DNA of 64,000 nucleotides from an uncultured Acidobacteriota bacterium. Lineage in GTDB: Bacteria > Acidobacteriota > Vicinamibacteria > Vicinamibacterales > Fen-181. The translations under genes and the position numbers were made by a program. The notes beneath the pieces are model-generated. The model worked only from the letters and a program-made list of their open reading frames with translations, did no database searches and was not told where the DNA came from. The stretch is from NCBI GenBank assembly GCA_963717945.1, contig CAVQXT010000007.1, forward strand, positions 1,006,808 through 1,070,807. Direction: 5' to 3'. Positions 1 through 64,000 of the stretch are shown here, in pieces; the first letter of the stretch is position 1; the number at the start of each line of letters is the position of its first letter.

Positions 1-1295
1 GCGGCGTACACATACGTGCCGGTCGGCTGCGCGGCGTTATACGTGTCGGCATCCGACGTGTTGGCGAGCCGCTTGAGGATATTGGCTCCGTACTCGCTCG
101 ACCCGTAGGCGCACGTGGTGACCTCGTTGCTGTTCAGCATGGCGCCGAGGCCGATGGAGTAGATGGTGATGGCCGAGTTTCCCGCGGCCCCGCGCGCCGC
201 ATTGGCCACGTTCTCCACCATGTTCCTGGCCGCCCTGTTCACGTTGCACCAGGTGTTGGTGGCCGGGTTGCCCGAGAGGATCCGGGCGGCGTTGAAACTC
301 GCGAGATTCACCGTGCTCGTGTAGTCGGCCACGGGCAAGGTCAAAATATTGGTGGCCGTCGCAGGGTCGCTCGACACGAAGATCTGGTTGATGGTGTACA
401 GATCGCCCGGTTTGCCGCTGCTCCCGCCCTGCGACCACAGTCCGCCCGTGACGGCATGGGGGCTCGTTCCATGTGAGTTGTAGTCGGTGAAGGTACCGGA
501 CACGATGTTCGGCGCGCCGTCGCTGAAAAAGACGATCACCCTCAGGGTGGAGCGGAGAGTCGACGGGATCACATCGAGCTCCGCCTTGGCAATCCTCATC
601 GCCTCTTCGGCGTTGGTCGCGCCGTTGGCGGACTTGGCGTTGATGTGCCCGATCAGGTCCGACTTGCTGAAGCCCCGGTTGGCGTCCTTGTTGATCGCCG
701 CGTCCAGCACGGCGCCGGAAGCAAACGTGACCAGGCCGATCCTGTCCCCTCCCGACCCCTCCTGGAAGCCGTTCACGAAGGTGATGGCCGCGCTCTGCAG
801 GTCCTCGAACGTCCCGTGAGGTGAGGCCAGCGACCCGGAGCAGTCGAGGACGATCATCATGTCCAGCGTCTTGACCGTCGCTTCCGCCGACGAGAAGACG
901 TTGATCGGGATGTTGAAGATCCGGCCGAAGAACACCGGCGCCACGGCCGAGGCCGAGACGTCGATCGTCCAGGTGCCGGCATTGTTCTCGAGTCTGTCGA
1001 TGCTGAGCGCCGGACTGGTCGATCCCAAGATGCCCGTCGGGAAGTTCGCGTCGAAGAAGCTGGTCGCGGCCTGCCTGGCGTTCGCCTTTCGCGTGATGTC
1101 GTCCGCGCCGTTCTTCACCGACCTGCCGGCTTGAAGAGCGGCGGCATCGACGGCCGAGTTGAGCTTGGCCTTGACCGCATACGCCATCCCCAGGTCAACG
1201 GCAAAGGCGCACAGCGCAACCAGCAGCAGGAGCACGATCGCCGTCAGGATCAGGGCCTGTCCCTCGGTGCGTCTCAACAGCGATTTGAATCCCAT
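1..1295 (-). CDS. TadG-like Flp-pilus assembly protein with vWA domain (3' end runs off the window)
   Basis: Own translation of the minus strand from ATG 1295-1293, with GAGGAG upstream. It reads MGFKSLLRRTEGQALILTAIVLLLLVALCAFAVDLGMAY (TadE/G-like N-terminal segment), and later TLDMMIVLDCSGSL (vWA MIDAS-like DxSxS), in frame with the start. It is absent from the ORF track because no stop lies inside the window. Confidence 0.7.
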   Translation of the reverse strand, partial: MGFKSLLRRTEGQALILTAIVLLLLVALCAFAVDLGMAYAVKAKLNSAVDAAALQAGRSVKNGADDITRKANARQAATSFFDANFPTGILGSTSPALSIDRLENNAGTWTIDVSASAVAPVFFGRIFNIPINVFSSAEATVKTLDMMIVLDCSGSLASPHGTFEDLQSAAITFVNGFQEGSGGDRIGLVTFASGAVLDAAINKDANRGFSKSDLIGHINAKSANGATNAEEAMRIAKAELDVIPSTLRSTLRVIVFFSDGAPNIVSGTFTDYNSHGTSPHAVTGGLWSQGGSSGKPGDLYTINQIFVSSDPATATNILTLPVADYTSTVNLASFNAARILSGNPATNTWCNVNRAARNMVENVANAARGAAGNSAITIYSIGLGAMLNSNEVTTCAYGSSEYGANILKRLANTSDADTYNAAQPTGTYVYA

Positions 1296-1324
1296 GGCGT
1301 CTCCTCGGCAAGTTCAGGGCGTTA

Positions 1325-1852
1325 TCAGAAGATCGAGCGCGAGGCGAGCGTCGGATTGAACAGGGCTCCCAGGAAGAAGCTCTGGTATCGATAGTACACC
1401 TCGACACCGTACGCCACCTGTCCCGGCGCGAGCGTGATCCCGTTAAGGGCCGCCGCCGACCCATTCCTGGACGGCATCGGGCTGAGCGTGCTGCCGTTCC
1501 AGGCGAGTGACAGGGTGATCGTGTTCGTGTTATTGACGCGCTCCACCTTGTAGATGTACATCATGCCCTGGGCCGTCATGTTGAGCGGCTGCGCCGTCTG
1601 GCCGACCAGGTCCATGACGTTCTGGAAGTCCGCCAGTTCGTCGCCCGAGAGATTCTGGTTGGCCCGCGAAATCAGGTTCGCCGCCTCCCGGCTCATGTTC
1701 GTGATGACGGCCTGCGCATGGATCGCCCTGCCGTAATCGAAGGCCCCCATCATCAGCACCAGGAGCAGCGGCACCACCAGCGCGACCTCGATAATCGCCT
1801 GGCCTTTCTCGCCGGACAGCCGTTCGATGGGACGGGAAAGAGTCTTCCGCAT
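1325..1852 (-). CDS. TadE/TadF-like pilus assembly protein
   Basis: Distal part of ORF 1325..2143. ATG at 1852 gives MRKTLSRPIERLSGEKGQAIIEVALVVPLLLVLMMGAFDYGR, a TadE-like N-terminal motif. The upstream ORF extension is R/H-rich and overlaps the next gene. Confidence 0.7.
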   Translation of the reverse strand: MRKTLSRPIERLSGEKGQAIIEVALVVPLLLVLMMGAFDYGRAIHAQAVITNMSREAANLISRANQNLSGDELADFQNVMDLVGQTAQPLNMTAQGMMYIYKVERVNNTNTITLSLAWNGSTLSPMPSRNGSAAALNGITLAPGQVAYGVEVYYRYQSFFLGALFNPTLASRSIF

Positions 1853-1854
1853 GA

Positions 1855-2367
1855 TCAACTGGACGGCTCGTTGACCACCGTCGCCTTGACGGTGAAGGTG
1901 TACATGCCGTTTGTGAAGAAGGGCTTGAGGAACGGCGTCAGCAGCGGCCACGAATAATCGAGTCTCACGGTGATTGGCTGTTGCGGCGTGCCGCAGGAGC
2001 CGTCGCTGATCGCCGTGCCGGAGGTGCCGGAGACGTGGCCGAGCGACTGGGCGCTGATGACCGGCGTCTTCGAGGCGCTGGCGTTCTGGTCGTAAAACCC
2101 CATGGACTGCGCGTCGATGTTGGCAATCATGGCCGCCGCGCAACTCGAGCCGGGACTGATCACGGCGAGGCGGGATCCCGACCTCACGGCGTGCTGCATG
2201 GTCTGCTGGACGAAGAACATGAGGGCGAAATCCATCATGGTGAACAGGAACGTGAAGAAGATGACGGCGGCCAGCGCAAACTCGATCAACGACTGTCCGT
2301 CGTCGTTTCCCAGCGCCGGGGCGCCTGGTGGTCTTTCAGCCGTTTTCGATGCGTCGTGGTTCATCAT
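1855..2367 (-). CDS. TadE-like pilus assembly protein
   Basis: ORF 1855..2409. It contains GQSLIEFALAAVIFFTFLFTMMDFALMFF (TadE-like). I place the start at ATGATG 2367/2364 because a sigma-54 promoter occupies 2410-2424 and overlaps the TTG start at 2409. Confidence 0.65.
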   Translation of the reverse strand: MMNHDASKTAERPPGAPALGNDDGQSLIEFALAAVIFFTFLFTMMDFALMFFVQQTMQHAVRSGSRLAVISPGSSCAAAMIANIDAQSMGFYDQNASASKTPVISAQSLGHVSGTSGTAISDGSCGTPQQPITVRLDYSWPLLTPFLKPFFTNGMYTFTVKATVVNEPSS

Positions 2368-2405
2368 GGAAACCGCCGCCAGGAAACGCCATGTCGAAGT
2401 CCAAC

Positions 2406-2846
2406 TCAAGCAAAATCGGTGCCATGGACCGATTCGCCGGCCGCCGCCACCGGAGGCGCGGCCTCGACAGCGATCCTGTCGCCCGTCTGCGTCCCCGACC
2501 GCCCGATCATGCCAACTTCTCCCTCGACGACGGCGAACGCACGCCAGGCCGCCGCGATGCGCCAGGGGCGAACGTTCGGGCAGGTCTTCACCACCGTGCC
2601 GTCCTTCGCCACGAATATGATATCGAGCGGAAACCGCATGAAGAACATGTGCACGCTGTTTCCGGGCGCGATCACCATCGCGCTGCCCGGGAGCAGGCCG
2701 TCGCGCCCGAGCAGCCCCCGGTTGCGAGCCGCCGACTCGAATGCCGGCTCGAGGCGCGTGGCCAGGACCGTGCCCCGGTCCACGTTGACCAGTCGGTGAG
2801 CCGCGCCCGGCCGGTCGAGCATCGGGGCGAGGAACATCGACCGCAT
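2406..2846 (-). CDS. DUF192-like protein
   Basis: Distal 146 aa of ORF 2406..3962, starting [25 protein letters not shown] and containing MVIAPGNSVHMFFMRFPLDIIFVAKDGTVV. The start overlaps the stop of the upstream gene (TGATG). Confidence 0.55.
   Translation of the reverse strand: MRSMFLAPMLDRPGAAHRLVNVDRGTVLATRLEPAFESAARNRGLLGRDGLLPGSAMVIAPGNSVHMFFMRFPLDIIFVAKDGTVVKTCPNVRPWRIAAAWRAFAVVEGEVGMIGRSGTQTGDRIAVEAAPPVAAAGESVHGTDFA
2410..2424 (-). promoter_or_regulatory. sigma-54 (-24/-12) promoter TGGCAC-N5-TTGC
   Basis: The reverse complement of 2410-2424 is TGGCACCGATTTTGC and the next base gives TTGCT. It lies ~43 nt upstream of ATG 2367, and a sigma-54 activator is encoded at 2846..4174. Confidence 0.6.
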
Positions 2847-4174
2847 CAGAGACACCCGCCGCCGCCGCTCGTGGCCGTCGGCAGGCGGGACCGGGGCGAC
2901 CGGGACTCGCGCGCGTCGCTCTGCGGCGCGGCCGCCCGGCCCGCGGCAGGGCCGCTCTTCGCGCCGCTCCGATAGGGGTGGAAATCCACCACGCAGTCGT
3001 GCGTCGTCAGGAAGTTCAGGAAGCGCTTGTAGTCGGTCGCCGGCATGCCGAACAGCCGAACCAGCGCGCGGTAGTTGCCCAGGGTGGTCGCCAGGCCGCG
3101 TCCCACGAGATCCCGGATGTCGCGCCGTGTCAGGTCGCGCGCGAGAAACAGCGGGTGAACGTGTTCCCAGAACGACACGGTGCCCTCGGTGAGCGACTTG
3201 TAGAGATCGTCGGCCAGTTGCCGCCGTCGCTCCGGCACCGCCAGGATCCGCCCCGCGCGCCCTGGCTGCATCGCCGCCGGCAGATCGTCGGGCTCGACGA
3301 CGTCGCCGCCGCTCGTCCAGATGAGCCGTTCGACGACGTTCTGCAGCTCGCGCACGTTGCCGGGCCACCGGTAGGTCTCGAGGGCGCGGAGCGCGTCGTC
3401 GCTGAAGCGGATCTTGCGCTCGGCTTTCGACACCATGTGGAGCACGAGCGCCCTGACGTCCGCCGGGCGCTCGCGGAGGGGCGGCACGTGAAGGTGCACG
3501 ACGTCGAGGCGGTAGAGCAGGTCCTCCCGGAACTGCCCCGACGACACGGCCTGGTGGAGGTCCCGATTGGTGGCGGCGATGATCCGGACGTCCAGCCGCT
3601 CGCGCCCGTGGTCGGCGCCGACCGGCTGGATTTCGCCGCTCTCGAGGAAGCGGAGGAGCAGGACCTGCATCCGCAGGCTCATGTCGCCCACTTCGTCGAG
3701 GAAGAGCGTGCCGTCGTGCGCGAGCCGCAGCTTGCCGGTCGCGTCGCGCACGGCCCCGGTGAACGAGCCCTTCGCGTGGCCGAACAGCTCGGACTCGAGC
3801 AGGCTTTCGGGGACGCCGGCGCAGTTGATGGCCACAAAGGCGGCGGCCGCCCGCCTGGAGAGGAAGTGGACGAGCCGCGCGATCAGATCCTTGCCGACGC
3901 CGCTCTCGCCGGTGATCAACACCTTCGCGTCGCTCTCGGCCACGCGCCCGGCGAGCGAACACAGCTCCCGCAGCGCGTCGCTCTGGCCGACGATCAGCGG
4001 CCTGGCGACGCCGGCAGCCACGGTCGGCGACGACAGTGAGCTATCGGGCGCTTCGGCTGACACCTGTTCTCCAACCCGAATGGCGTCGAGAGCGGACACA
4101 CTATAGCACGATCGCTGCCAGTTCTCGGAATCCCGGTGCGGCCGCGTCGATTTGGCCGCCTGTTTTTTGGTCAC
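2846..4174 (-). CDS. sigma-54-dependent transcriptional activator (AAA+), no recognisable N-terminal sensor domain
   Basis: ORF 2846..4174. Walker [15 protein letters not shown] loop ([11 protein letters not shown]), RELQNVVER, and a C-terminal HTH-like region. GTG start at 4174. Confidence 0.85.
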
Positions 4175-4317
4175 CTGACAGAAGGTTGTTTTCTGGCAGA
4201 CATTGTTCCTCCCAACGAGGGCAAGAGGAGACTTTGCGTGAACGCGCTGGCCGGACTGGCGATCCCGTTGTCGAATCCCCGGTCGGGTCCGAGTTGTCCC
4301 GCGCGGAGCCGACTATG

Positions 4318-4368
4318 TTCCTGGAAGAACCAGGAATCCGGCCCGACACCGGGCCGTGGCTTTTGTGG
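4318..4368 (+). promoter_or_regulatory. Two leader hairpins upstream of the glycan cluster (candidate operator/attenuator)
   Basis: TTCCTGG-aagaa-CCAGGAA (4318-4336), followed by GGCCCG-acac-CGGGCC and GTGGCTTTTGTGG (4340-4368). Confidence 0.25.
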
Positions 4369-4418
4369 GATACTGCGTGCCTCGCCACAGAGGCGGAGCG
4401 GGAGCAGGGGTATCTGCG

Positions 4419-6192
4419 ATGGAAGGCAGCGTGAGTCCCAGCCAGGGGTTCGGGACGTTCTTCAATCGGGTCCTCCTGGTTCTGATCGCCGTCGCGGCCC
4501 TGCTGAGGGGTGCGCTGGTCTTCCGCCTGAACATCGACGGGGACGAGTTCCGATTTCTGTCGCTCGTGTACCGAGTACCTGCGGGGCCAACTCGCCACCC
4601 CGCTGATGACGATCCACGTGTATCTGTTCCGGTGGCTCCCGGCGGTCTCGACCAACGAGGCGGACCAGGTTGTCGCCGCGCGGGTGGTGATGCTCGCGCT
4701 CGCGCTGGGCTCCGCGGTCCTCACGTACCTGATCGCGAGAAGCTGTCTCTCCCGCCCGGGGGCCTTGTTCGCCGCGCTCTGTTATCTCACCTTCTCGAAC
4801 GTCGTCGTCCACGGAGCCAGCTTCCGGTTCGACCCGATCTGCTCGTTCTTCTTCCTGCTCTCTCTCTGCCTGGTGCTTTCGGCGCGCACGCGCGGGGTCA
4901 CCGGGCTGATCCTGGCCGGCGCGTGCCTCTCCGTGTCGCTGCTGGTCAGCTTGAAGTCGGTCTTCTTGATTCCGACGGCGGCGATCGTGCTCGCCATCGT
5001 GGTCCGATTCGAACACGCGAAGGGCGGCTGGAGGCCCTGGGCCTGGTTCGGCGCGGGCTCGGTGCTGGTCTCGGTTCCGCTGCTCTGGCTGCACAGCGGG
5101 CGACTCCCGCGAGGCGCCGAGGGTGCGCCGGCGGCCGCCGGCCGCCTGGCCCACGCCGTGCTGGGCCAGGCCGGTTTCTTCCCCCAGTGGCGCTACCTGC
5201 TGCTCAGCGTCCTGGAGAACCCGCTCGTCTGGGTTCTGCTCGCGCTGGGACTGGCGATGACGGCCAGGCGGGTGTTCCCCGTGAGGAGCGCCGCGAAGCG
5301 GGACCTCCTGCTCCTGAGCTTCTCCCTTCCCCTGGCGTCGCTGTCCTTCTACGGCTACGCGTATCCGTACTTCATCGCGGCGGTCATCGCGCCGGCGGTG
5401 GTGTTCTGCGGGGTCGTGTTCGACAGGCTCTACTCGAGGATGGAGGAGCACCCCGGGCACGCGGTGTGGCTCCTGCTGTTCATCCAGGTGGTGTTCGGCG
5501 GTTTCCTCGTCCAGTACCTCGGCTACTCGAACGACGAGGTCTCCCCCCAGCGGCAGACGCTGCAGGTGGTCCACGAGCTGTTCCCGGAGCCCGTCCGCTA
5601 CATCGACTCGTGCTCGATGGTGTCAGCCTATCCGCAGGTCGGGCTCTTCATGACCTCGTGGGACCTGCAGAACTACTTCGACCGCGGAGAGCCGATCATG
5701 CGGGAGGTGCTGCGGCGCGAGGTGCCGGCGTTCCTCGTGGCAGACACGTATTACCTGGCTCTCGACCGGCCGTGGCGCGACACGCTGAACGGCGGCCGTC
5801 TCGGTCTGCTGCCCGGGGACTACGCGGTCTTGAGGGACAACTTCGTGCGTCACTGGGGAGCCCTCTACGTCCCCGGCAAGCGCGTGGACTTCGCCGCGGG
5901 CGAGGCGGAGAGAGACGTCGACATCCTGATTCCCGGCGTGTATACCCTGGAGGCGGAGGACGGGGTCAGGATCGGCGGGGTCCTCGTCCGACCGGGGCAG
6001 ACGGTGTGGCTGGAGAGCGCCAGGGTCACGATCTCGCCCGCGAGAGCGCCCACGACGATCGTGCTTCGCCGGGGGGACCACCTCCGGAGGCCGTCGGCCC
6101 CGCCGCCCGGCCAGCCGCTCTTCGACGGATACTACTGGCGTACGCAGCCCTTTCCCTCTCCCGAGGAGCGCCGCAGGACATGGTCGAACTGA
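4419..6192 (+). CDS. GT-C fold membrane glycosyltransferase (PMT_2/ArnT-like) with an apparent +1 frame break at ~4572
   Basis: ORF 4606..6192 is a polytopic membrane protein. The missing N-terminus (MEGSVSPSQGFGTFFNRVLLVLIAVAALLRGALVFRLNIDGDEFRFLSLVY: TM1 plus a DE loop motif) is in another frame at 4419-4571. Skipping C4572 joins ...LVY to EYLRGQLATPLMTIHVYLF. Confidence 0.7.
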
Positions 6193-6381
6193 ACCCGCGG
6201 ACGACAGGTCAATGGCCCGGGGGCTCCGACATGGTGGCCGAGCGTGCCTGAGCGTCTGGAACGTCCTGCCCGGACCGTGAAACGCGCCGCGCTCGGGATC
6301 GCGCACGAGCTTTCGCTGGCCAGGCTGCGCGTCGAGGCCTGGCTCGCCGCATCCGGCAAGCGGCCGCGCCCCCCACGGATC

Positions 6382-7659
6382 ATGTCGAGCGGTGTCTGGA
6401 CATTTCCCGTCTACTCGCAGACATTCGTGCACCAGGAGGTCCTGGCGCTGGCGCGGGCCGGCTTTCCGGTCCGGTTCCTCTACGAGCAGCTCGGTCCCCG
6501 CGCCGAGCTCGCGCACACCTGCGACGATCTCTGGCCCCTCAAGCGGCGGCTCCTGCTGCACGCCGCGACCGGTGCCGCCGACCTCGCGCGATTCCGGCGC
6601 CGCATGCCCGCGAAGGTCGAGGCCCTGACGCAGCTCATCGCCACGGCCGCCGGGATGCGGACCGAGGAGGTCGAACGACACGAGTCCTTCCTCCAGGCGT
6701 TCTCGTACGCCAGGGCCGTCGAGGCCTGGCGGGCCGACTACCTGCACAGCTATTTCTTCTACGAACAGACGCTGTTTGCGCTGGTCGCCTCCCAGTTGCT
6801 GGACATTCCGCGCGGCGTGAGCTGCTATGCGGACCACATGCTGCGGGACTACCCGTTGAAGCTCGTGAATCTGCACCTGCAGACCTGCGACGTCGTCGTC
6901 GCGACCTCGCGCCGGATTCACGCCGAGCTCGAGACGCTGCACGGCGCGCCGCTGCCCCAGGTCGTCGTCAAGCCGAACGCGATCGACACGTCCGGTTTCC
7001 GGGTGAAGAACGGGCGGTCCCGGGCCGCCGGCACGCCGCTGCGGCTGCTGTGCGTGAGCCGGCTCGATCCCAAGAAGGGCCTCGAGTTCCTGATCGACGC
7101 GATGCGCGTGCTGACCGACCGCGGCGTGCCTGTGGTGGCGCACGTCGTCGGCGCGCCCGACACGCATTCGTCCGAGAGCCGCGACTACGCCGCGGCTCTC
7201 CGTGTCCGCGCCGCCGGACTCGGCCTGACCGACGCGGTGCGCTTCGCCGGGCGGCGGACCAGTCGCGAGGTCCGCGTCTTCCTCGCCGAGGCGGACGTGT
7301 TCGTCGCGCCGTTCGTCGATCTCCCGAGCGGCGACAAGGACGGGATTCCCACGGCCGTGCTCGAGGCGATGGCCGCCGGCAGCGTCATCGTGGCGACCGA
7401 CGCGGGCTCCATCCGCGAGATGATCGACGACGGACGTCAGGGACTGATCGTGCCGCAGCGCGACGCCGCCGCGCTGGCCGCCGCCGTGCACCGACTGGCG
7501 GGAGACCCGGCGCTCGCCGCGCGACTGGGTTCGGGCGCCGCCGCGCGCGCCCGCCTCGAGTTCGACATCGGGAGGTCGGAGACGGCCTTTCACGACCTGG
7601 TGCGGCGCGCGGTCGAGGCTCGGCGCCGGGGACGCGCGAACTCCGAGGGTCGCCGGTGA
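6382..7659 (+). CDS. GT4-family (GT-B) glycosyltransferase, WcaL-like
   Basis: ORF 6244..7659, with Glycos_transf_1-type C-terminus DKDGIPTAVLEAMAAGSVIVATDAGSIREMI. Start is either ATG 6382 or GTG 6244. Confidence 0.8.
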   Translation: MSSGVWTFPVYSQTFVHQEVLALARAGFPVRFLYEQLGPRAELAHTCDDLWPLKRRLLLHAATGAADLARFRRRMPAKVEALTQLIATAAGMRTEEVERHESFLQAFSYARAVEAWRADYLHSYFFYEQTLFALVASQLLDIPRGVSCYADHMLRDYPLKLVNLHLQTCDVVVATSRRIHAELETLHGAPLPQVVVKPNAIDTSGFRVKNGRSRAAGTPLRLLCVSRLDPKKGLEFLIDAMRVLTDRGVPVVAHVVGAPDTHSSESRDYAAALRVRAAGLGLTDAVRFAGRRTSREVRVFLAEADVFVAPFVDLPSGDKDGIPTAVLEAMAAGSVIVATDAGSIREMIDDGRQGLIVPQRDAAALAAAVHRLAGDPALAARLGSGAAARARLEFDIGRSETAFHDLVRRAVEARRRGRANSEGRR

Positions 7660-8879
7660 GGATCGCCCTGCTCTCGTTCGAGTACCCGCCGGAGACCGGA
7701 TTCGGCGGCATCGGCACGTATACGTGGTACCACGCTCGCGCGCTGGTGAAGCTGGGCCACGAGGTGCACGTGCTGGCCGGCGCGCGCGCGCCGACCGCGC
7801 GCCGTTCCAGCGAGCACGACGGCGTCCGCGTGCACCGGTTCTGGGCGGATGGCGTGGCGATGGGCAGCTTCCACCGCCTGGGCGCCTTCAGGCTCTGGTG
7901 GACCCGGCAACGGCTGCAGAACGCGTGGAGCATGTATCGAGGCCTCTCGGCGCTGCACCGCGAGCACGGGTACGACGTGGTCGAGATGCCCGAATGCGGA
8001 GCCGAAGGCGCCCTGGTGACGCGCCTGCTGACGGTGCCCTCGGTCGTGCGGCTGCACTCGCCCGCGCGGCTCATCATGCGGTACTACGACGTGCGCCCGG
8101 CGGACATCCGGCTCTGCTCGGCGGTCGAGCGGCAGGCGGTCGCGCGCGCGACGGCGCTGACGGCGTGCTCGCGGTTCGTCGCCGGCGAGGCCAGGGCGAC
8201 GCTTGGCGTTCGGCGCGAGATCCGCTCCATCACGAACGGCCTCGATCTGGACTTCTTCGATGCGACGGCGGAGAGTTTCGACGCGTTCGACCGGTTCGAG
8301 CTGCCGCGGCGGCGCCTGTTGATCGTCTTCACCGGCCGGATGGAGCGCCGCAAGGGCGTCCACCTTCTTGCCGGCATCGCCTCGTCCATCCTCGAACGGT
8401 TCGACGTCACGTTCGCGCTCGCCGGCGACGATCTGTTCGGCTATGTGGCCGGGACGCTGCTGCCGGCGCTCGCCCCGCGGAAGCGGCAGGGGTCGGTACA
8501 CTGGCTCGGGGCGCTCGGCATGACGGAGGTGCGGCAACTGGTGCGCGCGGCGGACATCGTCCTGCTGCCGAGCCTCTGGGAGAACTGCCCGTATTCGTGT
8601 CTCGAGGCGATGGCCGCCGGCCGGGCCGTCGTCTGCGCCGATCAGGGCGGCATGCCCGAGTTGATCGAGGACGGCGTGAACGGATTGCGCGCGGCGCCGG
8701 GCGAGGTCGCGTCCTTCGTCCGGCGGGTCGAAGAGCTGATCGAAGATCCGGCACTCAGGGCGCGACTGGGACGCGCCGCGCGCGCGACGATCGAACAGCG
8801 GCACGGCGACACGCACGTCGCGCGCCAGGCGCTGGACGTCTACCACGGGCTCGTCGCGGGAAGGAGGTCGGCCGCGTGA
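7656..8879 (+). CDS. GT4-family glycosyltransferase
   Basis: In-frame GTG 7656 within ORF 7050..8879, overlapping the previous stop (GTGA). The protein reads VRIALLSFEYPPETGFGGIGTYTW ... SLWENCPYSCLEAMAAGRAVVCADQGGMPELI. Confidence 0.85.
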   Translation: MRIALLSFEYPPETGFGGIGTYTWYHARALVKLGHEVHVLAGARAPTARRSSEHDGVRVHRFWADGVAMGSFHRLGAFRLWWTRQRLQNAWSMYRGLSALHREHGYDVVEMPECGAEGALVTRLLTVPSVVRLHSPARLIMRYYDVRPADIRLCSAVERQAVARATALTACSRFVAGEARATLGVRREIRSITNGLDLDFFDATAESFDAFDRFELPRRRLLIVFTGRMERRKGVHLLAGIASSILERFDVTFALAGDDLFGYVAGTLLPALAPRKRQGSVHWLGALGMTEVRQLVRAADIVLLPSLWENCPYSCLEAMAAGRAVVCADQGGMPELIEDGVNGLRAAPGEVASFVRRVEELIEDPALRARLGRAARATIEQRHGDTHVARQALDVYHGLVAGRRSAA

Positions 8880-11533
8880 ACATTCCGGTGCTCTCGCGGG
8901 CCTGGACGGAGGTACGGACGCGACTCGCCCCTCGGGCCGGTCTGTCGCGGCCAGCCGTGCCGTTTCAGGTGATCGTGGGCGCGACGGCCTGGACGGTGAA
9001 CGGCGTGAACGTCTTCTCCGCCAATCTCGTCCGGGGCCTCGCCGCACGAGGCGTGTCGGCGCACATCTTGTTGACGGAGGACGCGACCGAGCTGGCGCAG
9101 ACGCACGAGCAGGCGATGCCCCGCCCGAACGGCGTCCGCTTCGAGTCGATCCCGGTCGGCCGCGCCGCGAACTGGGGCAGGCATTGGGGAGGCATGGTGC
9201 GGTATCTCGAGCAATCCGCCCCGTGCGTCTACGTGCCGAACAGCGACTGGCGCCATTCGCTCGTGTCGCCGCGGCTCGGCCACGACGTGGTCGTCGTGGG
9301 CATCGTCCACAGCGACGACCCGATGCACTACGATCACGTGCGCCGCGTCGGGCGCTCCTGGAATGCCGTCGTGGCGGTCAGCGACACGGTGGCGCGGAAG
9401 ACCGTTGAAACGTGCCCGGACCTCGCCGGTCGCATCACGACCATTCCGATCGGCGTCCGGATTCCGGCGTCGCGGCCGCCGCGGCCACCGGCGAGCGATC
9501 GTCTCCGGGTCATCTACCACGGCATCCTGAAGCAGCATCAGAAACGGGTGCTGGACCTACCCCGCATCGTCCGGGCGGCGCGCGATCTCGGCGTGCCGAT
9601 CGAGCTGACGATCGCCGGGGCCGGTCCGGACGAATCCACGCTCAGGCGGGCCGCCGAGCCGCTGGTCTCGGAGGGCGCCATCCGCTTCCTTGGCGTCGTG
9701 TCACACGATGACATGCCGGCCGTTCTCGAATCCCACGACGTCTACCTGCTCGCGTCGGAGTTCGAGGGCATGCCCAACGCGTTGATTGAGGCCATGGGGT
9801 GCGGGCTGGTCCCGGTCGTGTCCCGCACGACGAGCGGCATCCCCGAACTCGTTCGCGATGGCCGGAACGGCTTCGTGGTGCCGATCGGAGACGCGGGCGC
9901 GTACGCCGATCGTTTGCGTACGCTCTGGCGTCATCCCTTTCGGCGCAGGCGAATGGCCGCGCGAGCGTACCGGACGGTTTCGAAGGGCCACTTTGGCGTC
10001 GAGGACATGGTCACGTCCTATCTCGAGGTCTTCGATCGCGCGTGGGGCGACGCCAGTGCCGGGCGCTTCGTGCGACCGAGGGGTCCGCTCTCTCCGCTTC
10101 CCGCCGAGGTCGCCGGAGTGAGCGTGTTTCCGGTCGACACCCCGCACGTCGTGCCGGACCTGGGCGCGTTTCCGTCGCTCGAGGACGCGGAGGATTACGA
10201 CGACGAGATTCGGACGCTGGCGAGGAACGCCGCGCGGCGGCGTCTTGTCCCTTCCAGGCGTGCTCCGGCATCGCTCGAGGACGTTCGCGTGATCGTCGCG
10301 TCGCCGGTCTGGACGCACAACGGCGTCAACCTGTGGTCTGAGGAGCTGGTGCGGGGGCTTCGAGGCGCGCGGGTCGATGCCCGGGTCCTGCTGACGGAGG
10401 AATCGACCCGCCTGGTGACGATCGACGAGCCGAGGATGGCGAGGCCGGCGGACGTCCCGGTCGAAGAACTGCAGGTGGCCGGCGCCGACAACTGGGGCGC
10501 CCGATGGGGAGCGATGGTCCGCACCCTGGAAGCCGCCGCCCCCTGCATCTACATTCCGAATTACGACTGGCGGCACTCCTGCGTGGTGCCGGCGCTCTCG
10601 GGACGCGTCGCGGTCGTCGGTCTCCTGCACGACGACGGCCCTCTCTATGCCGAGCACGCCTCGCGGCTCGGCGATTACTGGAATGCCGTGGTCGCGACGA
10701 GCCGACAAACCGCGCGCCACCTCCGCCAGGTGTCGCCCCGGTTGAGCGATCGGATGTGCACGATTCCGCACGGCGTCCGTGTGCCGGCCGAACTCGGCGA
10801 GCGGGCATGGGGCGAGGCCGGCGGAACGCTCCTGATCCCGCCGGAGACGTGTGGCGGGAGCGTGCTGTCGTTCATCCGGGCGATCGTCGAGTCGGGCAGA
10901 GGCTGGTCGCTCGTCGCCGTCGATCCGCCCGAGGCCGATCGGGAGTGGCTGGCGGCGGCGGGCGTGCGCCTGGTGATCCGCCCGGGCCGGCTGGCATGGC
11001 TGGAGTTGTGCGCGTCGAGCCACGTTGTCGTCTCTGCGGGGGGTGACCCGGGGGCGAGGCCGCCAGTCGTCGAAGCGATGGCCCATGGATGCGTGCCCGT
11101 CACGGTTGGGTCCGCGTCGGGGGACACCACCGCGAGCAGACGCCTGCGCGACACCGGCATCACCGTTCCGGACGGCCGGTGGCACGACGCGGTTGGACGC
11201 CTGCAAGCACTGGGGCAGGATGCCGACAAGTGGAAGGAGATGGCGGCGGCCGCGCACCGCACGGCTCGCGAGATCGCGTTTGGCTCGGACCAGATGACCG
11301 CCGCGTATCTCGAGCTCTTCCGGCAGGTCATCGCGGACGCCAATTCCGGCTTCTTCGCGCGTCGCCGGGGAGCGGTGCTTCCGCCGCCGGCGGCGGTTGG
11401 CGGCACCAGCGTCTTCCCCGTTCCGTTGACGCACGCGACCGAGGGGGGCGCCTTCCCCTCGGCTGAGGACGAGGCCAGCTATCGGGCGGAGCTGGCCGGA
11501 GGCGGTGAACCTGCGGTTCTGGGACTCCCGTGA
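8876..11533 (+). CDS. Tandem-duplicated double GT4-like glycosyltransferase (~885 aa)
   Basis: GTG 8876 (GTGA overlap) within ORF 7724..11533. Two homologous ~430-aa modules. The first has SEFEGMPNALIEAMGCG (EX7E). The second has a degenerate motif (GGDPGARPPVVEAMAHG). Confidence 0.8.
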   Translation: MNIPVLSRAWTEVRTRLAPRAGLSRPAVPFQVIVGATAWTVNGVNVFSANLVRGLAARGVSAHILLTEDATELAQTHEQAMPRPNGVRFESIPVGRAANWGRHWGGMVRYLEQSAPCVYVPNSDWRHSLVSPRLGHDVVVVGIVHSDDPMHYDHVRRVGRSWNAVVAVSDTVARKTVETCPDLAGRITTIPIGVRIPASRPPRPPASDRLRVIYHGILKQHQKRVLDLPRIVRAARDLGVPIELTIAGAGPDESTLRRAAEPLVSEGAIRFLGVVSHDDMPAVLESHDVYLLASEFEGMPNALIEAMGCGLVPVVSRTTSGIPELVRDGRNGFVVPIGDAGAYADRLRTLWRHPFRRRRMAARAYRTVSKGHFGVEDMVTSYLEVFDRAWGDASAGRFVRPRGPLSPLPAEVAGVSVFPVDTPHVVPDLGAFPSLEDAEDYDDEIRTLARNAARRRLVPSRRAPASLEDVRVIVASPVWTHNGVNLWSEELVRGLRGARVDARVLLTEESTRLVTIDEPRMARPADVPVEELQVAGADNWGARWGAMVRTLEAAAPCIYIPNYDWRHSCVVPALSGRVAVVGLLHDDGPLYAEHASRLGDYWNAVVATSRQTARHLRQVSPRLSDRMCTIPHGVRVPAELGERAWGEAGGTLLIPPETCGGSVLSFIRAIVESGRGWSLVAVDPPEADREWLAAAGVRLVIRPGRLAWLELCASSHVVVSAGGDPGARPPVVEAMAHGCVPVTVGSASGDTTASRRLRDTGITVPDGRWHDAVGRLQALGQDADKWKEMAAAAHRTAREIAFGSDQMTAAYLELFRQVIADANSGFFARRRGAVLPPPAAVGGTSVFPVPLTHATEGGAFPSAEDEASYRAELAGGGEPAVLGLP

Positions 11534-11584
11534 CCAACGCAGACGATCGGCAACGCTCGCTCCTCCTCGCCCCGCAACGACGCC

Positions 11585-12361
11585 GTGGCCGCGATCCGTC
11601 GGTACTGGTATCCGTCGCTGGCGCTCGCCCGGCGCGAGGTGCGGAAGCGGTACGCCTCGTCGGTGCTGGGCGTGGCGTGGACGGTTCTCCAGCCGCTCAT
11701 CCTCCTCGCCATCTACGTCTTCGTGTTCGGCTTCGTGCTCAGCGTCTCGCACCCCGCGGACGACGGCCGCGGGTTCGTGTTGTTCCTTCTGAGCGGCATG
11801 CTGCCGTATCTCGCGGCCGCCGATGGCATTCAGCGCGCCAGCCTGTCGCTGCGCGAAGACCGCGCGCTGGTCGAGCGCGACACGTTCCCCGCGCAGGTCA
11901 TTCCCGTCTCGAGGGTGCTCAGCGCGGCGGTGGGCGAAGTGGTGGGGCTCGGCCTGCTGATTGCGCTGGCGATCGCGTTCGGCAGACCCGTGAGCGTCTG
12001 GATTCTCGTCCTGCCGATCCTGGTCGTGCTCCGCGTGGTCATGACGTGCGGCATCGCGTGGATCGTCAGCATGCTGGCCGTCTTCGTCTCCGATCTGAAC
12101 GAGGCGCTCTCGCTGCTCCTGACGGCGTGGCTGTTCCTGACGCCGATCTTCTACCCCGAGGAGGCGGTGCCCCGGGTGCTTCGCTGGCTGCTGCTGGTCA
12201 ACCCGTTGCATCATGTCGTCCGCGCGTACCGGAGCGTGCTGCTCGAGGGGCGGGCGCCCGTGCCTGACGCGGGATACGTCGTGCTGTGGGCGGTCGGGCT
12301 GTCGGCGGTCGGCGCGTGGTTCTTCCGGAAGGCGCTGGACCGGGGAAAGGACTTTCTCTAA
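11585..12361 (+). CDS. wzm: ABC-2 type polysaccharide export permease (Wzm)
   Basis: ORF 11585..12361 reads LARREVRKRYASSVLGVAWTVLQPLILLAIYVFVFG, followed by six TM segments. Confidence 0.85.
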   Translation: MAAIRRYWYPSLALARREVRKRYASSVLGVAWTVLQPLILLAIYVFVFGFVLSVSHPADDGRGFVLFLLSGMLPYLAAADGIQRASLSLREDRALVERDTFPAQVIPVSRVLSAAVGEVVGLGLLIALAIAFGRPVSVWILVLPILVVLRVVMTCGIAWIVSMLAVFVSDLNEALSLLLTAWLFLTPIFYPEEAVPRVLRWLLLVNPLHHVVRAYRSVLLEGRAPVPDAGYVVLWAVGLSAVGAWFFRKALDRGKDFL

Positions 12362-12365
12362 ATCG

Positions 12366-13547
12366 ATGATCAGCATACGGGCGCAGGGACTCGGCAAGGC
12401 GTATCGCATTTACAAGCGGCCCTTCGACAGCTTGAAGGAACTGGTGCTCCGCCGCGAGTACTCCGAGACGTTCTGGGCGCTGCGCGACGTGTCGCTGGAA
12501 GTCGCCAGGGGCGGGTCGCTCGGCATCATCGGCGACAACGGCGCCGGCAAGTCCACGCTCCTCAAGCTGCTCGCCGGGGCGACGGCGCCGAGCGCGGGGC
12601 AGGCCGAGCGCAGCGGCCGGGTCTCGGCCATTCTCAGTCTCGGCGCGGGCTTCCACCCGGATCTGTCGGGCATCGAGAACATCCGGATCGGCTGCGCGAT
12701 TCTGGGGCTCTCGCCGGCAGAGACCGAGGTGCACCTGGCGGAGATCGTGGAGTTCTCCGAGCTGGGTTCGTTCGTGGAGCGCCCGGTGAGGACGTACTCC
12801 TCGGGCATGTACCTGCGGCTCGGCTTCTCGGTCGCCACCGCCGTGGCGCCACAGATTCTGATCGTTGACGAGCATCTCTCCGTCGGTGACCAGCACTTCA
12901 GACGCAAGTGCATGCGCCGCATCATGGCGTTGCGGGAGGCCGGCTGCACGCTCGTGTTCTGCTCGCACGACCTGCACGCGGTCCGGGAGGTGTGCGACCG
13001 CACGTTGTGGCTCCAGGCCGGCCGGCCGGCGATCCTGGCCGCCACGTCTTCGGCGATCGAAGCCTACCAGGATCACATCCGGGCCCGTGATGCGGAAGTC
13101 GAGGGGCCGGTCGGGAACCAGGAAGCGCCGCGCGACCACCCCGCGGACAACTACCTGACCGACGTGGCGCTTGGCGGCGACTGCCGGGACGGCCAGGTCG
13201 AGACAGGCGGAAAGCTCGAACTCCGGATTCTCGCGCGGCTGTCGCAAGCGGTATACCGCGACGGGGTCCACGTTGGATTGATCCTCGTCCGAAAGGACGC
13301 CGTCTGGTGCTATGGCGTCGCGACGAAGTGGGATGGCCTGTCTTCTGGATTGTACCCGAGGGGAGGCGATGACTATGGCGTGCGCTTCGTGGTGGATGCG
13401 CTGCCGTTACTGTCAGGTCAATACAGCTTTATCGTTGCGCTGATGGACGATCGCAGTCCGCACCTGTACGACACCTGGTCCAACGTCGCGGCCGTTCACG
13501 GTACAGCACGGCGGCAAGGAGGTCGGTGTCATGCGGATACCCCATAG
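12366..13547 (+). CDS. wzt: Polysaccharide ABC exporter ATPase (Wzt) with C-terminal glycan-binding domain; its true end is probably 13566 after a +1 frame break near 13494-13503
   Basis: ATG 12366 within ORF 12213..13547. Walker A GDNGAGKST, signature YSSGMYLRLGF, Walker B ILIVDE. The C-terminal ~150 aa are Wzt_C-like. See the finding for the frame break. Confidence 0.85.
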   Translation: MISIRAQGLGKAYRIYKRPFDSLKELVLRREYSETFWALRDVSLEVARGGSLGIIGDNGAGKSTLLKLLAGATAPSAGQAERSGRVSAILSLGAGFHPDLSGIENIRIGCAILGLSPAETEVHLAEIVEFSELGSFVERPVRTYSSGMYLRLGFSVATAVAPQILIVDEHLSVGDQHFRRKCMRRIMALREAGCTLVFCSHDLHAVREVCDRTLWLQAGRPAILAATSSAIEAYQDHIRARDAEVEGPVGNQEAPRDHPADNYLTDVALGGDCRDGQVETGGKLELRILARLSQAVYRDGVHVGLILVRKDAVWCYGVATKWDGLSSGLYPRGGDDYGVRFVVDALPLLSGQYSFIVALMDDRSPHLYDTWSNVAAVHGTARRQGGRCHADTP

Positions 13548-13562
13548 ATGGGATCGCCCGGA

Positions 13563-14738
13563 ATGACGTTCACACCTGGCGATGGAGGGTGTCGACCCTA
13601 TGACATCGTTATTGTCGGGACCGGCCCCGCCGGGTCGGCATTCGCCCGGTCAGTGAGGCGGGCAGCCCCGCACCTCCGGATCCTCGCGATTGAGGAGAAC
13701 CCCCATCCCAGAGACAAGGTCTGCGGCGGCGCGCTGACCTACCGTGCCTTGCCGCTCGTGCGGACGCTCTTTCCAGAGGTCGGCTCCATTCCCACGACGA
13801 GCTTCACCAGGGAGTATCGGCTCTGCTTCCCCAACGGTCGGAGCGTTGCTCGAGGCGACGGCGAGTTCGCCGTCGTCTGTCGGCGCGTGTTCGATGAGGC
13901 CCTGTGGAATGCGGCGCGATCGGATGGCGTGGAGACGCTCGAGGATGCTCGCGTCACCGGGCTGCTGCGGAGCGCCGGACGGGTCACCGGCGTCTGCGTG
14001 GAGCGGCGGTCGGCACGTTGGAACGTCGAGTGCAGGATGGTCGTGGGAGCGGACGGGTCGACGAGCGTCGTGCGACGGTGCACGGGGAGCGGACCATCAC
14101 GCAGCCGAGGAGCAGCCGTCCGACAGTTCATGCGTGGCGTCGAGCCGGCGGCCCGGGCACTTGTGTTCCTCGTCGATCCGGGGTGTCATGGGTATCTCTG
14201 GATCTTCCCCTTCGAGTCGGAGGGGGAGCGGTGGGCCAACGTCGGGTACTTCTGCCATACCGGGCGAGGCGTGGACCCTCGAGGGCGGTATGCGTCGATG
14301 CGGCAACATGCGGTTGCGAGACGATACTTGACTGGCGCGACCGAGGTCACGCCGCTGGAGGGCTTTCCTCTGAACCTGGCCCGAACGCACCGGGGCCGAC
14401 TTGTGCTCGATCGGCGGGTCACCGGCCCCGGGTACGTGCTCGTCGGCGACGCGGCAGGATTGGCGCATCCCGATACAGGCGAGGGAATCGCGTTTGCCTT
14501 GCACTCGGGGAGGATCGCCGGCGAGCTGGCGGCGGAGTCGCTCGACGCGGCCACGTGGGGACCGGCGTACGAACGTCTGGCTGTCCGATTCGCCCAGGAC
14601 GCAGATCCTACGGGGTTGCTGTCGTTCGTGTTCCGAGTCCCGGGCGCGTTGCCCCCCCTGGCCAGGGACTTGTATATGCGTCTGTTGCCATGGTGGCTGA
14701 ACAGGCGGCAAGGAGAGCGCGCGGCATGGCCAGCCTGA
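13563..14738 (+). CDS. FAD-dependent oxidoreductase, geranylgeranyl-reductase family
   Basis: ORF 13548..14738. YDIVIVGTGPAGSAF (dinucleotide fold) and RDKVCGGAL. Start is ATG 13548 or ATG 13563; the latter makes an ATGA overlap with the frame-corrected wzt stop. Confidence 0.75.
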   Translation: MTFTPGDGGCRPYDIVIVGTGPAGSAFARSVRRAAPHLRILAIEENPHPRDKVCGGALTYRALPLVRTLFPEVGSIPTTSFTREYRLCFPNGRSVARGDGEFAVVCRRVFDEALWNAARSDGVETLEDARVTGLLRSAGRVTGVCVERRSARWNVECRMVVGADGSTSVVRRCTGSGPSRSRGAAVRQFMRGVEPAARALVFLVDPGCHGYLWIFPFESEGERWANVGYFCHTGRGVDPRGRYASMRQHAVARRYLTGATEVTPLEGFPLNLARTHRGRLVLDRRVTGPGYVLVGDAAGLAHPDTGEGIAFALHSGRIAGELAAESLDAATWGPAYERLAVRFAQDADPTGLLSFVFRVPGALPPLARDLYMRLLPWWLNRRQGERAAWPA

Positions 14739-16340
14739 GCAAAGAGCTTATCGAAGAGTACAACCGGACCCGTGGCGAGGACGTCGATCGGAGCGTCCTC
14801 TGCCACGCGCCGTTCACGAGCATGAACTTCGAGCAGACGGGCAAGGCCAGCGCCTGCTGCTACAACAGGACCCACGTCTTCGGCGAGTATCCCAGGGACA
14901 GCGTCGAGCAGATGTGGTTCGGCGCGGCGGCGGAACAGCTCCGGAACGACATCCGCCAGGACAGTCTCGAGGGCGGCTGCAGCATGTGCAAGCGGCAGCT
15001 CGAGAGCGGCAACCTCGCCGGCTGCAAGGCCAGGATCTACGACCAGTACGCTCAGGGAACGCCGGAGCAGGGAAGCAGAGTCCTCACGTTGCCATCGCCC
15101 GCGCGGGCCGTTGCGATGCCCAGGGTGATGGAGTTCGAACTCGAGAATACCTGCAACCTCCAGTGCATCATGTGCGACGGGTTCTTTTCCTCGGCGATTC
15201 GCAGACACCGCGAGAAGCAACCGCCTCAGCACAGGCCGTACGACGCCGATTTCGTGAAGCAGCTCGCGGAGTTCATGCCGCATCTCGAGGAGATGAAGTT
15301 TCTCGGCGGCGAGCCGTTCATGATCGGGATCTACTACGACATCTGGGAGCAGGTGGCGCGCGTCAACCCCGGCGTGAAGATCCACATCACGACGAACGCG
15401 ACCACGCTCAACCCGCGCACGAAGACGCTGCTCGAGAAGATGAGGGGGGCGGGGTTGAGGTGTACCTTCTGCGTCTCGATCGACTCGGTGCGGAAGGAGA
15501 CCTACGAGGCGATCCGGGTTGGCGCCTGCTACGAACAGGTGATGGAGAACATCGCGTGGCTCTCGGACTACGCGATGAAGCGGAACGCCTCTCTCGGCTT
15601 CGCCGTCTGCCCGATGGCCATCAATCGGTTCGAGATGCCAGACCTCGTAAGGTTCGCGAGCGAGAGGGGCATCGTCGTGACCTACAACACGGTGCTGAAG
15701 CCGCCCGAGCAGGCGTTGCGCTTCCTGAACCATGAGGAACTCGATGAGCTGATCGCGAACTACGAGAGCCGCATGCCAACACACGGCTCACCGATCGGCA
15801 AGATCAACCTCGACTACTTCACGGGCTACGTGAACCAGGTGAGGGCGTGGAGGGACGAAATCGAGAAACCCAGTGATCAGATGGCCGAGCTCAGGCGCAT
15901 CGACCCGTCATCCCGCCCGCAGGCGCCGGAACTGACGCGGAAGATCCTGCTGGCCAGCATCATCGGAGCCGGCGGCCGGCGGGACCGGCTGCCGCCGGAC
16001 CCCGAACTGGACGGTGTGACGCCGGAAGACTTCCGGGGCTACCTCTGCGCGAAGCTCTCCGAGACTGCGCCGGAGCAGTTCTGGGACGCCTACCTCGCCT
16101 GCCTCGACTGGGTCGCTTCGGAATGCCTGCCGCCGGCCGAGTACCGAGGAGTTTCGGCGCAAGTGGGACGCGCTCCTGAAGATCGCGGTGGGCCTCGTCG
16201 CGAGCGCGAAACTCGCAATACTCTCAGACCTGCTCCGGGGCGATGTGGTCGCGCACCTGCGTTTCATTCTGGCCACGGACATCGCCGTCATCGTGGGGGG
16301 ACTTCATCGGTACGAGAAGTCACCCGCGTCTCACCCCTGA
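14726..16340 (+). CDS. Radical SAM enzyme with an N-terminal SPASM-like Cys cluster; apparent +1 frame break at ~16145
   Basis: ATG 14726 (RBS AGGAGAG) inside ORF 13904..16987. CNLQCIMC (CX3CX2C). The N-terminal region is LCHAPFTSMNFEQTGKASACCYN...GGCSMCKRQ. After 16145 the called frame turns R/G/P-rich, while the +1 frame gives EEFRRKWDALLKIAVGLVASAKLAILSDLL... and stops at 16338-16340. Confidence 0.75.
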
Positions 16341-16493
16341 TCAAACCCCGCACCGGCTACGGACCGCGCAGAACGCGACAGTTGCGTGCAGCCGGCCGGA
16401 CACGAGGGAGTGTAGTATCAGCAGCACGTCGAACGGGCCGGAACCGGACCACGCGTTCCGACCCGGTACCGTTCACGTCGAGGCGGCTGAGAT

Positions 16494-18665
16494 ATGAAGA
16501 CGGTCATCGTGACGCCAGAACTGGCCGGGCTTTGCCCTCAGGGGGGCATCGGGTCATTCGCCTGGCATCTGTCCCGGCTCCTGCGGTCGGTGGGGGAGGA
16601 GGTGACGGTTCTGCTCACGGGACGAGCCCGCCCCGCCCGGATGCGCTGGGCGGGTCGGTACGAAGGGGCGGGCATCGACGTGCGCACGGTCAGCCCGAGG
16701 GCCTTCCCTCCGAACACGATCGGGGCATGGGATTTCGTCGGTCGCGGACATGCCGTCGCGGATGCGATCCCGGGCGACGCCGATGTGGTCTATTTCCAGG
16801 ATTGGCTGGCAGACGGATTCGTTCCGGTTCGCATGAGGCGATTGCAGAGGAGGCGGCACCCTGTGTTCGTGAACGTCCTGCACAGTCCGACGGCCTGGAT
16901 CCGCGAGGCCATGGCCGAGTATCCGCGCCACGTGCTCCACGACATGAGCCTGGATTTCGCCGAGCGCTACGTCGCCGAGCACGTTGACTTCATTGCCTCG
17001 CCGAGTCAGTACATGCTCAGGTTCGTATCGGACCAGGGCTGGCAGTTGCCGGATTCGGATCGTACTGCGGTGCTTGGTTACCCGATTGTGCCGGACTCGA
17101 CGCCACCTGGTGCGCCCAGCTCGTCGCGACCGGGCGAGTTTCGCCGCATCGCGTTTCTCGGGAGATTCGAAGTCAGGAAGGGCACGGGGCTTTTCGTCGA
17201 TGCCCTGCGTCAGCTTCACCGCCGGCGGCCGGAGCTCCTGGACTCGATCGAGGAGATCGCCTTCGTCGGCCGGGAGGGAAACACCGGCGATCTCTCACCG
17301 CGACGCGCGGCGAACCGGCTGTCTTCGCTGCGCGCGCGGATTCGGTTCCTGAGCCGTCTGGACACAGAGGAGGTTCAGGCCCTCCTGCGATCCTGGGCAC
17401 ACGACACGCTGGTGGTGGTTCCCAGCCTCGACGACAACTACCCTTACGTCGTGATCGAAGCGTCGCTCGTTGCCGGCTTGCATGTCATCTGCTCGAACGC
17501 GGGCGGCATGCGCGAGATTCTCCTGCCCGCGGCCGGCGACCAGTTCTTCGACCCTTCCGAGCGGTCTCTCGGCGACGCTCTCGCGCGGTACCTGGCATCC
17601 GGTCCGCGTTCTCAGGCGGGACTGCATCCATATGACTGGAATCGCCACAACCGGGAGTGGCTCGATTTTCACGACCGGGTCCGGCGCGCCAGAGAGCCGC
17701 AACCGGGCGCCCTCGCCGTCTCCAGCAGGCCGACCCGGCACGTGGACGTCTGCATTCCCTTCTTCAATCACGGGGCATACCTGCCGGCGTTGCTCGAAGC
17801 GCTGGCGAACCAGACGCTGTCGGCGGGCTCGGTCACGGTGGTCGACGACGGTTCAACCGACGGTGAGTCGCAGCGCGTTCTTGCTGAGATGGGAAGCAAG
17901 TATGCCGACCGGAACTGGCGCTTCGAGGCCTCGGCGGTCAACAGGGGCGTCAGCGCCGCCAGGAACGCCGCGGCCTCGAAGGGGCATGCCGAGTACCTGC
18001 TGTTCCTCGACGCCGACAACGTGCCCGTTCCCCACATGGTCGAGCGGTTCCTGTCGGCCATCGAGGATTCCGGCGACGACTGCCTGACCTGCTACTTCCG
18101 TGCCTTCGAGGGCAGGCACGCTCCGTTCGAACGGGCCACCGAAGAGGCGGGGAAGTGCGCCATCCGCCAGGTCGTCCCCACCAGGTACGATTTCCTGCCT
18201 CTCGGACCGTGTCTCCCGCTCGGGCTCTTCGACAATTTCTTCGGAGACGCCAATTTCATCGTTCGACGATCGGTCTTCGAAGCCCTCGGAGGGTTCTCCG
18301 AGGAGCCCGAATACCGGTACGACACCCACGAGGATTACGAGTTCCTGCTGCGGCTCATCCTCGCGGGAAAGACCCTGGATGTGGTGCCGGAGGTCCTGTT
18401 CTTCTACCGAGTCACCGGGAGCGGCCTCATGGGGACGACGAGCGAGTACCGGAATCGCCTGCGCGTGCACCGGGCTTACGCCGCGCTCCTGCAGAACGCG
18501 GGCCTGCCCGGCCTCGTGCCGTACGTCTACGGCCTGTACGAGAGGGGCAAGCCGCTGGAGTTCCTGGTGGCTGAAGCGCGACGGGCGCTCCGTCATCCGC
18601 TCGCGGCCGCCGCGACGATCGGTCGGGCGGGGCTGCGGACCCTGTGGAAGCGGTTCGACGGCTGA
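16494..18665 (+). CDS. Bifunctional glycosyltransferase (N-terminal GT4/GT-B + C-terminal GT2/GT-A)
   Basis: ORF 16494..18665. The N-terminal half is GT-B-like. The C-terminal half reads VDVCIPFFNHGAYLPALLEALANQT...VVDDGSTDGES...LFLDADN (GT2 DxD). Confidence 0.8.
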   Translation: MKTVIVTPELAGLCPQGGIGSFAWHLSRLLRSVGEEVTVLLTGRARPARMRWAGRYEGAGIDVRTVSPRAFPPNTIGAWDFVGRGHAVADAIPGDADVVYFQDWLADGFVPVRMRRLQRRRHPVFVNVLHSPTAWIREAMAEYPRHVLHDMSLDFAERYVAEHVDFIASPSQYMLRFVSDQGWQLPDSDRTAVLGYPIVPDSTPPGAPSSSRPGEFRRIAFLGRFEVRKGTGLFVDALRQLHRRRPELLDSIEEIAFVGREGNTGDLSPRRAANRLSSLRARIRFLSRLDTEEVQALLRSWAHDTLVVVPSLDDNYPYVVIEASLVAGLHVICSNAGGMREILLPAAGDQFFDPSERSLGDALARYLASGPRSQAGLHPYDWNRHNREWLDFHDRVRRAREPQPGALAVSSRPTRHVDVCIPFFNHGAYLPALLEALANQTLSAGSVTVVDDGSTDGESQRVLAEMGSKYADRNWRFEASAVNRGVSAARNAAASKGHAEYLLFLDADNVPVPHMVERFLSAIEDSGDDCLTCYFRAFEGRHAPFERATEEAGKCAIRQVVPTRYDFLPLGPCLPLGLFDNFFGDANFIVRRSVFEALGGFSEEPEYRYDTHEDYEFLLRLILAGKTLDVVPEVLFFYRVTGSGLMGTTSEYRNRLRVHRAYAALLQNAGLPGLVPYVYGLYERGKPLEFLVAEARRALRHPLAAAATIGRAGLRTLWKRFDG

Positions 18666-18762
18666 CGAGGCGGCGGCGACGCCGCGGACCACTCCGCGAC
18701 GCGCGGGTGTTCACGCGGTTCCATGGTAGGATGCCGTCTCGCAGGCCTCAGTCGAGATCACG

Positions 18763-19725
18763 GTGGTTCAGGAGTTCAAATCTCTGCCAAAGGACGGAGG
18801 GTCGAAAGCGCCGCGGTCGCCGACGGTGTCGGTCGTGATCCCGACGCTCAACGCCGAGCCCTTTCTGCGGGGCATTCTCGAGGCGGTCTTCACCCAGGAA
18901 CCGACGAGCCCGTCGGAAGTCGTCCTGGTGGACTCGATGTCCACCGACGCCACGCGGGACATCGCCGCCTCCGTGGCCCGCGTCCGGGTCGTCCCGATCT
19001 CCGACTTCTCGCACGGCCGCGCCCGGAACCTCGGCGCGCGCGCGGCGACGGGGGAGATCGTCGTCATGCTGACGCAGGACGCGATGCCGGCCGGCAGGAC
19101 GTGGCTCGCTGCGCTTCTCACCGCCTTCGCCGACCCGCAGGTCGTGGCGAGCTACTCGCGGCAGGTCCCGCGGGCCGACGCGAACCCGATGGAACGGTTC
19201 TTCCTCGAGCGGCGATTCCCGCCGCGCCCGCCGGTGCGACGAGCGCGGCGCGGCGACGGCCCGCTCACGCTGGAGGACGTGTTCTTCTCGAACGTCAGCG
19301 CCGCGATCCGCCGGGAGGCGCTGGTCTGTCATCCGTTCGACGAAGGGCTGATCATGAGCGAGGATCAGCAGTTCTCCCGGGACGTGATCGCGGCCGGGCA
19401 CGCGGTGGTCTACCAGCCGGAGTCGGTCGTGATCCACTCCCACGACTACTCGGCGGCCACGTGTTTCAGGCGCTACTTCGACAGCGCGTGCTCGCTCAAG
19501 GTGATCTTCCCGGAGCACGGGCTCGCAAGAACCGTGGCGATGGCCGCCAGCTACCTGCCCGACGAGGCCAGGTACATGGTGCGCGCGCATCCGCGGTCGC
19601 TCCCGAGGTACCTCCTCTATAATCTCGCGAAGGTCGGCGGCACCCTGGCCGGCCTCATGGGCGATCGGCTGCCGCGCCGGGCCGCCCGGGCCCTCAGCCT
19701 GCACCGGTACCACTGGGAGGAGTAG
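18763..19725 (+). CDS. GT2-family glycosyltransferase (rhamnosyltransferase-like)
   Basis: ORF 18763..19725 contains VSVVIPTLNAEPFLRGILEAV...VLVDSMSTDATRDIA...MLTQDAMP. Confidence 0.8.
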   Translation: MVQEFKSLPKDGGSKAPRSPTVSVVIPTLNAEPFLRGILEAVFTQEPTSPSEVVLVDSMSTDATRDIAASVARVRVVPISDFSHGRARNLGARAATGEIVVMLTQDAMPAGRTWLAALLTAFADPQVVASYSRQVPRADANPMERFFLERRFPPRPPVRRARRGDGPLTLEDVFFSNVSAAIRREALVCHPFDEGLIMSEDQQFSRDVIAAGHAVVYQPESVVIHSHDYSAATCFRRYFDSACSLKVIFPEHGLARTVAMAASYLPDEARYMVRAHPRSLPRYLLYNLAKVGGTLAGLMGDRLPRRAARALSLHRYHWEE

Positions 19726-19806
19726 CGTGGTGATCCCGCCGGGGGCCGCATCAGCAGGCCTGACGCCGCCCGACGGGCGAGGCGCGGGCGAACGCCCGGG
19801 CCTTCG

Positions 19807-20466
19807 TTATGCCGGCTGCCCGTCTTCGAGGGCTCCGCTCGACGGCGCGGCGTCGTCCGCCTCCCAGCGTTCGGGAGGCGCGGCGTCGTTCGCCGCCCAG
19901 CGTTCGGGAGGCACGGCGACGTTCCCGGTCGACAGGAGCCGGTCGTCGCTGATGCGCAACCGGTCGTGCTCGATCCGGTCCACGCCGAGCGCACTGATCG
20001 CCAGCTGGCCCGTGTCCAGGCGGAAGACCAGGCGCTTCTCGCGCAGGTACCACAGGTGGAACTCCACCATCTCGATCGGCATGCGGAGCAGGCGGGAGAT
20101 CTCGTACTCACCGAGGCCGGGCATCCGCATCTCGGTCCGGCGCTGCACGTAGAGCAGCGACAGGATCCGCTGCCTGGTGGCGGTGTCTTCGGCGAACGCG
20201 GTGCCGTGCGTCGCCTCCGATGCGAGCTTCCACTTGCGGTTCCAGTATTCCTGGTACTTCGCGTCGTAGCCGGCCCGCGTTTCGGGGTCGCCCAGGATCG
20301 CCCTGGCCCTGCTCAGCCGGCGGAACCTGGCTTCGTCGCTGGCTTCGCCGATGTCCGGGTGGCACTTCTTGGCCAGGTGGCGAAACACGCGGTCGATGGT
20401 GTCCTCGTCGGCGTTGGGGCTGAGCTGCAGAAGGTCGTAGTAGTCGACAAACGGTTCCTCGGTCAC
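19807..20466 (-). CDS. J-domain (DnaJ-like) protein with C-terminal winged-helix-like region
   Basis: ORF 19807..20466, GTG start. DYYDLLQLSPNADEDTIDRVFRHLAKKCHPDIG (HPD motif). A C-terminal 33-nt tandem duplication encodes PPERWAANDAA/PPERWEADDAA. Confidence 0.75.
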   Translation of the reverse strand: MTEEPFVDYYDLLQLSPNADEDTIDRVFRHLAKKCHPDIGEASDEARFRRLSRARAILGDPETRAGYDAKYQEYWNRKWKLASEATHGTAFAEDTATRQRILSLLYVQRRTEMRMPGLGEYEISRLLRMPIEMVEFHLWYLREKRLVFRLDTGQLAISALGVDRIEHDRLRISDDRLLSTGNVAVPPERWAANDAAPPERWEADDAAPSSGALEDGQPA

Positions 20467-20574
20467 ACGTCACTCCCTGGTTCGGGCGGAGCCCACTCAC
20501 CGCGCCGGCACGGTCCCACCCGTCAGAATGTATCGGCCGCTCGACACCACAGGGCCAGTCCCCCCCGATCAAGG

Positions 20575-20643
20575 CCCGTGGTATCCTCCCTTCCCGTGCG
20601 CACCGGCCGTCCGAATTCCCCCTGACGGTGGAGCGTCTTCGCC
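20575..20643 (+). pseudogene. Degenerate copy A of the yigZ promoter-proximal/5' coding segment
   Basis: Aligns with 23431-23526 and 27298-27392 (tatcctccc..cgtgcgca..tccgaattc..ctgac.gt.ga.cg) but carries indels. Confidence 0.5.
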
Positions 20644-20660
20644 ACGGGAGACCGCGCCCG

Positions 20661-21859
20661 ATGATCGACCCCGTCGAACGTGCCGCCCGCGAAATGCGCA
20701 ACCAGGCGAAAGTCGTGGCGGTGGTCATGTGGGCGGCGTTCGCGCTCAACTGGGCCGACCCCCACGCTTGTGGATCGCTATCTCGGGGGGCGTCAAAGGC
20801 GCTGACTTCGTTCAGTTCTACAGCCTGGCCACCGCGAGTCGGTTACATGACTTTGCCGCCCTCACATCGTCCCGTGAGCTGCACATCGTGCAGGCCAGGG
20901 CCGTCCCGCAGGCCGTCGGGGACAACTTCCCCGCAGTGTACCCACCGCAGGTCGGGCTTGCGCTCCAGCCGCTCGCGTTCTTCTCGTACCCGGTCGCCCT
21001 CGCACTGTGGACCCTGCTGACCTGGGCTCTTTACGGCACGGCTACCTGGCTTCTCTGGAGGTGCTGCCCGCGCCTGCGGCCGTACGGCCGGACAGTCGCG
21101 TGGGTGGCATGCGCATTCCCGGCGTTCTGGTGGCTCGTCACGACCGGCCATCTGTCTGCAGTGGCGTTGGGAGCGCTGGCGCTGGCCTGCCTTGCCCTGG
21201 ACCGGAAACGGTCCTGGCTGGCCGGGTGCGCCATCGGGTTGCTGGCATACAAATGGACGCTGCTGCTTCCGGCTGTCGCGGTTTGCCTCCTTGCCGGTGA
21301 ATTCACGATGCTGCTGGGCGCCGCGGCCGTCACCGCAGGCCAACTCGGCCTCGCGGTGCCGTTTGTCGGCCTGGACGGCGTCCGCCAGCACTTTGTCACG
21401 ATGTTCGACTTGAGTCGAACGCCGGATGTGCTGGCCGCCAAGCCATACATGATGTACTCGCTGCGTACCTTCTGGGCGACCCTCGTGCCTGACCGTCTCG
21501 CGGTCGTCCTGTATCTCGCCTCGGCGCTGTGCGTCTTGATCGTGGCCGCTCGCGCGTGGCGTCGAACTTCGTCAGCAACAGGCCGCGTCGGGCTCCTGGC
21601 CTGCGCGGTCGTGCTGGCGACGCCGCACTTGTTTGCGTACGACCTCGTGGTCCTCGTCCCGGCGATCCTGCTCGCGGCAGACACGGCCCTGGCGCTGCCA
21701 CGCGGAAGCGCCGCGAGGACGATGCTGACTCGAACGAACCATGCCGTGTTCTTCGTGATGTTGTTCAGCCTTGTGGCCGCGGTGGCGCGGATTCAACTCG
21801 CCACCCCGCTGCTATTCTTCTGGCTCGTTCTGCTCGCCCGTTCCGTCCGCCTCCGTTGA
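20661..21859 (+). CDS. DUF2029/GT87-like polyprenol-phosphate-dependent membrane glycosyltransferase; apparent -1 frame break at the C5 run 20759-20763
   Basis: ORF 20528..21859 carries the core (GADFVQFYSLA plus many TMs). The N-terminal TM segment MIDPVERAAREMRNQAKVVAVVMWAAFALNWADP lies in the frame of ORF 20628..21020. One extra C in the run would join ADP-PRLWIAISGGVKGADFVQFY. Confidence 0.65.
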
Positions 21860-23338
21860 CGCTGGGCCGACCGGCGTCGGTGCGGGCAAGGGAGGCCCGC
21901 CGGCCCCCGGCGCACGTTCCGGCTTCATGGAGAATCGGCGGATTTCAACCGGCGCGTCCTCGGCGCCGAGCCATATCCCCAGGCTTGCGCGGTCGTCGTC
22001 TTCTGCCGCGGCGAAGCTGAGGTCCATCACCGTCCACCGGTCCGTCAGCACCAGCTCCTCGCGCAATCCCAGCGAGTGCCAGGGCGCATGGTCCTGCCAC
22101 AGCCCCACCGCCACCCGGCGCAGGCGCTCCGCTCGAATCTCCAACTCCACTTGGTATCGACGGCAGGCGGAGACCGAACCACAGGGCCGCGTCAGGCGCA
22201 CGTCCCACGGCTGCCCCCCGGGCCGCGGGATCACCAAGCGGACGACGCCCGGGTTCCCCCGCTCGACACGGGCTTCGGCCCCATCGTCCAGGTGCAATTG
22301 CCCGCGGCAGATCAGCCAGATTCGAAGTTGTCCTGCAAACCGCCAGAGTTCACGCACCCGCCGCTGGTAATTGCCTTGAAAGAGCAGCACCTGAACCACC
22401 GGCAGGGGCGCGAGCGACGGAGAACGCCAGGCGCACTGCAGCGCCAGAATCAGCGGCAGGTAGCATTCGTAAAAGGGGTGGCTGAAGCGCCACCATTCGA
22501 TCGCGGCCGCCTCCCCCCGCTCGTGGACGTAGTAATTCCAATTGTGAGCGACCTTCGTCCGAACCATCGCGACGTACAGCGCGGCGCCGGCCGCCAGCAG
22601 TGGGCTCAGGCGAACCAGAGAGACCAGGAGCGCGAGGAACGCCGCCAGTTCGGCGGCGTAGACTCGATTCACCAGGATGCGGGTTCGGGACCGGCCCAGC
22701 CCGGTGGCCAGCGTCGAGACCCCCGCCTGCAAATCGCCGGCGCGGTCCTGGAATTCGTGGATGATGATTCCCTTGATGCCCAGACCGAGCGACCAGATCG
22801 CCCCGCATGCGGGAAACAGCCACCACCACGGGCCGGCGCCCGAGTGCGCCGTCCCGGCGCTGGCGAGCACCGAGATGGTGTAGAGGCAGGGCACGACGTG
22901 CGCTCCCAGGGTGTCGCACAGCACGCCGGCGACGCCGCGCTCCTTCAAGCGAAGTGGTGGAGCCGAATAAATCGTCGGCAGCAGATACTCGACGGCGAGC
23001 AAGCCGAGACTCAGCCGCGAATAGTGGAACAAGGCGGCGGGAGCGAAGCCCAGCGCCAGCGCCACCGCGCAGCCCGCGTATTTCTGCCAGGAGGGCAGCC
23101 GGCTGAGGGAGTTCTCCTTTCCCGTCCGACGGTCGGCCTCGATGTCGAACAGGTCATTGATGAGATGCCCGTAGGAACCCGCGCACAGCCCCACGAAGAG
23201 GATCAGGCCGATGCACCCCGCGGCAGCCGCCGGAGGAACATCGTACAGGAGCACCGAGGCGTAGCAGAAGGCGAGAACCGGCGGGATCTTGGAATCCCAC
23301 CAGTTGTCGGTCCGTGCTAACTCTCGCAGCGAGGGCAT
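21812..23338 (-). CDS. UbiA-family prenyltransferase fused to a C-terminal CBM-like beta domain
   Basis: ORF 21812..23458, with the likely start at ATG 23338 (MPSLRELARTDNWWDSKIPP). HLINDLFDIEADRRTGKEN (NDxxDxxxD). The C-terminal ~200 aa are soluble (GQPWDVRLTRP...YQVELEIRAE...VAVGLWQDH). It overlaps the convergent GT87 gene by 48 nt. Confidence 0.7.
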   Translation of the reverse strand: MPSLRELARTDNWWDSKIPPVLAFCYASVLLYDVPPAAAAGCIGLILFVGLCAGSYGHLINDLFDIEADRRTGKENSLSRLPSWQKYAGCAVALALGFAPAALFHYSRLSLGLLAVEYLLPTIYSAPPLRLKERGVAGVLCDTLGAHVVPCLYTISVLASAGTAHSGAGPWWWLFPACGAIWSLGLGIKGIIIHEFQDRAGDLQAGVSTLATGLGRSRTRILVNRVYAAELAAFLALLVSLVRLSPLLAAGAALYVAMVRTKVAHNWNYYVHERGEAAAIEWWRFSHPFYECYLPLILALQCAWRSPSLAPLPVVQVLLFQGNYQRRVRELWRFAGQLRIWLICRGQLHLDDGAEARVERGNPGVVRLVIPRPGGQPWDVRLTRPCGSVSACRRYQVELEIRAERLRRVAVGLWQDHAPWHSLGLREELVLTDRWTVMDLSFAAAEDDDRASLGIWLGAEDAPVEIRRFSMKPERAPGAGGPPLPAPTPVGPASTEADGTGEQNEPEE

Positions 23339-23430
23339 CGATTGATCTGGACCATCCCGCAATGGTGTTGACCGTTTCGGTCGTCTGCCAATGACGCTCG
23401 CGGACAGCATACACGCCCTGGGCCTTCGTG

Positions 23431-23526
23431 CCGTGCCATCCTCCCTTTTCGTGCGCATCGACCGACCCTCCGAATTCGCCCCGACCGTCGAACGCTCCCG
23501 CTTCTACGCGCTCCTGGCGCCGCTCC
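23431..23526 (+). pseudogene. Copy B of the yigZ promoter-proximal/5' coding segment (remnant)
   Basis: 9 mismatches in ~95 nt versus 27298-27392 (hand count). ORF 23391..23609 reads VRIDRPSEFAPTVERSRFYALLAPL and then diverges. Confidence 0.7.
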
Positions 23527-23716
23527 TCGACCGGTTGGTCCACAAGGCGTATACGATCGCCCTGAATGGCCCCTCGCGACGGAAACCGGAGGACACCAAT
23601 AAGGCCTGACACCCAGACAGACGCCCGACGTCGCTACGCTCCGATCACGATGCGTGGAATAGGTTCCGGCGCGCCGGCGGGCCCGCATGCCATTCCGTCA
23701 CCTGATATGATTCCCG

Positions 23717-24142
23717 GTGATGGACCGCGGCCGCTCCTCGGGTGCCTCCGTGCCGTCGCGACGAACCGTGATTCGCGGCGCCTTCTGGCTGCTGGCCGCC
23801 GCGGCCGTGGGCGTCTTCGTCTCGATGACCACCCGCATCGAGAAGGCCGTCAAGCGGCCGCGACCACTCACCATTCCGCCCGGCAGCGGCGATGCGATCA
23901 CGTTCGTGGACGACGTCATCGTCTGCCGCGGGGACCGGAAGGTCCGGGTGTTCTCCGCCCGGTGCACCCATCTCGGCTGCCGGATCTCCCAGACCGCGGG
24001 TGGGCTGATCGCCTGCCCGTGCCACGGGTCGAAGTTCAGGCCCGACGGCAGCGTGGCCTCAGGCCCCGCGACGCGCCCGCTCGTGGAACTTGCGCACACC
24101 ATCGACCCGCGATCGGGAGCCCTGGTCGTTCATGTCTCCTGA
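23717..24142 (+). CDS. Rieske [2Fe-2S] protein with twin-arginine signal
   Basis: ORF 23717..24142. SRRTVIRGAFWLLAAAAV (Tat-like), CTHLGC and CPCHGS. Confidence 0.85.
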   Translation: MMDRGRSSGASVPSRRTVIRGAFWLLAAAAVGVFVSMTTRIEKAVKRPRPLTIPPGSGDAITFVDDVIVCRGDRKVRVFSARCTHLGCRISQTAGGLIACPCHGSKFRPDGSVASGPATRPLVELAHTIDPRSGALVVHVS

Positions 24143-27014
24143 GGGTTCGCAGCCTCACGCGCCTCGACGCTGGTCGCTCCACTCGTCGTGGGGGGAGCTG
24201 GCGTTCGCGGGCCTCCTTGTCGCCATGGCGTCGGGCGTCGCGCTGGCCTTGCCCTACGACGCCGGCCGTCCGTACGACTCGGTGGCGTGGCTGATCCTGA
24301 CCAACCCGGCGGCGTCCTTCTTCCGGAACGTCCACTACTGGGCAGGGCAGTGGTTCCTTGTCCTGACCCTCGCGCACACCTGGGACCATCTGTCGAGATG
24401 GACCGAGACGCGGGTCCCCCGAAGCAGGTGGTGGCGAGTCACGGCGTCGCTGCCGCTTGCCGGGTTCGTGATGTTCTCGGGCTTCCTGTTGAAGGGGGAC
24501 GCGGAGTCGCAGCAGGCGCTGCGTCTCGTCACGGCCCTGCTGGACCAGGTCCCTGTCGTCGGCCATCTGCTCGCCGTCTCCCTGTTCGGGTCCGAGGGAC
24601 ACCGCCAGATCCTCTACGTGCACCACGTGGCGACGGCCTCGATGCTGACGTGGGTCTTTACCGCGGAACATGCCCGCGCCCTCTGGCCGCGCTTCGTCTC
24701 GGTCGTCGAAACGGTGGTGCCGATTGCGTGGCTGAGCTTGTTCCTGACGCCCGCGCTGCATGACGGGCTCGACCCTGTCGCCAAGGGGCCCTGGTATTTC
24801 CTGGGTCTGCAGGAGGCCCTCCACTGGATCAGCGAGCCGTTGTGGCTCGTTGCGGTCGCGGTCGCGGTCTTGATCGTGATCCTTCGGCTGCCGCGATGGT
24901 CCGAGCGCCGGGCCCGCACAGCCAAGTGGGCGCTGGTGGTTGTGACCGTCGGCTACGCGATGCTGACGGTGGTCGGCGTGTGGTTTCGCGGAGAGAACTG
25001 GTCGCTCGTCGAGCCGTGGAGCGCGAACGCGGATATCTCGCGGTCCACCGGCCTCGAACTGGCCGGCCTCGGGCGCTGGTGGGGACCGCCGGTGGCAGAC
25101 GTCGTCGCGCACGACATCCCGGTTGTCCTCGGGCGCCGGGAGGGGTGCCTGTTCTGTCATGCCGGCATGGCCGGGTTGTCACCCTCGCACAGCGCGGAGG
25201 CGGTGGGCTGCGCGTCGTGTCACGACGGAAATCCGTTCAGCCTGGACAAGACGACGGCGCACGCGGGGCTCGTGCTGATTCCGGGCAACCTCGCGTCGGC
25301 GAGTCGCACGTGCGGCACGCCGGCCTGCCATCCCTCTCAGGTCGAGCGGGTGTCGCGCTCGCTGATGACGACGATGGCCGGTGTCGTGTCAGTCGATCGC
25401 GCGGTGTGGGGAACGCCGGCGCGGGAGGCGCGACCGGCGAACGTCGAGACCCTCGGGCGGACGGGCGCCGACAGCCACCTGAGACAGTTGTGCGCGTCGT
25501 GCCATCTCGGGGCGGTGAAGACGGTGCCCGGTCCGACGCGCGAGGACTCGCGGGGCGGCGGCTGCAACGCCTGCCATCTGCAGTACTCGCCGGCGGCGCT
25601 GGCCGACTTGTCGCGCCGAACCACCGCGGCGCCGCGCGCGCACCCGGACGTCTCGATCGCGATTCAGCCAGTCGCCTGCTTTGGCTGCCACAGCAGGTCG
25701 GGACGGATCTCGACGAGCTACGAGGGGTGGAGCGAAATCTCCGGCAAGGCTGAAGCCTCGCCCAACGCTCGAAGCGAGGGATGGGGCGCTACTCCGGTAG
25801 GGCGGGGCTCAAGCCCTGCCAAGACTCGCCGTCTCGCGGATGGCCGCGTCTTCATCTTCGTCTCTCCCGACGTTCACGCGCGCAGCATGGACTGCGTGGA
25901 CTGCCACACCGCGCGGGAAGTGATGGGCGACGGCGCGACCCACGCGCGTCAGTACCAGGCCGTGCGGGTGCAGTGCGAGGACTGCCACTCGCGACGGCTC
26001 TCGGCTTCGGGCTCCGGGCTTCAGGCCTCAGGCCGTGCCACACCGTTCACCACCGACGGCCTGCTGCCTGCTATTTCGTCCGATCGTCTCGACTCGGAGT
26101 CCCGGAAGATCGCGGAACTACGGGGCCGGAACAGGCCGGGCGAGCTGTTCCTCGCCACGGCCAGGGGCGGCGACGCGCTGATGAACACCGGCGTCGATCC
26201 GCAAGGCGTGGCCTGGCTCGCGGCGAAACGATCCGGCAAGCGCCTCCCTCTCAAACCGCCGGCGGCGGTGTGCGTGCGGGGCGCCGGGCACGAGCGGCTC
26301 TCGTGCATCAGTTGCCACGCGGCCTGGGCGCCGCGCTGCCCGCAGTGCCACACGGCGTTGGATCCGCAGGCGAAGGCCGTGGATCTGCTGGACGGCCGGA
26401 CGACCGAGGGCGCCTGGATCGAGACGCCGGGAGAATATCGCGCCGTGCCGCCGACACTCGGCATTCGCCTCGACCCGACGGGGCAGGCGGCGCGAGAAGC
26501 CGTGGACACGTTCATCCCGGGGATGGTGATGACGCTCGATCGGAACCAGGCGGCCGGCGCGAAGCCGGACCTGGTGTTCCGGCGCCTGTACGCGCGTGCC
26601 TTCTCGCACACGATCGGCAAGACGGCGCGGTCCTGCCAGTCGTGCCACGCGGACCCCGTGGCGCTCGGATACGGGGAGGGGACGCTGCGCTACGGCCGGG
26701 ATGGTGACCGTGGGCGGTGGCGCTTTGCGCCGCGCTTCGCGCCGGGTCCGGACGGCCTGCCGGCCGACGCCTGGATCGGATTCCTGCAGGAACGGAGCGC
26801 GGCGACATCCACGCGCCGGGACGTGCGGCCCTTCACCGTTGCGGAGCAGAAGAGGATTCTGACCGTCGGCGCGTGCCTGACCTGTCACGCACCCTCAGGG
26901 AATGGCACGGAACTGAAGTTCTGTGCCGACAGGAGGAAGGCCTGTGCGCCGATTCCAGACTGGCGCGCCGCGCTCGCACGCGTGACTCCGAAGTGTCTGG
27001 TCCCGTCTTGGTGA
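24132..27014 (+). CDS. Cytochrome b (b6 + subunit-IV-like) fused to a periplasmic multihaem cytochrome c (11 CXXCH + 1 CX4CH)
   Basis: ATG 24132 within ORF 24090..27014, overlapping the Rieske stop. HYWAGQWFLVLTLAH (13 residues between the His), HHVATASMLTWVFTAEH (14 between), and GPWYFLGLQE (PEWY-like). Haem motifs follow: CLFCH, CASCH, CGTPACH, CASCH, CNACH, CFGCH, CVDCH, CEDCH, CISCH, CPQCH, CQSCH, CLTCH. Confidence 0.85.
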   Translation: MSPEGSQPHAPRRWSLHSSWGELAFAGLLVAMASGVALALPYDAGRPYDSVAWLILTNPAASFFRNVHYWAGQWFLVLTLAHTWDHLSRWTETRVPRSRWWRVTASLPLAGFVMFSGFLLKGDAESQQALRLVTALLDQVPVVGHLLAVSLFGSEGHRQILYVHHVATASMLTWVFTAEHARALWPRFVSVVETVVPIAWLSLFLTPALHDGLDPVAKGPWYFLGLQEALHWISEPLWLVAVAVAVLIVILRLPRWSERRARTAKWALVVVTVGYAMLTVVGVWFRGENWSLVEPWSANADISRSTGLELAGLGRWWGPPVADVVAHDIPVVLGRREGCLFCHAGMAGLSPSHSAEAVGCASCHDGNPFSLDKTTAHAGLVLIPGNLASASRTCGTPACHPSQVERVSRSLMTTMAGVVSVDRAVWGTPAREARPANVETLGRTGADSHLRQLCASCHLGAVKTVPGPTREDSRGGGCNACHLQYSPAALADLSRRTTAAPRAHPDVSIAIQPVACFGCHSRSGRISTSYEGWSEISGKAEASPNARSEGWGATPVGRGSSPAKTRRLADGRVFIFVSPDVHARSMDCVDCHTAREVMGDGATHARQYQAVRVQCEDCHSRRLSASGSGLQASGRATPFTTDGLLPAISSDRLDSESRKIAELRGRNRPGELFLATARGGDALMNTGVDPQGVAWLAAKRSGKRLPLKPPAAVCVRGAGHERLSCISCHAAWAPRCPQCHTALDPQAKAVDLLDGRTTEGAWIETPGEYRAVPPTLGIRLDPTGQAAREAVDTFIPGMVMTLDRNQAAGAKPDLVFRRLYARAFSHTIGKTARSCQSCHADPVALGYGEGTLRYGRDGDRGRWRFAPRFAPGPDGLPADAWIGFLQERSAATSTRRDVRPFTVAEQKRILTVGACLTCHAPSGNGTELKFCADRRKACAPIPDWRAALARVTPKCLVPSW

Positions 27015-27019
27015 TCCTG

Positions 27020-27146
27020 CCCGCCTCGCCGATGTCCGGGTGGCATTTCCTGGCCAGGCGGCGAAACACCCGGTCGATGGTGCCTTCGTCCGCGTTGGGG
27101 GTGAGTTGCAGCAGGTCGTAGCAGTCGACGAACGGGTCCTCGGTGA
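27020..27146 (-). pseudogene. Truncated copy (first ~42 codons) of the J-domain gene
   Basis: ~17 mismatches in 127 nt versus 20340-20466 (hand count). It translates VTEDPFVDCYDLLQLTPNADEGTIDRVFRRLARKCHPDIGEA. Homology stops about 5 nt downstream of the multihaem gene's stop codon (27012-27014). Confidence 0.75.
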
Positions 27147-27317
27147 CTGGTCACCCCCCTCGGCCGGGCGCATCAAGCGGCCCGTCTCGACACAAAACCG
27201 TTCACCACGGTGCGTCGGCCGCTCGACGGGCGAGCATCGGTTCCCACGGCCGGAGGCCCATCCAGCCCCGCGCCAGGCAGGCGCTGCGCCCGCCGGACCG
27301 TGCTATCCTCCTCGTCC

Positions 27318-27722
27318 GTGCGCATCGACCGACCCTCCGAGTTCTCCCTGACCGTCGAACGCTCCCGCTTCTACGCGCTGCTGGCGCCGCTCGCCTCGCC
27401 GGGCGATATCGACCTGCTGCTGAAGAACAGGCGCCGCGACTACCGCAAGGCCGTTCACCATTGCTGGGCCTACCGCTGCCGTGATGCCGCCGGCGCCATT
27501 GTCGAGGTGTCGAAAGACGATGGGGAAGTGGGACATCCGGGCCGGGTCCTGCTCGAACTGCTGAAGAAGCACGATCTCGAGGGGGTGCTCGTCGTCTCGC
27601 GGATCTTCGGCGGCGTGAAGCTCGGCGTCGGCGGCGTCTCGCGGGCGTTTCGCGATGCGGGGCAGGGAGCCATCAACAGGATGGCTCAGGGCTCAGGACT
27701 CAAGGCTCAGGGCTCGGAGTGA
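27318..27722 (+). CDS. yigZ: YigZ/IMPACT-family (UPF0029) protein
   Basis: ORF 27210..27722, plausible GTG start at 27318. VERSRFYALLAPL...AVHHCWAYRC...SKDDGEVGHPG...VVSRIFGGVKLGVGGVSRAF. The last ~12 codons are encoded by a GGCTCAR heptamer tract. Confidence 0.75.
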   Translation: MRIDRPSEFSLTVERSRFYALLAPLASPGDIDLLLKNRRRDYRKAVHHCWAYRCRDAAGAIVEVSKDDGEVGHPGRVLLELLKKHDLEGVLVVSRIFGGVKLGVGGVSRAFRDAGQGAINRMAQGSGLKAQGSE

Positions 27723-27854
27723 GGGGCGCCTGTCCGCCGAAGCCGTGAGGGCGAAGGCGGAAGGGGCAAGGGATCAGCGGTCAGCGGATCGCGGTTGGTG
27801 GTCCGCCACCACCGGGCAACGCGCCCGTCGGCACCACCGGGATTGGAGAGCGGC

Positions 27855-28163
27855 ATGGGGCACACGCTTCGATGGAAATTCGACCTTGTGGAATTCCTGC
27901 TGATTGTCGTCTTCGTCGGTGTCGTATCGTGGCGTCTGGGGTCAGCATCGGGGGGCTACGTCTATTCTGAACAAACGACGCGCGCGGAACAGGCGGAGCT
28001 GAAAAGCCGATATGGACCCCAGCGTTACTCGGAGCACGACGAGGAGTGGATTGCCCGCGACTTCTTTCAGGACCGACGCGGTGGAGTGTTCGTCGACATC
28101 GGCGCCGGCCACTATCGCGATTTCAGTAACACGTTCTACCTCTGCTTTCAGCCGCTCAAGTGA
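27855..28163 (+). pseudogene. N-terminal fragment of an FkbM-type SAM methyltransferase
   Basis: ATG 27855 within ORF 27795..28163. GGVFVDIGAGHYRDFSNTFYL is followed by an early stop, and no continuation was found in other frames. Confidence 0.45.
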
Positions 28164-28248
28164 TTGTGGCGGCTGGCAGCAGGCAGACGACCGTGGCCCG
28201 AAGTCCGAAGCCCGTGACCTGAAGCTTGAGGATCGAAAGGGCGCAACG

Positions 28249-28677
28249 ATGACAGCACGCACCTACGAGATCTATCTGCCGGGCGCATTCAGGGTCTGGT
28301 TCCTGATCATGGCCATCATCACGATCGGGATGCCGATCCTGGTCCTTGTGACGACCGGTCAGCCCGGAGGGCCCCCTTGGCCTGTGGCGGTCCTCTTCCC
28401 GGGTGTCATGGGAATCGTCTGGGTCATGGTCTTGCGGACTCCGCATCGCATCGAGGTGCACGCGGACGAGCGCATCGAGTTCGTTGCGGTCCTGAGGCGA
28501 CGAATCGTTCCTGTCTCCGACATCTTCAGCGTACGGCCGCACCGTACTCAATTCGGGTGGCTGGTCATTCGATATTCCGGCGGCAGAATCGCCATCGCGA
28601 ACCAGTTCACCGGTTTCCACCAGCTGCTCTCCGAACTGGCGCAGCGCAACCCCGGCGCTGAGCTGTTGGGCTGCTGA
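28249..28677 (+). CDS. Small membrane protein, hypothetical
   Basis: ATG 28249 within ORF 28012..28677. Two TM helices, then a soluble beta-rich tail (HRIEVHADERIEFVAVLRRRIVPVSDIFSVRP). Confidence 0.5.
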   Translation: MTARTYEIYLPGAFRVWFLIMAIITIGMPILVLVTTGQPGGPPWPVAVLFPGVMGIVWVMVLRTPHRIEVHADERIEFVAVLRRRIVPVSDIFSVRPHRTQFGWLVIRYSGGRIAIANQFTGFHQLLSELAQRNPGAELLGC

Positions 28678-28920
28678 TCGGGCCTCGGGAGCACGCTGCC
28701 ACGAGGCAGGCAAATCGTCGGGCTTGACGCCGAACGCGAGCGAATATGGGCAGACGACTTCGCAAGGCTGACTTGCTCATCTCTCGTGGACCGGGCCCTC
28801 CTGGACGCTCAGCGATTACCTCCGCGCCTCGACGGCCGCGCACTACTTGTGGGCGCGGACCCGAGTCCGCCGCTGGCAACGGGCCCAGGAGCGGGATGAC
28901 GATAAGAGCTGAAGGGGATC

Positions 28921-28960
28921 CGATCTTGCGATCTTGCGATCTTGTAATCTTGCGATCTTG
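28921..28960. repeat. Five tandem octamers CGATCTTG (one variant TAATCTTG)
   Basis: Read directly: cgatcttg cgatcttg cgatcttg taatcttg cgatcttg. Four GATC sites at 8-nt or 16-nt spacing. Confidence 0.9.
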
Positions 28961-29113
28961 CGAAGCCTGCCCGCCGAAGCTCGACTTGTCCGCCATCGCC
29001 ACATCGCGGCGAAGGCGGAAGAGCCAAGGCGGGAGAGACGTAAGCCGCCAGCCGTGAGGCTACCAGGGCTTGGATCGGGTATCGTATGGAGTAACTGCTT
29101 CGAAAGGAATCAA

Positions 29114-29245
29114 ATGGCCAGGCAGAACTACCAGTTCGAGAAGCGCAAGAAAGAGCTCGAGAAGAAGAAGAAGAAGGCGGAAAAGCTGGAGCGAAAAGCG
29201 TCCAAGTCCACTTCCGAACCCGAGAAGGTAGACACTCCCACCTAA
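29114..29245 (+). CDS. 43-aa lysine-rich small protein
   Basis: ATG 29114 within ORF 28934..29245: MARQNYQFEKRKKELEKKKKKAEKLERKASKSTSEPEKVDTPT. Locally AT-richer codons. Confidence 0.45.
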   Translation: MARQNYQFEKRKKELEKKKKKAEKLERKASKSTSEPEKVDTPT

Positions 29246-29306
29246 CGGGAAGTGTCGGACGTCGCCAGCGGCCCGGGTTTGGCCGGTCGGTCCGATTCGA
29301 GGAGGT

Positions 29307-29786
29307 GTGCTCGTGCAGAAGCAGACACCCAGAGTCAATCCGTCGGAAGAGACCATCGAGATTGGTCCGGTACGCATCCGGTTTCTCCTCACGTCCGACG
29401 ACTCGGGCGGCAGCGCATCGGTGTTCGAGTTCACCGTCCCCGCCGGTCAGAAGCTGGCGGCGCCGGCCCACAAGAACGACGCCTACGAGGAGGTCCTCTA
29501 CGGGGTCGCGGGGGTCCTGACCTGGACGGTTGACGGCACGCCGATCGAGGTCGGCCCCGGGCAGGTCCTGTGCATCCCGCGCGGTGCGGTGCATCGGTTC
29601 GACAACTTCGGCCGCGAAGACGTGAAACAGCTCGTAGTCATCGCCCCTGCGATCATGGGCCCCGCGTACTTCCGCGAGGCGGCCGAGCTCCTCGTGTCCG
29701 CCGGCGGCGGTCCGCCCGACAAGGCAAAGATGATGGACGTCTTCCGCCGTCATGGCATGACGTTGGCGCCACCGCCGGCCAGGTAG
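29307..29786 (+). CDS. Cupin-domain protein
   Basis: ORF 29307..29786 with GGAGG upstream. PAHKNDAYEEVLYGVAGVL...GQVLCIPRGAVHRFDN. Confidence 0.65.
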   Translation: MLVQKQTPRVNPSEETIEIGPVRIRFLLTSDDSGGSASVFEFTVPAGQKLAAPAHKNDAYEEVLYGVAGVLTWTVDGTPIEVGPGQVLCIPRGAVHRFDNFGREDVKQLVVIAPAIMGPAYFREAAELLVSAGGGPPDKAKMMDVFRRHGMTLAPPPAR

Positions 29787-29835
29787 CGGGCGGCGGTTCA
29801 GGGCCGGCCGCAAGGTCGGCGGCTAAAGACCCGGC

Positions 29836-32916
<3,081 letters not shown>

Positions 32917-32967
32917 AGCGGGGAAGCCATGTTACCATCGCCTCTCGAGTTCGCGCGAACAGGCCCC

Positions 32968-34152
32968 ATGAACGAACCGAAGCGACTTCTCCTCACGGGC
33001 GGCGGCACGGCCGGTCACGTGAACCCGGCCCTCGCCATCGGCCGGGCCGTGGCGGGCGCGAGCACGCGCGTGCTGTTCGTCGGCGTGCGCGGCCGGGCCG
33101 AGGCCACCATCGTGCCGCGGGAGGGGATTCCGATCCGCTTCGTCCGGGCGTCGGGCTTTCCCGGCGGCCGCCCGTCGATGGCGCTCGCCCGGTTCTTCGC
33201 GAACCTCGCAATCGGCTTCTGCCAGGCCTGCGTGATCGTGCTGACGTTCCGGCCGACGGTCATCGTCGGCACCGGAGGGTTCGCGTCGGCGCCGGTGATG
33301 TTCGCGGCGGCGTTCCTCCGAAGGCTCGGGCTCAGCCGGGCGCGCCTCTACGTCCACGAGCAGAACGCCGAGCCCGGCAAGCTCAACCAGGTGGCGGGCC
33401 GGCTGGCCGATCGGGTCTTCGTGACCTTCCCCGAGACGCTGCGGCGCTTTCCGGGAAACGGCGTGCTCGCGGGCTATCCGCTGCGCCGGCGCATCGCGGC
33501 CGTCGATCGCGAGCAGGCGAGGGCCCGGCTCGATTTCGTGATTCCTCCGGGCCGCCAGGTCGTGTTCGCCTTCGGCGGCTCGCAGGGGGCTCGCACCATC
33601 AACCGCGCGGTCGTGGACGCGCTCGGCGACCTGATCCCCCAGAAGGACCGCCTGTTCGTCGTGCACGGCACGGGCCTTTTCAAGGGCGCGGGCTACGACG
33701 CCGGCGCGGATACGAAGGCGAGGCTCGAGTCGGTCTACACGGAGGCGGAACGGCGCGAGATCGAGTCGTTCTACGTCAGCCGCCCGTTCTTCTACCAGAT
33801 CGAAGACGTGTACGCTCTGGCCGACCTGGTCGTCACGCGGGGCGGGGCGGGCAGCCTCTACGAGATTGCCTCGCTCGGCTTGCCGGCGATCGTCATCCCG
33901 AAGGCGAACCTGCCGGGCGACCACCAGGTGATGAACGCGCGCGCCATGGCCCGATGCGGCGGCGCGGTGGTGATCTACGAGGGCGCCAGCCTGGCGGGCG
34001 GACGGATCGACGAGCGGGTGGACGGCCGGACGCTCGCCGCCGCGATCACCAGGCTGCTCTCCGACGAGCGCGCGCTCGCCGCGATGGCGCAGCGCAGCCG
34101 CGCGTTCAGCCAGGCCGACGCCGTGAGCGTGATCGAGCGGTGCATCAAAGGG
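32968..34152 (+). CDS. murG: MurG-like GT28 glycosyltransferase; there is no in-frame stop, and it appears to continue by a +1 shift into the HEAT ORF
   Basis: Part of the 2057-aa ORF 29953..36126. MNEPKRLLLTGGGTAGHVNPALAIGRAV...FGGSQGARTIN...VVTRGGAGSLYEIASLGLPAIVIP. Alternative start ATG 32929. Confidence 0.7.
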
Positions 34153-34189
34153 CGCGGATGCCGCGGGGAACGCCGCCCGGCCGGCCGTC

Positions 34190-35023
34190 GTGCAGGCGAA
34201 CGGCGAAATGCGCGGCGCGCCGGCGATCGAGGCGCTACCGTCCAACGACGTGCTGCTCGGGCGCCTGGAACGGGCGCTGGCCGCGCGCGGGGCCGCGTAC
34301 CGGCCCGACGACGTCGTCACCGCGCCCGGCGATCGCGCGTACTTCGTCAGCCGCGCCGCCCTGCTGCTGGCGAGGACCTCGTGGGAGCGCCGCAACGTCG
34401 GCGTCAAGCTGCTCGGCCTGCTCAAGGCGCGCGAGGGAGTGCCGCTGCTGCTGGCCCTGCTGGCCGACAAGCGTCCGGCGCCCCTCATCAAGCGGATGCT
34501 CGGCGGCGACTACGAGCAGGTGGGCTTCATCCGGCGCAACATCGTGACCGCGTTCGGCCGGATCGGGGACCCTTCGCCCGAGGTGGAGGCGGCGCTCGTC
34601 GCGGCGTTCGAGGATCCCTACTACGAAGTGAGAGCCGAGGCCGCGCGGGTGTCGGCCCGGCTGGCGGCCGGCTTCCGGGACCGCGACGCCCTGGTGGCCG
34701 GCCTGAAGCGCCTGCTGCCCGATCGCTGGCTCGAAGTGGCGGCCGCCGCGGCGCGGGCGCTGGGCGAGGTGGGGTCGGAGCGCGACGCGCTCCCGGCCCT
34801 GCTCGCGCTCAAGGACGCGCGGTTCTGGCACGTGCGGGCCGCCGCGCTCGAGGGGCTGCTGTCGCTCGTCGAGCGGGGGGAGGGCGGCGACCCGAACGCG
34901 CTGGTCGCCGGCCTGGGCGGCTTCGTCCTCACCTCGACCGACTTCAAGCCGGAATTCGAGATCAAGCGCCTGTACGGCCGGCTGCTGAAATCGGTGGCCG
35001 ACCGCGAAGGAGGCGAGCGGTGA
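34190..35023 (+). CDS. HEAT-repeat protein (probably the C-terminal domain of the MurG-like protein)
   Basis: ORF 34190..35023; the frame is open from 34133. It contains repeated ...VRAEAARVSARL..., WLEVAAAAARALGEVG and WHVRAAALEGL. Confidence 0.6.
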   Translation: MQANGEMRGAPAIEALPSNDVLLGRLERALAARGAAYRPDDVVTAPGDRAYFVSRAALLLARTSWERRNVGVKLLGLLKAREGVPLLLALLADKRPAPLIKRMLGGDYEQVGFIRRNIVTAFGRIGDPSPEVEAALVAAFEDPYYEVRAEAARVSARLAAGFRDRDALVAGLKRLLPDRWLEVAAAAARALGEVGSERDALPALLALKDARFWHVRAAALEGLLSLVERGEGGDPNALVAGLGGFVLTSTDFKPEFEIKRLYGRLLKSVADREGGER

Positions 35024-36126
35024 TCTACCTGATCGGCGCGCTGGTGCACTCGCGGGTCGGCGCGTTCGGCCTGCTGCGCCTCTCGGAATACCTGACCATT
35101 CGGGCGATCGGCGCCGCGCTCACGGCGATCGTCCTCATGCTCATCGTCACGCCCCGCTTGATCTGGTACCTCCACCGGCGCGGCGTGGTGGACCAGTTGC
35201 GCGACACCGGCGTGCCGTCGGCGTTCGACAAGGCCGGGACGCCGGTGATGGGCGGCACGGTGATGATCGCGTGCATCATCATCGGGACGTTGCTGTGGTG
35301 CAACCTGGCCAGCCGCTACGTGCTCACGGTGCTGGTGGCCCTGGTGTGGTTCGGCGCGATCGGCCTGGTGGACGACGTGGCGAAGTGGAAGACGGGGTCC
35401 GGCAACTCCGGCATGACCGAGGCGATGAAGCTCGTGCTCCAGGGCCTCTTCGCCGCCGGGTTCGTGCTGCTGCTGGCCAGCCCGTACTCGCCGCTGCCGG
35501 CGTCGCAGGCGACGACGCTCTACGTGCCGTTCCACAAGTTCCCCATCGCGCGGTCGGCGATGATCTACCTGCCGTTCGTGTTCGTCTTCGTGATGCTCGT
35601 CGGCAACGCCGTGAACATCACCGACGGCATGGACGGCCTGGCGATCGTACCGTCGGTGTTCGTCGTCGGCGTGCTCGGGTTCTTCGCCTACATCATGGGG
35701 AACGCCATCTGGGCGAAGTACCTCTTCTACCCGCTGCTCAAGGACGCCGGCGAGCTGATCGTCTTCTGCGCGGCGTTCGCGGGCGCGGGGATCGGCTTCC
35801 TCTGGTATAACGCCTACCCGGCCCAGATCTTCATGGGGGACGCCGGGTCGCTGGCGATCGGCGGCTGCATCGCCACCATCTCGGTCCTGCTCAAGCAGGA
35901 GGCGCTGTTCCTCATCCTCGGCGGCCTGTTCGTCGTCGAGGCGGCCACGTCGCAGATCCAGGACAAGATCGGCATCAAGTGGCTCGGGCGCCGGCTGTTC
36001 TACCGGGCGCCGTTCCACCACCAGATGCAGCACACCGGCCTGGCCGAGACCAAGGTGGTCATCCGGCTCTGGATTATCTCGGGGATGCTGGCCCTGGCGG
36101 CGCTGGCGACGGTCAAGTTGCGCTAG
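35020..36126 (+). CDS. mraY: MraY-like phospho-sugar:polyprenyl-phosphate transferase
   Basis: GTG 35020 (GTGA overlap with the HEAT stop), in the frame of ORF 29953..36126. KAGTPVMGG, NAVNITDGMDGLA, FMGDAGSLAIGG, APFHHQMQ. Confidence 0.8.
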   Translation: MIYLIGALVHSRVGAFGLLRLSEYLTIRAIGAALTAIVLMLIVTPRLIWYLHRRGVVDQLRDTGVPSAFDKAGTPVMGGTVMIACIIIGTLLWCNLASRYVLTVLVALVWFGAIGLVDDVAKWKTGSGNSGMTEAMKLVLQGLFAAGFVLLLASPYSPLPASQATTLYVPFHKFPIARSAMIYLPFVFVFVMLVGNAVNITDGMDGLAIVPSVFVVGVLGFFAYIMGNAIWAKYLFYPLLKDAGELIVFCAAFAGAGIGFLWYNAYPAQIFMGDAGSLAIGGCIATISVLLKQEALFLILGGLFVVEAATSQIQDKIGIKWLGRRLFYRAPFHHQMQHTGLAETKVVIRLWIISGMLALAALATVKLR

Positions 36127-36127
36127 C

Positions 36128-36255
36128 GCGCAGCGCCTTACGCCGTACGGCCGGATTCGCCCGGGCGCAGGCCTGAAGGCCTGCGCTATCTGCAGTTCTT
36201 GCGGGGATCCACAGATAGCGCAGGGCTTCAGCCCTGCGCAGCAGCGTCAGCGCGA
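36128..36255. repeat. Class-II hairpin-pair element (GCGCAGGCC-TGAA-GGCCTGCGC TATCTG ... CAGATA GCGCAGGGC-TTCA-GCCCTGCGC)
   Basis: Near-identical to 54330-54440 (about 10 differences in ~120 nt by eye). It sits between the convergent mraY-like and phosphoesterase genes. Confidence 0.85.
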
Positions 36256-36259
36256 GTCG

Positions 36260-37396
36260 TCACCGTCTCCTGAGCGTGATCGCGGTGATCTCTCCCGGCC
36301 GGAAGAGGCGCATCGGCGGGCCCCAGAAGCCGGTGCCGCGCGACACGAGCAGCGTCATCCCGTTCACCTCGTAACGTCCGACGACATACGGATACATCAG
36401 CCGCACGACGTGGGTGAAGGGCCAGATCTGTCCGGCGTGCGTGTGGCCCGACAGCATCAAGTCCACGCCCAGCTCGGCGGCGCGTTCGACCTGCCACGGG
36501 CTGTGCGACATGTAGATGGTCGTGCCCGCGGGCCGGTGCGCGAGCGCCCGGTCAACCGGCTGGCCGTTGCCGCCAAACTGGCGGCGGGCCGACAGGTCGT
36601 CGATGCCGGCCAGCACCAGGCCGGGGGCCAGTTCCGTGGCCCGATCCCGCAGGAGCGTGATCCCGGAGGCGTCGAAGATGCGGATCGCCCGGTCGAGCCC
36701 CGCGTAGTACTCGTGGTTGCCGAGCACGCCCCAGACGCCGAGCCGCGCGCGCAGGTGGCGGAACAGCGGCGCGAGCGATTCCGATATCACGCCGTCGTGA
36801 TCGACGAGGTCGCCGGTGACCAGCACGAGATCGGGCCGCAGGGCTTCGACTTGTGCCACGCGCTCCCGGACCCAGTCGCCGCCGAGCAGTGGCCCGATGT
36901 GCAGGTCGGTCAACTGGACGATCCGCAGGCCGTCGTACTCGGGGCGGAGACCGGACACGCGGACTTCGTGCTCGCGCACCTCTGGCGGCCGCAGCCCCTG
37001 GACGAGCGCGACCAGGCTCAGGACGCCGGCCGCCGTGACGGCCAGCCAGCGCGCCTGCCGCCACCAGGAGGGCGTCAGCCAGCCGAAGCCGGTCACGACG
37101 TCGGTGGCCAGCAGGCACACGAGCAGCAGGAAGAGCAGGCCCACCCACACCGACGCGCCGACCTCGAGCGGCAGGGCGGAGCGCCCGACCGAGCGGGACA
37201 GCCACTGGGCCAGCGGGAAGCTGGTCCAGAGAGCCGCCGCGCCGAGCGACAGGCCGAGGTGCCATCCGAATGACGGGCTGGCGGGGAGGTTCCAGAGCCG
37301 GGACACCACATAGAGATGCATGAGTGTCCAGACCCCGAGCACGATCAGAAGAAAGGTCATGATTCGACCGGCGTTGTCCGCGGGGGCGGAGGGCAT
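36260..37396 (-). CDS. Membrane-anchored metallophosphoesterase
   Basis: ORF 36260..37396. N-terminal TMs, then QLTDLHIG, VTGDLVD, GNHEY, SGHTHAGQ. Confidence 0.8.
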   Translation of the reverse strand: MPSAPADNAGRIMTFLLIVLGVWTLMHLYVVSRLWNLPASPSFGWHLGLSLGAAALWTSFPLAQWLSRSVGRSALPLEVGASVWVGLLFLLLVCLLATDVVTGFGWLTPSWWRQARWLAVTAAGVLSLVALVQGLRPPEVREHEVRVSGLRPEYDGLRIVQLTDLHIGPLLGGDWVRERVAQVEALRPDLVLVTGDLVDHDGVISESLAPLFRHLRARLGVWGVLGNHEYYAGLDRAIRIFDASGITLLRDRATELAPGLVLAGIDDLSARRQFGGNGQPVDRALAHRPAGTTIYMSHSPWQVERAAELGVDLMLSGHTHAGQIWPFTHVVRLMYPYVVGRYEVNGMTLLVSRGTGFWGPPMRLFRPGEITAITLRRR

Positions 37397-37413
37397 GGGC
37401 TATCGTAACCGAA

Positions 37414-37463
37414 GGCTCAGGGCTCAAGGAAAGACGGCTCAAGGCTCAAGGCTCAGGGCTCTG
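37414..37463. repeat. GGCTCAR heptamer tract element
   Basis: ggctcag ggctcaa ggaaagac ggctcaa ggctcaa ggctcag ggctctg. Related in reverse complement to 59712-59776, sharing the core GGAARGACGGCTCAAGGCTC. Confidence 0.85.
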
Positions 37464-37500
37464 GCCGGCCTGCAGACGATCACTGTGGTCTAATACGACG

Positions 37501-38193
37501 ATGAGCGGGCCGGTCTATCTCATTCATCGCGCGATCGTCGCGCCCGAGCATCGCGGCGACCGGCAGGGACCGGCCTGGCGCGTCGCCGACACGATGTCGA
37601 TCGCGGCCTTCCATCCCCGGAGCTCGAGCCATCGTCCCGACGCCGAGGCGGCGCTCCTCTACGACCCGTCGCACCTGCACGTCCTGTTCCGGGTGAAGGA
37701 CCGTTACGTGCGCTCGGTGCACACCGCTTACGACAGCGACACCTACAAGGACAGTTGCGTGGAGCTCTTCCTCCAGCCGACGGCAGAGCCGGGCTACTTC
37801 GCCTTCGAGGTGAACTGCGGCGGCGCCTTCTCGCTGCGCTACATCGAGGACCCGACGCGGACCGCCAATCGGTTCGCGAAGTGGTCGCGGGTGGACGAGG
37901 GGCTGGCGGGGGCCATCCGCGTGTCGCACTCGATGCCGGAGGTCGTGGACCCCGAGCAGCCGGGGCCGGTTGACTGGTGGGTCGAGGTCTCGTGGCCGTT
38001 TGCGGTCATGGAGCCGTATTGCGGCGAGGTCCGACCGGTTGCCGGGCGCCTCTGGCGAGGGAACGCGTTCAAGTGCGGCGACGAGACCTCCCACCCGCAC
38101 TGGGCGAGCTGGGCGAGCGTCGGCGAGGCGCTCAACTTCCACCAGCCCAGGTGTTTCGGGGAGCTTCGTTTCGAGCCTTCCCCCCAAGACTGA
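37501..38193 (+). CDS. CBM9/DOMON-like carbohydrate-binding family protein (tentative)
   Basis: ORF 37501..38193. DSCVELFLQP...YFAFEVNCGG...WRGNAFKCGD...NFHQPRCFGELRF. Confidence 0.45.
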   Translation: MSGPVYLIHRAIVAPEHRGDRQGPAWRVADTMSIAAFHPRSSSHRPDAEAALLYDPSHLHVLFRVKDRYVRSVHTAYDSDTYKDSCVELFLQPTAEPGYFAFEVNCGGAFSLRYIEDPTRTANRFAKWSRVDEGLAGAIRVSHSMPEVVDPEQPGPVDWWVEVSWPFAVMEPYCGEVRPVAGRLWRGNAFKCGDETSHPHWASWASVGEALNFHQPRCFGELRFEPSPQD

Positions 38194-38241
38194 AGCAGTT
38201 ACGGGCACGGCCGATAAGATGGGTGGAGTGTTGGTCGGACT

Positions 38242-39576
38242 GTGCCTATGCCTCTTTCCGTCCGGACGCCGTCACCGTCTGTCGCAGACGACGGCCAGGT
38301 TTCGTCGGCAGCCCAGCGTTTTCAGTGGCTTATCGGCTCGCCTCTGCGCGCCGAACTGCTGCGATTCCTGCACGCCCGGCCGGACCACACCTTCGAGCTC
38401 GAGACGCTGACCGGCGCGATCGGGTGCCTCCGCGTCGATGCCGAGCGCTGCCTCGAGTCGCTGATGAACGGAGGCGTGGTCCGGCGGGGCCAGCCCGGCT
38501 CGAACCGCTTTGCCGCCATGCGCCCGTCCGATCCGGGGATGGCGCGCGCGCTGGCCGATTTCCTGGCGGCAGCGGCAGCCTCGACGCCGCGGACCGAGCC
38601 GCCCTCGGTCCGGAAGCTGATGGAGCTGGTCGGGCGCGACGAGAAGATGCTGCTCGTGCTCGAGTCGATCCGCACCGCCGCGAAGACCGACATCTCGGTG
38701 CTGATCCTCGGGCCGACCGGCGCCGGCAAGGAAGTGGCGGCCAAGGCCATTCACGACCTGAGCCGGCGGCAGTCGCGGGCGTTCCAGGCCGTGAGCTGCG
38801 CGGCCGTGCCCGACTCGCTGTTCGAGGCCGAGGTGTTCGGCCACGAGCGCGGCGCGTTCACCGGCGCCCACGAGCGGCGGATCGGGCGGGTCGAGCTGGC
38901 CGATCACGGCACGCTGTTCCTGGACGAGATCGGCGACCTGGCCCTCGTGTCGCAGGCCAAGCTGCTGCGGGTGCTCGAGCAGCGCCAGGTCGAACGGCTG
39001 GGGGGCCGAGTCGGGATCGACGTGGACTTCCGTCTGATCTCGGCGACCAACCGGCCGCTCGAGGTGTTCGTCAGCGAGCAGCGGTTCCGCGAGGACCTCT
39101 ACTACCGCATCAACGCCTTCACGATCCGCCTGCCCGCGCTCAAGGAGCGGCCCGAGGACATTCCGCTGCTGGCCCGCACGTTCCTGGCCAAGCTGTGCGT
39201 TTCGGAAGGGCAGCCGGCCGATGCGCGGCATTTCACGCCCGGCGCGCTCGCCCGGCTCGCCGGTCACTCGTGGCCGGGGAATATCCGCGAGCTCGTCGCC
39301 ACGATCTCCCGCGCGGCGCTGTCGGCCGACGGGCCCGTGATCGCCGAGCAGCACGTCGGCTTCCTCTCCCTCGGCCTGGAGAACGGAACCCAGGTGGTGA
39401 CCGATCGCCGGGTCCGGCCGCTGGCCGACGTCGAGCGCGACCATATCAGCGGGGCGCTTCGCGCCACGGGCTGGAACAAGAAGGAAACCGCCCGCCTGCT
39501 CCGGATCAGCCGCGAGACGCTCTACCGGAAGATCCGGACCTTCCAGCTGGCCGACAGCCGGGAGTCACGCCCGTGA
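38242..39576 (+). CDS. sigma-54-dependent activator (N-terminal wHTH-like domain, AAA+, Fis-type HTH)
   Basis: ORF 38242..39576. GPTGAGKE, FGHERGAFTGA, GNIRELV, TGWNKKETARLLRISRETLYRKI. Confidence 0.85.
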   Translation: MPMPLSVRTPSPSVADDGQVSSAAQRFQWLIGSPLRAELLRFLHARPDHTFELETLTGAIGCLRVDAERCLESLMNGGVVRRGQPGSNRFAAMRPSDPGMARALADFLAAAAASTPRTEPPSVRKLMELVGRDEKMLLVLESIRTAAKTDISVLILGPTGAGKEVAAKAIHDLSRRQSRAFQAVSCAAVPDSLFEAEVFGHERGAFTGAHERRIGRVELADHGTLFLDEIGDLALVSQAKLLRVLEQRQVERLGGRVGIDVDFRLISATNRPLEVFVSEQRFREDLYYRINAFTIRLPALKERPEDIPLLARTFLAKLCVSEGQPADARHFTPGALARLAGHSWPGNIRELVATISRAALSADGPVIAEQHVGFLSLGLENGTQVVTDRRVRPLADVERDHISGALRATGWNKKETARLLRISRETLYRKIRTFQLADSRESRP

Positions 39577-41948
39577 AAAGACTCGAATGGTGGTACATCG
39601 GGGCCGTAGGCGTCGTGGGCGCGATCGCGCTCGGGTACTCGATCCACGACGTCGGCGCGATGCCGTTCGACCGCCGCATGATCCTCCTGGCCGTGCTGAC
39701 GTGGGTGAGCGGGTCGTTCCCGATACGCATCCCCGGCCTCCCGGTCACGATCGGCGTGTCCGAGGCGTTCGTCTTCACGCTCATCCTGCTGTTCGGCGGC
39801 CCGCCGGCGGCGGTGGCCCTTGCCATCGACGGGCTGCTCATCTCGAAGCGGCGCAAGCACCAGGAACCCTACCGAATCCTCTTCAACTTCTCCGAGCCGG
39901 TCATCTCGGTGCTCGCGGCCTCGGCGGTCTTCTACTGGATTTACGGCGGACCACCGCTCGCGACCAGGCCGGCGACGGGCTTTGGCGACGTGCTGCTTCC
40001 GGCGGCGGCCATGACGGCGGTGTATTTCCTGTTCAACAGCGGCCTGAACGCGTTTGCCGTGGCGACCGAGACCGGCGAATCGCCGTACCGCGTCTGGCGC
40101 CAGCACTTTACCTGGCTGTCGCTGACCTACTTCGGCGCCTGCTCGGTCGCGATCCTGCTGGCCGTCAAGTGGCCGGGCCTCTTCAGCCCCGGCGCGGTCG
40201 CGGTGGCCCTGCCCCTGGTCGTCGTCTTCTGGATCACCTTCAAGACGTCGATGGCCCGCGCCGACGATGCCAACAAGCACCTCACCGAGCTCAACCGGCT
40301 ATACCTGTCGACGGTCGAGACGCTGGCGATGGCCATCGACGCGAAGGACCAGATCACGCACGGGCACATCCGCCGCGTCCAGACCTACGCGGTCGGCCTG
40401 GCGAAATACCTCGGCGTCACCGACACGAAGATCCTCCGCGCGATCGAGGCCTCCGCGCTGCTGCACGACATGGGCAAACTGGCGGTGCCCGAGCACATCC
40501 TCAACAAGCCCGGCAAGCTGACCGCGTCGGAGTACGAGCGGATCAAGCTGCACTCCTCGGTCGGGGCGCAGATCCTGTCGGCCATCGACTTCCCCTACCC
40601 GGTCGTGCCGATCGTCCGCCATCACCACGAGAACGTCGATGGCACGGGGTACCCGGACGGCCTGAGCGGCGAAGACATCCCGCTCGGCGCCCGCATCATG
40701 GCGGTCGTCGACTGTTACGACGCCCTGACGTCCGACCGTCCGTACCGGCCCGCCCTGTCCGACGAAGAGGCGCTCGCGATCATCGAGGCGCGGAAGGGGA
40801 CGATGTACGACGCGGGGGTCACCGACGCCTTCGTCAAGGTGCACGCGGAGATCGCCGCCGAGGTCAACGGGCACGAACAGGACGTCAGCGCGCTCAGCGA
40901 GCTGCTGCACCAGCCGCCGTCGGTCGCGGCCGTGGTCCCCGAAAGCGGGCCCGGCTCGGAGGAGACGAGCGCGGCGCTGCTCGCGCTGTCGGACCTCGCG
41001 GCCGAGCTCGCCGGGCACACGGCGGTCGAAGACCTGGCCGTGGCCATCGGGTCGCGCATTCGCCAGACGGTCCCGTGCGATCTCGCGGTCTTCTACCTGC
41101 GGGACCGGGTGACCGACGACCTGGTGTCGGTCTACGCCCTCGGCGCCGGCAGCGAGGTGACCAAGGGCCTCCGCCTGCGGATGGGGGAGGGGCTGAGCGG
41201 ATGGGTGGCCCTGAACCGGACGACGATCATCAACTCGAGCGGGGCGCTCGACCTCACCGACCGCCGGCACGCGCTTCCCGTGCCGCTCGATAGCGCGCTG
41301 GCGACGCCGCTCTACGCGCGTGACAACGTGGTGGGCGTGCTGACGCTCTACGCGGCGTCGCGCGAGGCGTTCACGAGCGCGCACCAGCAGGTCGTGGAGT
41401 TCGCCGCGCGCCAGATCGGGCCGGCCCTCGAACAGGCGCTCAGCTTCGAGAAGGAGCGGATGGCGAGCCTGTTCGACGCCGAGACCGGCCTGCCCAACGA
41501 GAAATACCTCGAGCGCGTGCTGAACTCGGCGATCTACTCCTGCCAGGGCAACGGGCCGAAGCCCGGCATTCTCCTGCTGTCCGGGGCCGGCGATGCGGCA
41601 GAGGCCGCCGGGCAGGGCGGCGAGACCGCCACGCCGGGCGGGCCGAGCCAGCTGGTCAGGCTGGCCGCCACCTGCCGGATGGCCGTGCGCGTGACCGACC
41701 TCGTGTTCCGCACCGGAAAAGACGAGGTGGCCGTGCTCGTGACCGACAGCACGCCCGACGCGATGGCCGCGGTCGCCCGGCGGGTGACCGAAGCCATGAG
41801 CGACGAGGCCCGCGAGCGCGGTCACACGACCATCGAATCGGCGTTCGCGCTGTTCCCCGACCACTCGGCGGAGCCCGCCGATCTGCCCCGCGCCGCGCGC
41901 GCCCGGCGCGTGCAACTGCGGCTGGTCTCCCAAGCCCGCCCGGCCTGA
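39573..41948 (+). CDS. Membrane HD-GYP phosphodiesterase with GAF and degenerate GGDEF-like domains
   Basis: GTG 39573 (GTGA overlap) within ORF 37977..41948. ~7 TM segments, then HGHIRRV...LLHDMGK...HHENVDGTGYPDGL (HD-GYP), a GAF-like region and a GGDEF-like tail lacking GGDEF. Confidence 0.8.
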   Translation: MKRLEWWYIGAVGVVGAIALGYSIHDVGAMPFDRRMILLAVLTWVSGSFPIRIPGLPVTIGVSEAFVFTLILLFGGPPAAVALAIDGLLISKRRKHQEPYRILFNFSEPVISVLAASAVFYWIYGGPPLATRPATGFGDVLLPAAAMTAVYFLFNSGLNAFAVATETGESPYRVWRQHFTWLSLTYFGACSVAILLAVKWPGLFSPGAVAVALPLVVVFWITFKTSMARADDANKHLTELNRLYLSTVETLAMAIDAKDQITHGHIRRVQTYAVGLAKYLGVTDTKILRAIEASALLHDMGKLAVPEHILNKPGKLTASEYERIKLHSSVGAQILSAIDFPYPVVPIVRHHHENVDGTGYPDGLSGEDIPLGARIMAVVDCYDALTSDRPYRPALSDEEALAIIEARKGTMYDAGVTDAFVKVHAEIAAEVNGHEQDVSALSELLHQPPSVAAVVPESGPGSEETSAALLALSDLAAELAGHTAVEDLAVAIGSRIRQTVPCDLAVFYLRDRVTDDLVSVYALGAGSEVTKGLRLRMGEGLSGWVALNRTTIINSSGALDLTDRRHALPVPLDSALATPLYARDNVVGVLTLYAASREAFTSAHQQVVEFAARQIGPALEQALSFEKERMASLFDAETGLPNEKYLERVLNSAIYSCQGNGPKPGILLLSGAGDAAEAAGQGGETATPGGPSQLVRLAATCRMAVRVTDLVFRTGKDEVAVLVTDSTPDAMAAVARRVTEAMSDEARERGHTTIESAFALFPDHSAEPADLPRAARARRVQLRLVSQARPA

Positions 41949-41978
41949 CGGCCGAGGGCGGTGGGCGGCCCGGGATCA

Positions 41979-42006
41979 TCAGATAGAGCAGGGCTTCAGC
42001 CCTGCT
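41979..42006. repeat. Solitary class-II hairpin CAGATA-GAGCAGGGC-TTCA-GCCCTGCTC
   Basis: Read directly. It differs from the 36.2 kb and 54.4 kb copies by a paired C>A / G>T change that keeps the stem. Confidence 0.8.
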
Positions 42007-42081
42007 CCTCAACCCGCCTCCTTCAGATGGCGCCGGCGGCGGTAAAATGGGGCGACCGAAGGACTCTCCCCGGAGGGCACC

Positions 42082-42720
42082 ATGAGCGCATCGGGCCGGT
42101 GCGTGGTCGCGATCTCGCGGCAGGTCGGCGCGGGCGGCGCGTACGTCGGACAGGCCCTGGCCCGCACGCTGGGTGTCCGGTACGTCGATCGCGAGATCCT
42201 CAAGGAAGCCGCGTCCCTGCTCGGCCGGGACGCCACCGAGATCGAGAGCCTCGAGGAGCGCGTGTCCACGCTCTGGAGCCGGATGGCGGGCGCGCTGGCC
42301 TGGGGCGGGCCGGAAGCCACCTACATGCCGCCGCCGATGCCGGCCCTCTACGAGGAGGATCTGTTCGCCGTCCAGGCGCGGATCATCCGTCAGATCGCCG
42401 CGCAGGAAGAAGCGGTGTTCGTCGGCCGCGCGGCCACGTGGGTGCTGCGGGAGCGCGCGGACCTCATCAGTGTCTTCCTGCACGCGCCGGAGGCGATCCG
42501 CGTCGAGCGCGTGGCGCGGGAATATGGCATGAAGGACCCGGAAGAGGCCCGCAAGATGGTCTCCCGCTCGGACCAGCAGCGCAGCCGGTTCCTGCAGTCG
42601 GTGACCGGCGGGTCCTGGCTCGACCTCACCCACTATCACCTGTGCGTGGACACGGGCGTTGTCGGCCTCGACGACACCGTCAAGCTCCTGGTCGGGCTGG
42701 CGGCGGCGCGGAGGGGTTGA
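42082..42720 (+). CDS. Cytidylate-kinase-like (AAA, Cytidylate_kin2) family protein
   Basis: ORF 42082..42720. VVAISRQVGAGGAYVGQALARTLGVRYVDREIL. Confidence 0.6.
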   Translation: MSASGRCVVAISRQVGAGGAYVGQALARTLGVRYVDREILKEAASLLGRDATEIESLEERVSTLWSRMAGALAWGGPEATYMPPPMPALYEEDLFAVQARIIRQIAAQEEAVFVGRAATWVLRERADLISVFLHAPEAIRVERVAREYGMKDPEEARKMVSRSDQQRSRFLQSVTGGSWLDLTHYHLCVDTGVVGLDDTVKLLVGLAAARRG

Positions 42721-42734
42721 CGGCGGCCCGTCAG

Positions 42735-42791
42735 GCGGGTCTGAAGACCCGCTCTACGTACGGATTTGTAGGCCGGCCCTTCAGGGCCGGC
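42735..42791. repeat. Head-to-head hairpin pair GCGGGTC-TGAA-GACCCGC CTAC ... GTAG GCCGGCCC-TTCA-GGGCCGGC
   Basis: Read directly. It has the same architecture as class-II elements (inner GTAG/CTAC, TGAA/TTCA loops). Confidence 0.75.
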
Positions 42792-42884
42792 GCCAGGTGG
42801 TCCGGGACGCCCGTGTTGCGCTTCTGCCCCATTCCTGTCAAACTAATGACATCTGCATCGACTTAGATTGAGACCTTCCGTCAG

Positions 42885-44204
42885 TTGGATCTATTGAACC
42901 CAAATACAACTTCGACTTATTCTGTTCGGCCACGACGACGGCGCACCCGGCGGCCAGCGAGTCCAACCACAGACCCGTCCTCCCAGGGATTACCGGTCGG
43001 CGTCGGCCTTGAAGCGGAGGAGCGCGGACCCACGTTCGAGTCGTTCCAGTTTCCGCAGGCCCTGCTGCGCGGTATCAAAGAGCGAGGCTTCGAGACCGCC
43101 ACGCCCGTGCAGCGTGACGTGATCCCCGTCGCGCGGACGGCCGGCGACCTGATCGCCTGCGCCGAGACCGGCACGGGCAAGACGGCCGCGTTCGTCCTGC
43201 CCATCCTGGAGCACCTGCTCGTGTCGCGGTCGCCGGACCAGATCGGCGCGGCCGCCCGCACCGCGGCGCTCATCCTCACGCCGACCCGCGAGCTCGCCGT
43301 CCAGATCGACGACGACATCCAGGGCTTCGCGTATCACACGGGCCTGTCGAGCGTGGCCGTCTACGGCGGCGCGCCCGCCGACCCGCAGGAGCGCGCGCTC
43401 CGCGCCGGCGTGGACATCGTCGTCGCGACGCCCGGCCGGCTGATGGACCACATGCGCGGGGGCGCGACGGACTTCTCCGGCCTCGGCGTGCTCGTGCTCG
43501 ACGAAGCCGACCGGATGATGGACATGGGGTTCTGGCCCGACATCACGCGCATCGTGTCCGAGCTGCCGGCCTCGCGCCGGACGTTCCTCTTCTCGGCGAC
43601 CATGCCCGAGGAGGTGATGAGGCGCGCCAGGGCCATCACGCGCGACGCCGTGATGATCGAGAGCGGGGTCCGCAACGGGCCCGCCCGGACGATCCATCAC
43701 ACGGCGGTGATGGTGCACGCCGGCGAGAAGGCCGCGTGGCTGGCGAAGTTCCTGCGGCGCGAAGCCGGCCCGGTGCTGGTGTTCTGCCGCACCAAGGCCG
43801 GCGCCGACCGGCTGACGTCCCGGCTCGTGGCCCAGGGGATTCGGACGACGGCGCTGCACGCCGACCGGACGCAGCAGCAGCGCTCGGCGGCCGTGGAGGG
43901 ACTGCGGTCCGGGCGGTTCACCGCCGTGGTGGCGACCGACCTCGCGGCGCGCGGCCTCGACATCGAGGCGATCTCGCACGTCGTCAACTACGAGGTGCCC
44001 CAGACGCGCGACGCGTACGTCCACCGGGTCGGGCGGACCGGGCGCGCCAGCCTCGCCGGCACCGCCGTCACGCTCGTGTCGCCCGAGGAGCGGCGAGCGA
44101 TGAACGCCATCGCCCGCGAGTTGTCGATCACCATCCAGGAGCCGGACGCCCGTCCGGCCGACAAGCCCTACGCTCCCCAGAGCCCGACGATTCCGCTATC
44201 GTAG
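42885..44204 (+). CDS. DEAD-box ATP-dependent RNA helicase (RhlE-like)
   Basis: ORF 42885..44204. AETGTGKTAAF, VLDEADRM (DEAD), SAT, HRVGRTGRA. Only TTG starts are available (42885/42894), so the start is uncertain. An AT-richer leader lies upstream. Confidence 0.8.
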   Translation: MDLLNPNTTSTYSVRPRRRRTRRPASPTTDPSSQGLPVGVGLEAEERGPTFESFQFPQALLRGIKERGFETATPVQRDVIPVARTAGDLIACAETGTGKTAAFVLPILEHLLVSRSPDQIGAAARTAALILTPTRELAVQIDDDIQGFAYHTGLSSVAVYGGAPADPQERALRAGVDIVVATPGRLMDHMRGGATDFSGLGVLVLDEADRMMDMGFWPDITRIVSELPASRRTFLFSATMPEEVMRRARAITRDAVMIESGVRNGPARTIHHTAVMVHAGEKAAWLAKFLRREAGPVLVFCRTKAGADRLTSRLVAQGIRTTALHADRTQQQRSAAVEGLRSGRFTAVVATDLAARGLDIEAISHVVNYEVPQTRDAYVHRVGRTGRASLAGTAVTLVSPEERRAMNAIARELSITIQEPDARPADKPYAPQSPTIPLS

Positions 44205-44208
44205 AACG

Positions 44209-46659
44209 ATGGCATTTCGGCTGCGCCTCGGCGCGCTGACGCTGCTCTCGGCCGTCGCGTGTCTCGCGGCGGCCGGCGACTCCGGCGTGCGCGGGCGCGT
44301 CCGCGATCCCGACGGCCTCTCGCTCCCGGGCGTCACCATCAGCGTTGCGACCGCGTCAGGCGCCGCGCTGCGGGCCGCGCCGACCGCGACGACCGATGCC
44401 GACGGGACGTTCTTCATCCGGCTCCCGCCGGGCGCCTACCGCATCCGGGCGAACCTCGAAGGGTTCGCGTCAATCGACCAGCCGATGACGGTGACGGCCG
44501 GCGTCGCCCTCCAGCTCGACCTGCAGATGCGGCTGGCCGACGTGAAAGAGCAGGTGACCGTCAAGGGCGACACGCCGCAGCCGGTGCTGGGCGTGCCCAG
44601 CCCGGCCGCGCCGGTGACCGCGACGCGCGAGGTCGTGGACACGGGAATGCTCCCCAACAGCCAGTACGACGACGTGCTGCCGCTGCTGCCGAATGTCGTG
44701 CGCGGCCCCGACGGCCTCATCGCCGTGGCCGGCGCGAGCGCGCCGCAGGGCGGGCTGCTGGTCAACGGCGTCAACCTGTCGGACCCGATCACCGGGGAGG
44801 CCGTGCTGCTGCTGCCGCTCGAGGCCATCGACTCGGTGGACGTCTTCTCGGGCGGATACCCGGCCGACGCCGGGAGGGCCACGGGCGGCGTGACGTCGGT
44901 CCACACGCGCCCGGGCGGCGACAAGTGGCAGTGGTCGGCCAACAGCTTCTTCCCGCGCATCAAGTTGGTCGGCATCGGCCAGCACGGCGTGGACTCGTGG
45001 GAGCCGAACGCCGGCGCGAGCGGCCCGCTGTTCGGGGGGCGGCTCTCGGTCGAGCAGGCCGTCAGCTACCGCTACAACCGCAACCGGTTCGAGACGCTGT
45101 GGGGAGAGCAGGAGAGCACCTACGCGGCGCTGATGTCCTGGACGCAGGCCGACTGGCGCGTGTCGGATCGGAACCACCTGGTGGCGTCGCTGTCGCTCGA
45201 CCCGCAGCGCGACGACGCGGCGGGCATCACCGCCTTCACGTCGGCCGCCAGCGCGCCGCAGGTGCGGGTCGGTGGCTGGAGCGCCGCGCTCTCCGATCGC
45301 CTGACCATCGGCGACCGCTTCACGCTCGACGTGGGCGGGTCGGTGGTGCGCGGGCGGCTGGCCATCACGCCGACCGGCACCGACCCGTACGAGGTCGGCC
45401 ACGACATCACCCGCGGCAGCTACTTCGACCGGCGGGACCTCGACGGCACGAGAGCCGAGATCACTGCGGCCTGGGGATGGACGGCGCCGTCGGGCCACCA
45501 GGTCCTGACCGGCGTGTCGGCCGCGACCGAGTCGATCGACGGCAGCGAGGCCGCCGGCGCGATCGACCTGCTGAACAGCGCGGGACAGCTCGTGCGGCGG
45601 GTGAGCTTCCTGCCCTCGGCGGTCCCCATCGCGGCCGACGCCAGGCACGTCGGAGGGTTCGCGCAGGACCGGTGGACGGTGCGGTCGTGGTTCACGGTCG
45701 ACGCCGGTATCCGCTACGACTGGTCTTCGACCTCGCGCGCGGCCCTGTCGCCGCGGGTGGCGTGGACGATCAAGCTGCCGGGCGGGGCCTCCACGTTCGG
45801 GGGCAGCGCCGGGGTCTATGCCGACAAGATCCCGCTCCAGGCGTATGCGTTCGCGGACGGTCAGTCCCGGCTCATGCAGACGTGGGACGCCAGCGGCGCG
45901 ATGACGTCCTCCGTCCTCTTCACCAATGCCCGGACGGGAACCTGGTCCACGCCGATCGCGTCGAGGTGGGACCTGGAGTTCGACCATCGGCTGAACCAGG
46001 CGTGGCAGGTGCGCGCGAAGTACCAGGAGCGCCACGGGCGACACGAGCTCGTCGTCGATCCGGTCGTGAACTCGGCGCAGTCCGGGGCGCTGGTGCTCGG
46101 CGACGGGGGCGCATCGAGCGCGCGGAGCCTCGAGCTGACGGCCGCGTATCGGGGCAAGGGTCGGGGGAACGAGCTCTATCTGTCCTACGTCCGCTCCCGG
46201 TCGCTCGGGTCGAGCGACACGCTCGCCGCGGTTGACGGCATGTTCCGGAACGCGTACGTGCAGCCAGGGCAGGTGGCGCCGCTCCGGGCCGACGTGCCGC
46301 ACCGGCTGCTCGTCTGGGGGGTGTTCCACCTGCCGGCGCGAATCAGCGTGGCGCCGTTTGTCGAGGTGCGCAGCGGGTTTCCCTATACGCCGATCGACGA
46401 GGTGTGGACCTACGCCGCCCCGGTCAACAGCGCCAGGCTGCCCTGGTTCGGCGCGCTCGACCTCTACGTGAACAAGGAGATGGTGCTGTCTCCGCGCCTG
46501 CCGGAAGTCCGCTTCGGCCTCAAGCTCTTCAACGTGGCCTCGGTGCACACCGAGCGCGACGTGCAGCGGGACCTCGCCCGGCCGGACTTCGGGCAGACCT
46601 ACAATCCGATCCCGCGCGACTTCAGCTTCGTCTTCGAACTGCTGTGGGGCAAGCGGTAG
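44209..46659 (+). CDS. Outer-membrane TonB-dependent-receptor-like protein with N-terminal carboxypeptidase-regulatory-like domain
   Basis: ORF 44209..46659. Signal peptide, GRVRDPDGLSLPGVTISV...DADGTFFIRLPPGAYRI, a plug-like region, and a beta-barrel tail ending in an aromatic-rich segment. Confidence 0.75.
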   Translation: MAFRLRLGALTLLSAVACLAAAGDSGVRGRVRDPDGLSLPGVTISVATASGAALRAAPTATTDADGTFFIRLPPGAYRIRANLEGFASIDQPMTVTAGVALQLDLQMRLADVKEQVTVKGDTPQPVLGVPSPAAPVTATREVVDTGMLPNSQYDDVLPLLPNVVRGPDGLIAVAGASAPQGGLLVNGVNLSDPITGEAVLLLPLEAIDSVDVFSGGYPADAGRATGGVTSVHTRPGGDKWQWSANSFFPRIKLVGIGQHGVDSWEPNAGASGPLFGGRLSVEQAVSYRYNRNRFETLWGEQESTYAALMSWTQADWRVSDRNHLVASLSLDPQRDDAAGITAFTSAASAPQVRVGGWSAALSDRLTIGDRFTLDVGGSVVRGRLAITPTGTDPYEVGHDITRGSYFDRRDLDGTRAEITAAWGWTAPSGHQVLTGVSAATESIDGSEAAGAIDLLNSAGQLVRRVSFLPSAVPIAADARHVGGFAQDRWTVRSWFTVDAGIRYDWSSTSRAALSPRVAWTIKLPGGASTFGGSAGVYADKIPLQAYAFADGQSRLMQTWDASGAMTSSVLFTNARTGTWSTPIASRWDLEFDHRLNQAWQVRAKYQERHGRHELVVDPVVNSAQSGALVLGDGGASSARSLELTAAYRGKGRGNELYLSYVRSRSLGSSDTLAAVDGMFRNAYVQPGQVAPLRADVPHRLLVWGVFHLPARISVAPFVEVRSGFPYTPIDEVWTYAAPVNSARLPWFGALDLYVNKEMVLSPRLPEVRFGLKLFNVASVHTERDVQRDLARPDFGQTYNPIPRDFSFVFELLWGKR

Positions 46660-46668
46660 CGCGGCGTC

Positions 46669-47271
46669 TCAGGCCGAGTCGCGACCCGCGGTCTGCACGA
46701 AAAGCTCGGGGTAGAGGCGCCTGGAGCACTCGGGGCACAGCCCGTGCGAGAACTTCAGATCGAGGTGGGCGTCGAGGTACGCCTCGACCTGCATCCACAG
46801 GCCCTCGTCCCGCACCTTCTTGCAGCCCATGCAGATCGGCAGCGCGTCGGCGAGCGACAGCAGCAGCGTGAGGTCCTCGATGCAGACCAGCGCAGAGCGC
46901 CGGCCGTCGTAGTCGAGCGGCGAGGCGGTGACCAGCGCATACATCTGCTGGACGTTGCCGTCCTGGTGGTACTCGAGGCGAGCCCGCCTGCGGGCCGGCT
47001 CTCCGCCCGAGATCGCGAAGGTGATCAGGGATCTGATCACGCAGTCCGTGCAGGCCGCCGACTTCCCGCACCCCTCGGCGCTGTTGATGCAGTGCAGCAC
47101 CTCTCCGTAGCGCTGGCGCAGCTCCGACTTGTCTCCGCCTCGCAGGAAGCGGCGCGCGGCGGGGTTGGTCGCCAGGATCCGCACGTCGCCGTCGGCGACG
47201 AAAGCGGGGAAGGGCAGGGCGTCGAACACGGTTGACGAGAACGCGGCACCGGCGGGGTCGAGCGGGCTCAC
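46669..47271 (-). CDS. PAS-domain protein with C-terminal Cys4 motif (ICMGCKKVRD...HGLCPEC)
   Basis: GTG 47271 (RBS AGGAGG 6 nt upstream) within ORF 46669..47895. Upstream ORF sequence runs through REP repeats. Confidence 0.7.
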   Translation of the reverse strand: MSPLDPAGAAFSSTVFDALPFPAFVADGDVRILATNPAARRFLRGGDKSELRQRYGEVLHCINSAEGCGKSAACTDCVIRSLITFAISGGEPARRRARLEYHQDGNVQQMYALVTASPLDYDGRRSALVCIEDLTLLLSLADALPICMGCKKVRDEGLWMQVEAYLDAHLDLKFSHGLCPECSRRLYPELFVQTAGRDSA

Positions 47272-47328
47272 GGCATCCTCCTGACTGGGTGTCCCCAATT
47301 CTAGTCCAGAACGATCCGAAGAGAGGAA

Positions 47329-47500
47329 GCTCGCGCCACACAGACCAGGTCGCGCCACACAGACCAGGTCGCGCCACACAGACCAGGTCGCGCCACACCA
47401 GCCATGTGTAGCGCCGGCGTTCTCGCCGGCCGCCCGACCATGTGTGGGGCCGGCCTCGCCGGCCGCCCGACCATGTGTGGGGCCGGCCTCCTGGCCGGCC
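47329..47500. repeat. REP (class I) cluster: 4 minus-oriented GTGTGGCGCGA units (19-nt tandem) then 3 plus-oriented GTGT(A/G)G hairpins
   Basis: tcgcgccacacagaccagg occurs three times (47331, 47350, 47369) plus a partial copy. Then GTGTAGCGCCGGCG-TTCT-CGCCGGC, a degenerate copy, and GTGTGGGGCCGGCC-TCCT-GGCCGGCC. Confidence 0.85.
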
Positions 47501-47819
47501 TGAGGGCGCGACGGTTCCAAGCTATTGCCCGCCTGAAAAGAATCCGCGATTCCCAGCCACGCCGAACCGCGGGCGCCTCGTCCTCGCGATCCGGCTCCGC
47601 AGGCCGGGAAGGCTCCTCGCTCTGCGCCGGTTTCCGGATTTCTGTGTCCGGCTGGCGCTATTCGCGCTGGATCGACCGCACGCGCTGCGCCGGGGAAACC
47701 GGCGCAGGAGCTCATCGCCTTCCGGCATCTTGCGCGGCCTGCTCCGAACGGCTCGTTCGGCGAGTCATCCCACGGTCCGGCTCGCGATCCCGAATCGCTG
47801 TGGCCCGGCCGCCCCGCAA

Positions 47820-47898
47820 TGTGTGGGGCCGGCCTCCTGGCCGGCCGGGGTCCGCGAGCCAGAAGGTTCGCGCCACACAGACCAGGTCGCGCCACACA
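47820..47898. repeat. REP (class I) cluster: one plus and two minus units
   Basis: GTGTGGGGCCGGCCTCCTGGCCGGCC, then cgcgagccagaaggttcgcgccacac and gaccaggtcgcgccacaca. Confidence 0.85.
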
Positions 47899-47952
47899 GA
47901 CGGGAACCGGTCAGTGTCCAACGCGTCGGACCCGAGCTGATAGAATCCCGGG

Positions 47953-49194
47953 GTGGGAGAATCCCGGTCGCCATCGCGTGATGCGCGCATCCGCTGGTTC
48001 GTGGTCAGCGTGCTCGTGCTCTCGACCGCGCTGAGCTTCGTCGATCGCCAGGTGCTCGCCGCGCTCGCCCCCTTCCTCAAGGAGCAGTTCCACCTCTCCA
48101 ACGAAGGCTACGGCCTGGTCGTGTCGGCGTTCTCGCTCGCGTATGCGATCGTCGCCCCGGCGGCCGGCCTGCTCATCGACCGGATCGGGCTGACCGCCGG
48201 CGCCGCGGTCGCGGTCGGGCTCTGGTCGGTGGCGGGCGTGGCGACCGGCCTGGTCGGCGGCCTGGGCGGGCTGCTGACCTGCCGGGCCCTGCTCGGCGCC
48301 GCCGAATCGGGCGGCATCCCGGCGACGGCGAAGGGGTTCGCCCTCTACCTCGAGCCGCGCGAACGGGCGATGGGGACCGCGCTCAACCAGGTCGGCATCA
48401 CCCTCGGCATGATGCTCGCGCCGCTGCTGGTCGGCGGCCTCGCCGCCGTCTGGGGCTGGCGGGCCGCGTTCGTGGCCACGGGGCTGGCCGGCTTCGCCTG
48501 GGTGCCCCTGTGGCTGGTGACGGCCCGGAGATTCCCCGCGCGCGAACAGGCGCGCGTCGCGACAGCCGGCCCGGCGCTCTGGCGCGACTGGCGGCTGTGG
48601 GCGCTCGCCGTCGCCAACATCCTGATGATGACCGTCTACAGCCTGTGGATGAACTGGACGACGGTGTTCCTGGTGTCCGCGCACGGGCTGGACCCGGTGG
48701 CCGCGAACCGGCGCTTCGCCTGGGTGCCACCCGTGTTCGCCTCGCTCGGCGGCCTGGCCGGCGGGTGGCTGTCGATGAGGTGGGTGAGCGCCGGCGCGGG
48801 CCTGTACGCGGCGCGCCTTCGCGTGTGCGCGGTCGGCGCCGTGCTGCTCGTGTCGACCGCGCTCGTGCCGGCCGTGCCGGGCGCGCTGCCGGCGACGGCG
48901 CTCATCTCGCTCAGCTTCTTCGCGGCCGTGGCCATGAGCGCGAACATCTACGCGATGCCGCTCGACCTGTTCGGCGCGGGCCGGGCCGCGTTCGCCATCT
49001 CGGTCCTCACCGCGTCCTACGGCCTGATGCAGACCGTCGTCTCGCCGCTCATCGGCTACTCGGTGGACCATTACGGGTTTGGGCCGGTCTGCGCTGTCTG
49101 CGGCGTGCTGCCGCTGGCGTCGCTGGTGGTGCTGGTCGCGGTGGGGCGATCAGAAACAGGCTCTCGGCCTGAGGGTGAAGAAAGGCGAATATGA
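47953..49194 (+). CDS. MFS transporter
   Basis: ORF 47953..49194, 12 predicted TMs. VDRQVLAALAPFLKEQFHLSNEGYGLVVSAFSLAYA. Confidence 0.8.
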   Translation: MGESRSPSRDARIRWFVVSVLVLSTALSFVDRQVLAALAPFLKEQFHLSNEGYGLVVSAFSLAYAIVAPAAGLLIDRIGLTAGAAVAVGLWSVAGVATGLVGGLGGLLTCRALLGAAESGGIPATAKGFALYLEPRERAMGTALNQVGITLGMMLAPLLVGGLAAVWGWRAAFVATGLAGFAWVPLWLVTARRFPAREQARVATAGPALWRDWRLWALAVANILMMTVYSLWMNWTTVFLVSAHGLDPVAANRRFAWVPPVFASLGGLAGGWLSMRWVSAGAGLYAARLRVCAVGAVLLVSTALVPAVPGALPATALISLSFFAAVAMSANIYAMPLDLFGAGRAAFAISVLTASYGLMQTVVSPLIGYSVDHYGFGPVCAVCGVLPLASLVVLVAVGRSETGSRPEGEERRI

Positions 49195-50501
49195 GAACCA
49201 ATGGGCCCGGCGTGCTCTTCTCGCGGTTGTCTCTCGTCCCGCTGGCCATGTTGGCGGCTTTCTCGGCCGGCGCGCGCGGCCAGGCTCCGTCGCCGATTCT
49301 CGAGAGTCACGAAGGCGACGATTACACGCGGTACGAGCTGCTGGCGCCGGGCTCGGGGAAGTTCCGCATCGTCTACGAGGTCACGGCCACGACGGCGGGT
49401 GCGCGGTTCTACTTCAACCCGATTCGGCAGGGGAGCGAGGCCAGCGACGAGGCGGTCTTCGACCGGGCGACGGGGCAACCGCTTCGGTTCGAGATCGTCG
49501 ATGGCGCGGCCGCGCGCGCGGCGGGCTTCTCGCGGGCCGATCTCGGCACACGCTACATCCAGGTCACGCTGCCGCGCCCCGTGCCGGAGGGCGGAGAGAT
49601 CCGGCTCCGGATCGACAAGACCTACGCCGACCCGAAGTCGTACTACCAGGAGGGCGGCGGGATCGTCTTCGACCGCGGCCTGGGCATCCGGCGAAACGCC
49701 GTCGTGATGCCGGCCGGCTACGAGATCGTGTCGTGCAACGTGCCGTCGCAGGTGCTGAGGCAGCCGGACGGCCGGCTGATGGTCAGCTTCTTCCACGTTG
49801 GGGCCGGCGAGGCGCCGCTGGTCGTCAAGGCTCGCCCGCTGCCGCGGGAGGCGTCGGCGCCGCCGGCTTCCGTCTCGTCGGCCGTCAAGCCGCGCGCGAG
49901 CGGTGGGGCAGCCGCGCCGGCCGCGGCGCCCACGATCGCGGAGCGTCTTTCGGAGCGCGCGCACGAGGACCCCGAGATCGTCTACTTCCTGCAGCAGCCC
50001 GAGACGCACGCCTTCTCCCTCTACCACGACTACACGGAGACGCACGAAGGCAACGACAAGTACCTGAACGTCGTCCGCGCCGGGAGCCGCGCGTCCAACC
50101 CGTCGGCCCGGCTCCTCGACACCGGCGAGGCGCTGAAGGTCGAGACGCTCAAGGGGCCCCAGATCACCGCCGCCCGCCTCGACATCGGGGAGCCGGTGAC
50201 GCCCGCGAGCGAGGTCGTCGTGATCCACTACCCGGCCGTGACGAAGGGCCAGTCGATCCGCCTGCGCATCAGCGAGACCTACACGGACGAAGGGCGCTAC
50301 TACCTCGAGGGCGGCCTGCTGGTCTTCGACAGGAGTTTCGGGCGGGCGCGGAACGCGGTCGTGCTGCCGGCGGGCTGGTACGTCACCGACAGTTCGATCC
50401 CGGCCACGATCGGCTTGACGAAGGATGGGCGCGTGCGGCTGGACTACGACAACCCGCGGCCCGACGAGGTCAGCGTGCTCTTGAGGGCGGCCCGGCGATA
50501 G
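49191..50501 (+). CDS. Secreted protein of unknown function with two homologous ~180-aa halves
   Basis: ORF 49191..50501 (ATGA overlap with the MFS gene). Signal peptide. IRLRIDKTYADPKSYYQEGGGIVFDRGLGIRRNAVVMPAGY parallels IRLRISETYTDEGRYYLEGGLLVFDRSFGRARNAVVLPAGW. Confidence 0.6.
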   Translation: MRTNGPGVLFSRLSLVPLAMLAAFSAGARGQAPSPILESHEGDDYTRYELLAPGSGKFRIVYEVTATTAGARFYFNPIRQGSEASDEAVFDRATGQPLRFEIVDGAAARAAGFSRADLGTRYIQVTLPRPVPEGGEIRLRIDKTYADPKSYYQEGGGIVFDRGLGIRRNAVVMPAGYEIVSCNVPSQVLRQPDGRLMVSFFHVGAGEAPLVVKARPLPREASAPPASVSSAVKPRASGGAAAPAAAPTIAERLSERAHEDPEIVYFLQQPETHAFSLYHDYTETHEGNDKYLNVVRAGSRASNPSARLLDTGEALKVETLKGPQITAARLDIGEPVTPASEVVVIHYPAVTKGQSIRLRISETYTDEGRYYLEGGLLVFDRSFGRARNAVVLPAGWYVTDSSIPATIGLTKDGRVRLDYDNPRPDEVSVLLRAARR

Positions 50502-50543
50502 GGACGACGGCCCCAGGCTCTGGGCTCTTGGCTCTTGGAGGGG

Positions 50544-51122
50544 TCAAGCCTTCGGCGTTCCGCCACTCGCATTAGCGATCACCATTTCGACCGCTGCGAT
50601 GGCCCGGGCCTGGCGCTCGGGCCACGCGCCACGGATTTCGACGATCGTCGCGCCGGCCGCGGCCAGCGTTTCGCGGAACAGCCCGTGAATCAGCGCGCGG
50701 GCCTCTTCGTCCGGGCGATCGCGCATGAGGCCATCCGCGATCCAGGGGACGTCTGGGTAAAGGAGCAGGTAGAGGTCGCCGGTTCGCGCGCGCGCCGCCT
50801 CGACGATCCAGCCCGGACAATCCCCGTAATAGTGCCGGCTGTAGACGACGGTTGAATGGAGGTCCGTGTCCCGGACGACCACGCCAGGTCCGCCGTCGGC
50901 CGCCGCCAGGTCCGCAGCCTGCTCGCCGGCAAGCTGGCCCCGGGCGATCGGCTCCACGTCCGACGCGTCGAGCTCGGTCCGCTTCAGGTCCACGTACTGC
51001 CGCGCGAACTCCTTCGACCACGGCGCGCCGAACCTCTCGGCCAGCGCCGCGGCCAGCGTGGTCTTTCCGGTGCACTCCGACCCGGTGACGACGATGGTGA
51101 GCGGGCGGCGTGGGGAGGTCAT
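50544..51122 (-). CDS. NadR-C-terminal-like (AAA_28) small-molecule kinase
   Basis: ORF 50544..51149, with ATG 51122 overlapping the pnuC-family stop (ATGA). VVTGSECTGKTTLAAALAERFGAPWSKEFAR. Confidence 0.7.
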   Translation of the reverse strand: MTSPRRPLTIVVTGSECTGKTTLAAALAERFGAPWSKEFARQYVDLKRTELDASDVEPIARGQLAGEQAADLAAADGGPGVVVRDTDLHSTVVYSRHYYGDCPGWIVEAARARTGDLYLLLYPDVPWIADGLMRDRPDEEARALIHGLFRETLAAAGATIVEIRGAWPERQARAIAAVEMVIANASGGTPKA

Positions 51123-51682
51123 GCGGCGTGTCCGAGCGACCGGCGCCACTGGCGCAGGCCCGACACCGCGAGCGCCACGTAGACGGCGTAGAGGAGGGCA
51201 GTCCAGGCCAGGCCCTGCGACAGGTACATCACGACGTAGACGAGGTCAACGACCAGCCAGACCCACCAGTTCTCGATGAGCTTCCTCGTCTGCATCCACT
51301 GCGCCACGAGGCTGAACGACGTCGTGGCCGCGTCGGTGATCGGCAGCGCTTCGTCGGTCTGGCGGGCGAGCCAGGCCGCCAGCGCCGCGGCGCCGACCGC
51401 ACCGACAACGCCCGCCACGACGAGCGTGCGCCGGGTGGCCTTCGACACGCGGAGCGGCCCGACGCCCTGCCCGCCGTTCACCCAGGCGTACCAGCCGTAG
51501 ACGGCCAGGCCGATGTAGACGACCTGCAGGCCCATCGCGCCGTAGAGCCGGGCGCGAAAGAAGACGGCGACAAACAGCGCGACCGACACGATGCCGACCG
51601 GCCAGCACCACACCTTCTCACGCGTCGTCAGCCACACGGCGACGATCCCCGTCGCCACGCCGGCAATCTCGAGTGCGCTCAT
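51119..51682 (-). CDS. PnuC-family vitamin transporter (probably thiamine-type PnuT given the TPP riboswitch)
   Basis: ORF 51119..51682. WLTTREKVWCWPVGIV...QWMQTRKLIENWWVWLVVD. Confidence 0.75.
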   Translation of the reverse strand: MSALEIAGVATGIVAVWLTTREKVWCWPVGIVSVALFVAVFFRARLYGAMGLQVVYIGLAVYGWYAWVNGGQGVGPLRVSKATRRTLVVAGVVGAVGAAALAAWLARQTDEALPITDAATTSFSLVAQWMQTRKLIENWWVWLVVDLVYVVMYLSQGLAWTALLYAVYVALAVSGLRQWRRSLGHAA

Positions 51683-51692
51683 CGTGTCGGGA

Positions 51693-54062
51693 TCAGAATC
51701 TCAGCTCGAGGGCGACATACACGTTCCGCGTCGCCAGGGGGTAATAGTAGCGCGTGCCCTCGAGCGTCAGCATCGACGGGTTGGTCCCCTCGACGAAGTA
51801 CTGGTAGCTGTAGCCGTTCGGGAACATGCGTCGATTGTCGAGCACGTTGTTGACCTGCACGCGCAGCCTCGGGTGCGCCGCCGAGAGCATCCGCAGCGGG
51901 CGCGACAGATCGAGCGACGCGGAGAGGGCGACGTCGGTTAAGGGCGGCGCCGTGAAATAGCTGTTGCCGGTATTGTCGAGGAACGACTGGCCCACGTGCT
52001 TCACGGTGGCGTCGAGCGTGGCGCCGCGCGTCGGCGTGTAGTCGGCGGAGAAGGTGGCCAGCACCGCGGGCGTGTTGTAGGGCGCGACGTCCTGGAAGGT
52101 GCGGCTCGTCGAGCCGGTCCAGTTTCCCGCGGCGTCGTAGACGTCGAAGAACTGCGTCCAGGTCGAGATCCGATTGAGGCTGTACGTCGCGGTGTGCCTG
52201 AGCTGGAGCGAATCGACCGGCCGCCATCTCAGGTCCATCTCGATGCCGGTGCGATAGCTGCGATCGACGTTCTGGTGGAGCGGGAGGCCGATCTCCGAGA
52301 GCTGACCGGTCTGGGCGATTTCGTGGCGGAACGACATCACGTAGCCGTTGACCTGCGCGCTGGCCCGGCGGCCCGTGTATGTCAGCCCGAACTCCCCGTC
52401 GACCACCTGCTCGGGCTGGACGGCCGCCAGGTTGTACACGACGCTGGCGTTGTCCTCGCCCTGCAGCATGTCCGAGCGGCCCGGTTCCCGCCCGGCGCGG
52501 CCGACCGACGCGTAAAAGCTCACGCCGCGGCCCACATCGAGCCGGACGCCGCCCTTCGGATTGAAGAACGTCCAGTGGATCGAGCCGAGGTCGAGCGAGC
52601 CGGCGTAGCGGAAGCGGGCCCATCGCACCTGGACGTCGCCGAGGTAGCTCCACCGCCCCCGCGTCCACGAGAACTTGGCGAAGGTGTTGAATTCCTGCTT
52701 GTAGCCGTGATTGAGGTAGTCGGCCGGCCCGGAGACGACGTCCCGGGTGTGCCGGCTCTCGAACGCGCTGGCGTAGGTGCCCCAGGTGAAGTCGGTGTGC
52801 GCGCCCGCCACGTGCAGCGTCGTGGACACGCCGACGTTGTGCCAGCTCAGGCCGTACTGGAAGAGGCCCGACGGCTCGGCGGCCGCGTCACGGAGGCGGT
52901 ACCAGCCGTCGGCGGCGTTGTAGAACCCCTGGACGGCCAGCTCGGTCCCCGGTTTCAGCGCGCGGTGATACTGCGCCGTCACGAAGCCCTGGGAGAACTC
53001 GTCGCGCTCCTCCGGCGTGAGCGGGTTGGTGCGAAGGTCCACGGCGAGCGCGGCTTCGTCGGCGGCGAGAAAGGCCTCCTGCGTGTGCTCGCGGCCGAAG
53101 AAGCCGAAGATCTTGAAGTAGGAGTCTGACGTGTCACGGCTGGCGCCGAGGTAGATACTCTTCTCGCCGACGCCGGAGTTGTGCTTGAACCCGTCGGAGG
53201 TCTGCGTCGCCGCCTGCGCATACAGCTTGAATCCGTGCGCGAGCTTGCCCGAGTTGAACACGCCGCTCAGGCGCTCGGTGCCGAAACTGCCGGCGCCGGT
53301 CCTGACGACCACCCCGGGCCGGTCGGTGAACGACGCGCTCGCGAAGTTGATCGAGCCGACAAACGACGAGGCGCCGACCGTGGAGGTGCCGACGCCGCGC
53401 TGCACCTGGATGCTGTCCACGGCGTTGGCGAAGTCGCCCAGGTCCGCGAAGTAGAAGGCGGAGTCTTCCGGCTCGGCGATCGGCATGCCGTCGATGGTGA
53501 CGTTCATCCGCGTCTGCGGGATGCCGCGCAGGTAGATGTAGGCGTAACCCGCCGGCGCCCCCGAGTCGGCGTATTGGGTCAGCGACGGGACCTGCTCGAG
53601 CAGGAAGGGGATCTCCTGGCCCCAGTTGCGGGCCTCGATCTCCTCGCGCGGGATGTCGGTCTTCGACACCGGCGCGTCTTCGGGCGCCCGGACCGCCTCG
53701 ACGGTGACGTCCTCGCGGAACCGCGCGAGCGGCGAGAGGACGACGTCCAGCGCCACCGCGGTCGTGCGGACGTCCACGCGCTGGTCGGCATCGACGTACC
53801 CCGCGTGCGAGAGGCGCAGCGTGTAGGACCCGGGCGGCAGATCGAGCTGGCAGCTTCCGTCGGCGCCGGTCTCGACCGACCGGGCCGGGGCCGCCACCGC
53901 AACGACGACGGCGGCGATCGGCGCGCCGGCGGCGGTGCGGACAACGACGCGGACCGGCACCGTGGATTGAGCGTCGAGCACGGCCGCGCCCGGGACGGCC
54001 AGCGCGAACGCGGCCAGGGCGAGCAGCCGGACGATCGATCTTGCGCGTGTGCGTACGTTCAC
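51693..54062 (-). CDS. TonB-dependent receptor with carboxypeptidase-regulatory-like N-domain
   Basis: ORF 51693..54062, GTG start with GAGGAGG upstream. Plug motifs (IYLRGIPQTRMNVTIDGMPI, IQVQRGVGTSTVGASSF) and a terminal ...VALELRF. Confidence 0.85.
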   Translation of the reverse strand: MNVRTRARSIVRLLALAAFALAVPGAAVLDAQSTVPVRVVVRTAAGAPIAAVVVAVAAPARSVETGADGSCQLDLPPGSYTLRLSHAGYVDADQRVDVRTTAVALDVVLSPLARFREDVTVEAVRAPEDAPVSKTDIPREEIEARNWGQEIPFLLEQVPSLTQYADSGAPAGYAYIYLRGIPQTRMNVTIDGMPIAEPEDSAFYFADLGDFANAVDSIQVQRGVGTSTVGASSFVGSINFASASFTDRPGVVVRTGAGSFGTERLSGVFNSGKLAHGFKLYAQAATQTSDGFKHNSGVGEKSIYLGASRDTSDSYFKIFGFFGREHTQEAFLAADEAALAVDLRTNPLTPEERDEFSQGFVTAQYHRALKPGTELAVQGFYNAADGWYRLRDAAAEPSGLFQYGLSWHNVGVSTTLHVAGAHTDFTWGTYASAFESRHTRDVVSGPADYLNHGYKQEFNTFAKFSWTRGRWSYLGDVQVRWARFRYAGSLDLGSIHWTFFNPKGGVRLDVGRGVSFYASVGRAGREPGRSDMLQGEDNASVVYNLAAVQPEQVVDGEFGLTYTGRRASAQVNGYVMSFRHEIAQTGQLSEIGLPLHQNVDRSYRTGIEMDLRWRPVDSLQLRHTATYSLNRISTWTQFFDVYDAAGNWTGSTSRTFQDVAPYNTPAVLATFSADYTPTRGATLDATVKHVGQSFLDNTGNSYFTAPPLTDVALSASLDLSRPLRMLSAAHPRLRVQVNNVLDNRRMFPNGYSYQYFVEGTNPSMLTLEGTRYYYPLATRNVYVALELRF

Positions 54063-54124
54063 GTCCCGCCTCCTCTCGACCGGTCGAACGATCAGACACG
54101 GCGAGCGATGCGGATGCTTTGGGG

Positions 54125-54241
54125 AGTTCTCGAAATCGACGGGGAGCGCCGGCGCTCCCGATCGCCTTCCCTACGCCGGTACTACCCGGTTCAGGTTCGA
54201 GGGTGTGATCTCAGGCCGTAGTCTTTGGCCACCCCTAGGCG
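54125..54241 (-). promoter_or_regulatory. TPP (THI-box) riboswitch plus expression-platform hairpin
   Basis: The minus strand reads CGCCU-AGGGGUGGCC...CCUGAGAUCACACCCUCGAACCUGAACCGGGUAGUACCGGCGUAGGGA-AGGCG (aptamer 54241->54163), then GGGAGCGCC/GGCGCUCCC followed by GUCGAUUUCG. Confidence 0.85.
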
Positions 54242-54288
54242 TCCTGCCAGGCATCAGTGTGGCGCAGGGAGCCGGCAGAGTCAACGGC

Positions 54289-54468
54289 GCCTTACGCCGC
54301 GCCTTACGCCGTACGGCCTTACGCCTTACGGCCGGATTCGCCCACGCGCAGGCCTGAAGGCCTGCGCTATCTGCAGATAGTGCGGGGATCCACAGATAGC
54401 GCAGGGCTTCAGCCCTGCGCAGCAGCGTCAGCGTGAGGCGTGAGGCGTAAGGCGTAAGCCGTAAGCCG
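54289..54468. repeat. Class-II hairpin-pair element with CCTTACGCC-type terminal inverted short repeats (MITE-like)
   Basis: Left end (gccttacgcc)n and right end gtgaggcgtgaggcgtaaggcgtaagccgtaagcc (inverse complement). The core is identical in plan to 36128-36255 and includes the 14-nt palindrome CTATCTGCAGATAG. Confidence 0.85.
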
Positions 54469-54483
54469 CGAGGCGGTGGTACC

Positions 54484-55620
54484 ATGTCCCCCGTGAAGCT
54501 CGACGATCTCCCCACGCCCGCGCTCGTCGTCGACGAAGACCGGATGGCCCGGAACATCGACCGAATGCGACGGCGCCTGTCCGACCTCGGCGTCGGCTTT
54601 CGACCTCACGTCAAGACCGCAAAGAGCATCGAGATCTCCCGCCGACTGATGCCGACGGCGCACGGCCCGATCACCGTGTCGACGCTCAAGGAGGCCGAGC
54701 AGTTCTTCGCCCATGGCGTCACCGACGTGCTGTACGCGGTGGGCATCGAACCGGGGAAACTGACCCACGTTGCTGACCTGAGGGCACGCGGTTGCGACCT
54801 GACGGTGATCCTCGACAGCGTCGAGGCGGCGGCCGACGTCTCGGCGTTCTGCGCCGCAGGGCGGTGCGAGATCCCGGCGTTGGTCGAGATCGATTCGGAC
54901 GGCCACCGTGGCGGCGTGAAGCCCGATTCGGACGGCCTGCTCGGCGTGGCCGCCGCCCTGAAGTCGGGCGCCCGCTGTCGCGGAGTGATGACACACGCCG
55001 GCGCCTCCTACGACTGTCGATCCACCGACGCCATCGCCGCCATGGCCGAGCAGGAGCGCGCCGCCGTCGTGGGCGCGGCCGCGCGGCTTCGGGCCGCGGG
55101 CCACGACGCTCGAATCGTCAGCGTCGGGTCCACGCCGACGGCCACCTTCGCGCGAAACCTCGCCGGCGTCACCGAGGTGCGCGCCGGGGTATTCGTGTTC
55201 CAGGATCTCGTCATGGCGGGCCTCGGCGTCTGCGCGATCGAGGAGATTGCGCTCTCGGTGCTCGTGAGCGTCATCGGGCACCAGCGCGAGAAGGGCTGGA
55301 TCGTCACCGACGGCGGATGGATGGCCGTGTCGCGCGACCGCGGCACGGCGGGGCAGCCGATCGACCAGGGCTACGGCCTCGTGCGCGACGCGGACGGCCG
55401 GCTGCTCGAGTCCCTCGTCATGCACGGCGCCAACCAGGAGCACGGCCTGCTGTCGCGCCGGGACGGCGGCCCGCTCGACTGGGAGGCGTTCCGCATCGGA
55501 CGGCGGCTGCGGATCGTGCCCAACCACGCCTGCGCCACGGCCGCCCAGCACGCCGAGTACTTCGTCGTCAAAGGCTCTCGCGAGGTCGTCGCCCGCTGGG
55601 AGCGGTTCGGAGGATGGTGA
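54484..55620 (+). CDS. PLP-dependent D-threonine aldolase / D-serine dehydratase-like (alanine racemase N-domain family)
   Basis: ORF 54484..55620. LPTPALVVDEDRMARNIDRM...FRPHVKTAKS (PLP Lys) ...RIVPNHACATAAQH. Confidence 0.7.
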   Translation: MSPVKLDDLPTPALVVDEDRMARNIDRMRRRLSDLGVGFRPHVKTAKSIEISRRLMPTAHGPITVSTLKEAEQFFAHGVTDVLYAVGIEPGKLTHVADLRARGCDLTVILDSVEAAADVSAFCAAGRCEIPALVEIDSDGHRGGVKPDSDGLLGVAAALKSGARCRGVMTHAGASYDCRSTDAIAAMAEQERAAVVGAAARLRAAGHDARIVSVGSTPTATFARNLAGVTEVRAGVFVFQDLVMAGLGVCAIEEIALSVLVSVIGHQREKGWIVTDGGWMAVSRDRGTAGQPIDQGYGLVRDADGRLLESLVMHGANQEHGLLSRRDGGPLDWEAFRIGRRLRIVPNHACATAAQHAEYFVVKGSREVVARWERFGGW

Positions 55621-56003
55621 TGAGCCTCACTCGCATCGACCCGGGCACGATGGCCACGCCCGGCGGCCACTACAGCCACGTGGTCGTCCACAACGGCGTG
55701 GCCTACGTCTCCGGCCAGCTCCCGATTGCGCCGGTCGGCCCGCTGCCGGCGACGGCCTCGTTCGAGGAGCAGGCCCGCCAGGTGCTCGCCAACGTCCGCG
55801 CGGCGGTCACCGCGGCTGGCTCCGATCTCTCGAAAGTGCTGAAGTGTACCGTCTACGTGAACGACATCGCGGACTGGCCGGTCTTCAACCGGCTTTACGC
55901 CGAGACGTTCGGCGACCACAAACCGGCCCGCGTCGTCGTGCCCGTGTCACCGCTGCACTATGGGTATCGCGTGGAAATGGACGCGATAGTTGCAGTCGAC
56001 TGA
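55620..56003 (+). CDS. ridA: RidA/YjgF-family reactive-intermediate deaminase
   Basis: ATG 55620 (or GTG 55617) within ORF 54792..56003. GGHYSHVVVHNGVAYVSGQLP...KCTVYVNDIADWPVFNRLY...ARVVVPV. Confidence 0.75.
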   Translation: MSLTRIDPGTMATPGGHYSHVVVHNGVAYVSGQLPIAPVGPLPATASFEEQARQVLANVRAAVTAAGSDLSKVLKCTVYVNDIADWPVFNRLYAETFGDHKPARVVVPVSPLHYGYRVEMDAIVAVD

Positions 56004-56024
56004 CGGCCGGTGGCCGAAGGCCGA

Positions 56025-56370
56025 ACGCTGGCGCTACACGGCCGGCCAGGAGGCCGGCGCTACCGCCGGAAGTGTGTGGCGCGAGCCTCCTGGCTCGCGC
56101 GGGGCCAGTGCAGCAAGTGCCAGTTCGGCAGCGACCCCGACGCGCAGTTTCTGCCGCCGGTCTGCCGGCGACCCTAGGCCGGCCAGGAGGCCGGCGCTAC
56201 CGCCGGAAGTGTGTGGCGCGAGCCTCCTGGCTCGCGATGGCGGCCGACCAGGAGGCCGGCGCTACCGCCGGAAGTGTGTGGCGCGAGCCTCCTGGCTCGC
56301 GATGGCGGCCGGCCAGGAGGCCGGCGCTACCGCCGGAAGTGTGTGGCGCGAGCCTCCTGGCTCGCGATGG
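56025..56370. repeat. REP (class I) array upstream of RAYT: 4 composite units (inverted hairpin A + direct hairpin B), three at an exact 65-nt period
   Basis: The unit is ggccggccaggaggccggcgctaccgccggaaGTGTGTGGCGCGAGCCTCCTGGCTCGCGatggc. Hairpin B starts at 56072, 56209, 56274 and 56339. Confidence 0.9.
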
Positions 56371-56416
56371 CGGCCGGCATCACGTGACCCGGCATTGAGA
56401 ATGCACCTGGGCGGGC

Positions 56417-56863
56417 ATGGAGCGGTTCTATCGAAGGCGCCTCCCTCATTGGCGCGTCGAGGGGTCGTCGGCCGATTACTTCGTCACCTGGCGGATCGCC
56501 GCGTCGCAGGCCGAACTCTCATCGGCCGAGAGAGATCTCGTCGCAGGGTCCTTGGCCCATTGGGATGCGCGCACATGCCGGCTGTCCGCGTGGGTGGTCA
56601 TGAATGATCACGTCCACGTCGTCGTGGCGCCGGCGGTCGGCGTCCGGCTCGAGACGGTGCTGCACTCCTGGAAGTCCTACACCGCCACGCGAATGGTCCG
56701 AGGACATGGCCGCGCAGGCCCGGTGTGGCAGCGCGAGTCCTATGACCGCGTGATCAGAAACGACGAAGAGCTCCGGCTATTGATCGAATACGTCTGCCAC
56801 AACCCGTGGAAGCGATGGCCCAGCATGGGCGCCTACCGGTGGGTGTGGCCACAGCCGGCCTAG
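56417..56863 (+). CDS. REP-associated tyrosine transposase (RAYT, IS200/IS605 Y1 HUH family)
   Basis: ORF 56417..56863. FYRRRLPHW, HUH motif DHVHVVV, catalytic-Tyr region LIEYVCHNPWK. REP arrays lie on both flanks. Confidence 0.85.
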   Translation: MERFYRRRLPHWRVEGSSADYFVTWRIAASQAELSSAERDLVAGSLAHWDARTCRLSAWVVMNDHVHVVVAPAVGVRLETVLHSWKSYTATRMVRGHGRAGPVWQRESYDRVIRNDEELRLLIEYVCHNPWKRWPSMGAYRWVWPQPA

Positions 56864-56867
56864 CTGT

Positions 56868-56996
56868 GCGCCGGCCAGGAGGCCGGCGCTACACATTGTC
56901 GAGTGGTTCCGCGGATGCTGGAGGCCGGCGCTGAAACTCGGCCGGCCAGGAGGCCGGCGCTGAAATTCGGCCGGCCAGGAGGCCGGCGCTACACAT
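56868..56996. repeat. REP (class I) cluster downstream of RAYT (hairpin A: 3 full copies + 1 partial)
   Basis: gccggccaggaggccggcgctacac and ...gctgaaa variants at ~56870, 56940 and 56969, plus a partial at 56915. The minus strand reads GTGTAGCGCCGGCCTCCTGGCCGGC. Confidence 0.85.
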
Positions 56997-57028
56997 GGTC
57001 CGTGTTGCGCGAGGGCCGGGCGCGTCGA

Positions 57029-58591
57029 TTACGAGCCGCTTCGCTTTCCGAGTGCGACCGGTATAGGCGCCGTCAGCACCGCGGCGAGCGTCGTGATCCC
57101 GGTGAAGAACGTGCCCATCCGGAGGTTCTCGTTCTCGCCGTGCTGGTTGTTGTCGAAGTTGACGATGGGGACGCCGATCGCGGGCACGCCCATCGCCTCG
57201 ATGAACGGCGCAATCGGCACCGTGCCGCCCATCGTGCGGATCTGCACCGGCGGCCGGCCGAACATCCGGGTGATGGCGGCGACGATCTGCCGCGACGCCG
57301 GGGCGAGCGGCGAGGTCCGATAGGCGTTGGTCTCTCCGCCTTCGACCGTCAGCTTCACGATCCGGGCATGCGCCGCCCGCGTGGCATCGTCCGGGTCGCG
57401 GTCCACCAGGAAGAAGCCCTGCCGGGCGATGTGGGCCTTCAGGCGCGCGAGCATCGCGGCCGACGGCGTCTCTTTCACCAGCCGGATGTCGAGGGCCCCC
57501 GTGGCGCGGTCGGGAATGATCGTGCGGGCGTTCTCGCCGACAAACGCGCTCGAGAGGCCGCGGATGTTGAGGGACGGGCGCTGGACGGCTTCCTGGAGCG
57601 ACAGCCCGGGCTGCTCGACCTCGGCGATCCCGAACAGCTTCTCGAGCGCGGCTTCGTCGTCCGGCACCGCGGCCAGCATCGCCTTCTCCTCGGGGGCGAG
57701 CGGCTCGAGGCCGTCGTAAAAGCCCTGGACGAGCACGTGCCCGCGGTCGTCCTTCATCGAGGCCAGCAGGCGGACCAGCTCGAACGCCGGGTTCGGCACC
57801 CAGTTGCCGTAATGGCCGCTGTGCAGGGCGAACTTCGGGCCGAAGACCGTGAGCTCGACGGTCAGGATCCCGCGCGCGCCGAAGGTGATCGTCGGACGCC
57901 CGCTCGGGTGGACGGGGCCGTCGAGGATCACGATGGCGTCGGCGGCGAGCTTCTGGCGGTAACGGGCGATCGCCCCGATGAGGCTCGGCGAGCCCGCCTC
58001 CTCCTCGCCGTCGAGGACGACGTGCACGTTCGAGGTCGGCGCGTGCCCGGTGGCCTTCAGCGCGTCGAGCGCCGCGCACAGGGCGACAATCGGCGACTTG
58101 TCGTCGGAGGAAGAGCGGCCGTAGATCCGCCATCCAGGTTCGTATCGGGCGCGGTCCACCGGGCCGGGCAATTCGCGGCCGCCGTCCTCGAGCCGGCCGT
58201 CCCGCAGAATCGGCACGAACGGGTTGGGCTGCCTCCAGTTCTTCGGGTCCACCGGCTGGCCATCGTAGTGGGCGTACACGAGCACCGTCCCGGTCGCGCC
58301 GGGCACGGCCATTTCGCCGTAGACCAGCGGGTTGCCGGCGGTGGCGAGTGTCTCGGTCTTGAAGCCGTGCCGCGCGAGCATCGCCCTGAGCGCCTCGACG
58401 TTACGGGCGATGTCGGGCCCGTCGGCGGCGACGTTGGGAATCGCCAGCAGGTCGGCGAGCTCGCGGACGACTGCCTGCTGGTGCGCCTCGACCCAGGCGT
58501 CGATGCCGGCTCTCGGGGACGGGGACTGGGCGCGCGGGAGGGCGACCGCGGCGAGAAGGGCGGCGAGCACGAGCGAAAGGCGTGAGCGCAT
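57029..58591 (-). CDS. Secreted M20-family metallopeptidase (dipeptidase-like)
   Basis: ATG 58591 within ORF 57029..59005 (the upstream extension is REP array). Signal peptide MRSRLSLVLAALLAAVALPRAQS. YAHYDGQPVD, GRSSSDDKSPI, DGEEEAGSPSL. Confidence 0.8.
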   Translation of the reverse strand: MRSRLSLVLAALLAAVALPRAQSPSPRAGIDAWVEAHQQAVVRELADLLAIPNVAADGPDIARNVEALRAMLARHGFKTETLATAGNPLVYGEMAVPGATGTVLVYAHYDGQPVDPKNWRQPNPFVPILRDGRLEDGGRELPGPVDRARYEPGWRIYGRSSSDDKSPIVALCAALDALKATGHAPTSNVHVVLDGEEEAGSPSLIGAIARYRQKLAADAIVILDGPVHPSGRPTITFGARGILTVELTVFGPKFALHSGHYGNWVPNPAFELVRLLASMKDDRGHVLVQGFYDGLEPLAPEEKAMLAAVPDDEAALEKLFGIAEVEQPGLSLQEAVQRPSLNIRGLSSAFVGENARTIIPDRATGALDIRLVKETPSAAMLARLKAHIARQGFFLVDRDPDDATRAAHARIVKLTVEGGETNAYRTSPLAPASRQIVAAITRMFGRPPVQIRTMGGTVPIAPFIEAMGVPAIGVPIVNFDNNQHGENENLRMGTFFTGITTLAAVLTAPIPVALGKRSGS

Positions 58592-58621
58592 CGGTCGAGT
58601 GTAAACCCGAACCGGGGGCGA

Positions 58622-59008
58622 CGGTCGCGCTGACCCCGGCTTTCGCGAGCCAGGAGGCTCGCGCCACACAGTGCCGCTTGAAGCGCCGACCCTGGCATTC
58701 GCGAGCCAGGAGGCTCGCGCCACACAGTGCCGCTTGAAGCGCCGACCCTGGCATTCGCGAGCCAGGAGGCTCGCGCCACACAGTGCCGCTTGAAGCGCTG
58801 ACCCCGGCTTTCGCGAGCCAGGAGGCTCGCGCCACACAGTGCCGCCTGTAGCGCCGGCGCCGGCAGCCGCGAGCCAGGAGGCTCGCGCCACACAGTGCCG
58901 CTTGAAGCGCCGACCCTGGCATTCGCGAGCCAGGAGGCTCGCGCCACACAGTGCCGCCTGTAGCGCCGGCCCCGGCAGCCGCGAGCCAGGAGGCTCGCGC
59001 CACACAAT
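58622..59008. repeat. REP (class I) array: 7 hairpin-B copies (minus orientation) at an exact 56-nt period
   Basis: cgcgagccaggaggctcgcgccacaca starts at 58644, 58700, 58756, 58812, 58868, 58924 and 58980. The linkers alternate between two sequence types. Confidence 0.9.
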
Positions 59009-59017
59009 GCCGCCCGA

Positions 59018-59347
59018 TCAGACCGTCGCGGTGTGACTCCGGATGTCGTGATTGAGCGCGTGGATCTGGCGACGGAGCGCCTTGAGCGTCTTGCTGTCGC
59101 CCGCCGCGATTGCTTCGCTCCGCTTCTGCCTGAGGGCCCGCATCTTCGCCTTGATCGCCGACTTGTCGAACCCGCCCGCGGCGTGGTGCTCGTGCAACGG
59201 AATCTTGAGGGCGGTGCACAGGGCCGCCAGCAAGTGATCCTTGTTGAGCTGGGTGTAGCCCTTCACCGCCTCGTGTTCGAGCCCCCTGGCGATTTCACGC
59301 AGTTCAACGACGGTCTTTCCCTTGAGGTCGTGGTACGTGTAGGACAT
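59018..59347 (-). CDS. Small protein with Rho_N/SAP-like N-terminal domain
   Basis: ORF 59018..59347. DLKGKTVVELREIARGLEHEAVKGYTQLNKDHLLAALC. Confidence 0.5.
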   Translation of the reverse strand: MSYTYHDLKGKTVVELREIARGLEHEAVKGYTQLNKDHLLAALCTALKIPLHEHHAAGGFDKSAIKAKMRALRQKRSEAIAAGDSKTLKALRRQIHALNHDIRSHTATV

Positions 59348-59386
59348 CGAAGCTCCTTTTCAGCCGCATTCTACCGCGAGGCCGCG

Positions 59387-59698
59387 TCAGCGAACCACGA
59401 CGCGACGCACACCCCAGCCGATGGCCGCGCCCAGAGCGGCAATCGCAACCGCGATGAACACCCCATAACCGCCGGCTATCTCCGCGCCGACCATGGGGCC
59501 GGCAACGAGGAGGACGACCAGCCAGGGCCAGGCTCCCGCCCCCGAGGTCAGCGCCGACGCCAGGAACAAGCAGCCAGCGGTGATGCCCGCATCGTCCCAG
59601 CCGGGGCGGGTGTCCATCCAGGCGATGGCGACGCCGGAGACGAGCGCCACCAGAGACGCCACATATGCCGATACCTTTGCGCGGGTCTCGTTGGGCAT
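59387..59698 (-). CDS. Small (103 aa) three-TM membrane protein
   Basis: ATG 59698 within ORF 59387..60271: MPNETRAKVSAYVASLVALVSGVAIAWMD... Confidence 0.45.
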   Translation of the reverse strand: MPNETRAKVSAYVASLVALVSGVAIAWMDTRPGWDDAGITAGCLFLASALTSGAGAWPWLVVLLVAGPMVGAEIAGGYGVFIAVAIAALGAAIGWGVRRVVVR

Positions 59699-59711
59699 GC
59701 GTGATGTCCTC

Positions 59712-59776
59712 GCCTTAGCCTTGAGCCCGAGCCTTGAGCCGTCCTTCCCTGAGCCTTGAGCCCTGAGCCTTGAGCC
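59712..59776. repeat. GGCTCAR heptamer tract element (reverse orientation)
   Basis: The reverse complement reads ggctcaa ggctcag ggctcaa ggctcag ggaaggac ggctcaa ggctcgg gctcaag. It lies between the ABC-2 permease stop and the small membrane gene. Confidence 0.85.
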
Positions 59777-61074
59777 TATTCGCTTTCCCACCTGAACCGC
59801 GCGACGGCCAGGCCTCCGAAAACGAGCGCCGCGGCCAGCAGGAACAGGATGGGCCAGCCGACCGACGAGAGGCCCAGCCCGCGCCAGGTCGTCGCATCCA
59901 GGCCGTCTACCGCCCACCGGGTCGGCACCACGGCGGTCGCCTGCTGGAGCCACTTCGGGAAGACGAACGTGGGGACCCACGCGCCGCCGAGCATCACGAG
60001 CAGCAGCGTGGAGACGATCGCCAACCCGCGGGCGCTGTCCGGCGTCCGGCCGAGGCTGGCGATGAGCAGGCCGAATGCGGCGGCGAGCAGCGAGAACGCG
60101 ACGGCCACGCCCATGAAGCCGACGAGGCTGCCCTCGATGCGGACGCCGAAGACCACCCACGCGAACAGGTAGAGGCAGGCCAGGATGAAGAGCGACAGCA
60201 GCGCCGTGCTGACGGCCCTGCTGCCGAGCAGGACGGTCCTGGAGAGCGGTGCGGCGCGCAGCCGTTTCCAAAGCCCCTCGCGTCGCTGCATCAGCAGCCC
60301 CACGCCCATCTCGATCGCCATGAAGAGGATGAACTGCACGCCCATGCCGGCAAACGAGTGGGCGTAGCCGTTGTAGACGATGCCCGGGCCCGACGTGACG
60401 GCCGCCTTCTTCACCTCGAACGGGACCGTCAGGCCGTTGGCCTCGCCGGTCGATCCGGAGGTGCGGCTGACGTCGTTCCAGCCCTTCACGCCCTCGAGCA
60501 GCGTCGTCAGCGCGCGCCGCTGGTCCGAGGCGATGGCGGTGTCCTCGCGGACCCTCGCCAGCGACGCGTCCACCGCGTCCCGGCCGGTCTTCCCGCTGAA
60601 CATCTCCTTGCTGACCGCCTCCATGGCGTGGCCGGCGAGAATGCCCTGGACCATGCCGGCTTCGGTCGCGTGAGAGGGGTCGTACAGCAGCTCGATGTCC
60701 GCCTTCGCGGCACCCGGTCCGCCGAAGAAGGCGGCAGACGCCGTTTTACCGAACCCCGCCGGGACGCGGAGAGCGACCGGCGCCTTCCCGCGCCGGACCG
60801 CGTCCCGCGCCTCGCCCGGCGAAGCGGCTTTCACGTCGAGCGCGGCGTCGGCCTTCAGCAGCGCCGCCAGGTTGGTGGAGATCGCGCTGTGGTCCTCGTC
60901 GGCGATCATCACCACGACGCGGCTCATCTCGCGCTGGCCGCCCGTCTCTCCGAAGATGAACCCGAAGAACGACGCGATCGCGATCGGCGCGACGACCGAC
61001 ATCAGCACCGCGCGCCGGTCCGACAGGTAGATCCGGATGTCCTTTGTGACGAGCGCGGTGAAGGCTCGCATCAT
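59776..61074 (-). CDS. ABC-2 type exporter permease
   Basis: ATG 61074 (ATGA overlap with the ATPase stop) within ORF 59776..61176. One N-terminal TM, a large periplasmic loop and five C-terminal TMs. Confidence 0.75.
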   Translation of the reverse strand: MMRAFTALVTKDIRIYLSDRRAVLMSVVAPIAIASFFGFIFGETGGQREMSRVVVMIADEDHSAISTNLAALLKADAALDVKAASPGEARDAVRRGKAPVALRVPAGFGKTASAAFFGGPGAAKADIELLYDPSHATEAGMVQGILAGHAMEAVSKEMFSGKTGRDAVDASLARVREDTAIASDQRRALTTLLEGVKGWNDVSRTSGSTGEANGLTVPFEVKKAAVTSGPGIVYNGYAHSFAGMGVQFILFMAIEMGVGLLMQRREGLWKRLRAAPLSRTVLLGSRAVSTALLSLFILACLYLFAWVVFGVRIEGSLVGFMGVAVAFSLLAAAFGLLIASLGRTPDSARGLAIVSTLLLVMLGGAWVPTFVFPKWLQQATAVVPTRWAVDGLDATTWRGLGLSSVGWPILFLLAAALVFGGLAVARFRWESE

Positions 61075-62006
61075 CGATCTCGCAGCGCCCGCCCGGTGAG
61101 GGTCAGGAAGACGGTTTCGAGGCTGGCCCGCTCGGTGGCGACGTGGTGGTAGTTGTGGCCGTGGGCGGTGAACCACTGCAGCACCGAGGGCATCGTGGCG
61201 CCCAGGTCGGCCACCGTGACCCGGATCACGCCCTGGGCCGTCTCGACGCGCTGCACGCCACCCAGCGCCTGCAGCCCGTCGGCCGGGACGGCGTCGGCCG
61301 CGACGGCAAGGGTGACGGTGATGACGTTCCGGGCCGGCACGAGCTTCGACAACTCCTGCGCGGTGCCGTCGGCGATCACCCGGCCGTGGTCGAGGATGAC
61401 GATCCGGTCGCAGAGCCGCTCGGCCTCCTCCATGTAGTGCGTCGTGTAGAGGATCGTCGTGCCGCGCCGCTTGAGCGTCTCGAGGTTGTCGAAGATCGCG
61501 TTGCGGCTCTGCGGATCGACGCCGACCGTCGGCTCGTCGAGCAGGAGGATGGCCGGGGCGTGGAGCAGGGCGGCCGCGAGGTTCAGCCGCCGCTTCATGC
61601 CGCCGCTGAAGGTCCGGACCTTGTCCTGCGCCCGTTCGGTCAGCCCGGTCAGGCCCAGCGCGTCGGCGATGGCGCGACGGGTCGCCTGGCGATCGAGGTC
61701 GTAGAGCGCCGAGAACAGCCGCAGGTTCTCGGCCGCCGAGAGCTCGTCGATGAGCGCCAGATCCTGGGTGACCAGGCCGATCCGCGACTTGAGGGGGTCG
61801 GTGTCGCCGGCGAGCCGGCGCCCGTCGATCAGCACCTCGCCCGAGTCCGGGCGCAGCAGCCCCGCAATCATCGCCACCGTCGTGGTCTTGCCCGCCCCGT
61901 TGGGGCCGAGCAGGCCGACCGTCTCGCCCGCGGCGGCGGCGAACGTCACGTGATCGACCGCCGTCAGAGTGCCGAAGCGCCGTGTGACGTCGTGCAGGTC
62001 AAGCAT
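61071..62006 (-). CDS. ABC transporter ATP-binding protein (ABC-2 subfamily)
   Basis: ORF 61071..62006. GPNGAGKTTT, FSGGMKRRLNLAAAL, LLLDEPTVGVD. Confidence 0.85.
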   Translation of the reverse strand: MLDLHDVTRRFGTLTAVDHVTFAAAAGETVGLLGPNGAGKTTTVAMIAGLLRPDSGEVLIDGRRLAGDTDPLKSRIGLVTQDLALIDELSAAENLRLFSALYDLDRQATRRAIADALGLTGLTERAQDKVRTFSGGMKRRLNLAAALLHAPAILLLDEPTVGVDPQSRNAIFDNLETLKRRGTTILYTTHYMEEAERLCDRIVILDHGRVIADGTAQELSKLVPARNVITVTLAVAADAVPADGLQALGGVQRVETAQGVIRVTVADLGATMPSVLQWFTAHGHNYHHVATERASLETVFLTLTGRALRDR

Positions 62007-62101
62007 CGGAGCGATCGCCCGAATTGGACAAACGTGGCTGCCGGGAAGTTCGCCGGGACGCCGAATCTGGTATTCTCCAGCTGCGCATCAGGGAGTGTCT
62101 C

Positions 62102-63178
62102 ATGATTCAAGCCAGGATCACAGTGGCGCCCTGTCTCGTCGCACTCGTCCTCGCCGGTGCCGCCTGCGGCACCAAGCCACCGGCGTCCGACGCCGGGCCT
62201 GACAACAGCCGCCCGGTCGTGGCCAGGGAACGGCTCGCGGTCTTCGCGCCGCTCCCCTCCTCGGTGACGCCCGACTCCGGCCGCATCGACGAGCACGCCG
62301 TCGTGCTCGGCCGGATGCTCTTCTACGAGCCGCGCCTCTCGAAGAGCCAGACCATCTCCTGCAACACCTGCCACGACTTGTCGCAGTACGGCGCGGACGG
62401 CCAGCCCACCTCCGACGGGTTCAAGGGGCAGCGGGGCACGAGGAACGCTCCGACGGTGTTCAACGCCGCGGCGCACTTCGCCCAGTTCTGGGACGGCCGC
62501 GCGGCGGACGTCGAGGCGCAGGCCAAGGGCCCCGTGCTGAACCCGGTGGAAATGGCGCTGCCGAGCGCCAATCGGGCGGTCGTCGTCCTGAAGTCGATGC
62601 CCGAGTACGTGGACCTGTTCAGGCGGGCGTTCCCAAATGAGAAGGACCCGGTCACCTTCGACAACATGGCGAAGGCGATCGGCGCCTTCGAGCGCAAGCT
62701 GATGACGCCGTCGAGGTGGGACGCGCTGCTCAACGGGGATACCGCCGCGTTGACGCCCGCCGAGACGATGGGCCTGCGCACGTTCCTCGACACCGGCTGC
62801 CAGGTCTGCCACAACGGGGCGCTGCTCGGGGGGACGAGCTATCAGAAGCTGGGGCTGGCCAAGCCCTATCCCGGCCTCGCCGACCCCGGCCGCTTCGACG
62901 TGACGAAGGTCCAGTCCGACTTCGGCATGTTCAAGGTGCCGTCGCTGCGCAACGTGGCGCGGACAGGGCCGTACTTCCACGACGGCAAGGTCGCCACGTT
63001 GGACGACGCGGTGCGGAAGATGGCCGAGTTCCAACTGGGGAAGAAGCTGTCGGACGAAGAGGTCCGGCAGATCGTCGCCTTCCTGAGGGTGCTGACCGGG
63101 CGCATCGATCCCGAGTACATCAAGCCGCCCGTGCTGCCGAAGAGCACGGCGAAGACGCCGAAGCCGGAACCGCGGTAG
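62102..63178 (+). CDS. Dihaem cytochrome c peroxidase (CCP/MauG family) lipoprotein
   Basis: ATG 62102 within ORF 62024..63178. Lipobox LAGAAC, CNTCH and CQVCH, FKVPSLRNVARTGPYFHDG. Confidence 0.85.
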   Translation: MIQARITVAPCLVALVLAGAACGTKPPASDAGPDNSRPVVARERLAVFAPLPSSVTPDSGRIDEHAVVLGRMLFYEPRLSKSQTISCNTCHDLSQYGADGQPTSDGFKGQRGTRNAPTVFNAAAHFAQFWDGRAADVEAQAKGPVLNPVEMALPSANRAVVVLKSMPEYVDLFRRAFPNEKDPVTFDNMAKAIGAFERKLMTPSRWDALLNGDTAALTPAETMGLRTFLDTGCQVCHNGALLGGTSYQKLGLAKPYPGLADPGRFDVTKVQSDFGMFKVPSLRNVARTGPYFHDGKVATLDDAVRKMAEFQLGKKLSDEEVRQIVAFLRVLTGRIDPEYIKPPVLPKSTAKTPKPEPR

Positions 63179-63181
63179 CGC

Positions 63182-63946
63182 TCACCGCCTGGCGTCGGTC
63201 CTCCGAATCGCGCTGACCCACGGCTCGAGCCGCGCGCCCCAGCGAACCGTGGCCACGTAGCGCGGCGGGCGAGGCTCGGTGTCTATCCCGGGCATGCCGG
63301 CTCGTCGTGGCGTTCCCGGACGGGCGGCGAGCGTCTCGATGTCGTGGCGCAGGTCGCGCGGCAGGTTCAGGTCGGAGACCAGCACGCTGTACACCCGGCC
63401 CGCCACTCGAGGCGGGAGGCCGGGTTGAGAGACGACCGTCAGCCCCACGACGGCCTGCACGATGGCGACGCGCGTACGGTCGGGGTAGCGCGCGCGGAGC
63501 CGTGCGGCGTCGAGGTCGAGATCCACGAGCATGAGGTGGGGCACGCCGTCGGCCGACGTCGTATCCACATTCGGAGGCAGGCTCGCAGCGTAGCGCTGCC
63601 AGGCCGGCCCCTCGTACTCCAGGGCCGCGTAGACGCGCCGCGCCGGCATGGACGAATAGCGCCTGGCGTTCTCCCGCGTCACCGGAACGCTGCAATCGAA
63701 GCCGAGCGAAGCGAGCTTCGCCTGGTTGAACCAGTCGGTATTGCGGGCGATGTTCGGGCCGGTCCAATCCAGCCGGAGCGAAACGGCGCTGTTCTCCGGC
63801 GCCCCGGGCACCAGCCGCACCTCGCGCTCGGTGAGCTGGAGCACCGCGTCGGAGTCGCCCAGTCGATTGACGGCGGCCAGCCCGAGCGCCCAGAAGTTGG
63901 ATCCGACGACGACCGCGGCGGCCAGCCAAAGACCCTTGCGCGTCAT
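63182..63946 (-). CDS. Membrane-anchored hypothetical protein (DUF4824-like, tentative)
   Basis: ORF 63182..63946, with one N-terminal TM. Its ATG overlaps the stop of the upstream gene (ATGA). Confidence 0.45.
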   Translation of the reverse strand: MTRKGLWLAAAVVVGSNFWALGLAAVNRLGDSDAVLQLTEREVRLVPGAPENSAVSLRLDWTGPNIARNTDWFNQAKLASLGFDCSVPVTRENARRYSSMPARRVYAALEYEGPAWQRYAASLPPNVDTTSADGVPHLMLVDLDLDAARLRARYPDRTRVAIVQAVVGLTVVSQPGLPPRVAGRVYSVLVSDLNLPRDLRHDIETLAARPGTPRRAGMPGIDTEPRPPRYVATVRWGARLEPWVSAIRRTDARR

Positions 63947-64000
63947 CTCGCGCCTCCCCTCATCCGCAGCCGGAGTCTCGCGAGCAGAGCCATGGCACCC
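63943..64000 (-). CDS. 3' end of an unidentified gene (5' part outside the window)
   Basis: The minus-strand frame reads ...GAMALLARLRLRMRGGAR-stop, with TGA at 63945-63943. Confidence 0.3.
   Translation of the reverse strand, partial: GAMALLARLRLRMRGGAR

Follow-up and report, generated by a model that had tools for sequence, protein, structure and literature searches.

A one-base frame break in a GT-C glycosyltransferase gene of an Acidobacteriota polysaccharide cluster is very probably an artefact of Nanopore-only assembly

Introduction

When a single supernumerary base splits a gene that is otherwise conserved, the base may be real and the gene inactivated, it may be real and bypassed during translation, or it may exist only in the assembled sequence. 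This question arises for a gene near the beginning of the 64,000-nucleotide stretch of DNA analysed here (the window; G+C content 69%). The gene sits in an ABC-transporter-dependent (Wzm/Wzt) polysaccharide cluster, together with GT4 genes, a GT4-GT2 fusion and a gene for a radical SAM/SPASM enzyme. A first-pass annotation made from the letters of the DNA had described the gene as a GT-C glycosyltransferase split by a +1 frame break at C4572, and had pointed to an identical heptamer at a second break, in the radical SAM gene. Here we ask whether the gene is broken in the organism or in the assembly, and what the shared motif means.

Results

The gene is interrupted by one base at 4571/4572

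Translation of frame 3 from the ATG at 4419 to position 4571 on the forward strand gives MEGSVSPSQGFGTFFNRVLLVLIAVAALLRGALVFRLNIDGDEFRFLSLVY, the first 51 codons of the GT-C gene, which according to the translation and an alignment of 14 homologues take in a short cytoplasmic tail, transmembrane (TM) helix 1 and the beginning of external loop 1, with D42-E43 inside DGDEF (window 4542-4547, 5' of the break). Beyond 4571 the same frame continues, in line with the first-pass annotation, as an R/P/G-rich read-through; its first stop is found only at 6251. Frame 1 is open from 4531; from 4573 onward it encodes EYLRGQLATPLMTIHVYLFRWLP... and ends with the stop at 6190-6192. This second part (4573-6192, forward strand; 539 codons plus stop) holds the rest of the membrane module and a C-terminal beta-rich domain, as indicated by its translation, the Pfam PMT_2 profile and homologues that are 81-88% identical. 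A seven-state Viterbi scan of codon-position base composition, which was blind to the finding, placed a frame switch at 4571/4572. Because the upstream frame meets no stop for 1677 nt after the switch, and the first start codon of the downstream frame lies 34 nt past it, with none before 4606, the switch is a frame break and not a gene boundary.

The Viterbi switch and the comparison of related contigs both locate the break to the CC dinucleotide at 4571-4572 (forward strand), in which one C is supernumerary (GTG TAC C GAG TAC). With one of the two dropped, the product is a 590-aa protein whose alignment with intact homologues runs through the junction without a gap, which bears out the proposed one-base break at C4572. 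A gene caller would report only a shortened 528-aa ORF (4606-6192, forward strand; ORF list), and the same shortened ORF has been called in contig_48878 (P0001) and contig_53951 (P0005). A product started at M4606 would be devoid of TM1 and of the invariant Asp-Glu pair.

The fused product resembles GT-C glycosyltransferases

A search of a large protein collection returned 19 relatives of the fused protein, the family being small in databases. Four of them, P0002 and P0003 (590 aa) and P0004 and P0006 (576 aa), are uninterrupted with the junction LSLVYEYLRGQL; they read ...FRFLSLVYEYLRGQL... across it, and the junction stretch in all four is ...RLNIDGDEFRFLSLVYEYLRGQLGTPLMT.... The homologues carry the N-terminal segment and do not begin at the equivalent of M4606, and D42, E43, L47 and G56, all four of which we place upstream of the break, are invariant in 14 full-length homologues. 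The TM helix and D/E motif that had been proposed for the N-terminus are thus part of the conserved protein.

The fused protein matched the profile PF13231 (PMT_2) over residues 82-223 with 32.4 bits against a cut-off of 26.1, and most homologues carry a precomputed PMT_2 domain. Solved structures searched with the sequence gave no match to the GT-C protein. The AlphaFold2 model considered here is that of the homologue P0003 (83% identical), not of the window fusion; it has a pLDDT of 81 and a pTM of 0.83 and combines a membrane module of about 13 helices with a beta-rich C-terminal domain; its N-terminus consists of a helix (9-36), a loop and a second helix (41-54). When this model was compared with the PDB using Foldseek, nearly all of the top ~30 matches were GT-C enzymes (E-values down to 3e-7), including AglB (3wak), ArnT (5f15), STT3 (6s7o), Pmt4 (9i5k), EmbC (7bvh), ALG9 (9s6u) and also PglB, at an identity of just 10-15% and TM-scores of about 0.5. 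Profile match and modelled fold both agree with the first-pass assignment of the gene product as a GT-C (PMT_2/ArnT-like) glycosyltransferase, which is sound. The presence of GT4, Wzm/Wzt and GT2 genes nearby is suggestive of a possible polyprenyl-phosphate-linked sugar donor, used on the outer face of the membrane.

The extra C is found in three related contigs

The window is 99.2-99.4% identical to contig_48878, 92.6% identical to contig_53951 and about 88% identical to contig_64530, all from ENA assembly ERZ25039489, and about 88% identical to contig_25773 from ERZ25039480. With W for the window, they group as ((W, c48878), c53951) versus c25773 and c64530. Two cousin contigs are deposited at NCBI as uncultured Acidobacteriota MFD01872.bin.1.270 and MFD01476.bin.1.216 and belong to the Microflora Danica long-read catalogue, a Nanopore-only resource assembled with Flye and one Medaka round (r1041 model) without short-read polishing; short-read metagenomes of its samples served for binning (PMC12313526). 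From the 99.4% sibling, likewise a Microflora Danica MAG, and these cousins we infer that the window itself stems from a Nanopore-only soil metagenome assembly. R10.4 consensus sequences become near-finished only from about 40x coverage, and soil ONT assemblies are rich in frameshift-truncated proteins (PMC9262707, PMC13087279). Further relatives comprised two more Nanopore contigs (L016, L017), three JGI metagenome contigs presumed to be short-read (L009, L010, L015), two other JGI contigs (L012, L014) and one Logan contig (L013); L012 holds the whole cluster intact, and L013 and L014 carry identical proteins. Scans of metagenome and genome collections (two loci each) brought up no close relative sequenced with short reads at more than 90% identity.

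The extra C at 4571/4572 is shared by the window, contig_48878 and contig_53951, and is lacking wherever the next codon is GAA (contig_25773, contig_64530, L015, L016 and L017) and also in L009 and L010, which read TAC GAG. A collapsed assembly edge common to contig_48878 and contig_53951 was considered as the source of their agreement and dismissed, since nearby positions differ between the two.

Frame breaks are widespread in the Nanopore contigs and absent from the short-read contigs

We then took a census of frame breaks over the 12-kb cluster by tblastn of the L012 proteins against each contig. All five Nanopore contigs were broken, at positions that mostly differ: the window in the GT-C gene, the Wzm start, the Wzt tail and the radical SAM gene; contig_48878 in the GT-C gene and many times in the radical SAM gene near the contig end; contig_53951 in the GT-C and Wzm genes; contig_25773 in the Wzt and radical SAM genes; and contig_64530 in almost every gene. 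L012, L013 and L014 had none, and no frame breaks were found in the short-read GT-C homologues. In L016 and L017 the GT-C gene is broken at positions other than 4571/4572. When the five contigs were aligned over 12 kb (window positions up to 16400), 36 single-base indel events were counted, the majority seen in one contig only. Besides the GT-C break, the window has at least five others, two of which are absent from its 99.4% sibling contig_48878. An additional G at 11539 (Wzm start) and another at 13490 (Wzt tail) occur in neither contig_48878 nor any other contig; further breaks lie at 20767, where a GT87 gene has a C5 run, and at 34149, in AAAGGG at the end of murG. That breaks are frequent in the Nanopore contigs and missing from the short-read contigs favours an assembly artefact, as do the intact homologues with the exact junction.

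The same 8-mer recurs at two breaks in the radical SAM gene

The 8-mer at the GT-C break, GTACCGAG, also occurs exactly, and in the same codon phase, at a second +1 break near the C-terminus of the radical SAM/SPASM gene (16141-16148, forward strand; Viterbi switch 16144/16145). The body of this gene (14726-16144) is in one frame and its tail (16146-16340) in the next, and fusing the two gives a 537-aa protein that can be aligned over its full length with the intact P0020-P0023. At this site the window reads TAC CGAG GAG, contig_64530 TAC CGAG GAC and contig_53951 TAC CAG GAG, while contig_25773 and L012-L014 have an in-frame TAC CGA GAC; the comparison with contig_48878 stops 79 nt short of it. 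The extra base is therefore present in the window and contig_64530 and absent in contig_53951 and contig_25773, and by comparison with the relatives it is a G (16146 or 16148/9) and not necessarily a C. The earlier observation of a shared TACCGAG heptamer thus held, and extends to the full 8-mer, but the inserted base need not be the same at the two sites. A third break on GTACCGAG, at the equivalent of window position 16311, is confined to contig_25773 (TAC CGAG AAG), where the window has TAC GAG AAG and contig_53951 TAC CAG AAG. After GTAC, then, the contigs variously carry GAG, CAG or CGAG.

TACCGAG occurs three times in the window against 3.75 expected on both strands, and from this count we estimate the probability of two independent breaks falling on it by chance at roughly 1e-4, which makes coincidence very unlikely. 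The third copy in the window, at 18405, is simply read in frame as TTC TAC CGA GTC (FYRV). Set against the grouping of the contigs, the distribution of breaks requires two independent events at the second site and one more at the third; such repeated events at GTACCGAG imply a process that is linked to the motif and recurs, not simple inheritance. Together with the in-frame TAC-CGA-G of the short-read relatives and of position 18405, the motif pattern points to a recurrent, context-linked consensus error and not to an inherited mutation or a frameshift signal. GTAC was weakly enriched as an indel hot spot (3 of the 36 single-base events versus a background of 1.4%, p = 0.014), by a count criterion that missed two events set one base off by MAFFT. 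A deterministic basecalling error at TACGAG or GTACGAG was discarded, as 28 TACGAG and 9 GTACGAG stand intact in the window. These intact GTACGAG copies include GAG TACGAG contexts, and in the aligned relatives GTACGAG and GTACCAG likewise stand intact at other sites; the local 7- to 9-mer by itself hence does not determine any systematic error. The recurrence may be caused by DNA modification at or near GTAC or by a mixed-strain pile-up. In connection with the latter, we weighed whether C and G alleles of mixed strains could give 'CG', since contig_53951 has CAG versus GAG or CGAG elsewhere; such alleles leave unexplained why all three sites follow GTAC.

Discussion

Taken together, our data make it very probable that the extra C at 4571/4572 is a consensus artefact of the Nanopore-only assembly, that it is absent from the real DNA and that the gene is intact in the organism. 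The gene would then encode a normal full-length 590-aa GT-C enzyme in a polysaccharide cluster of a soil Acidobacteriota, made by ordinary translation, in which the rest of the membrane module follows on from TM helix 1 and the invariant Asp-Glu pair in external loop 1. The extra C would arise as a basecalling or polishing error that appears to be linked to its context, with GTAC followed by GAG, CAG or CGAG acting as an indel and substitution hot spot among related Nanopore contigs; such a hot spot would account for the same 8-mer at the radical SAM break. The 'split gene' of the first-pass annotation is consequently correct for the assembly and probably not for the organism: the Nanopore-only relatives, the contig-specific breaks and the in-frame use of the heptamer elsewhere favour a plain assembly error. 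Several observations count against an artefact, namely that the extra C lies outside a long homopolymer, that GTACGAG is called intact elsewhere, and that the C was called independently in three contigs, among them two populations only 92.6% identical; these three form one clade, which fits a real inherited insertion.

Such an insertion, inherited from the ancestor of the window, contig_48878 and contig_53951, would leave either a pseudogene or a 528-aa fragment translated from M4606. Besides the clade formed by the three carriers, this explanation draws on the fact that surface-polysaccharide clusters do decay or vary among strains, and on a dN/dS of 0.52 between the window and contig_53951 in the body of the gene that is somewhat above the 0.33-0.36 obtained in comparisons with the intact contig_25773. 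The value of 0.52 (47 synonymous and 70 non-synonymous differences) nevertheless falls significantly short of 1 when the site counts are compared by chi-square, and the N-terminal 51 codons gave 0.46. Once the C is removed, the ORF is open over 590 codons in 3/3 carriers, without a stop or other indel despite about 7% nucleotide divergence, and within the TM1 and DGDEFRFLSLVY segment 5' of the break the changes between the window and contig_53951 are synonymous only. An ORF that is open in full and constrained on both sides of the break makes a long-standing pseudogene unlikely, and a fragment from M4606 would lose the invariant D42-E43. Moreover, the motif breaks at the radical SAM site clash with the relatedness of the contigs, so that inheritance offers no explanation for them, and the same logic would turn wzm, wzt, murG and other genes of the window into 'pseudogenes'. 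We thus regard an inherited inactivating insertion as improbable. That the extra base is real but bypassed by programmed +1 frameshifting at UAC-CGA-G, with full-length protein being made, appears highly improbable. As proposed, tRNA-Tyr would occupy the P site, the fairly rare CGA the A site, and tRNA-Glu would read the +1 GAG, as in Ty3. In keeping with this, GTACCGAG stands at three frame breaks, distributed over two genes and each time in one and the same codon phase, a one-base skip at the first site gives V-Y-E-Y exactly as in the homologues, the ORF is still under purifying selection, and CGA is a minor codon for Arg, with 5.1 uses per 1000 versus 34 for CGC. Against it, tRNA-Tyr is unable to re-pair on ACC by the anticodon rules. 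At window position 18405, at the radical SAM site of contig_25773 and in L012-L014, TAC-CGA-G belongs to the zero frame, and of the 94 in-frame CGA codons in the window about 20 are followed by G. Short-read orthologues need no shift, and neither the JGI and Logan contigs nor four other Nanopore contigs have the extra C. In the radical SAM gene the extra base fits best as a G that follows CGA, an event unlike that at the GT-C site.

Features that might assist such a shift were searched for at both window sites. No GGAGG-like or other Shine-Dalgarno-like element was present within 15 nt upstream of either, and shuffled sequences fold as well as the flanking RNA does (z -0.5 and -0.9 downstream, +1.6 and +1.1 upstream). 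With its 94 in-frame uses CGA is minor without being exceptional, and the idea that it is an unassigned or very rare codon was rejected. A special tRNA was rejected as well: the sole tRNA prediction in the window, an ARAGORN tRNA-Arg(TCG) at 55072-55145 on the reverse strand, lies inside a coding region and has no Rfam tRNA counterpart, and is taken to be a false positive. A broader version of the frameshifting idea, in which UAC-CGA-G is a shift-prone heptamer of this Acidobacteriota lineage and one-base insertions that create it are tolerated through +1 movement over the minor CGA codon, seems to us equally improbable. Were it true, it would constitute a sense-codon, Ty3-like +1 recoding signal in bacteria, on which two or more genes of a surface-polysaccharide cluster would rely, and a confirmed CC in GTGTACCGAGTAC would make the site a candidate for such a bacterial sense-codon +1 frameshift signal.

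Returning to the consensus artefact, the finding is an ordinary one, the gene being most likely intact in the organism, but it would have consequences for the use of these data. The public Microflora Danica MAG records list a 528-aa protein lacking TM1 and the catalytic Asp-Glu, and the same cluster would hold several other falsely split genes, so that frameshifts have to be taken into account when gene content or pseudogenes are tallied from such MAGs. That GTAC(C)GAG recurs over independently assembled contigs hints at a context- or modification-linked Nanopore error.

With regard to known systems, the window protein is comparable to the PMT_2, ArnT, PMT and STT3-AglB enzymes, lipid-phosphate-sugar-dependent glycosyltransferases of the GT-C class, in its PMT_2 profile and, judged from the model of the homologue P0003, in the combination of a membrane module with a C-terminal soluble domain. 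PMT enzymes bear a DE motif in loop 1, and the invariant Asp-Glu after TM1 in the family of the window protein is in a similar position. It differs in that no solved structure matches it at the sequence level, and the fold alignments of P0003 stay at 10-15% identity. Programmed +1 frameshift sites are represented by bacterial prfB (CUU UGA C) and yeast Ty3 (GCG AGU U). As in these, a +1 shift in the window would bring back a conserved ORF, a minor codon occupies the A site and a heptamer is common to the sites. In contrast to prfB and Ty3, the window sites have no P-site codon competent for re-pairing and no stop codon in the A site, they lack a Shine-Dalgarno-like stimulator or RNA structure as well as conservation among orthologues, and their heptamer is tolerated in frame. 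The classic Nanopore indel artefact concerns a long homopolymer, whereas here it is a CC dinucleotide that recurs in three independently assembled contigs, and the extra base, unlike in the classic case, accompanies the 8-mer GTACCGAG at each of three sites. What the locus shares with the Nanopore artefacts that the IDEEL test measures is, besides a Nanopore-only source catalogue, that a contig-specific one-base indel splits an ORF which is intact in relatives and which short-read assemblies present without the split.

A frame break in the radical SAM/SPASM gene and possibly unstable base calls after GTAC

The radical SAM/SPASM gene of the polysaccharide cluster (window 14726-16340) is broken near its C-terminus, at 16144-16146, where the window reads GAG TAC CGA GGA G. 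When the two parts were fused into a conceptual protein of 537 aa, intact homologues aligned with it from end to end. At the break itself, the relatives have either TAC CAG GAG or TAC CGA GAC, and hence a G is the best placement for the extra base. Within the same gene, comparison with contig_53951 also revealed two compensating one-base indels at window 15455-15464, separated by 9 nt; since together they restore the frame, a short stretch of radical SAM residues around these positions may be wrong.

In the radical SAM gene of the relatives, we found that contigs disagree at two positions after GTAC (11421 and 11589 in L004, the cluster locus of contig_53951; 11595 in L005; 11425 in L006, the locus of contig_64530). 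Here, contig_53951 carries CAG (Gln) and the other contigs carry GAG, CGA or a frameshifted CGAG, a pattern which suggests that these Nanopore assemblies do not call the base following GTAC in a stable manner. The consensus of contig_64530 is very noisy: throughout the locus we counted approximately 20 private one-base insertions in 12 kb, at non-homopolymer positions, and these break up almost every gene of the cluster. Low coverage or a mixture of strains is perhaps responsible.

Single-base insertions in the Wzm and Wzt genes

Two further extra bases were found in the window only. An extra G at 11539, shared neither by the 99.4%-identical sibling contig_48878 nor by any other contig compared, deprives the Wzm ABC-2 permease of its initial residues; in the relatives, the permease gene overlaps the stop of the 885-aa glycosyltransferase gene. 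Another extra G, at 13490, places the final ~24 codons of the Wzt ATPase in a different frame, as seen in tblastn, where query residues 1-376 matched in one frame and 376-399 in another. Downstream of Wzt, in window 13496-14724, no clear sign of coding emerged from a frame scan. In contig_53951, wzt and the radical SAM gene are separated by a 387-aa FAD-binding gene. Compared with the window, contig_48878 has 126 nt inserted at 14714.

Other apparently interrupted genes and RNA features in the window

A GT87-family membrane glycosyltransferase gene (window 20661-21860) is apparently split near 20760-20767, where five Cs follow one another (GACCCCCAC). With one C added, the remainder of the protein is fused to a TM helix at the N-terminus (MIDPVERAAREMRNQAKVVAVVMWAAFALNWADP); this break looks like a homopolymer-type error. 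The region comprising murG and a HEAT-repeat ORF (window 32968-35023) is broken near 34144-34153. Skipping one base at ATCAAAGGGC yields a conceptual murG-HEAT product of 684 aa with the N- and C-terminal Pfam Glyco_transf_28 domains and HEAT_2, and in its own frame murG meets its first stop only at 36124. The fusion may be native to this lineage, or the true murG stop may have been lost through an error.

ARAGORN called a tRNA-Arg(TCG) on the minus strand at 55072-55145; this is probably a false positive, because the hit is antisense to a GC-rich coding segment in which it lies and has no tRNA counterpart in Rfam. A TPP riboswitch (Rfam RF00059) was detected on the minus strand at 54151-54246, with a score of 63 bits that exceeds the gathering score.

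Follow-up and report, generated by a model that had tools for sequence, protein, structure and literature searches.

We propose that positions 4419–23458 of the window, as we call the whole 64,000-nucleotide stretch of DNA from an Acidobacteriota bacterium, form a single glycan-assembly locus using an ABC-transporter-dependent route. The route would be a variant coupled to a UbiA-family prenyltransferase, in which a GGR-type flavoenzyme saturates a prenyl group and a radical SAM enzyme (rSAM) tailors the glycan. Taken as a whole, and with its chemistry inferred, this reading is tentative and we place it slightly below even. As shown by homology, GT4a, GT4b, g4, the GT4-GT2 protein and GT2 are predicted to build the chain on lipid at the inner membrane face, Wzm and Wzt (the latter with a C-terminal binding domain) to export it, and two GT-C-fold enzymes would be able to modify it outside the cytoplasm. 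A literature search found no paper on the rSAM, GGR or UbiA enzymes of the cluster.

Gene content and extent of the locus

The gene set is based on a third-position GC frame plot together with Pfam and NCBIfam searches (Table 1). Between 4419 and 19725 there are ten genes, all on the + strand, and not the eleven counted in a preliminary description of this DNA. That description was correct in recognizing an ABC-transporter-dependent glycan cluster at this place and on this strand. Each of the components it listed (GT-C, two single GT4 enzymes, a double-GT4 protein, wzm, wzt, GGR, rSAM, GT4-GT2 and GT2) was confirmed by HMM search, 4419 is the true start of the GT-C gene, and the gene overlaps are present (GTGA at 7656–7659 and 8876–8879, ATGA at 13563–13566). 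Two further points required revision. First, the WbdA-like architecture had been placed on the GT4-GT2 fusion; it belongs to g4, with its two GT4 modules. Second, the cluster does not end at 19725. The GT87 gene, although outside that range, is part of it and lies beside it in L004 and L005 too, and the UbiA-family gene on the opposite strand is a member that had been overlooked.

Table 1. Genes of the glycan-assembly locus, in window coordinates
Feature	Position	Strand	Evidence
GT-C glycosyltransferase (PMT_2-like), ~590 aa	4419..6192	+	Pfam PMT_2 33 bits
GT4a, GT4 glycosyltransferase	6244..7659	+	Pfam, orthologues
GT4b, GT4 glycosyltransferase, GTGA overlap at each end	7656..8879	+	Pfam, orthologues
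g4, double GT-B (GT4 + divergent GT4-like module), 885 aa	8876..11533	+	Pfam, hhalign
wzm, ABC-2 permease	11585..12361	+	Pfam ABC2_membrane 66.7 bits
wzt, ATPase + C-terminal Wzt_C, 399 aa once 1-nt insertion removed	12366..13566	+	ABC_tran, Wzt_C
GGR-family flavoenzyme (prenyl C=C reductase type), ATGA overlap with wzt	13563..14738	+	TIGR02032, motifs
rSAM, N-terminal twitch (auxiliary Fe-S) + C-terminal helical domain, ~537 aa	14726..16340	+	NF033640
GT4-GT2 bifunctional glycosyltransferase	16494..18665	+	Pfam; 78% identical orthologue in L089
GT2 glycosyltransferase	18763..19725	+	Pfam Glycos_transf_2 79.8 bits
GT87 family (GT-C fold) glycosyltransferase	20528..21859	+	Pfam GT87 68.8 bits, synteny
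UbiA-family prenyltransferase (~49-373) + CBM_4_9-like domain (~398-511)	21812..23458	-	Pfam UbiA 60.9 bits

Homology shows g4 as a likely WbdA-like double-GT4 polymerase. Pfam and PDB sequence searches match its N-terminal half only; the other half is a further, divergent GT-B module, to which Pfam gives E=0.003 only and which hhalign aligns with a GT4 profile at 99.6% probability (E=4e-24), and a ~45-aa tail motif is repeated after each module. Wzt contains an ABC_tran domain, its best solved relative being Aquifex aeolicus Wzt (E=1.5e-67), and the binding domain ascribed to its C-terminus is borne out by Wzt_C: with the cut-off at 30.4 bits, the domain taken alone reaches 32.8 and the full-length protein 29.9. 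The nearest solved structure to GT2 is 6YV7.

GT4a, GT4b, g4, wzm and wzt constitute the ordinary ABC-exporter core of this surface-polysaccharide cluster, with orthologues across phyla. A cluster in the betaproteobacterium Massilia (L090) keeps the order of GT4a (59% identity), GT4b (65%), a UbiA-g4 fusion (48%), wzm (51%) and wzt (61%), and also has GT-C, GT4-GT2 and GT2. Elsewhere, GT4a is 77% identical in L089 and 45–48% in L017 and L075, GT4b is 57–58% identical in L017 (Planctomycetota) and L075 (Acidobacteriota), and wzm identity to L090 and L085 is 51–58%.

The prenyltransferase, the flavoenzyme and the radical SAM enzyme

Among 120 g4 homologue clusters, 26 carry an N-terminal UbiA domain (PF01040), and the catalytic motifs N-D-x-x-D-x-x-x-D and D-x-x-x-D are intact in all eight UbiA-g4 fusions inspected. 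The 1204-aa fusion in L085 has a UbiA part 34% identical to the window UbiA and a remainder 50% identical to g4, and the genes after it encode Wzm, Wzt, a methyltransferase and a GGR that shares 55% identity with the window enzyme; L089 encodes a UbiA-g4 fusion too, with 73% identity to g4. By profile matches, the window UbiA, the g4-fused domains and the rSAM-adjacent UbiA genes of Bacteroidota belong to one subfamily. Its profile picks up DGGGP synthase at E=4e-8, AfUbiA at 6e-8 and chlorophyll synthase at 7e-6; with 36 bits, the resemblance to prenyl-diphosphate-using enzymes is weak. Separately, UbiA is accompanied by GT-C enzymes in Bacteroidota and Massilia as well as in the window, an arrangement that a lipid-linked sugar donor role would fit too. 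Encoded as a separate gene here and as the N-terminal part of g4 in many orthologous clusters, UbiA, the distinguishing feature of the locus, may act together with the polymerase, a proposal that shares the tentative standing of the model of which it is a part.

The flavoenzyme scores 153 bits against TIGR02032, below the NCBIfam cut-off of 158.8, and aligns with 3OZ2 at the GGR-type Cys, Y-x-W-x-F-P and GDAA motifs. In each of the five contexts examined (the window and four others), this GGR subfamily has a UbiA-family gene no more than ~8 kb away. Because the UbiA genes next to GGR homologues in L086–L088 are of other UbiA subfamilies and outside glycan clusters, the link between GGR and UbiA holds at superfamily level only. 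The suggestion that the flavoenzyme modifies a lipid stands in part: with its recurrent UbiA partner it looks like a prenyl modifier, and the step is also, judging from the genomes compared, dispensable and strain-variable. Thus, in the close, collinear relative L005, GGR is cleanly deleted while wzt and rSAM are retained; window positions 13588–14714 are missing, leaving 25 nt from the start of the ORF and 24 nt from its end.

The rSAM has a CX3CX2C cluster and five invariant N-terminal cysteines, and scores 173.9 bits against NF033640 (N_Twi_rSAM; cut-off 170), a family named 'twitch domain-containing radical SAM protein' for which we found no assigned reaction. It shares the cysteine pattern of that family, whose members here are ~530 aa long with an additional ~190-aa C-terminal helical domain. 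A structure search with its AlphaFold model (pLDDT 84.9) returned only the generic MoaA/viperin/BlsE/SPASM group, at TM ~0.3 on the query. Glycosyltransferases, SGNH proteins, methyltransferases and carbamoyltransferases are neighbours of the family, and the UbiA subfamily described above lies within 10 kb in 46 of 80 loci, or 37 of the 52 that are fully flanked; the other 15 have no UbiA within 10 kb, and 17 of the 52 have one rSAM copy only. In L091, N-twitch rSAM paralogues come after wzm-wzt, and P0089, an rSAM with a CBM_4_9 domain (33.8 bits) fused to it, is encoded directly 3' of wzm-wzt(Wzt_C). A synteny check confirmed that the rSAM belongs to the cluster and is not a chance neighbour, since its orthologues (42–77% identity) stay with GT4a, GT4b and g4/UbiA in L089, L075 and L017, that is, in Acidobacteriota and a Planctomycetota MAG.

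In the proposed pathway, UbiA would prenylate the lipid-linked glycan, with the primer/anchor or the chain itself receiving the isoprenoid group. GGR would then saturate this group, by analogy with the UbiA/GGR pairs ChlG-ChlP, DGGGP synthase-GGR and MenA-MenJ. The N-twitch rSAM would be a cytoplasmic glycan-tailoring enzyme, one of the decorating enzymes that vary among such clusters.

Alternative readings

A different role for UbiA, which we consider unlikely, would be to make a polyprenyl-phosphate pentose donor that the rSAM and/or the flavoenzyme convert, in a step likened to DprE1/DprE2 or an SDR epimerase, and that the GT-Cs (PMT_2-like and GT87) transfer to the exported chain. Such a pathway would be a variant of three-component extracytoplasmic glycosylation (Kelly et al. 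2024, PMC11127046) or of mycobacterial arabinan synthesis. It fits the presence of UbiA and two GT-C-fold genes inside one Wzm/Wzt cluster and has a published precedent in a Wzm/Wzt O-antigen locus where a GT-C and an auxiliary epimerase accompany a UbiA-type synthase (PMC11127046). Further, the Massilia cluster includes a GT-C, 18 of 80 rSAM loci have a GT-C+TPR family in their neighbourhood, and in Xanthomonas LPS cassettes wzm/wzt are found with GtrA, UbiA and oxidoreductases of the FAD and SDR types. However, the UbiA profile matches decaprenyl-phosphate phosphoribosyltransferase, to which true synthases are ~30% identical, at E=0.33 and 13 bits, worse than it does the prenyltransferases. 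In addition, the gene products scanned include neither a HAD phosphatase nor a flippase of the MATE or GtrA type, fusion to a cytoplasmic Leloir-type polymerase is unexpected for a donor synthase, and the flavoenzyme motifs are those of GGR, a C=C reductase, not of the DprE1 type.

The preliminary description had instead proposed that the rSAM, with or without GGR, makes a chain-terminating cap recognized by the Wzt binding domain. Its premises hold: neither a WbdD-type terminator nor nucleotide-sugar genes are found inside the cluster, and kinase, methyltransferase and nucleotide-sugar-enzyme domains are absent from the ten products and the scanned flanking products, except for a fusion protein (29836–32916) with an APH (phosphotransferase) domain, 10 kb downstream and outside the cluster. 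The cluster also has no Kdo-transferase terminator, and GGR and rSAM lie directly 3' of wzt, where E. coli O9a has wbdD. L085 has a methyltransferase at this position, in L091 three N-twitch rSAMs share it with a B12-rSAM and a methyltransferase, and one rSAM, as noted, is fused to a carbohydrate-binding module. Nevertheless, the cap idea is weakened because the binding domain is kept where one or both supposed cap makers are missing: identity is 55% for Massilia, whose cluster lacks both rSAM and GGR to a distance of 10 kb; 49% for L085, whose 15-kb contig carries no rSAM; and 92% for L005, which has lost GGR. Moreover, the rSAM family tracks UbiA far more than Wzt, a Wzt-like gene lying within 10 kb in 11 of 80 loci, and L017 has the rSAM, yet its binding domain is unrelated. 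We therefore regard this cap model as doubtful and, while retaining the exporter cluster of that description, prefer the UbiA-coupled pathway.

The window as written also raises the question of whether the locus is decaying. Compared with close relatives, single-base insertions near 4573, 13493 and 16162 break the reading frames of GT-C, wzt (at its C-terminus) and rSAM. Thus, the uninterrupted GT-C ORF spans 4606–6192, with 4419–4574 matching residues 1–52 of the L005 orthologue in another frame; the wzt ORF ends at 13547; and the rSAM ORF extends to 16987, whereas the homologues P0001 and P0002 stay in frame 0 to 16340. If these shifts were real, the GT-C, the Wzt C-terminus and the rSAM would be inactive in the organism. 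Three such insertions inside 12 kb, as judged against relatives, could be taken that way, but we find this quite improbable. The remaining genes are all full length with strong third-position GC bias, conserved protein is still encoded 3' of each shift, comparable wzt breaks occur in L005, and at 16162 the window reads both C and G, where two relatives show only one of these bases. As relatives read through each site, each shift is one extra base and the relatives are metagenome-assembled genome (MAG) contigs, we read the frameshifts as probable sequencing or assembly errors.

Finally, that rSAM and GGR are unrelated to the glycan and adjoin its genes by chance is very improbable, and for the rSAM largely refuted by comparative genomics: GGR is missing from L005 and some rSAM loci (L057, L070) have no recognizable glycan genes, but the rSAM orthologues keep their company in L089, L075 and L017, L085 again has a GGR of this subfamily next to UbiA-g4, wzm and wzt, and an rSAM-CBM fusion is known.

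Comparison with known systems

The comparison with E. coli O9a draws on established knowledge and on the description in PMC11127046. Like the O9a/Klebsiella O3-type polymannose systems (WbdC, WbdB, WbdA, WbdD, Wzm, Wzt), the cluster has Wzm and a Wzt ATPase with a carbohydrate-binding domain, single GT4 enzymes and a double-GT4 polymerase-like protein; Wzx/Wzy genes are absent, and nucleotide-sugar and initiation genes may sit elsewhere. Unlike them, it has no WbdD kinase/methyltransferase terminator and adds GT4-GT2, GT2, two GT-C-fold enzymes, a polymerase-coupled UbiA (fused in orthologues), a GGR-type reductase and an rSAM.

Three-component systems for pentofuranose side chains, as in Citrobacter youngae O1/O2, comprise a polyprenyl phosphoribose synthase, a flippase and the GT-C GT136 (PMC11127046). 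With these and the mycobacterial DPPR synthase-DprE1-E2-arabinosyltransferases the cluster, itself a Wzm/Wzt locus, shares a UbiA-superfamily membrane enzyme, GT-C-fold transferases and auxiliary redox enzymes that could diversify a lipid-linked intermediate. It differs in that its UbiA, which orthologous clusters join to a cytoplasmic polymerase, falls outside the phosphoribosyltransferase clade, the products scanned include neither a phosphatase nor a flippase, and the redox partners are a GGR-type reductase and an rSAM rather than FAD-oxidase/SDR epimerases.

In Klebsiella O12/Raoultella WbbB, which serves a system with a Wzt binding domain, a single polypeptide joins a non-polymerase N-terminal catalytic domain, the terminator (a soluble Kdo transferase), to two C-terminal polymerase GT modules. 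The UbiA-g4 fusions resemble this layout, although their N-terminal domain is an integral-membrane UbiA; by this likeness, UbiA as a terminator is a possibility. A parallel to UbiA and GGR themselves lies in DGGGP synthase/archaeal GGR, ChlG/ChlP and MenA/MenJ, where a UbiA-family transferase is likewise paired with a GGR flavoenzyme bearing the catalytic Cys and the YxWxFP motif; the context there is membrane lipid, pigment or quinone synthesis, whereas in the window it is a polysaccharide export cluster.

Gene content and boundaries of the cluster

At a GC content of ~70%, an automatic ORF listing of the window contains many false frames. Genes were called from a third-position GC frame plot with inspection of start codons, which gave ten plus-strand genes between 4419 and 19725, and products were assigned by Pfam and NCBIfam, which together account for all ten. 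Wzm, the Wzt ATPase domain and Wzt_C are all present, in agreement with the preliminary description, which had proposed an ABC-transporter-dependent glycan cluster. The cluster is a real locus, and its core is ordinary for such a pathway.

Genes of the cluster and neighbouring features
Feature	Coordinates	Strand	Basis
TadE-like ORF	1855–2409		
Sigma-54 activator gene	2846–4174		
GT-C enzyme, PMT_2-like	start 4419	+	Pfam
GT4a, single GT4	6244–7659	+	Pfam
GT4b, single GT4	7656–8879	+	Pfam
g4, 885 aa, two GT-B (GT4) modules	8876–11533	+	Pfam and hhalign
wzm, ABC-2 permease		+	Pfam PF01061, 66.7 bits
wzt, ABC_tran and C-terminal Wzt_C	3′ end at 13563–13566 once insertion removed	+	
GGR, putative geranylgeranyl-reductase-family flavoenzyme	directly after wzt, ATGA overlap 13563–13566	+	NCBIfam TIGR02032
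rSAM, radical SAM enzyme (NF033640), SPASM/twitch-like Fe-S domain N-terminal	real end 16340	+	NCBIfam
GT4-GT2 fusion		+	Pfam
GT2	18763–19725	+	Pfam
DnaJ-domain gene	19807–20466	−	
GT87 (GT-C fold)	downstream of GT2	+	Pfam
UbiA-family protein, 548 aa	downstream of cluster	−	Pfam PF01040
974-aa cytochrome protein	24090–27014		
1026-aa fusion, APH-type phosphotransferase, M23 peptidase and class-III aminotransferase	29836–32916	−	

The closest solved relative of Wzt is that of A. aeolicus (E = 1.5e-67), and the protein also matches the NCBIfam TagH and RfbE models (E = 1e-51 to 1e-60), under their equivalog cut-offs. Wzt_C (PF14524) reaches 32.8 bits as an isolated domain and 29.9 bits when the full-length product is searched (cut-off 30.4), and Wzt orthologues in three compared loci (L001, L085 and L090) have precomputed Wzt_C matches. 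In g4, Pfam matched the N-terminal GT4 module, while the second half gave no match at normal Pfam thresholds or in PDB sequence searches. Profile alignment with hhalign placed this C-terminal half on the GT4 profile with 99.6% probability (E = 4e-24); the double module recognized earlier is thus right, and g4 has, judging from its sequence, a WbdA-like double-GT4 architecture with a putative polymerase role. Each GT-B module is followed by a tail motif of ~45 residues, R-x-x-G-P-x-x-P-P-x-x-V-x-G-x-S-[VLI]-F-P-V ... F-P-S-x-x-D (residues ~395–440 and ~830–885), which is kept in every UbiA-g4 fusion read. Two GT-C-fold transferases were assigned by Pfam, the products of the PMT_2-like and GT87 genes. 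The GT2 enzyme was considered as a GtrB/DPM1-type lipid-sugar synthase and is not clearly of that type.

At the Pfam and NCBIfam thresholds used, no kinase or methyltransferase domain was found in the products of 4419–23458, so the reported lack of a WbdD-type terminator holds, and no WbbB-type Kdo transferase was found either. The same is true of nucleotide-sugar synthesis, said earlier to be missing from the cluster: no such enzyme domain occurs in the cluster products or the scanned flanking products. A look at the remaining large ORFs of the window turned up neither an initiating phosphoglycosyltransferase nor a sugar-nucleotide gene. Kinase and methyltransferase domains are likewise missing from the scanned flanking products, the one exception being the APH domain of the 1026-aa fusion protein, which lies outside the cluster and is conserved in the relative L002.

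The nearest genomes are metagenome-assembled ones (MAGs) of uncultured Acidobacteriota (L003 and L004 with 93% and L005 with 87% nucleotide identity), and synteny in relatives keeps the GT87 and UbiA genes beside the cluster. An actinobacterial origin, suggested at first by the 70% GC, was rejected in view of these nearest genomes and of the sigma-54 activator and multihaem cytochromes in the flanks. The DnaJ-domain gene between GT2 and GT87 is present in L005 and missing from L004, where 19815–20659 of the window has no counterpart, another small indel. The 974-aa protein, with cytochrome b-like and multihaem c-type domains, separates the UbiA gene from an Impact_N (UPF0029) gene, and these two are nearly adjacent in L005. 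Upstream of the cluster lie the sigma-54 activator and Tad pilus genes. No sigma-54 promoter was found before the cluster (4175–4419); the only perfect −24/−12 consensus (TGGCACCGATTTTGCT; 2409–2424, minus strand) abuts the 5′ end of the TadE-like ORF, near the activator gene. The probable targets of the activator are the Tad pilus genes and not those of the glycan cluster.

Compared with its close relatives, the window carries three single-base insertions. First, one near 4573 falls in the GT-C gene, the true start of which is the previously assigned 4419. Second, one near 13493 lies within the last 30 codons of wzt, which without it ends in the ATGA overlap with the GGR gene. Third, one near 16162 shifts rSAM, so that the real C-terminus lies in another frame, to 16340 and not 16987, in agreement with homologues of 536–537 aa. 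The 'CG' of the window at 16162 faces a C or a G in two relatives, which looks like a consensus artefact. The pattern points to a long-read assembly with errors in its consensus, and all three frameshifts are probably assembly errors; the relatives are themselves MAG contigs, one of which shows similar breaks, and it is quite improbable that the frameshifts are real and the locus is decaying.

A UbiA prenyltransferase coupled to the double glycosyltransferase

The UbiA-family protein of the window scores 60.9 bits against PF01040 (cut-off 34.2). It belongs to a subfamily that also comprises UbiA domains fused to g4 orthologues and UbiA genes beside rSAM genes, and in which N101, D105, D109 and D238, D242 are invariant. 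In L085, a single 1204-aa protein joins a UbiA domain (34% identical to that of the window) to a g4 orthologue (50% over 877 residues), and is followed by wzm (58%), wzt with Wzt_C (66%), a methyltransferase gene and then a member of the GGR subfamily. Among the 120 top-ranking clusters of g4 homologues, 26 have PF01040 on the same polypeptide (~1190–1310 aa), including one of 1191 aa from Massilia sp. DWR3-1-1 (GCA_049898325.1). Both Asp-rich motifs, the first of them N-D-x-x-D-x-x-x-D, are kept in all eight fusions read, which argues that the fused UbiA domain is a putative enzyme and more than a membrane anchor.

In Massilia (L090), the genes encode, in order, a CBM-SGNH protein, GT4-GT2, a PMT_2-like GT-C, GT4a (59%) and GT4b (65%), then UbiA-g4 (48%), wzm (51%), wzt with Wzt_C (61%) and an unknown 380-aa protein, and after these two Gmd/Rmd-like enzymes, a further SGNH-CBM protein, a GT2 and a carbamoyltransferase. 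This gene content indicates that the window core belongs to a widespread cluster type, of which the rSAM, GGR, methyltransferase, SGNH and carbamoyltransferase genes are the variable part.

The profile of the UbiA subfamily finds DGGGP synthase at E = 4e-8, with AfUbiA and chlorophyll synthase in the range up to 7e-6, and decaprenyl-phosphate phosphoribosyltransferase (8J8J) at E = 0.33 and 13 bits; neither phmmer nor NCBIfam gave a match of UbiA to DPPR synthase. The window protein further carries a C-terminal domain of ~110 aa that is homologous to CBM_4_9-like domains of SGNH, TPR and GT proteins, the Pfam match being weak on the window copy (15.6 bits) and above the cut-off in homologues. 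The fused proteins continue from the UbiA C-terminus into GT domains that depend on nucleotide sugars, an architecture that would place this end, and hence the CBM-like domain, in the cytoplasm; counting transmembrane helices by crude hydropathy gave no confirmation.

Radical SAM enzyme and flavoenzyme as accessories

The preliminary description named rSAM and GGR together, and a chance neighbourhood was to be judged by synteny. The two fared differently, rSAM recurring with the cluster genes in other phyla and GGR being lost in a close relative.

rSAM scores 173.9 bits against NF033640 (cut-off 170), with a SPASM/twitch match at residues 26–89, a Radical_SAM domain at 141–295 and eight invariant cysteines (C26, C44, C45, C85, C88, C143, C147 and C150), including the CX3CX2C cluster. 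A PDB sequence search gave no match, and Foldseek on a good model returned generic radical SAM cores alone (BlsE, MoaA, SkfB, viperin). A literature search for radical SAM enzymes with UbiA, Wzt or twitch gave nothing relevant, the Xanthomonas matches being unrelated radical SAM genes. With 535 clusters at E ≤ 1e-5 among the scored candidates, this is a large family. To describe its surroundings, all neighbouring ORFs were clustered at 80 loci, mostly from Bacteroidota, with one genome per species. Most often, rSAM has near it a UbiA-family gene of the window's subfamily (46 of the 80 loci, and 37 of the 52 with full 10-kb flanks), giving the named family NF033640 a concrete genomic context. 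An unknown 410-aa family with no Pfam match occurs in 40 of the 80 loci; SGNH/GDSL proteins, PhyH dioxygenases and AsnB-like amidotransferases also recur, as do a methyltransferase, a GT32-like protein, GT-C with TPR repeats, and GT2, GT4 and GT8-like enzymes, whereas Wzt (11 loci) and Wzm (8 loci) are less frequent. rSAM itself usually comes in tandem, with two to six paralogues and a mean of 2.4 at fully flanked loci. In L083 (=L049), L084 (=L012), L010 and L076, as in further loci of Bacteroidota and Acidobacteriota, such N-twitch rSAM arrays lie beside UbiA, a GT32-like protein, PhyH dioxygenases, a CMAS-like methyltransferase, AsnB-like enzymes, GT-C with TPR repeats and the 410-aa family.

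Outside Bacteroidota, rSAM stays with orthologous glycosyltransferases. Thus, L075 (Acidobacteriota) has GT4a (48% identity) and GT4b (58%), then UbiA directly before rSAM; L017 (Planctomycetota) has wzm, wzt, GT4b (57%), rSAM and GT4a (45%); and a further locus, L089, has GT4a, GT4b, a UbiA-g4 fusion and an rSAM at 77% identity. These gene orders show rSAM to be integral to glycan clusters of this kind across phyla. At another locus, L091 (1–13448), four tandem PhyH genes accompany wzm and a wzt with Wzt_C, together with a B12-rSAM, a methyltransferase gene and three genes for N-twitch rSAMs. One N-twitch rSAM is fused to a CBM_4_9 carbohydrate-binding module (33.8 bits), and IS66 transposases flank the set.

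GGR scores 153.3 bits against TIGR02032, below the cut-off of 158.8, and its alignment to Thermoplasma GGR (3OZ2) keeps the catalytic Cys, Y-x-W-x-F-P and the GDAA...G-x-G-I segment. A halogenase-like assignment was rejected, the alignment showing YxWxFP as opposed to the halogenase-type WxWxIP. An exact-sequence look-up of the window GGR returned no record. L005 is collinear with the window at 4349–13587 and 14715–23436 and lacks exactly 13588–14714; of the GGR ORF it retains 25 nt at the start and 24 nt at the end, which meet at a GGAG microhomology, and GGR was therefore deleted in that lineage. L005 keeps rSAM and wzt, with a Wzt binding domain 92% identical to that of the window. GGR is dispensable.

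Homology searches place GGR in a distinct subfamily (42–55% identity to the window protein), the closest member of which outside the immediate relatives is in L085. A UbiA-family gene is adjacent to GGR or within ~8 kb in all four further contexts examined (L085, L086, L087 and L088), and functions of the GGR family are known in pairs with UbiA-family transferases (ChlG-ChlP, DGGGP synthase-GGR and MenA-MenJ). This proximity and these pairs support the view that GGR may saturate a prenyl group handled by UbiA. In three of the four contexts the UbiA is of another subfamily and has no glycan cluster around it, and a PF04240 membrane protein often accompanies it. Adjacency or fusion of the GGR subfamily to PF04240 (Caroten_synth) is seen in L086 (8001–10048) and L087 (10001–11947), and likewise for proteins P0135, P0141–P0144, P0148 and P0149, near UbiA of another subfamily, suggesting a separate isoprenoid-modifying module.

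Third-position GC falls to ~0.64–0.82, from ~0.9 in neighbours, at 13150–14600 (wzt 3′ end and GGR), and has similar values at 16000–17700 (rSAM 3′ end, spacer and 5′ half of GT4-GT2), perhaps a sign that these stretches differ in their history.

The cap question and comparison with known systems

It had been suggested that the Wzt binding domain reads a cap made by rSAM and/or GGR. The premise is borne out, in that the binding domain is present and no known terminator lies in the cluster, and the slot just after wzt is indeed taken by different tailoring genes in different clusters. The type of binding domain, however, goes with the g4/UbiA core and not with GGR or rSAM. Massilia, which lacks both within 10 kb, has a binding domain of 55% identity, and L085, which has GGR and no rSAM on the contig, one of 49%, whereas L017 has rSAM and a binding domain not detectably similar to that of the window. 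In L091, where rSAMs are present, the domain is 48% identical and a UbiA-GT fusion lies elsewhere on the same contig. Although domains of ~50% identity may still bind different ligands, we consider a cap made by rSAM and/or GGR unlikely.

Wzm/Wzt pathways build O antigens, capsules and cell-wall glycans, and to our knowledge few chemistries are established for their initiation (WecA-type) and termination (WbdD, WbbB). We tentatively favour, as a possibility still short of an even chance, that UbiA adds an isoprenoid to the lipid-linked glycan, that GGR saturates it and that the N-twitch rSAM tailors the glycan; the family assignments, co-occurrence and fusions are results, and these reactions are predictions. 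A bolder and less likely reading is that UbiA, fused to or complexed with the polymerase, gives the ABC-exported polysaccharide a dedicated isoprenoid, either as an undecaprenyl-independent primer or anchor or as a terminal mark read by the Wzt binding domain, with GGR optionally saturating it and the N-twitch rSAM performing radical chemistry on the nascent glycan. WbbB is a terminator fused to polymerase modules, and by likeness to the UbiA-g4 fusions this precedent makes the second option, UbiA as a terminator, conceivable. If the bolder reading is true, Wzm/Wzt pathways from Acidobacteriota to Betaproteobacteria would have a new way of starting or ending the chain. Since one fusion is in a named Massilia strain, the role of the recurrent UbiA fusion, found in clusters that also harbour a recurrent putative prenyl reductase and a large rSAM family, is accessible by genetics and lipid and glycan mass spectrometry without the uncultured Acidobacteriota source.

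Among published systems with a UbiA enzyme, the nearest analogues are mycobacterial arabinan synthesis and the three-component pentofuranose pathway of Citrobacter youngae, the polyprenyl phosphoribose synthase of which is UbiA-type with ~30% identity to DPPR synthase (PMC11127046). UbiA and Wzm/Wzt are common to these and the window, and so, as far as the fold goes, is GT-C. Nevertheless, it is doubtful that the locus is a variant of either. The window UbiA falls outside the phosphoribosyltransferase clade; the three-component system needs a phosphatase and a flippase, and neither a phosphoribose phosphatase nor a MATE or GtrA-type flippase was found among the products scanned in and around the cluster; and a UbiA fused to a cytoplasmic polymerase fits such a system poorly. 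Because of the UbiA coupling, together with the rSAM and GGR accessories, the locus is a new variant of the ABC-transporter-dependent pathway.

Follow-up and report, generated by a model that had tools for sequence, protein, structure and literature searches.

A candidate export cluster for an isoprenoid-modified glycan, with a geranylgeranyl-reductase-like flavoenzyme and an N-terminal-twitch radical SAM gene, in an uncultured Acidobacteriota bacterium

What do a geranylgeranyl reductase (GGR)-like flavoenzyme and a radical SAM (rSAM) protein do in a glycan export cluster? Their genes lie between wzt and glycosyltransferase (GT) genes in a 64,000-nucleotide stretch of the genome of an uncultured Acidobacteriota bacterium (about 70% GC; GCA_963717945.1, CAVQXT010000007.1:1006808-1070807), here called the window. 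This position, described in an earlier note on the same DNA, was confirmed: wzm and wzt precede the pair, and a GT4::GT2 fusion gene and a GT2 gene follow it (Table 1). The cluster occupies about 4.5-23.4 kb of the window. An ABC-2 permease, an ATPase with a borderline Wzt_C domain, and cytoplasmic GT4 and GT2 enzymes are found in one locus, as in Wzm/Wzt pathways. The best named matches of wzt are TagH and galactan Wzt. No prenyl-diphosphate synthase, phosphoglycosyl transferase, HAD phosphatase, or MATE or SMR flippase was found within the window. Intact orthologous clusters occur in loci L001 and L004, and compact variants in L083, L174 and L175.

The E. coli O8/O9a-type Wzm/Wzt O-antigen pathway comprises the multi-GT4 polymerase WbdA, the terminator WbdD and a carbohydrate-binding domain of Wzt. 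The window resembles it in the double-GT4 polymerase-like protein and the smaller GT4s, in wzm-wzt with the Wzt_C-like domain, and in the modifying genes directly after wzt. Unlike it, the window has no kinase/methyltransferase terminator, and the known capping enzymes are replaced by the flavoenzyme, the rSAM protein and a UbiA-family prenyltransferase with a carbohydrate-binding module (CBM). A literature search found no characterised Wzm/Wzt pathway with such enzymes, and the same statement in the earlier note still holds as far as the literature was searched. A search on UbiA combined with rSAM, GGR and Wzt found nothing on such a system either, and only one study (PMC11127046) is conceptually close.

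Table 1. Features of the cluster (positions in the window).
Feature	Position	Strand	Evidence
PMT_2 GT-C (4531-6192) and two GT4 genes (6193-7659, 7665-8879), operon head	4531..8879	+	syntenic in L001
Double-GT4 glycosyltransferase, putative polymerase	8882..11533	+	domain match; GT4 homology to UbiA-CBM fusions
wzm, ABC-2 permease	11585..12361	+	PF01061, E 2.7e-18
wzt, ABC ATPase with C-terminal Wzt_C-like domain	12366..13547	+	ABC_tran (PF00005); Wzt_C 29.9 bits, cutoff 30.4
GGR-family FAD flavoenzyme, 396 aa	13548..14738	+	motifs, TIGR02032, PDB 3oz2; alternative start 13563
N-terminal-twitch rSAM gene, first 473 codons, frame 2	14726..16145	+	NF033640, Pfam, homologs
Twitch auxiliary-cluster domain, aa 26-89 (C26, C44/C45, C85, C88)	14801..14992	+	invariant Cys, BtrN profile match
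CX3CX2C rSAM cluster motif, CNLQCIMC, aa 143-150	15152..15175	+	C143, C147, C150 invariant
Inserted G, frameshifts the rSAM gene	16146..16146	+	L001 alignment, GC3 frame switch
rSAM C-terminal 63 codons and stop, frame 0, end of the all-alpha extension	16147..16340	+	match to P0002 C-terminus
GT4::GT2 fusion glycosyltransferase	16494..18665	+	domain match
GT2 glycosyltransferase	18763..19725	+	domain match
GT87 (GT-C) membrane glycosyltransferase	20528..21859	+	PF09594, E 8e-19
UbiA-family prenyltransferase with C-terminal CBM4-like domain	21812..23338	-	PF01040, E 1.5e-16

The GGR hallmarks ascribed to the flavoenzyme in the earlier note are present, as GTGPAG (GxGxxG) and PRDKVCGG, and the protein also has YLWIFP. 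Positions G24-x-G26-P-x-G29, C59 and Y216-x-W218-x-F220-P221 are invariant across the subfamily. The protein narrowly misses the cutoff of TIGR02032 'geranylgeranyl reductase family' (153.3 bits, cutoff 158.8). It scores 15.2 with PF22578 GGR_cat (cutoff 27) and far below every equivalog cutoff; MenJ is the second-best NCBIfam match. The nearest solved structure is the DGGGPL reductase of Thermoplasma (3oz2, E 2e-16), with the halogenase 8zop almost as near in the PDB search. The alternative start is the second methionine and agrees with ortholog P0121. The flavoenzyme has in common with the GGR family (archaeal DGGGPL reductase 3oz2, ChlP/BchP, MenJ) an FAD Rossmann fold, the YxWxFP motif and a catalytic cysteine within K-x-C-G-G. 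It differs in belonging to a distinct bacterial subfamily, found in glycan loci or CruF-like fusions and sharply set off from generic GGRs by a drop from 262 to 142 bits. Fusion or adjacency to UbiA and to CruF-like isoprenoid enzymes (PF04240) recurs in this subfamily. A homolog with 55% identity stands in L083 in the order UbiA::GT4-wzm-wzt-MT-flavoenzyme. Three of the seven more distant contexts (L168, L170, L171) have methyltransferase, acyltransferase, GDSL or sulfotransferase neighbours and no UbiA, and thus the substrate of the flavoenzyme could be a substituent other than an isoprenoid. A metagenome scan with the subfamily alignment returned only generic GGRs (23-36% identity) and was therefore uninformative on the co-occurrence of the subfamily.

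The rSAM gene starts at an ATG with AAGGAGAG just upstream. It overlaps the flavoenzyme stop by 13 nt, and thus the two genes are probably translationally coupled. The protein passes NF033640 of NCBIfam (N_Twi_rSAM, 'twitch domain-containing radical SAM protein'; 173.9 bits, cutoff 170, aa 24-388), a family of about 1,000 50%-identity clusters. Its architecture, which the earlier note had singled out as permuted, is therefore common and already catalogued. A literature search for NF033640 and for N-terminal twitch/SPASM rSAMs found no paper. In length, in its N-terminal twitch and in its CX3CX2C core the window protein resembles other members; it differs from them in that its gene is frameshifted and lies in a UbiA/CBM/Wzm/Wzt context found in no paper.

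The cysteine-rich auxiliary-cluster domain preceding the CNLQCIMC core is real. Pfam places SPASM at aa 26-89, before Radical_SAM at aa 141-295, and both the N-terminal pattern C26-x12-G-x4-C44C45 ... C85-x2-C88 and C143/C147/C150 are invariant in 29 homologs. A further invariant cysteine, Cys295, lies outside every cluster motif. The full SPASM motif has seven cysteines, CX9-15GX4C ... CX2CX5CX3C ... C; only CX12GX4C and CX2C are present here. Thus the domain is a twitch with one cluster, similar to that of BtrN, and not a full SPASM. Of the likeness to SPASM/twitch proposed earlier, the twitch part stands: a family profile matches positions 24-88 with the twitch at the C-terminal end of BtrN (E 2.5e-4, residues 169-237). 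A beta-hairpin is seen at aa 32-42 of the AF2 model.

The helical extension of about 200 aa after the core, also described earlier, is real as well. It begins near position 15731, and the AF2 model has helices at aa 336-527 (pLDDT about 80-95). A separate model of this domain (pLDDT 88) had no fold match in PDB (best E 1.7). Foldseek with the whole model gave only superfamily-level matches to the core: the sugar-nucleoside decarboxylase BlsE (top), SkfB, viperin, SuiB, MoaA, anSME and DesII, of which none is diagnostic. The prototype twitch rSAM is BtrN, the 2-deoxy-scyllo-inosamine dehydrogenase of butirosin biosynthesis, which has a carbohydrate-like substrate. The likeness consists in a single auxiliary [4Fe-4S] site, C-x17-C ... 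C-x2-C. However, the twitch follows the barrel in BtrN and precedes it in the window protein, the latter adds a 200-aa all-alpha C-terminal domain, and the cores are alike only at the superfamily level.

The rSAM gene (14726-16340) is interrupted and does not form a single ORF; the earlier note had bridged a frameshift. Compared with L001 (93% identity), the window contains a single inserted G (GAGTACC[G]AGGAG against GAGTACC-AGGAG in L001; window GAGTACCGAGGAG), and the frame shifts 64 codons ahead of the native stop at 16338-16340. Frame 2 stays open, with no stop until 16987, whereas the GC3 signal and the homology move to frame 0 at about 16145. The translation of frame 0, ...EFRRKWDALLKIAV...SPASHP*, agrees with the C-terminus of P0002. 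Homologs P0001-P0003 (85-87% identity) have 536-538 aa. Homologs are continuous, and no uninterrupted rSAM ORF of about 510-540 aa is seen in the window. The same insertion is found in contig L173 (98.9% identity). Programmed frameshifting was ruled out, as the gene is in frame in L001 and in L004 (88% identity).

Since the nearest relatives are intact, the broken frame is either an indel of the assembly or a recent pseudogene, that is, a strain that lost the rSAM step. It is doubtful that the gene is dead, with a real 1-nt insertion, a 753-aa read-through product lacking the last 64 native residues, and the flavoenzyme as the only functional member of the pair. The insertion does recur in two assemblies, those of the window and L173, that differ at 1.1% of positions, and in the public annotation the gene is called as a 715-aa read-through, which shortens the call of the downstream GT. 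On the other hand, both contigs bear Flye-style names, and one shares the sample of L001. L173 and the window are separated by 16 gaps in 13.8 kb, with several fragmented gene calls, which points to frequent indel errors. The intact relative has CCAGG at the insertion site; at Dcm-type motifs such as this one, long reads are prone to systematic errors. Finally, GC3 and amino acid conservation past the shift are undegraded.

The flavoenzyme and the rSAM protein do not form a conserved pair. Their co-occurrence had been set beforehand as a test, and among 79 genome loci of the rSAM family the flavoenzyme was found only in the near-identical L004. The pairing is thus limited to near-identical relatives among the Acidobacteriota. 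Each protein falls into a catalogued family, and their combination is restricted to one lineage. Given this, and with one of the genes frameshifted, the window by itself is no more than moderately surprising.

What the two proteins have in common is a partner. The flavoenzyme and the rSAM protein each separately track a clade of UbiA prenyltransferases. The window member, which was absent from the earlier note, has both Asp-rich motifs (NDLFDIEADRR, DRAGD) and scores 60.9 bits with PF01040 (cutoff 34.2), and its residues 401-491 resemble the CBM of 1gui. P0241 is 100% identical to it; relatives have PF02018 or GT4 fusions. A UbiA of this type occurs within 10 kb of N-terminal-twitch rSAM genes in 43 of the 79 genome loci and in 31 of the 47 with full flanks, at a median gap of 2 kb. 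None was found in 80 control loci (802 kb), which were the generic-GGR loci from the metagenome scan. The clade is thereby shown to be a constant genomic partner of N-terminal-twitch rSAMs.

Fusions of this clade differ between genomes, the partner being an rSAM, a GT4 polymerase module or a GT-A. P0418 is a UbiA::twitch::rSAM fusion, while P0245, P0247 and P0248 are UbiA-CBM::GT4 fusions (48-63% identity to the window UbiA) whose GT4 is 45% identical to the N-terminal module of the double-GT4 protein of the window. The rSAM itself is fused to CBM_4_9 in P0092 and to CBM_4_9::GDSL in P0331. In L083, L174 and L175 the UbiA clade directly adjoins wzm and/or wzt. In L174 and L175, trans-prenyl-diphosphate synthases (PF00348, DDLPCMDD motif) are found next to UbiA or to two N-terminal-twitch rSAMs; the synthases of the related clusters are of the short-chain type. 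A PPPRS/DPPRS identity of the window UbiA was rejected: it scored 24 bits with NF006088 (cutoff 351), which we take to be the HAD::UbiA fusion type, and neither a model nor a structure of a decaprenyl-phosphate phosphoribosyltransferase was matched.

The presence of a membrane prenyltransferase in an export cluster suggests that the product is a polysaccharide carrying an isoprenoid lipid. Our tentative reading, to which we assign a probability of roughly 0.4, is that the flavoenzyme and the rSAM protein tailor an isoprenoid-modified glycan of a Wzm/Wzt pathway; past the family assignments, this is guilt by association. UbiA would prenylate the lipid-linked or nascent glycan, probably with a group of about C15-C20 that serves as a primer/anchor or a terminal cap, while its CBM would hold the glycan. 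The flavoenzyme would then saturate at least one double bond of the prenyl group, in the way that GGRs act downstream of the UbiA-type DGGGP synthase in archaeal lipids; the proposed order, UbiA transferase and then GGR, is that of archaeal lipid synthesis. The rSAM enzyme may abstract a hydrogen atom from the sugar or the prenyl chain of the prenyl-glycan intermediate by means of the 5'-deoxyadenosyl radical, with the BtrN-like auxiliary cluster as an electron sink. Finally, Wzt would export the finished product via its Wzt_C-like domain. Several observations speak against a prenylated glycan. The window has no prenyl-diphosphate synthase. The rSAM::CBM fusions and the similarity to BtrN, BlsE and DesII suit a sugar substrate at least equally well. 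The rSAM gene of the window is frameshifted, and the GGR-rSAM pair is limited to near-identical relatives. The flavoenzyme is below the TIGR02032 cutoff, with halogenase 8zop nearly as near as GGR.

It is rather unlikely, on balance, that the rSAM protein is a carbohydrate-modifying enzyme, a dehydrogenase, epimerase or deoxygenase similar to BtrN, DesII, BlsE or NeoN. It would then make an unusual sugar of the repeat unit or of the non-reducing-end cap read by the C-terminal domain of Wzt; the flavoenzyme would be its redox partner or an unrelated oxidoreductase of a glycan substituent, and UbiA a mere neighbour within a large glycan locus. The alignment of the twitch to BtrN, the matches to BlsE and DesII, the CBM_4_9 fusions and the flavoenzyme contexts without UbiA all fit. 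Hydrogen-atom-donor cysteines occur in rSAM epimerases, and the invariant Cys295 could be such a donor. Chain terminators lie directly after wzt in E. coli O8/O9a-type loci, as the two genes do here, and in L083 the slot beside the flavoenzyme is filled by a methyltransferase. However, a sugar substrate leaves unexplained the fusion P0418, the 54-66% co-occurrence with UbiA against 0/80 in controls, the prenyl-diphosphate synthases beside rSAMs, and the GGR catalytic motifs and CruF-like fusions retained by the flavoenzyme. Still less probable is remodelling of the polyprenyl-phosphate carrier, where the flavoenzyme would produce a partly saturated dolichol-like carrier for the pathway or for the polyprenyl-P-sugar donors of GT87/PMT_2. 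In archaea, dolichol-type carriers are saturated by GGR paralogs, and one isoprene unit of menaquinone is saturated by MenJ, matched here with 72 bits; in addition, the cluster has two GT-C enzymes, whose donors must be lipid-linked. However, no cis-prenyltransferase was seen beside the flavoenzyme subfamily or the rSAM family. The recurring prenyl-chain enzymes are the UbiA transferase and trans-type PF00348 synthases, which argues for a transferred prenyl group rather than the Und-P carrier. Of the two options in the earlier note, a modified polyprenyl carrier or a prenylated anchor, the latter is partly supported, by UbiA-CBM and the trans-prenyl-diphosphate synthases of related clusters.

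Three-component extracytoplasmic addition of pentofuranose, described by Kelly et al. (2024), involves a UbiA-superfamily enzyme, GT-C enzymes and auxiliary epimerases, and the published systems include the FAD enzyme DprE1 among the latter (PMC11127046). In a variant of this system, UbiA would make polyprenyl-P-ribofuranose from PRPP for periplasmic transfer by GT87 or PMT_2. The flavoenzyme and the rSAM protein would replace DprE1/DprE2 or an SDR epimerase, diversifying the pentose. Such a variant is very improbable. The window does resemble this system and mycobacterial DPA synthesis (Rv3806c UbiA, DprE1/E2), as a UbiA-family enzyme, GT-C enzymes, CBMs, auxiliary redox enzymes and Wzm/Wzt are found in one locus. 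However, of the components of GT136-type pentofuranose addition (a PPPRS-type UbiA, often HAD-fused, a MATE flippase, GT-C) only GT-C (GT87, PMT_2) is present. The NF006088 score and the failure to match any phosphoribosyltransferase set the window UbiA apart. Neither a HAD phosphatase nor a MATE or SMR flippase was found within the window. The auxiliary enzymes are of the GGR type and rSAM, not SDR or DprE. Furthermore, relatives of the window UbiA are fused to rSAM, cytoplasmic GT4 modules or CBMs, with prenyl-diphosphate synthases nearby, and the GT4/CBM fusions and synthases point to a prenyl donor rather than a PRPP reaction.

If the prenylated-glycan reading is true, the large uncharacterised family NF033640 would obtain its first functional context, and UbiA-type prenyl transfer would be added to ABC-transporter-dependent glycan assembly. 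Such a step would differ from that of the UbiA enzymes known from arabinan and pentofuranose pathways, which use PRPP. The 'UbiA, then GGR' isoprenoid logic of archaeal lipids would then work on a bacterial surface glycan. It is possible, though unlikely, that several phyla export, by ABC transporters, glycans covalently prenylated by UbiA-CBM proteins, a new isoprenoid-anchored or -capped class, in which N-terminal-twitch rSAMs perform a radical reaction on the prenyl-sugar unit, with further tailoring by GGR-type reductases, PhyH dioxygenases and SGNH enzymes. The phyla concerned are Acidobacteriota, Bacteroidota, Planctomycetota, Gemmatimonadota and others.

Some loci contain several rSAM genes, with tandem rSAMs, AsnB, TPR and ABC genes. 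An interpretation of these as RiPP maturases was set aside, as they also contain GT8, GT2, GT4, an NDP-sugar epimerase, Wzt-like ATPases and CBM fusions.

The flavoenzyme and the radical SAM (rSAM) protein turned out to share a conserved partner, the window gene of the UbiA prenyltransferase family. We searched six-frame ORFs of 79 genome loci around rSAMs with an N-terminal twitch domain (N-twitch rSAMs) with the window proteins; 80 loci (802 kb) around generic geranylgeranyl reductase (GGR) genes formed the control. Homologs of the window UbiA were found in 43 of the 79 loci (31 of the 47 with full 10-kb flanks), at a median gap of 2 kb. Of the loci, 11 contain Wzt-like ATPases (E<1e-30) and 7 contain wzm; UbiA, wzt, wzm and rSAM had no matches in the control loci. 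The flavoenzyme was observed only in L004, a near-identical relative. Thus the GGR-rSAM pair highlighted by the earlier note is not conserved but lineage-restricted; real support for the prenyl modification suggested there comes from the UbiA hub, which that note had missed. In a recurrent locus type revealed by clustering of neighbours, 1-7 rSAM paralogs occur together with UbiA, a soluble GT-A-like protein (DTD motif), GDSL/SGNH enzymes, PhyH dioxygenases, a methyltransferase, AsnB, GT8, GT2 and GT4 glycosyltransferases, a 940-aa TPR protein and Wzm/Wzt.

In the window, a single glycan locus spans 4.5-23.4 kb, mostly on the plus strand. The nearest genome is an uncultured Acidobacteriota MAG (locus L004; 88% amino acid identity of the rSAM), and locus L001 is syntenic, with 93% nucleotide identity. 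There is a 13-nt overlap between the flavoenzyme gene and the rSAM gene (ATG 14726, TGA 14736-14738); a spacer of about 128 nt between them in L001 (9862-9989) is absent from the window (14713-14740).

Genes of the glycan locus in the window
Feature	Coordinates	Strand	Remarks
PMT_2-type GT-C	4531-6192	+	
GT4	6193-7659	+	
GT4	7665-8879	+	
Double GT4	8882-11533	+	
wzm	11585-12361	+	
wzt	12366-13547	+	ABC_tran and borderline Wzt_C domain; best named relatives TagH, galactan Wzt
Flavoenzyme	13548-14738	+	
Radical SAM gene	from 14726	+	
GT4::GT2 fusion	16494-18665	+	
GT2	18763-19725	+	
DnaJ-domain gene	19807-20466	-	inside the glycan locus
GT87 GT-C	20528-21859	+	
UbiA-family gene	21812-23338	-	

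The window UbiA has both Asp-rich motifs and a CBM4-like C-terminal domain (1gui, E 0.003); the nearest UbiA of solved structure, DGGGP synthase 6m31, is weakly similar (E 0.002). Its clade consists of UbiA+CBM_4_9 proteins of 480-500 aa, many of them fused to GT4 and some to PF03407. In P0245, P0247 and P0248, the GT4 fused to UbiA shares 45% identity with the first module of the window double GT4, a Rosetta-stone link that connects UbiA with the polymerising machinery. This clade lies beside the exporter in three independent loci: L083 (UbiA::GT4-wzm-wzt-methyltransferase-flavoenzyme homolog with 55% identity-acyltransferase-CBM/GDSL), L174 (prenyl-diphosphate synthase-x-PhyH-UbiA-wzm-wzt-PhyH-GTs) and L175 (GT4-GT4-prenyl-diphosphate synthase-rSAM-rSAM-sulfotransferase-UbiA::GT4-wzt), where both rSAMs are 39-40% identical to that of the window. 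The synthases of L174 and L175 are of the trans type (PF00348) with an IspA/GGPPS-like DDLPCMDD motif, which points to a prenyl diphosphate rather than undecaprenyl phosphate as the donor. The fusions UbiA::twitch::rSAM (P0418), rSAM::CBM_4_9 (P0092) and rSAM::CBM_4_9::GDSL (P0331) tie the rSAM directly to this UbiA/CBM system.

The flavoenzyme contains GTGPAG, PRDKVCGG and YLWIFP, in agreement with the GGR hallmarks noted earlier. It scores 153.3 bits against the GGR family TIGR02032, below the cutoff of 158.8; among solved structures its best relative is 3oz2, the DGGGPL reductase of Thermoplasma (E 2e-16), with halogenase 8zop a close second. The homologs form a tight subfamily (262-849 bits, generic GGRs reaching only about 142 bits) with invariant catalytic Cys and YxWxFP. 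Several members are fused to PF04240, the CruF-like carotenoid-end hydratase family, and loci L085-L087 combine the flavoenzyme, PF04240 and a UbiA of a different clade. Loci L168, L170 and L171 have no UbiA, the neighbours being a methyltransferase, acyltransferase, GDSL enzyme or sulfotransferase; an isoprenoid substrate is likely but not certain.

In the rSAM, Pfam SPASM (aa 26-89) precedes Radical_SAM (aa 141-295), and in a family profile the twitch Cys positions align with residues 169-237 of BtrN, its C-terminal twitch (E 2.5e-4). Thus the earlier description as permuted is correct, although the auxiliary domain is a single-cluster twitch (C26-x12-G-x4-C44 ... C85-x2-C88), not a seven-Cys SPASM. 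Invariant in an alignment of 29 homologs are C26, C44, C45, C85, C88, the SAM-cluster triad C143/C147/C150 and C295. The AlphaFold model (pLDDT 87) has a beta-hairpin between C26 and C44, a partial TIM barrel and, as described earlier, an all-helical extension of about 200 aa (aa 336-527). The ninth invariant cysteine, C295 (VCPM; window about 15608-15610), lies outside all cluster motifs. Radical SAM epimerases use an H-atom-donor Cys, and C295 is a candidate for such a role.

The protein clears NCBIfam NF033640, "twitch domain-containing radical SAM protein" (173.9 vs 170 bits). A word-indexed search retrieved 588 relatives, and when 1.84 billion cluster representatives were searched exhaustively, 1,014 clusters matched at E<1e-30; the hosts are Bacteroidota (especially Chitinophagales), Acidobacteriota, Planctomycetota, Gemmatimonadota and others. 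Since the family is already catalogued, uniqueness of the permuted rSAM was an overstatement; a literature search found no paper on NF033640. Loci L002, L023, L024, L037 and L055 (Bacteroidota and others) have 3-7 tandem N-twitch rSAM paralogs each, and several of these loci also encode a B12-binding rSAM, GDSL enzymes and multiple PhyH dioxygenases; in P0313 and P0341 two rSAMs are fused in tandem.

The rSAM features are real, but the gene is not one ORF, as the earlier reading had bridged a frameshift unreported. Frame 2 from 14726 is open up to a stop at 16987; past about 16145 its translation is Arg-rich with collapsed GC3, and frame 0 has high GC3 and reads EFRRKWDALLKIAV...SPASHP*, with the stop at 16338-16340. 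The relatives P0001-P0003 (85-87% identity, 536-538 aa) are uninterrupted there. DNA alignment reveals a single extra G at 16146 (window GAGTACC[G]AGGAG, L001 GAGTACC-AGGAG), where the intact relative has CCAGG. The insertion recurs in a second public contig, L173, which bears a name in the Flye style and comes from the ENA sample that also yielded L001. Over 13.8 kb this contig shares 98.9% identity with the window, and its annotation gives the gene as a 715-aa read-through. As L173 and the window differ by 16 gaps and several L173 gene calls are fragmented, an indel error from long reads is a real possibility; so is a recent pseudogene.

The nearest published concepts are mycobacterial DPA synthesis and the three-component pentofuranose pathway (PMC11127046), both with UbiA-superfamily enzymes in ABC-transporter-type glycan loci. 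Membership in the latter was rejected: the window UbiA is not PPPRS-like (24 bits vs the cutoff of 351 on NF006088). It has no DPPRS match by model and structure comparison, and no HAD phosphatase or flippase was found in the window. The fusions and accompanying prenyl-diphosphate synthases of the window UbiA clade imply prenyl transfer. A conventional polyprenyl-P-sugar synthase could supply the donor for the GT-C enzymes.

From family assignments, synteny, co-occurrence and fusions we infer a pathway in which UbiA-CBM would prenylate a nascent or lipid-linked glycan, as primer/anchor or cap; the GGR-type flavoenzyme would then saturate the prenyl group, the rSAM would abstract hydrogen from the same prenyl-glycan intermediate, and Wzm/Wzt would export the product. 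The rSAM may act on either part of this intermediate: the CBM fusions and the BtrN/BlsE/DesII-like similarity speak for the sugar. The prenyl chain is also in play, given the UbiA fusion and an archaeal precedent: Tes and GrsA/B perform rSAM chemistry on GGR-saturated chains. That such prenylated exported glycans form a widespread class is rather unlikely (probability about 0.3).

The GC content of the window is about 70%, falling to 65-67% at 12-18 kb, and first-position GC of the rSAM gene is unusually low (0.58). The dip at 12000-18000 and this value hint at horizontal acquisition of the tailoring genes. Close to the C-terminus of the DnaJ-domain protein is a short tandem peptide repeat (PPERWAANDAA / PPERWEADDAA). 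The region is flanked by two sigma-54-dependent activators (2846-4312, minus strand; 38218-39576, plus strand), one directly upstream of the glycan operon. At 23717-27011 (plus strand), a Rieske protein gene precedes that of a 1,001-aa protein, an unusual bc-type fusion of cytochrome b N-terminal domains and multihaem cytochrome c3/c7-like domains. The 1,030-aa protein encoded at 29836-32931 (minus strand) unites an APH-type phosphotransferase with a peptidase M23 domain and a class-III aminotransferase.

Follow-up and report, generated by a model that had tools for sequence, protein, structure and literature searches.

The extra C found at each of two frame breaks in a 64,000-nucleotide stretch of DNA from an uncultured Acidobacteriota bacterium (the window) is very probably a motif-specific consensus error of a long-read, most likely Nanopore-only, metagenome assembly, and the two genes concerned would then be ordinary ones. 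One spurious C would have been added after GTAC at 16144/16145 and another at 4571/4572. The true genes would encode an uninterrupted 537-aa radical SAM/SPASM enzyme and a 590-aa GT-C glycosyltransferase, both belonging to a polysaccharide cluster of a soil Acidobacteriota. The errors would also be non-random, with GTACGAG miscalled as GTACCGAG or as GTACAG.

An initial annotation of this DNA had offered three explanations for the breaks without choosing among them, i.e. +1 ribosomal frameshifting of the Ty3 type, a motif-specific sequence artefact, and coincidental pseudogenisation. The artefact is the one favoured here; Ty3-type frameshifting does not hold up against the sequences of relatives, and pseudogenisation keeps a small share of the probability.

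Two genes interrupted at the same octamer

The features on which the argument rests are given below; L and P numbers denote relatives of the window and of its radical SAM product.

4419..4571, + strand: N-terminal part of a GT-C (PMT_2-like) glycosyltransferase gene, up to Tyr codon UAC (protein alignment with L003)
4568..4575, + strand: first-break copy of octamer GTACCGAG, with C4571 or C4572 as the extra base (L002 and L003 read GTGTAC-GAATACC)
4573..6192, + strand: remainder of the GT-C gene, in the +1 frame (repaired translation and alignment with L003)
14726..16144, + strand: original-frame part of the radical SAM/SPASM gene, from ATG to Tyr codon UAC (translation, Pfam, colinearity with intact P0001)
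15457..15464, + strand: compensated -1/+1 pair in the radical SAM gene, changing GLEVSF to GLRCTF (all relatives read LEVSF or LEVTF)
16141..16148, + strand: octamer GTACCGAG with one extra base (L004 reads GAGTAC-GAGGAG; the relatives except L002 are one base shorter)
16146..16340, + strand: C-terminal 64 codons of the radical SAM gene, in the +1 frame, with the stop at 16338-16340 (tail aligns with P0001-P0004)
55072..55145, - strand: tRNA-Arg(UCG), the Watson-Crick decoder of CGA, found in the window

In the radical SAM gene the called frame reads ...LPPAEY through the TAC at 16142-16144 and is broken at GAGTAC-C-GAGGAG. Past the break it becomes R/G/P-rich and stays open until a stop at 16987 (ORF 13904..16987), with an overlap of 494 nt between the called ORF and the next gene (ATG 16494), in agreement with the roughly 490 nt first estimated. 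Removal of C16145 yields ...AEYEEFRRKWDALLK...SPASHP, a stop at 16338-16340 and a 153-nt spacer to the next gene. This reading, put forward in the initial annotation together with its GC-rich third positions, is borne out by translation and by codon phase: in the window, where G+C is 69%, GC at codon position 3 makes a +1 phase move at 16146, and the third-position phase of sites that vary among relatives makes a +1 move at 16146 as well, in window coordinates only. Which base is the additional one? It may be C16144 or C16145, and placements at G16146 or G16148/9 are equivalent; the window alone cannot tell, and C is chosen because L004 reads GAGTAC-GAGGAG.

The repaired radical SAM product has 537 aa, and a database search finds an intact 537-aa protein, P0001, with 87% identity at 100% coverage. 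Other intact relatives, of 536-560 aa and from JGI metagenomes, all align across the junction and the C-terminal tail, and the tail, EEFRRKWDALLK...SPASHP, can be aligned with P0001-P0004. On its 3' side, past the break, the repaired frame shares 94% identity with an intact relative, and the changes are mostly synonymous. Pfam detects Radical_SAM (PF04055, residues 141-295, E = 3.5e-16) and SPASM (PF13186, residues 26-89, E = 2.2e-6), the SPASM-like Cys-rich domain being N-terminal, and the CX3CX2C motif CNLQCIMC (C143, C147, C150) is invariant across the alignment. With these sequence features the product would classify as a radical SAM enzyme with a SPASM/twitch domain. Two further close matches, P0005 and P0006, represent the same gene in a frame-broken state too, at different positions.

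The GT-C gene behaves in the same manner. Once C4572 is removed, its protein matches the intact L003 protein at 590/590 residues, gap-free, from Met22 of the repaired reading, and the repaired junction, DEFRFLSLVYEYLRGQL, is identical in L003. The corresponding site in L002 and L003 is GTGTACGAATAC, in frame. The skips of C16145 and C4572 originally suggested are thus the right repairs, as the matches of the repaired 537-aa and 590-aa products to intact relatives indicate.

With both strands counted, GTACCGAG occurs twice in the window, at 4568 and 16141, consistent with the two sites previously seen by eye on one strand; both copies do lie at frame breaks and both in the phase UAC-CGA-G. The count is unremarkable (1.35 expected; at least two copies in 39 of 100 shuffles). 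It is the coincidence of both copies with breaks, not their number, that is unusual.

Break sites in relatives, and the case for frameshifting

The window is syntenic with relatives from about 4.3 to 23.4 kb at 86-94% nucleotide identity. L001-L006 are MAGs of soil Acidobacteriota from Microflora Danica (MFD), a catalogue for which Nanopore reads were assembled with metaFlye 2.9.2 and given one Medaka 1.8.0 round, without short-read polishing (PMC12313526). The contigs that hold P0001, P0005 and P0006 belong to the uncultured Acidobacteriota MAGs MFD01872.bin.1.270 and MFD01476.bin.1.216 (GTDB). The JGI and Logan contigs we take to be short-read assemblies, from the usual make-up of those collections; L010 and L011 are near-duplicates. 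At the radical SAM break the sequences read as follows.

Window: GAGTACCGAGGAGTTT; broken
L004 (MFD), the closest relative (93.7% nucleotide identity overall, 98.8% locally): GAGTAC-GAGGAGTTT; Y-E-E-F, equal to the window minus one C
L001 (MFD): GAGTACCAG-GAGTTT; Y-Q-E-F
L002 (MFD): GAGTACCGAGGAC; the sole relative with a +1 here
L003 (MFD): GAG TAC CGA GAC TTC; Y-R-D-F
L010 (JGI): GAG TAC CGA GAC TTC; Y-R-D-F
L011 (Logan): GAG TAC CGA GAC TTC; Y-R-D-F
L012 (JGI): TAC CGG GAT; in frame
L013 (JGI): TAC CGG GAC; in frame

Seven of the eight relatives are therefore one base shorter than the window at this site and are in frame there, L004 having GAGTACGAGGAG, L001 GAGTACCAGGAG, and L003 and L010-L013 the pattern GAGTACCGR-GAY. 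Local identity to the window is 98-99% for L001 and L004, which are without the extra base, and 88% for L002, which has the +1. Because the haplotype backgrounds differ in this way, the break common to the window and L002 points to recurrence and not to descent.

Could the extra base have come from a merging of strains? Haplotypes that differ after TAC, with C in L001 and G in L004, might have been co-assembled and their consensus written as TAC-CG-AGGAG. L001 (TACCAGGAG) and L004 (TACGAGGAG) were binned together in a single MAG of a single sample, and TACCGAGGAG, the sequence of the window, represents their union. This origin is nevertheless improbable, as a C/G difference is normally aligned as a mismatch and not as an insertion. 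Strain merging also leaves unexplained the insertion at 4572, where relatives read GTACGAA and have no C/G polymorphism, as well as the events in L003 and the overall enrichment of indels at GTAC described below.

Programmed +1 ribosomal frameshifting at UAC-C-GAG, with a pause at CGA and out-of-frame binding of Glu-tRNA as in Ty3, would provide full-length proteins from both genes. The identical octamer in identical phase at the two window breaks suggests such a mechanism, as do the +1 at the same codon in L002 and a GTAC[C]GAG elsewhere in the same gene of L003, all of which are repaired by a +1 shift. The sequences of the relatives, however, appear largely to refute it, and we regard it as extremely unlikely. 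The two-frame architecture is not conserved: it is absent from seven of eight relatives, the closest ones (L004 and L001) among them, and the 4572 site is in frame in L002 and L003. Moreover, L003, L010 and L011 have GTACCGAG at the orthologous codon, phased as UAC-CGA-G, and decode it in frame 0 (consensus YRDF) within intact genes; in L010 (JGI) and L011 (Logan), both presumed short-read, the octamer-bearing gene is intact at 536 aa. The octamer is therefore not a shift signal.

Nor is CGA the hungry codon that had been invoked, since among 3152 codons from genes with a verified frame it accounts for 15% of the Arg codons (58 of 384) and its cognate tRNA-Arg(UCG) gene is present. The tRNA-Tyr on UAC is unable to re-pair on ACC. 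A direct reading of the sequence upstream of either octamer gave no SD-like or GGAGG-like element, and the RNA folds flanking both octamers are no better than those of shuffles (z from -0.49 to +0.29). The same contigs also have deletions, T insertions, a substitution with insertion, indels outside the motif and the compensated 15457/15464 pair, none of which is explained by a ribosomal shift signal. In addition, the L003 instance is located eight codons before the natural stop, where a shift would lack function.

Known +1 systems provide a further comparison. The prfB (RF2) frameshift at CUU-UGA-C is similarly needed for a full-length product, but there the P-site codon is slippery, the A site is occupied by a stop codon, an SD-like stimulator lies upstream and the arrangement is conserved across bacteria, none of which is true of the window site. 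In Ty3 (GCG-AGU-U) the aminoacyl-tRNA binds out of frame and the P-site tRNA does not re-pair; as the P-site tRNA is unable to re-pair at the window site, only a Ty3-like mechanism would be applicable there. Ty3, however, needs a rare A-site codon and a downstream stimulator, whereas at the window site CGA is common, has its cognate tRNA gene, and the site is unconserved. We know of no description of a Ty3-type mechanism in bacteria. That the extra C is real, is decoded at UAC-C-GAG by a Ty3-like +1 shift and has arisen repeatedly at GTAC^GAG in polysaccharide-cluster genes of this lineage has next to no probability; if true, it would be the first +1 frameshift in a bacterium to occur without slippage in the P site, and it would be switchable.

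Frame-breaking indels and assembly type

How frequent are breaks of this kind in the assemblies concerned? The window was compared with L001-L004 in multiple alignments that cover 16.2 kb; indels with lengths not divisible by three (non-3n) were assigned to the odd-one-out sequence, and the broken sequence was identified for each indel from the variable-site phase in that sequence's own coordinates. Private frame-breaking indels number 5 in the window, 5 in L001, 8 in L003, 8 in L004 and 31 in L002; 3 more are common to subsets of the sequences. By variable-site analysis the phase of the window changes at 13494, 16146 and 20755-20778. Of the additional breaks listed in the initial annotation, those at 13494 and 20755/20778 are found to be window-private insertions; the one at 34.15 kb has a GC3 phase change as its only sign.

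The GT4-GT2 gene (16468-18562) is broken in L001, L002 and L003. In the window its codon phase is constant throughout, so that the related sequence CTACCGAG at 18404-18411 is read in frame 0, as had been stated. A hidden -1 at 18188 in the window copy was considered and rejected, as third-position phase is constant in both the window and L004.

A comparison by type of assembly is possible over 7.5 kb of common coding DNA. Here 18 non-3n indels are found in 35 kb of long-read-type sequence vs 0 in 22 kb of JGI/Logan sequence, presumed short-read (P = 1.6e-4, or 2e-3 when L010 and L011 are treated as a single sequence). Over this stretch private non-3n indels number 1-5 per long-read contig; the window has 1 together with 1 shared, and L010, L011, L012 and L013 have zero. 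In this respect the window resembles the Nanopore contigs, and its similar indel pattern suggests that it was itself taken from such a long-read assembly. JGI metagenome contigs, scanned for the junction in its frameshifted form, gave 0 matches, a weak negative because the in-frame control pattern matched only 2 contigs.

Might the insertions instead be real mutations, with both genes as recent pseudogenes and GTAC^G possibly as a mutational hotspot? The base is present in the sequence, a 1-nt insertion and a consensus error look alike without reads, and a copy of the window from another technology was not found. Five or more breaks also fall within about 19 kb of a single polysaccharide cluster in the window, and polysaccharide clusters are prone to decay or strain-to-strain variation. 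Pseudogenisation is still an improbable explanation. Every long-read relative is broken in these genes at positions of its own, and none of the JGI/Logan contigs (presumed short-read) is broken; the same insertion is seen on unrelated haplotypes and at non-homologous GTACGAG sites. The repaired radical SAM frame past the break has kept its close, mostly synonymous relation to an intact relative. The -1/+1 pair at 15457/15464, with changes 7 nt apart of which the second generates a GTAC, is typical of miscalling rather than of mutation. Real mutation would also leave unexplained the recurrence of indels at one motif in independent assemblies.

Association of the indels with GTAC

Of the alignment columns, 3.7% are within 2 nt of a GTAC, and 11 of 60 events fall in them (P = 1.2e-5). 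If L002, which is noisy at random, is dropped, the proportion becomes 10 of 29 (P = 5.5e-8); dropping the tested site too leaves 9 of 28 (P = 5e-7). The GTAC events are listed here by sequence, with inserted bases in brackets and deletions as [-].

Window: GTGTAC[C]GAG at 4572; GAGTAC[C]GAG at 16145
L002: the same site as 16145; AAGTAC[C]GG
L003: GGTAC[C]GAGAAG, by which its own stop codon is destroyed, the window being intact there
L003: AGTAC[C]GATTT
L001: GAGTAC[C]CTG; GG[T]TACGAC; GAGTAC[-]CGG
L001, further: GTACG read as GTGCAG; C[G]GGTAC
L001 and L002: CTGTAC[-]AGAGG

The insertion GTAC[C]GAG arises independently in the window (twice), L002 and L003. Between 4.3 and 18.6 kb the true sequence is GTACGAG at four sites, each of which is damaged in one contig or more; none of the three CTCGTAC sites in the same stretch is damaged. 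The alignment shows no indel event where the base after GTAC is A or T, or where the base before it is C. Events linked to GTAC favour one strand over the other by 9 to 1 (P ~0.02). The context that matters is GTAC followed by G or C, GTACGAG above all, and GTACCGAG is what the error produces and not what it acts on.

The association is partial in two ways. Copies of GTACGAG at 16310, 18536, 40532 and 45387 in the window are unbroken, and the error process therefore strikes just a fraction of sites; partial damage of this kind would be expected where a small, strand-mixed read pile-up decides the consensus. The motif also accounts for part of the error load only, because the window breaks at 13494, 20755, 20778 and 34.15 kb are away from GTAC, as are all eight private indels of L004.

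What might make a sequence such as GTACGAG error-prone? Modified bases leave persistent R10.4.1 consensus errors (PMC11610573; PMC11610603), and the motif dependence seen here may come about because a modification of the DNA alters the signal in the pore. Given the strand asymmetry, the motif may be non-palindromic and hemi-modified, and the error pattern may mark an undescribed non-palindromic modification motif that contains GTACGAG. Simple palindromic GTAC methylation is disfavoured because of this asymmetry. It was set aside as too simple a cause, given the 9-to-1 ratio, the absence of events at CGTAC or GTAC[A/T], and 0 of 8 in L004. Methyltransferase motifs ([DNS]PP[YFW], PCQ/ENV) did not turn up in a crude search of those window ORFs that are high in GC3. 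The number of GTAC copies in the window, 139 vs 85-182 expected by model, is uninformative. GTAC is a known methylated motif in Helicobacter pylori (PMC10689673), which has no bearing on this Acidobacteriota lineage, and the text of the Nanomotif preprint mentions neither GTAC nor Acidobacteriota.

The published Nanopore modification errors (Lohde et al. 2024, PMC11610573; Liu et al. 2024, PMC11610603) resemble the window case in several respects: they are tied to motifs, resist polishing, are private to an assembly, are absent from orthologous sequence in assemblies presumed to be short-read, and affect some motif instances only. They differ in that they are mainly purine/pyrimidine substitutions, whereas those of the window are 1-nt indels at GTAC[G/C] that are strand-asymmetric and for which the modification is putative. 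A likeness to long-read homopolymer-length errors can also be seen, as these are one-base and frame-breaking and a change of C to CC is the minimal homopolymer change; homopolymer errors, however, depend on run length, whereas the window runs have 1-2 bases and the dependence is on the flanking GTAC.

The breaks appear biologically unimportant, as both genes are ordinary and are intact in relatives, and their value is in quality control, with motif dependence and strand asymmetry as a hint of DNA modification. Nanopore-only MAGs of this lineage have about 0.1-0.9 frame-breaking indels per kb over the common 7.5 kb, with more in L002 over the wider alignment, and a sizeable share of these falls at a single recognisable context in which GTAC precedes G or C. 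Such errors split or lengthen gene calls, as with the 753-aa chimeric ORF that here runs into the next gene, and because the same octamer recurs, consensus errors can mimic recoding signals.

Strand asymmetry of the GTAC-linked indels

Single-nucleotide indels linked to GTAC are unevenly distributed between strands. Over 4.3 to 18.6 kb of the window and the stretches of L001-L003 aligned to it (syntenic contigs of close relatives, from Microflora Danica Nanopore MAGs), nine have the coding-strand context NGTAC[G/C] vs one with the mirrored context, and none is found in these same sequences at CGTAC or GTAC[A/T]. Because of this asymmetry and the lack of indels in the latter contexts, a non-palindromic sequence context or modification motif is hinted at.

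Other frame disturbances in the window

Three further insertions are private to the window and shift coding phase; they are listed here with the sole tRNA gene of the window.

13494, +G, in a Wzt-like ABC ATPase gene
20755, +C, in the gene with start 20528
20778, +C, in the same gene
55072-55145, minus strand, tRNA-Arg(UCG) gene

None of the three insertions is at GTAC, the GTAC closest to 13494 being 7 nt downstream. The radical SAM gene also carries a compensated pair at 15457-15464, -C then +A 7 nt apart, which changes the conserved GLEVSF to GLRCTF. The window stands alone here in the alignment, as all relatives agree on the other reading, and the inserted base creates a new GTAC.

Is there also a break near 34150? 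GC3 changes phase there, with 0.96/0.72/0.54 upstream vs 0.59/0.94/0.80 downstream (34100-34200), in a stretch covered by the window alone. Either a gene junction or a break in the frame could give this change; the closest GTAC is at 34297.

Assemblies of the relatives and variation in the cluster

MAG MFD01872.bin.1.270 carries the same gene cluster on two contig ends, L004 (contig_31940) and L001/L005 (contig_53951), with roughly 94-98% nucleotide identity between copies. It seems that two haplotypes or strains of the region are present in this bin. Over the whole locus, ~31 single-base insertions in 16 kb are private to L002, far more than in its neighbours and in no particular context, and the gene calls of L002 are fragmented, in keeping with these insertions; it is probably a low-coverage contig.

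Gene content of the cluster differs among relatives (window 13548-14738; L002 11593-17281; L010, a presumed short-read JGI contig, 7720-9974). The window, L001 and L004 have a gene for an FAD-dependent oxidoreductase that is absent from L002 and L003 (in both a 1126-nt gap) and also from L010, and carbamoyltransferase genes are situated 3' of the radical SAM gene in L002 and L010. At 19847-19890 the window has 30-31 nt more than L002 and L003, with a repeated GCGCGGCGTCGT on the flanks, which looks like a length difference by tandem duplication.
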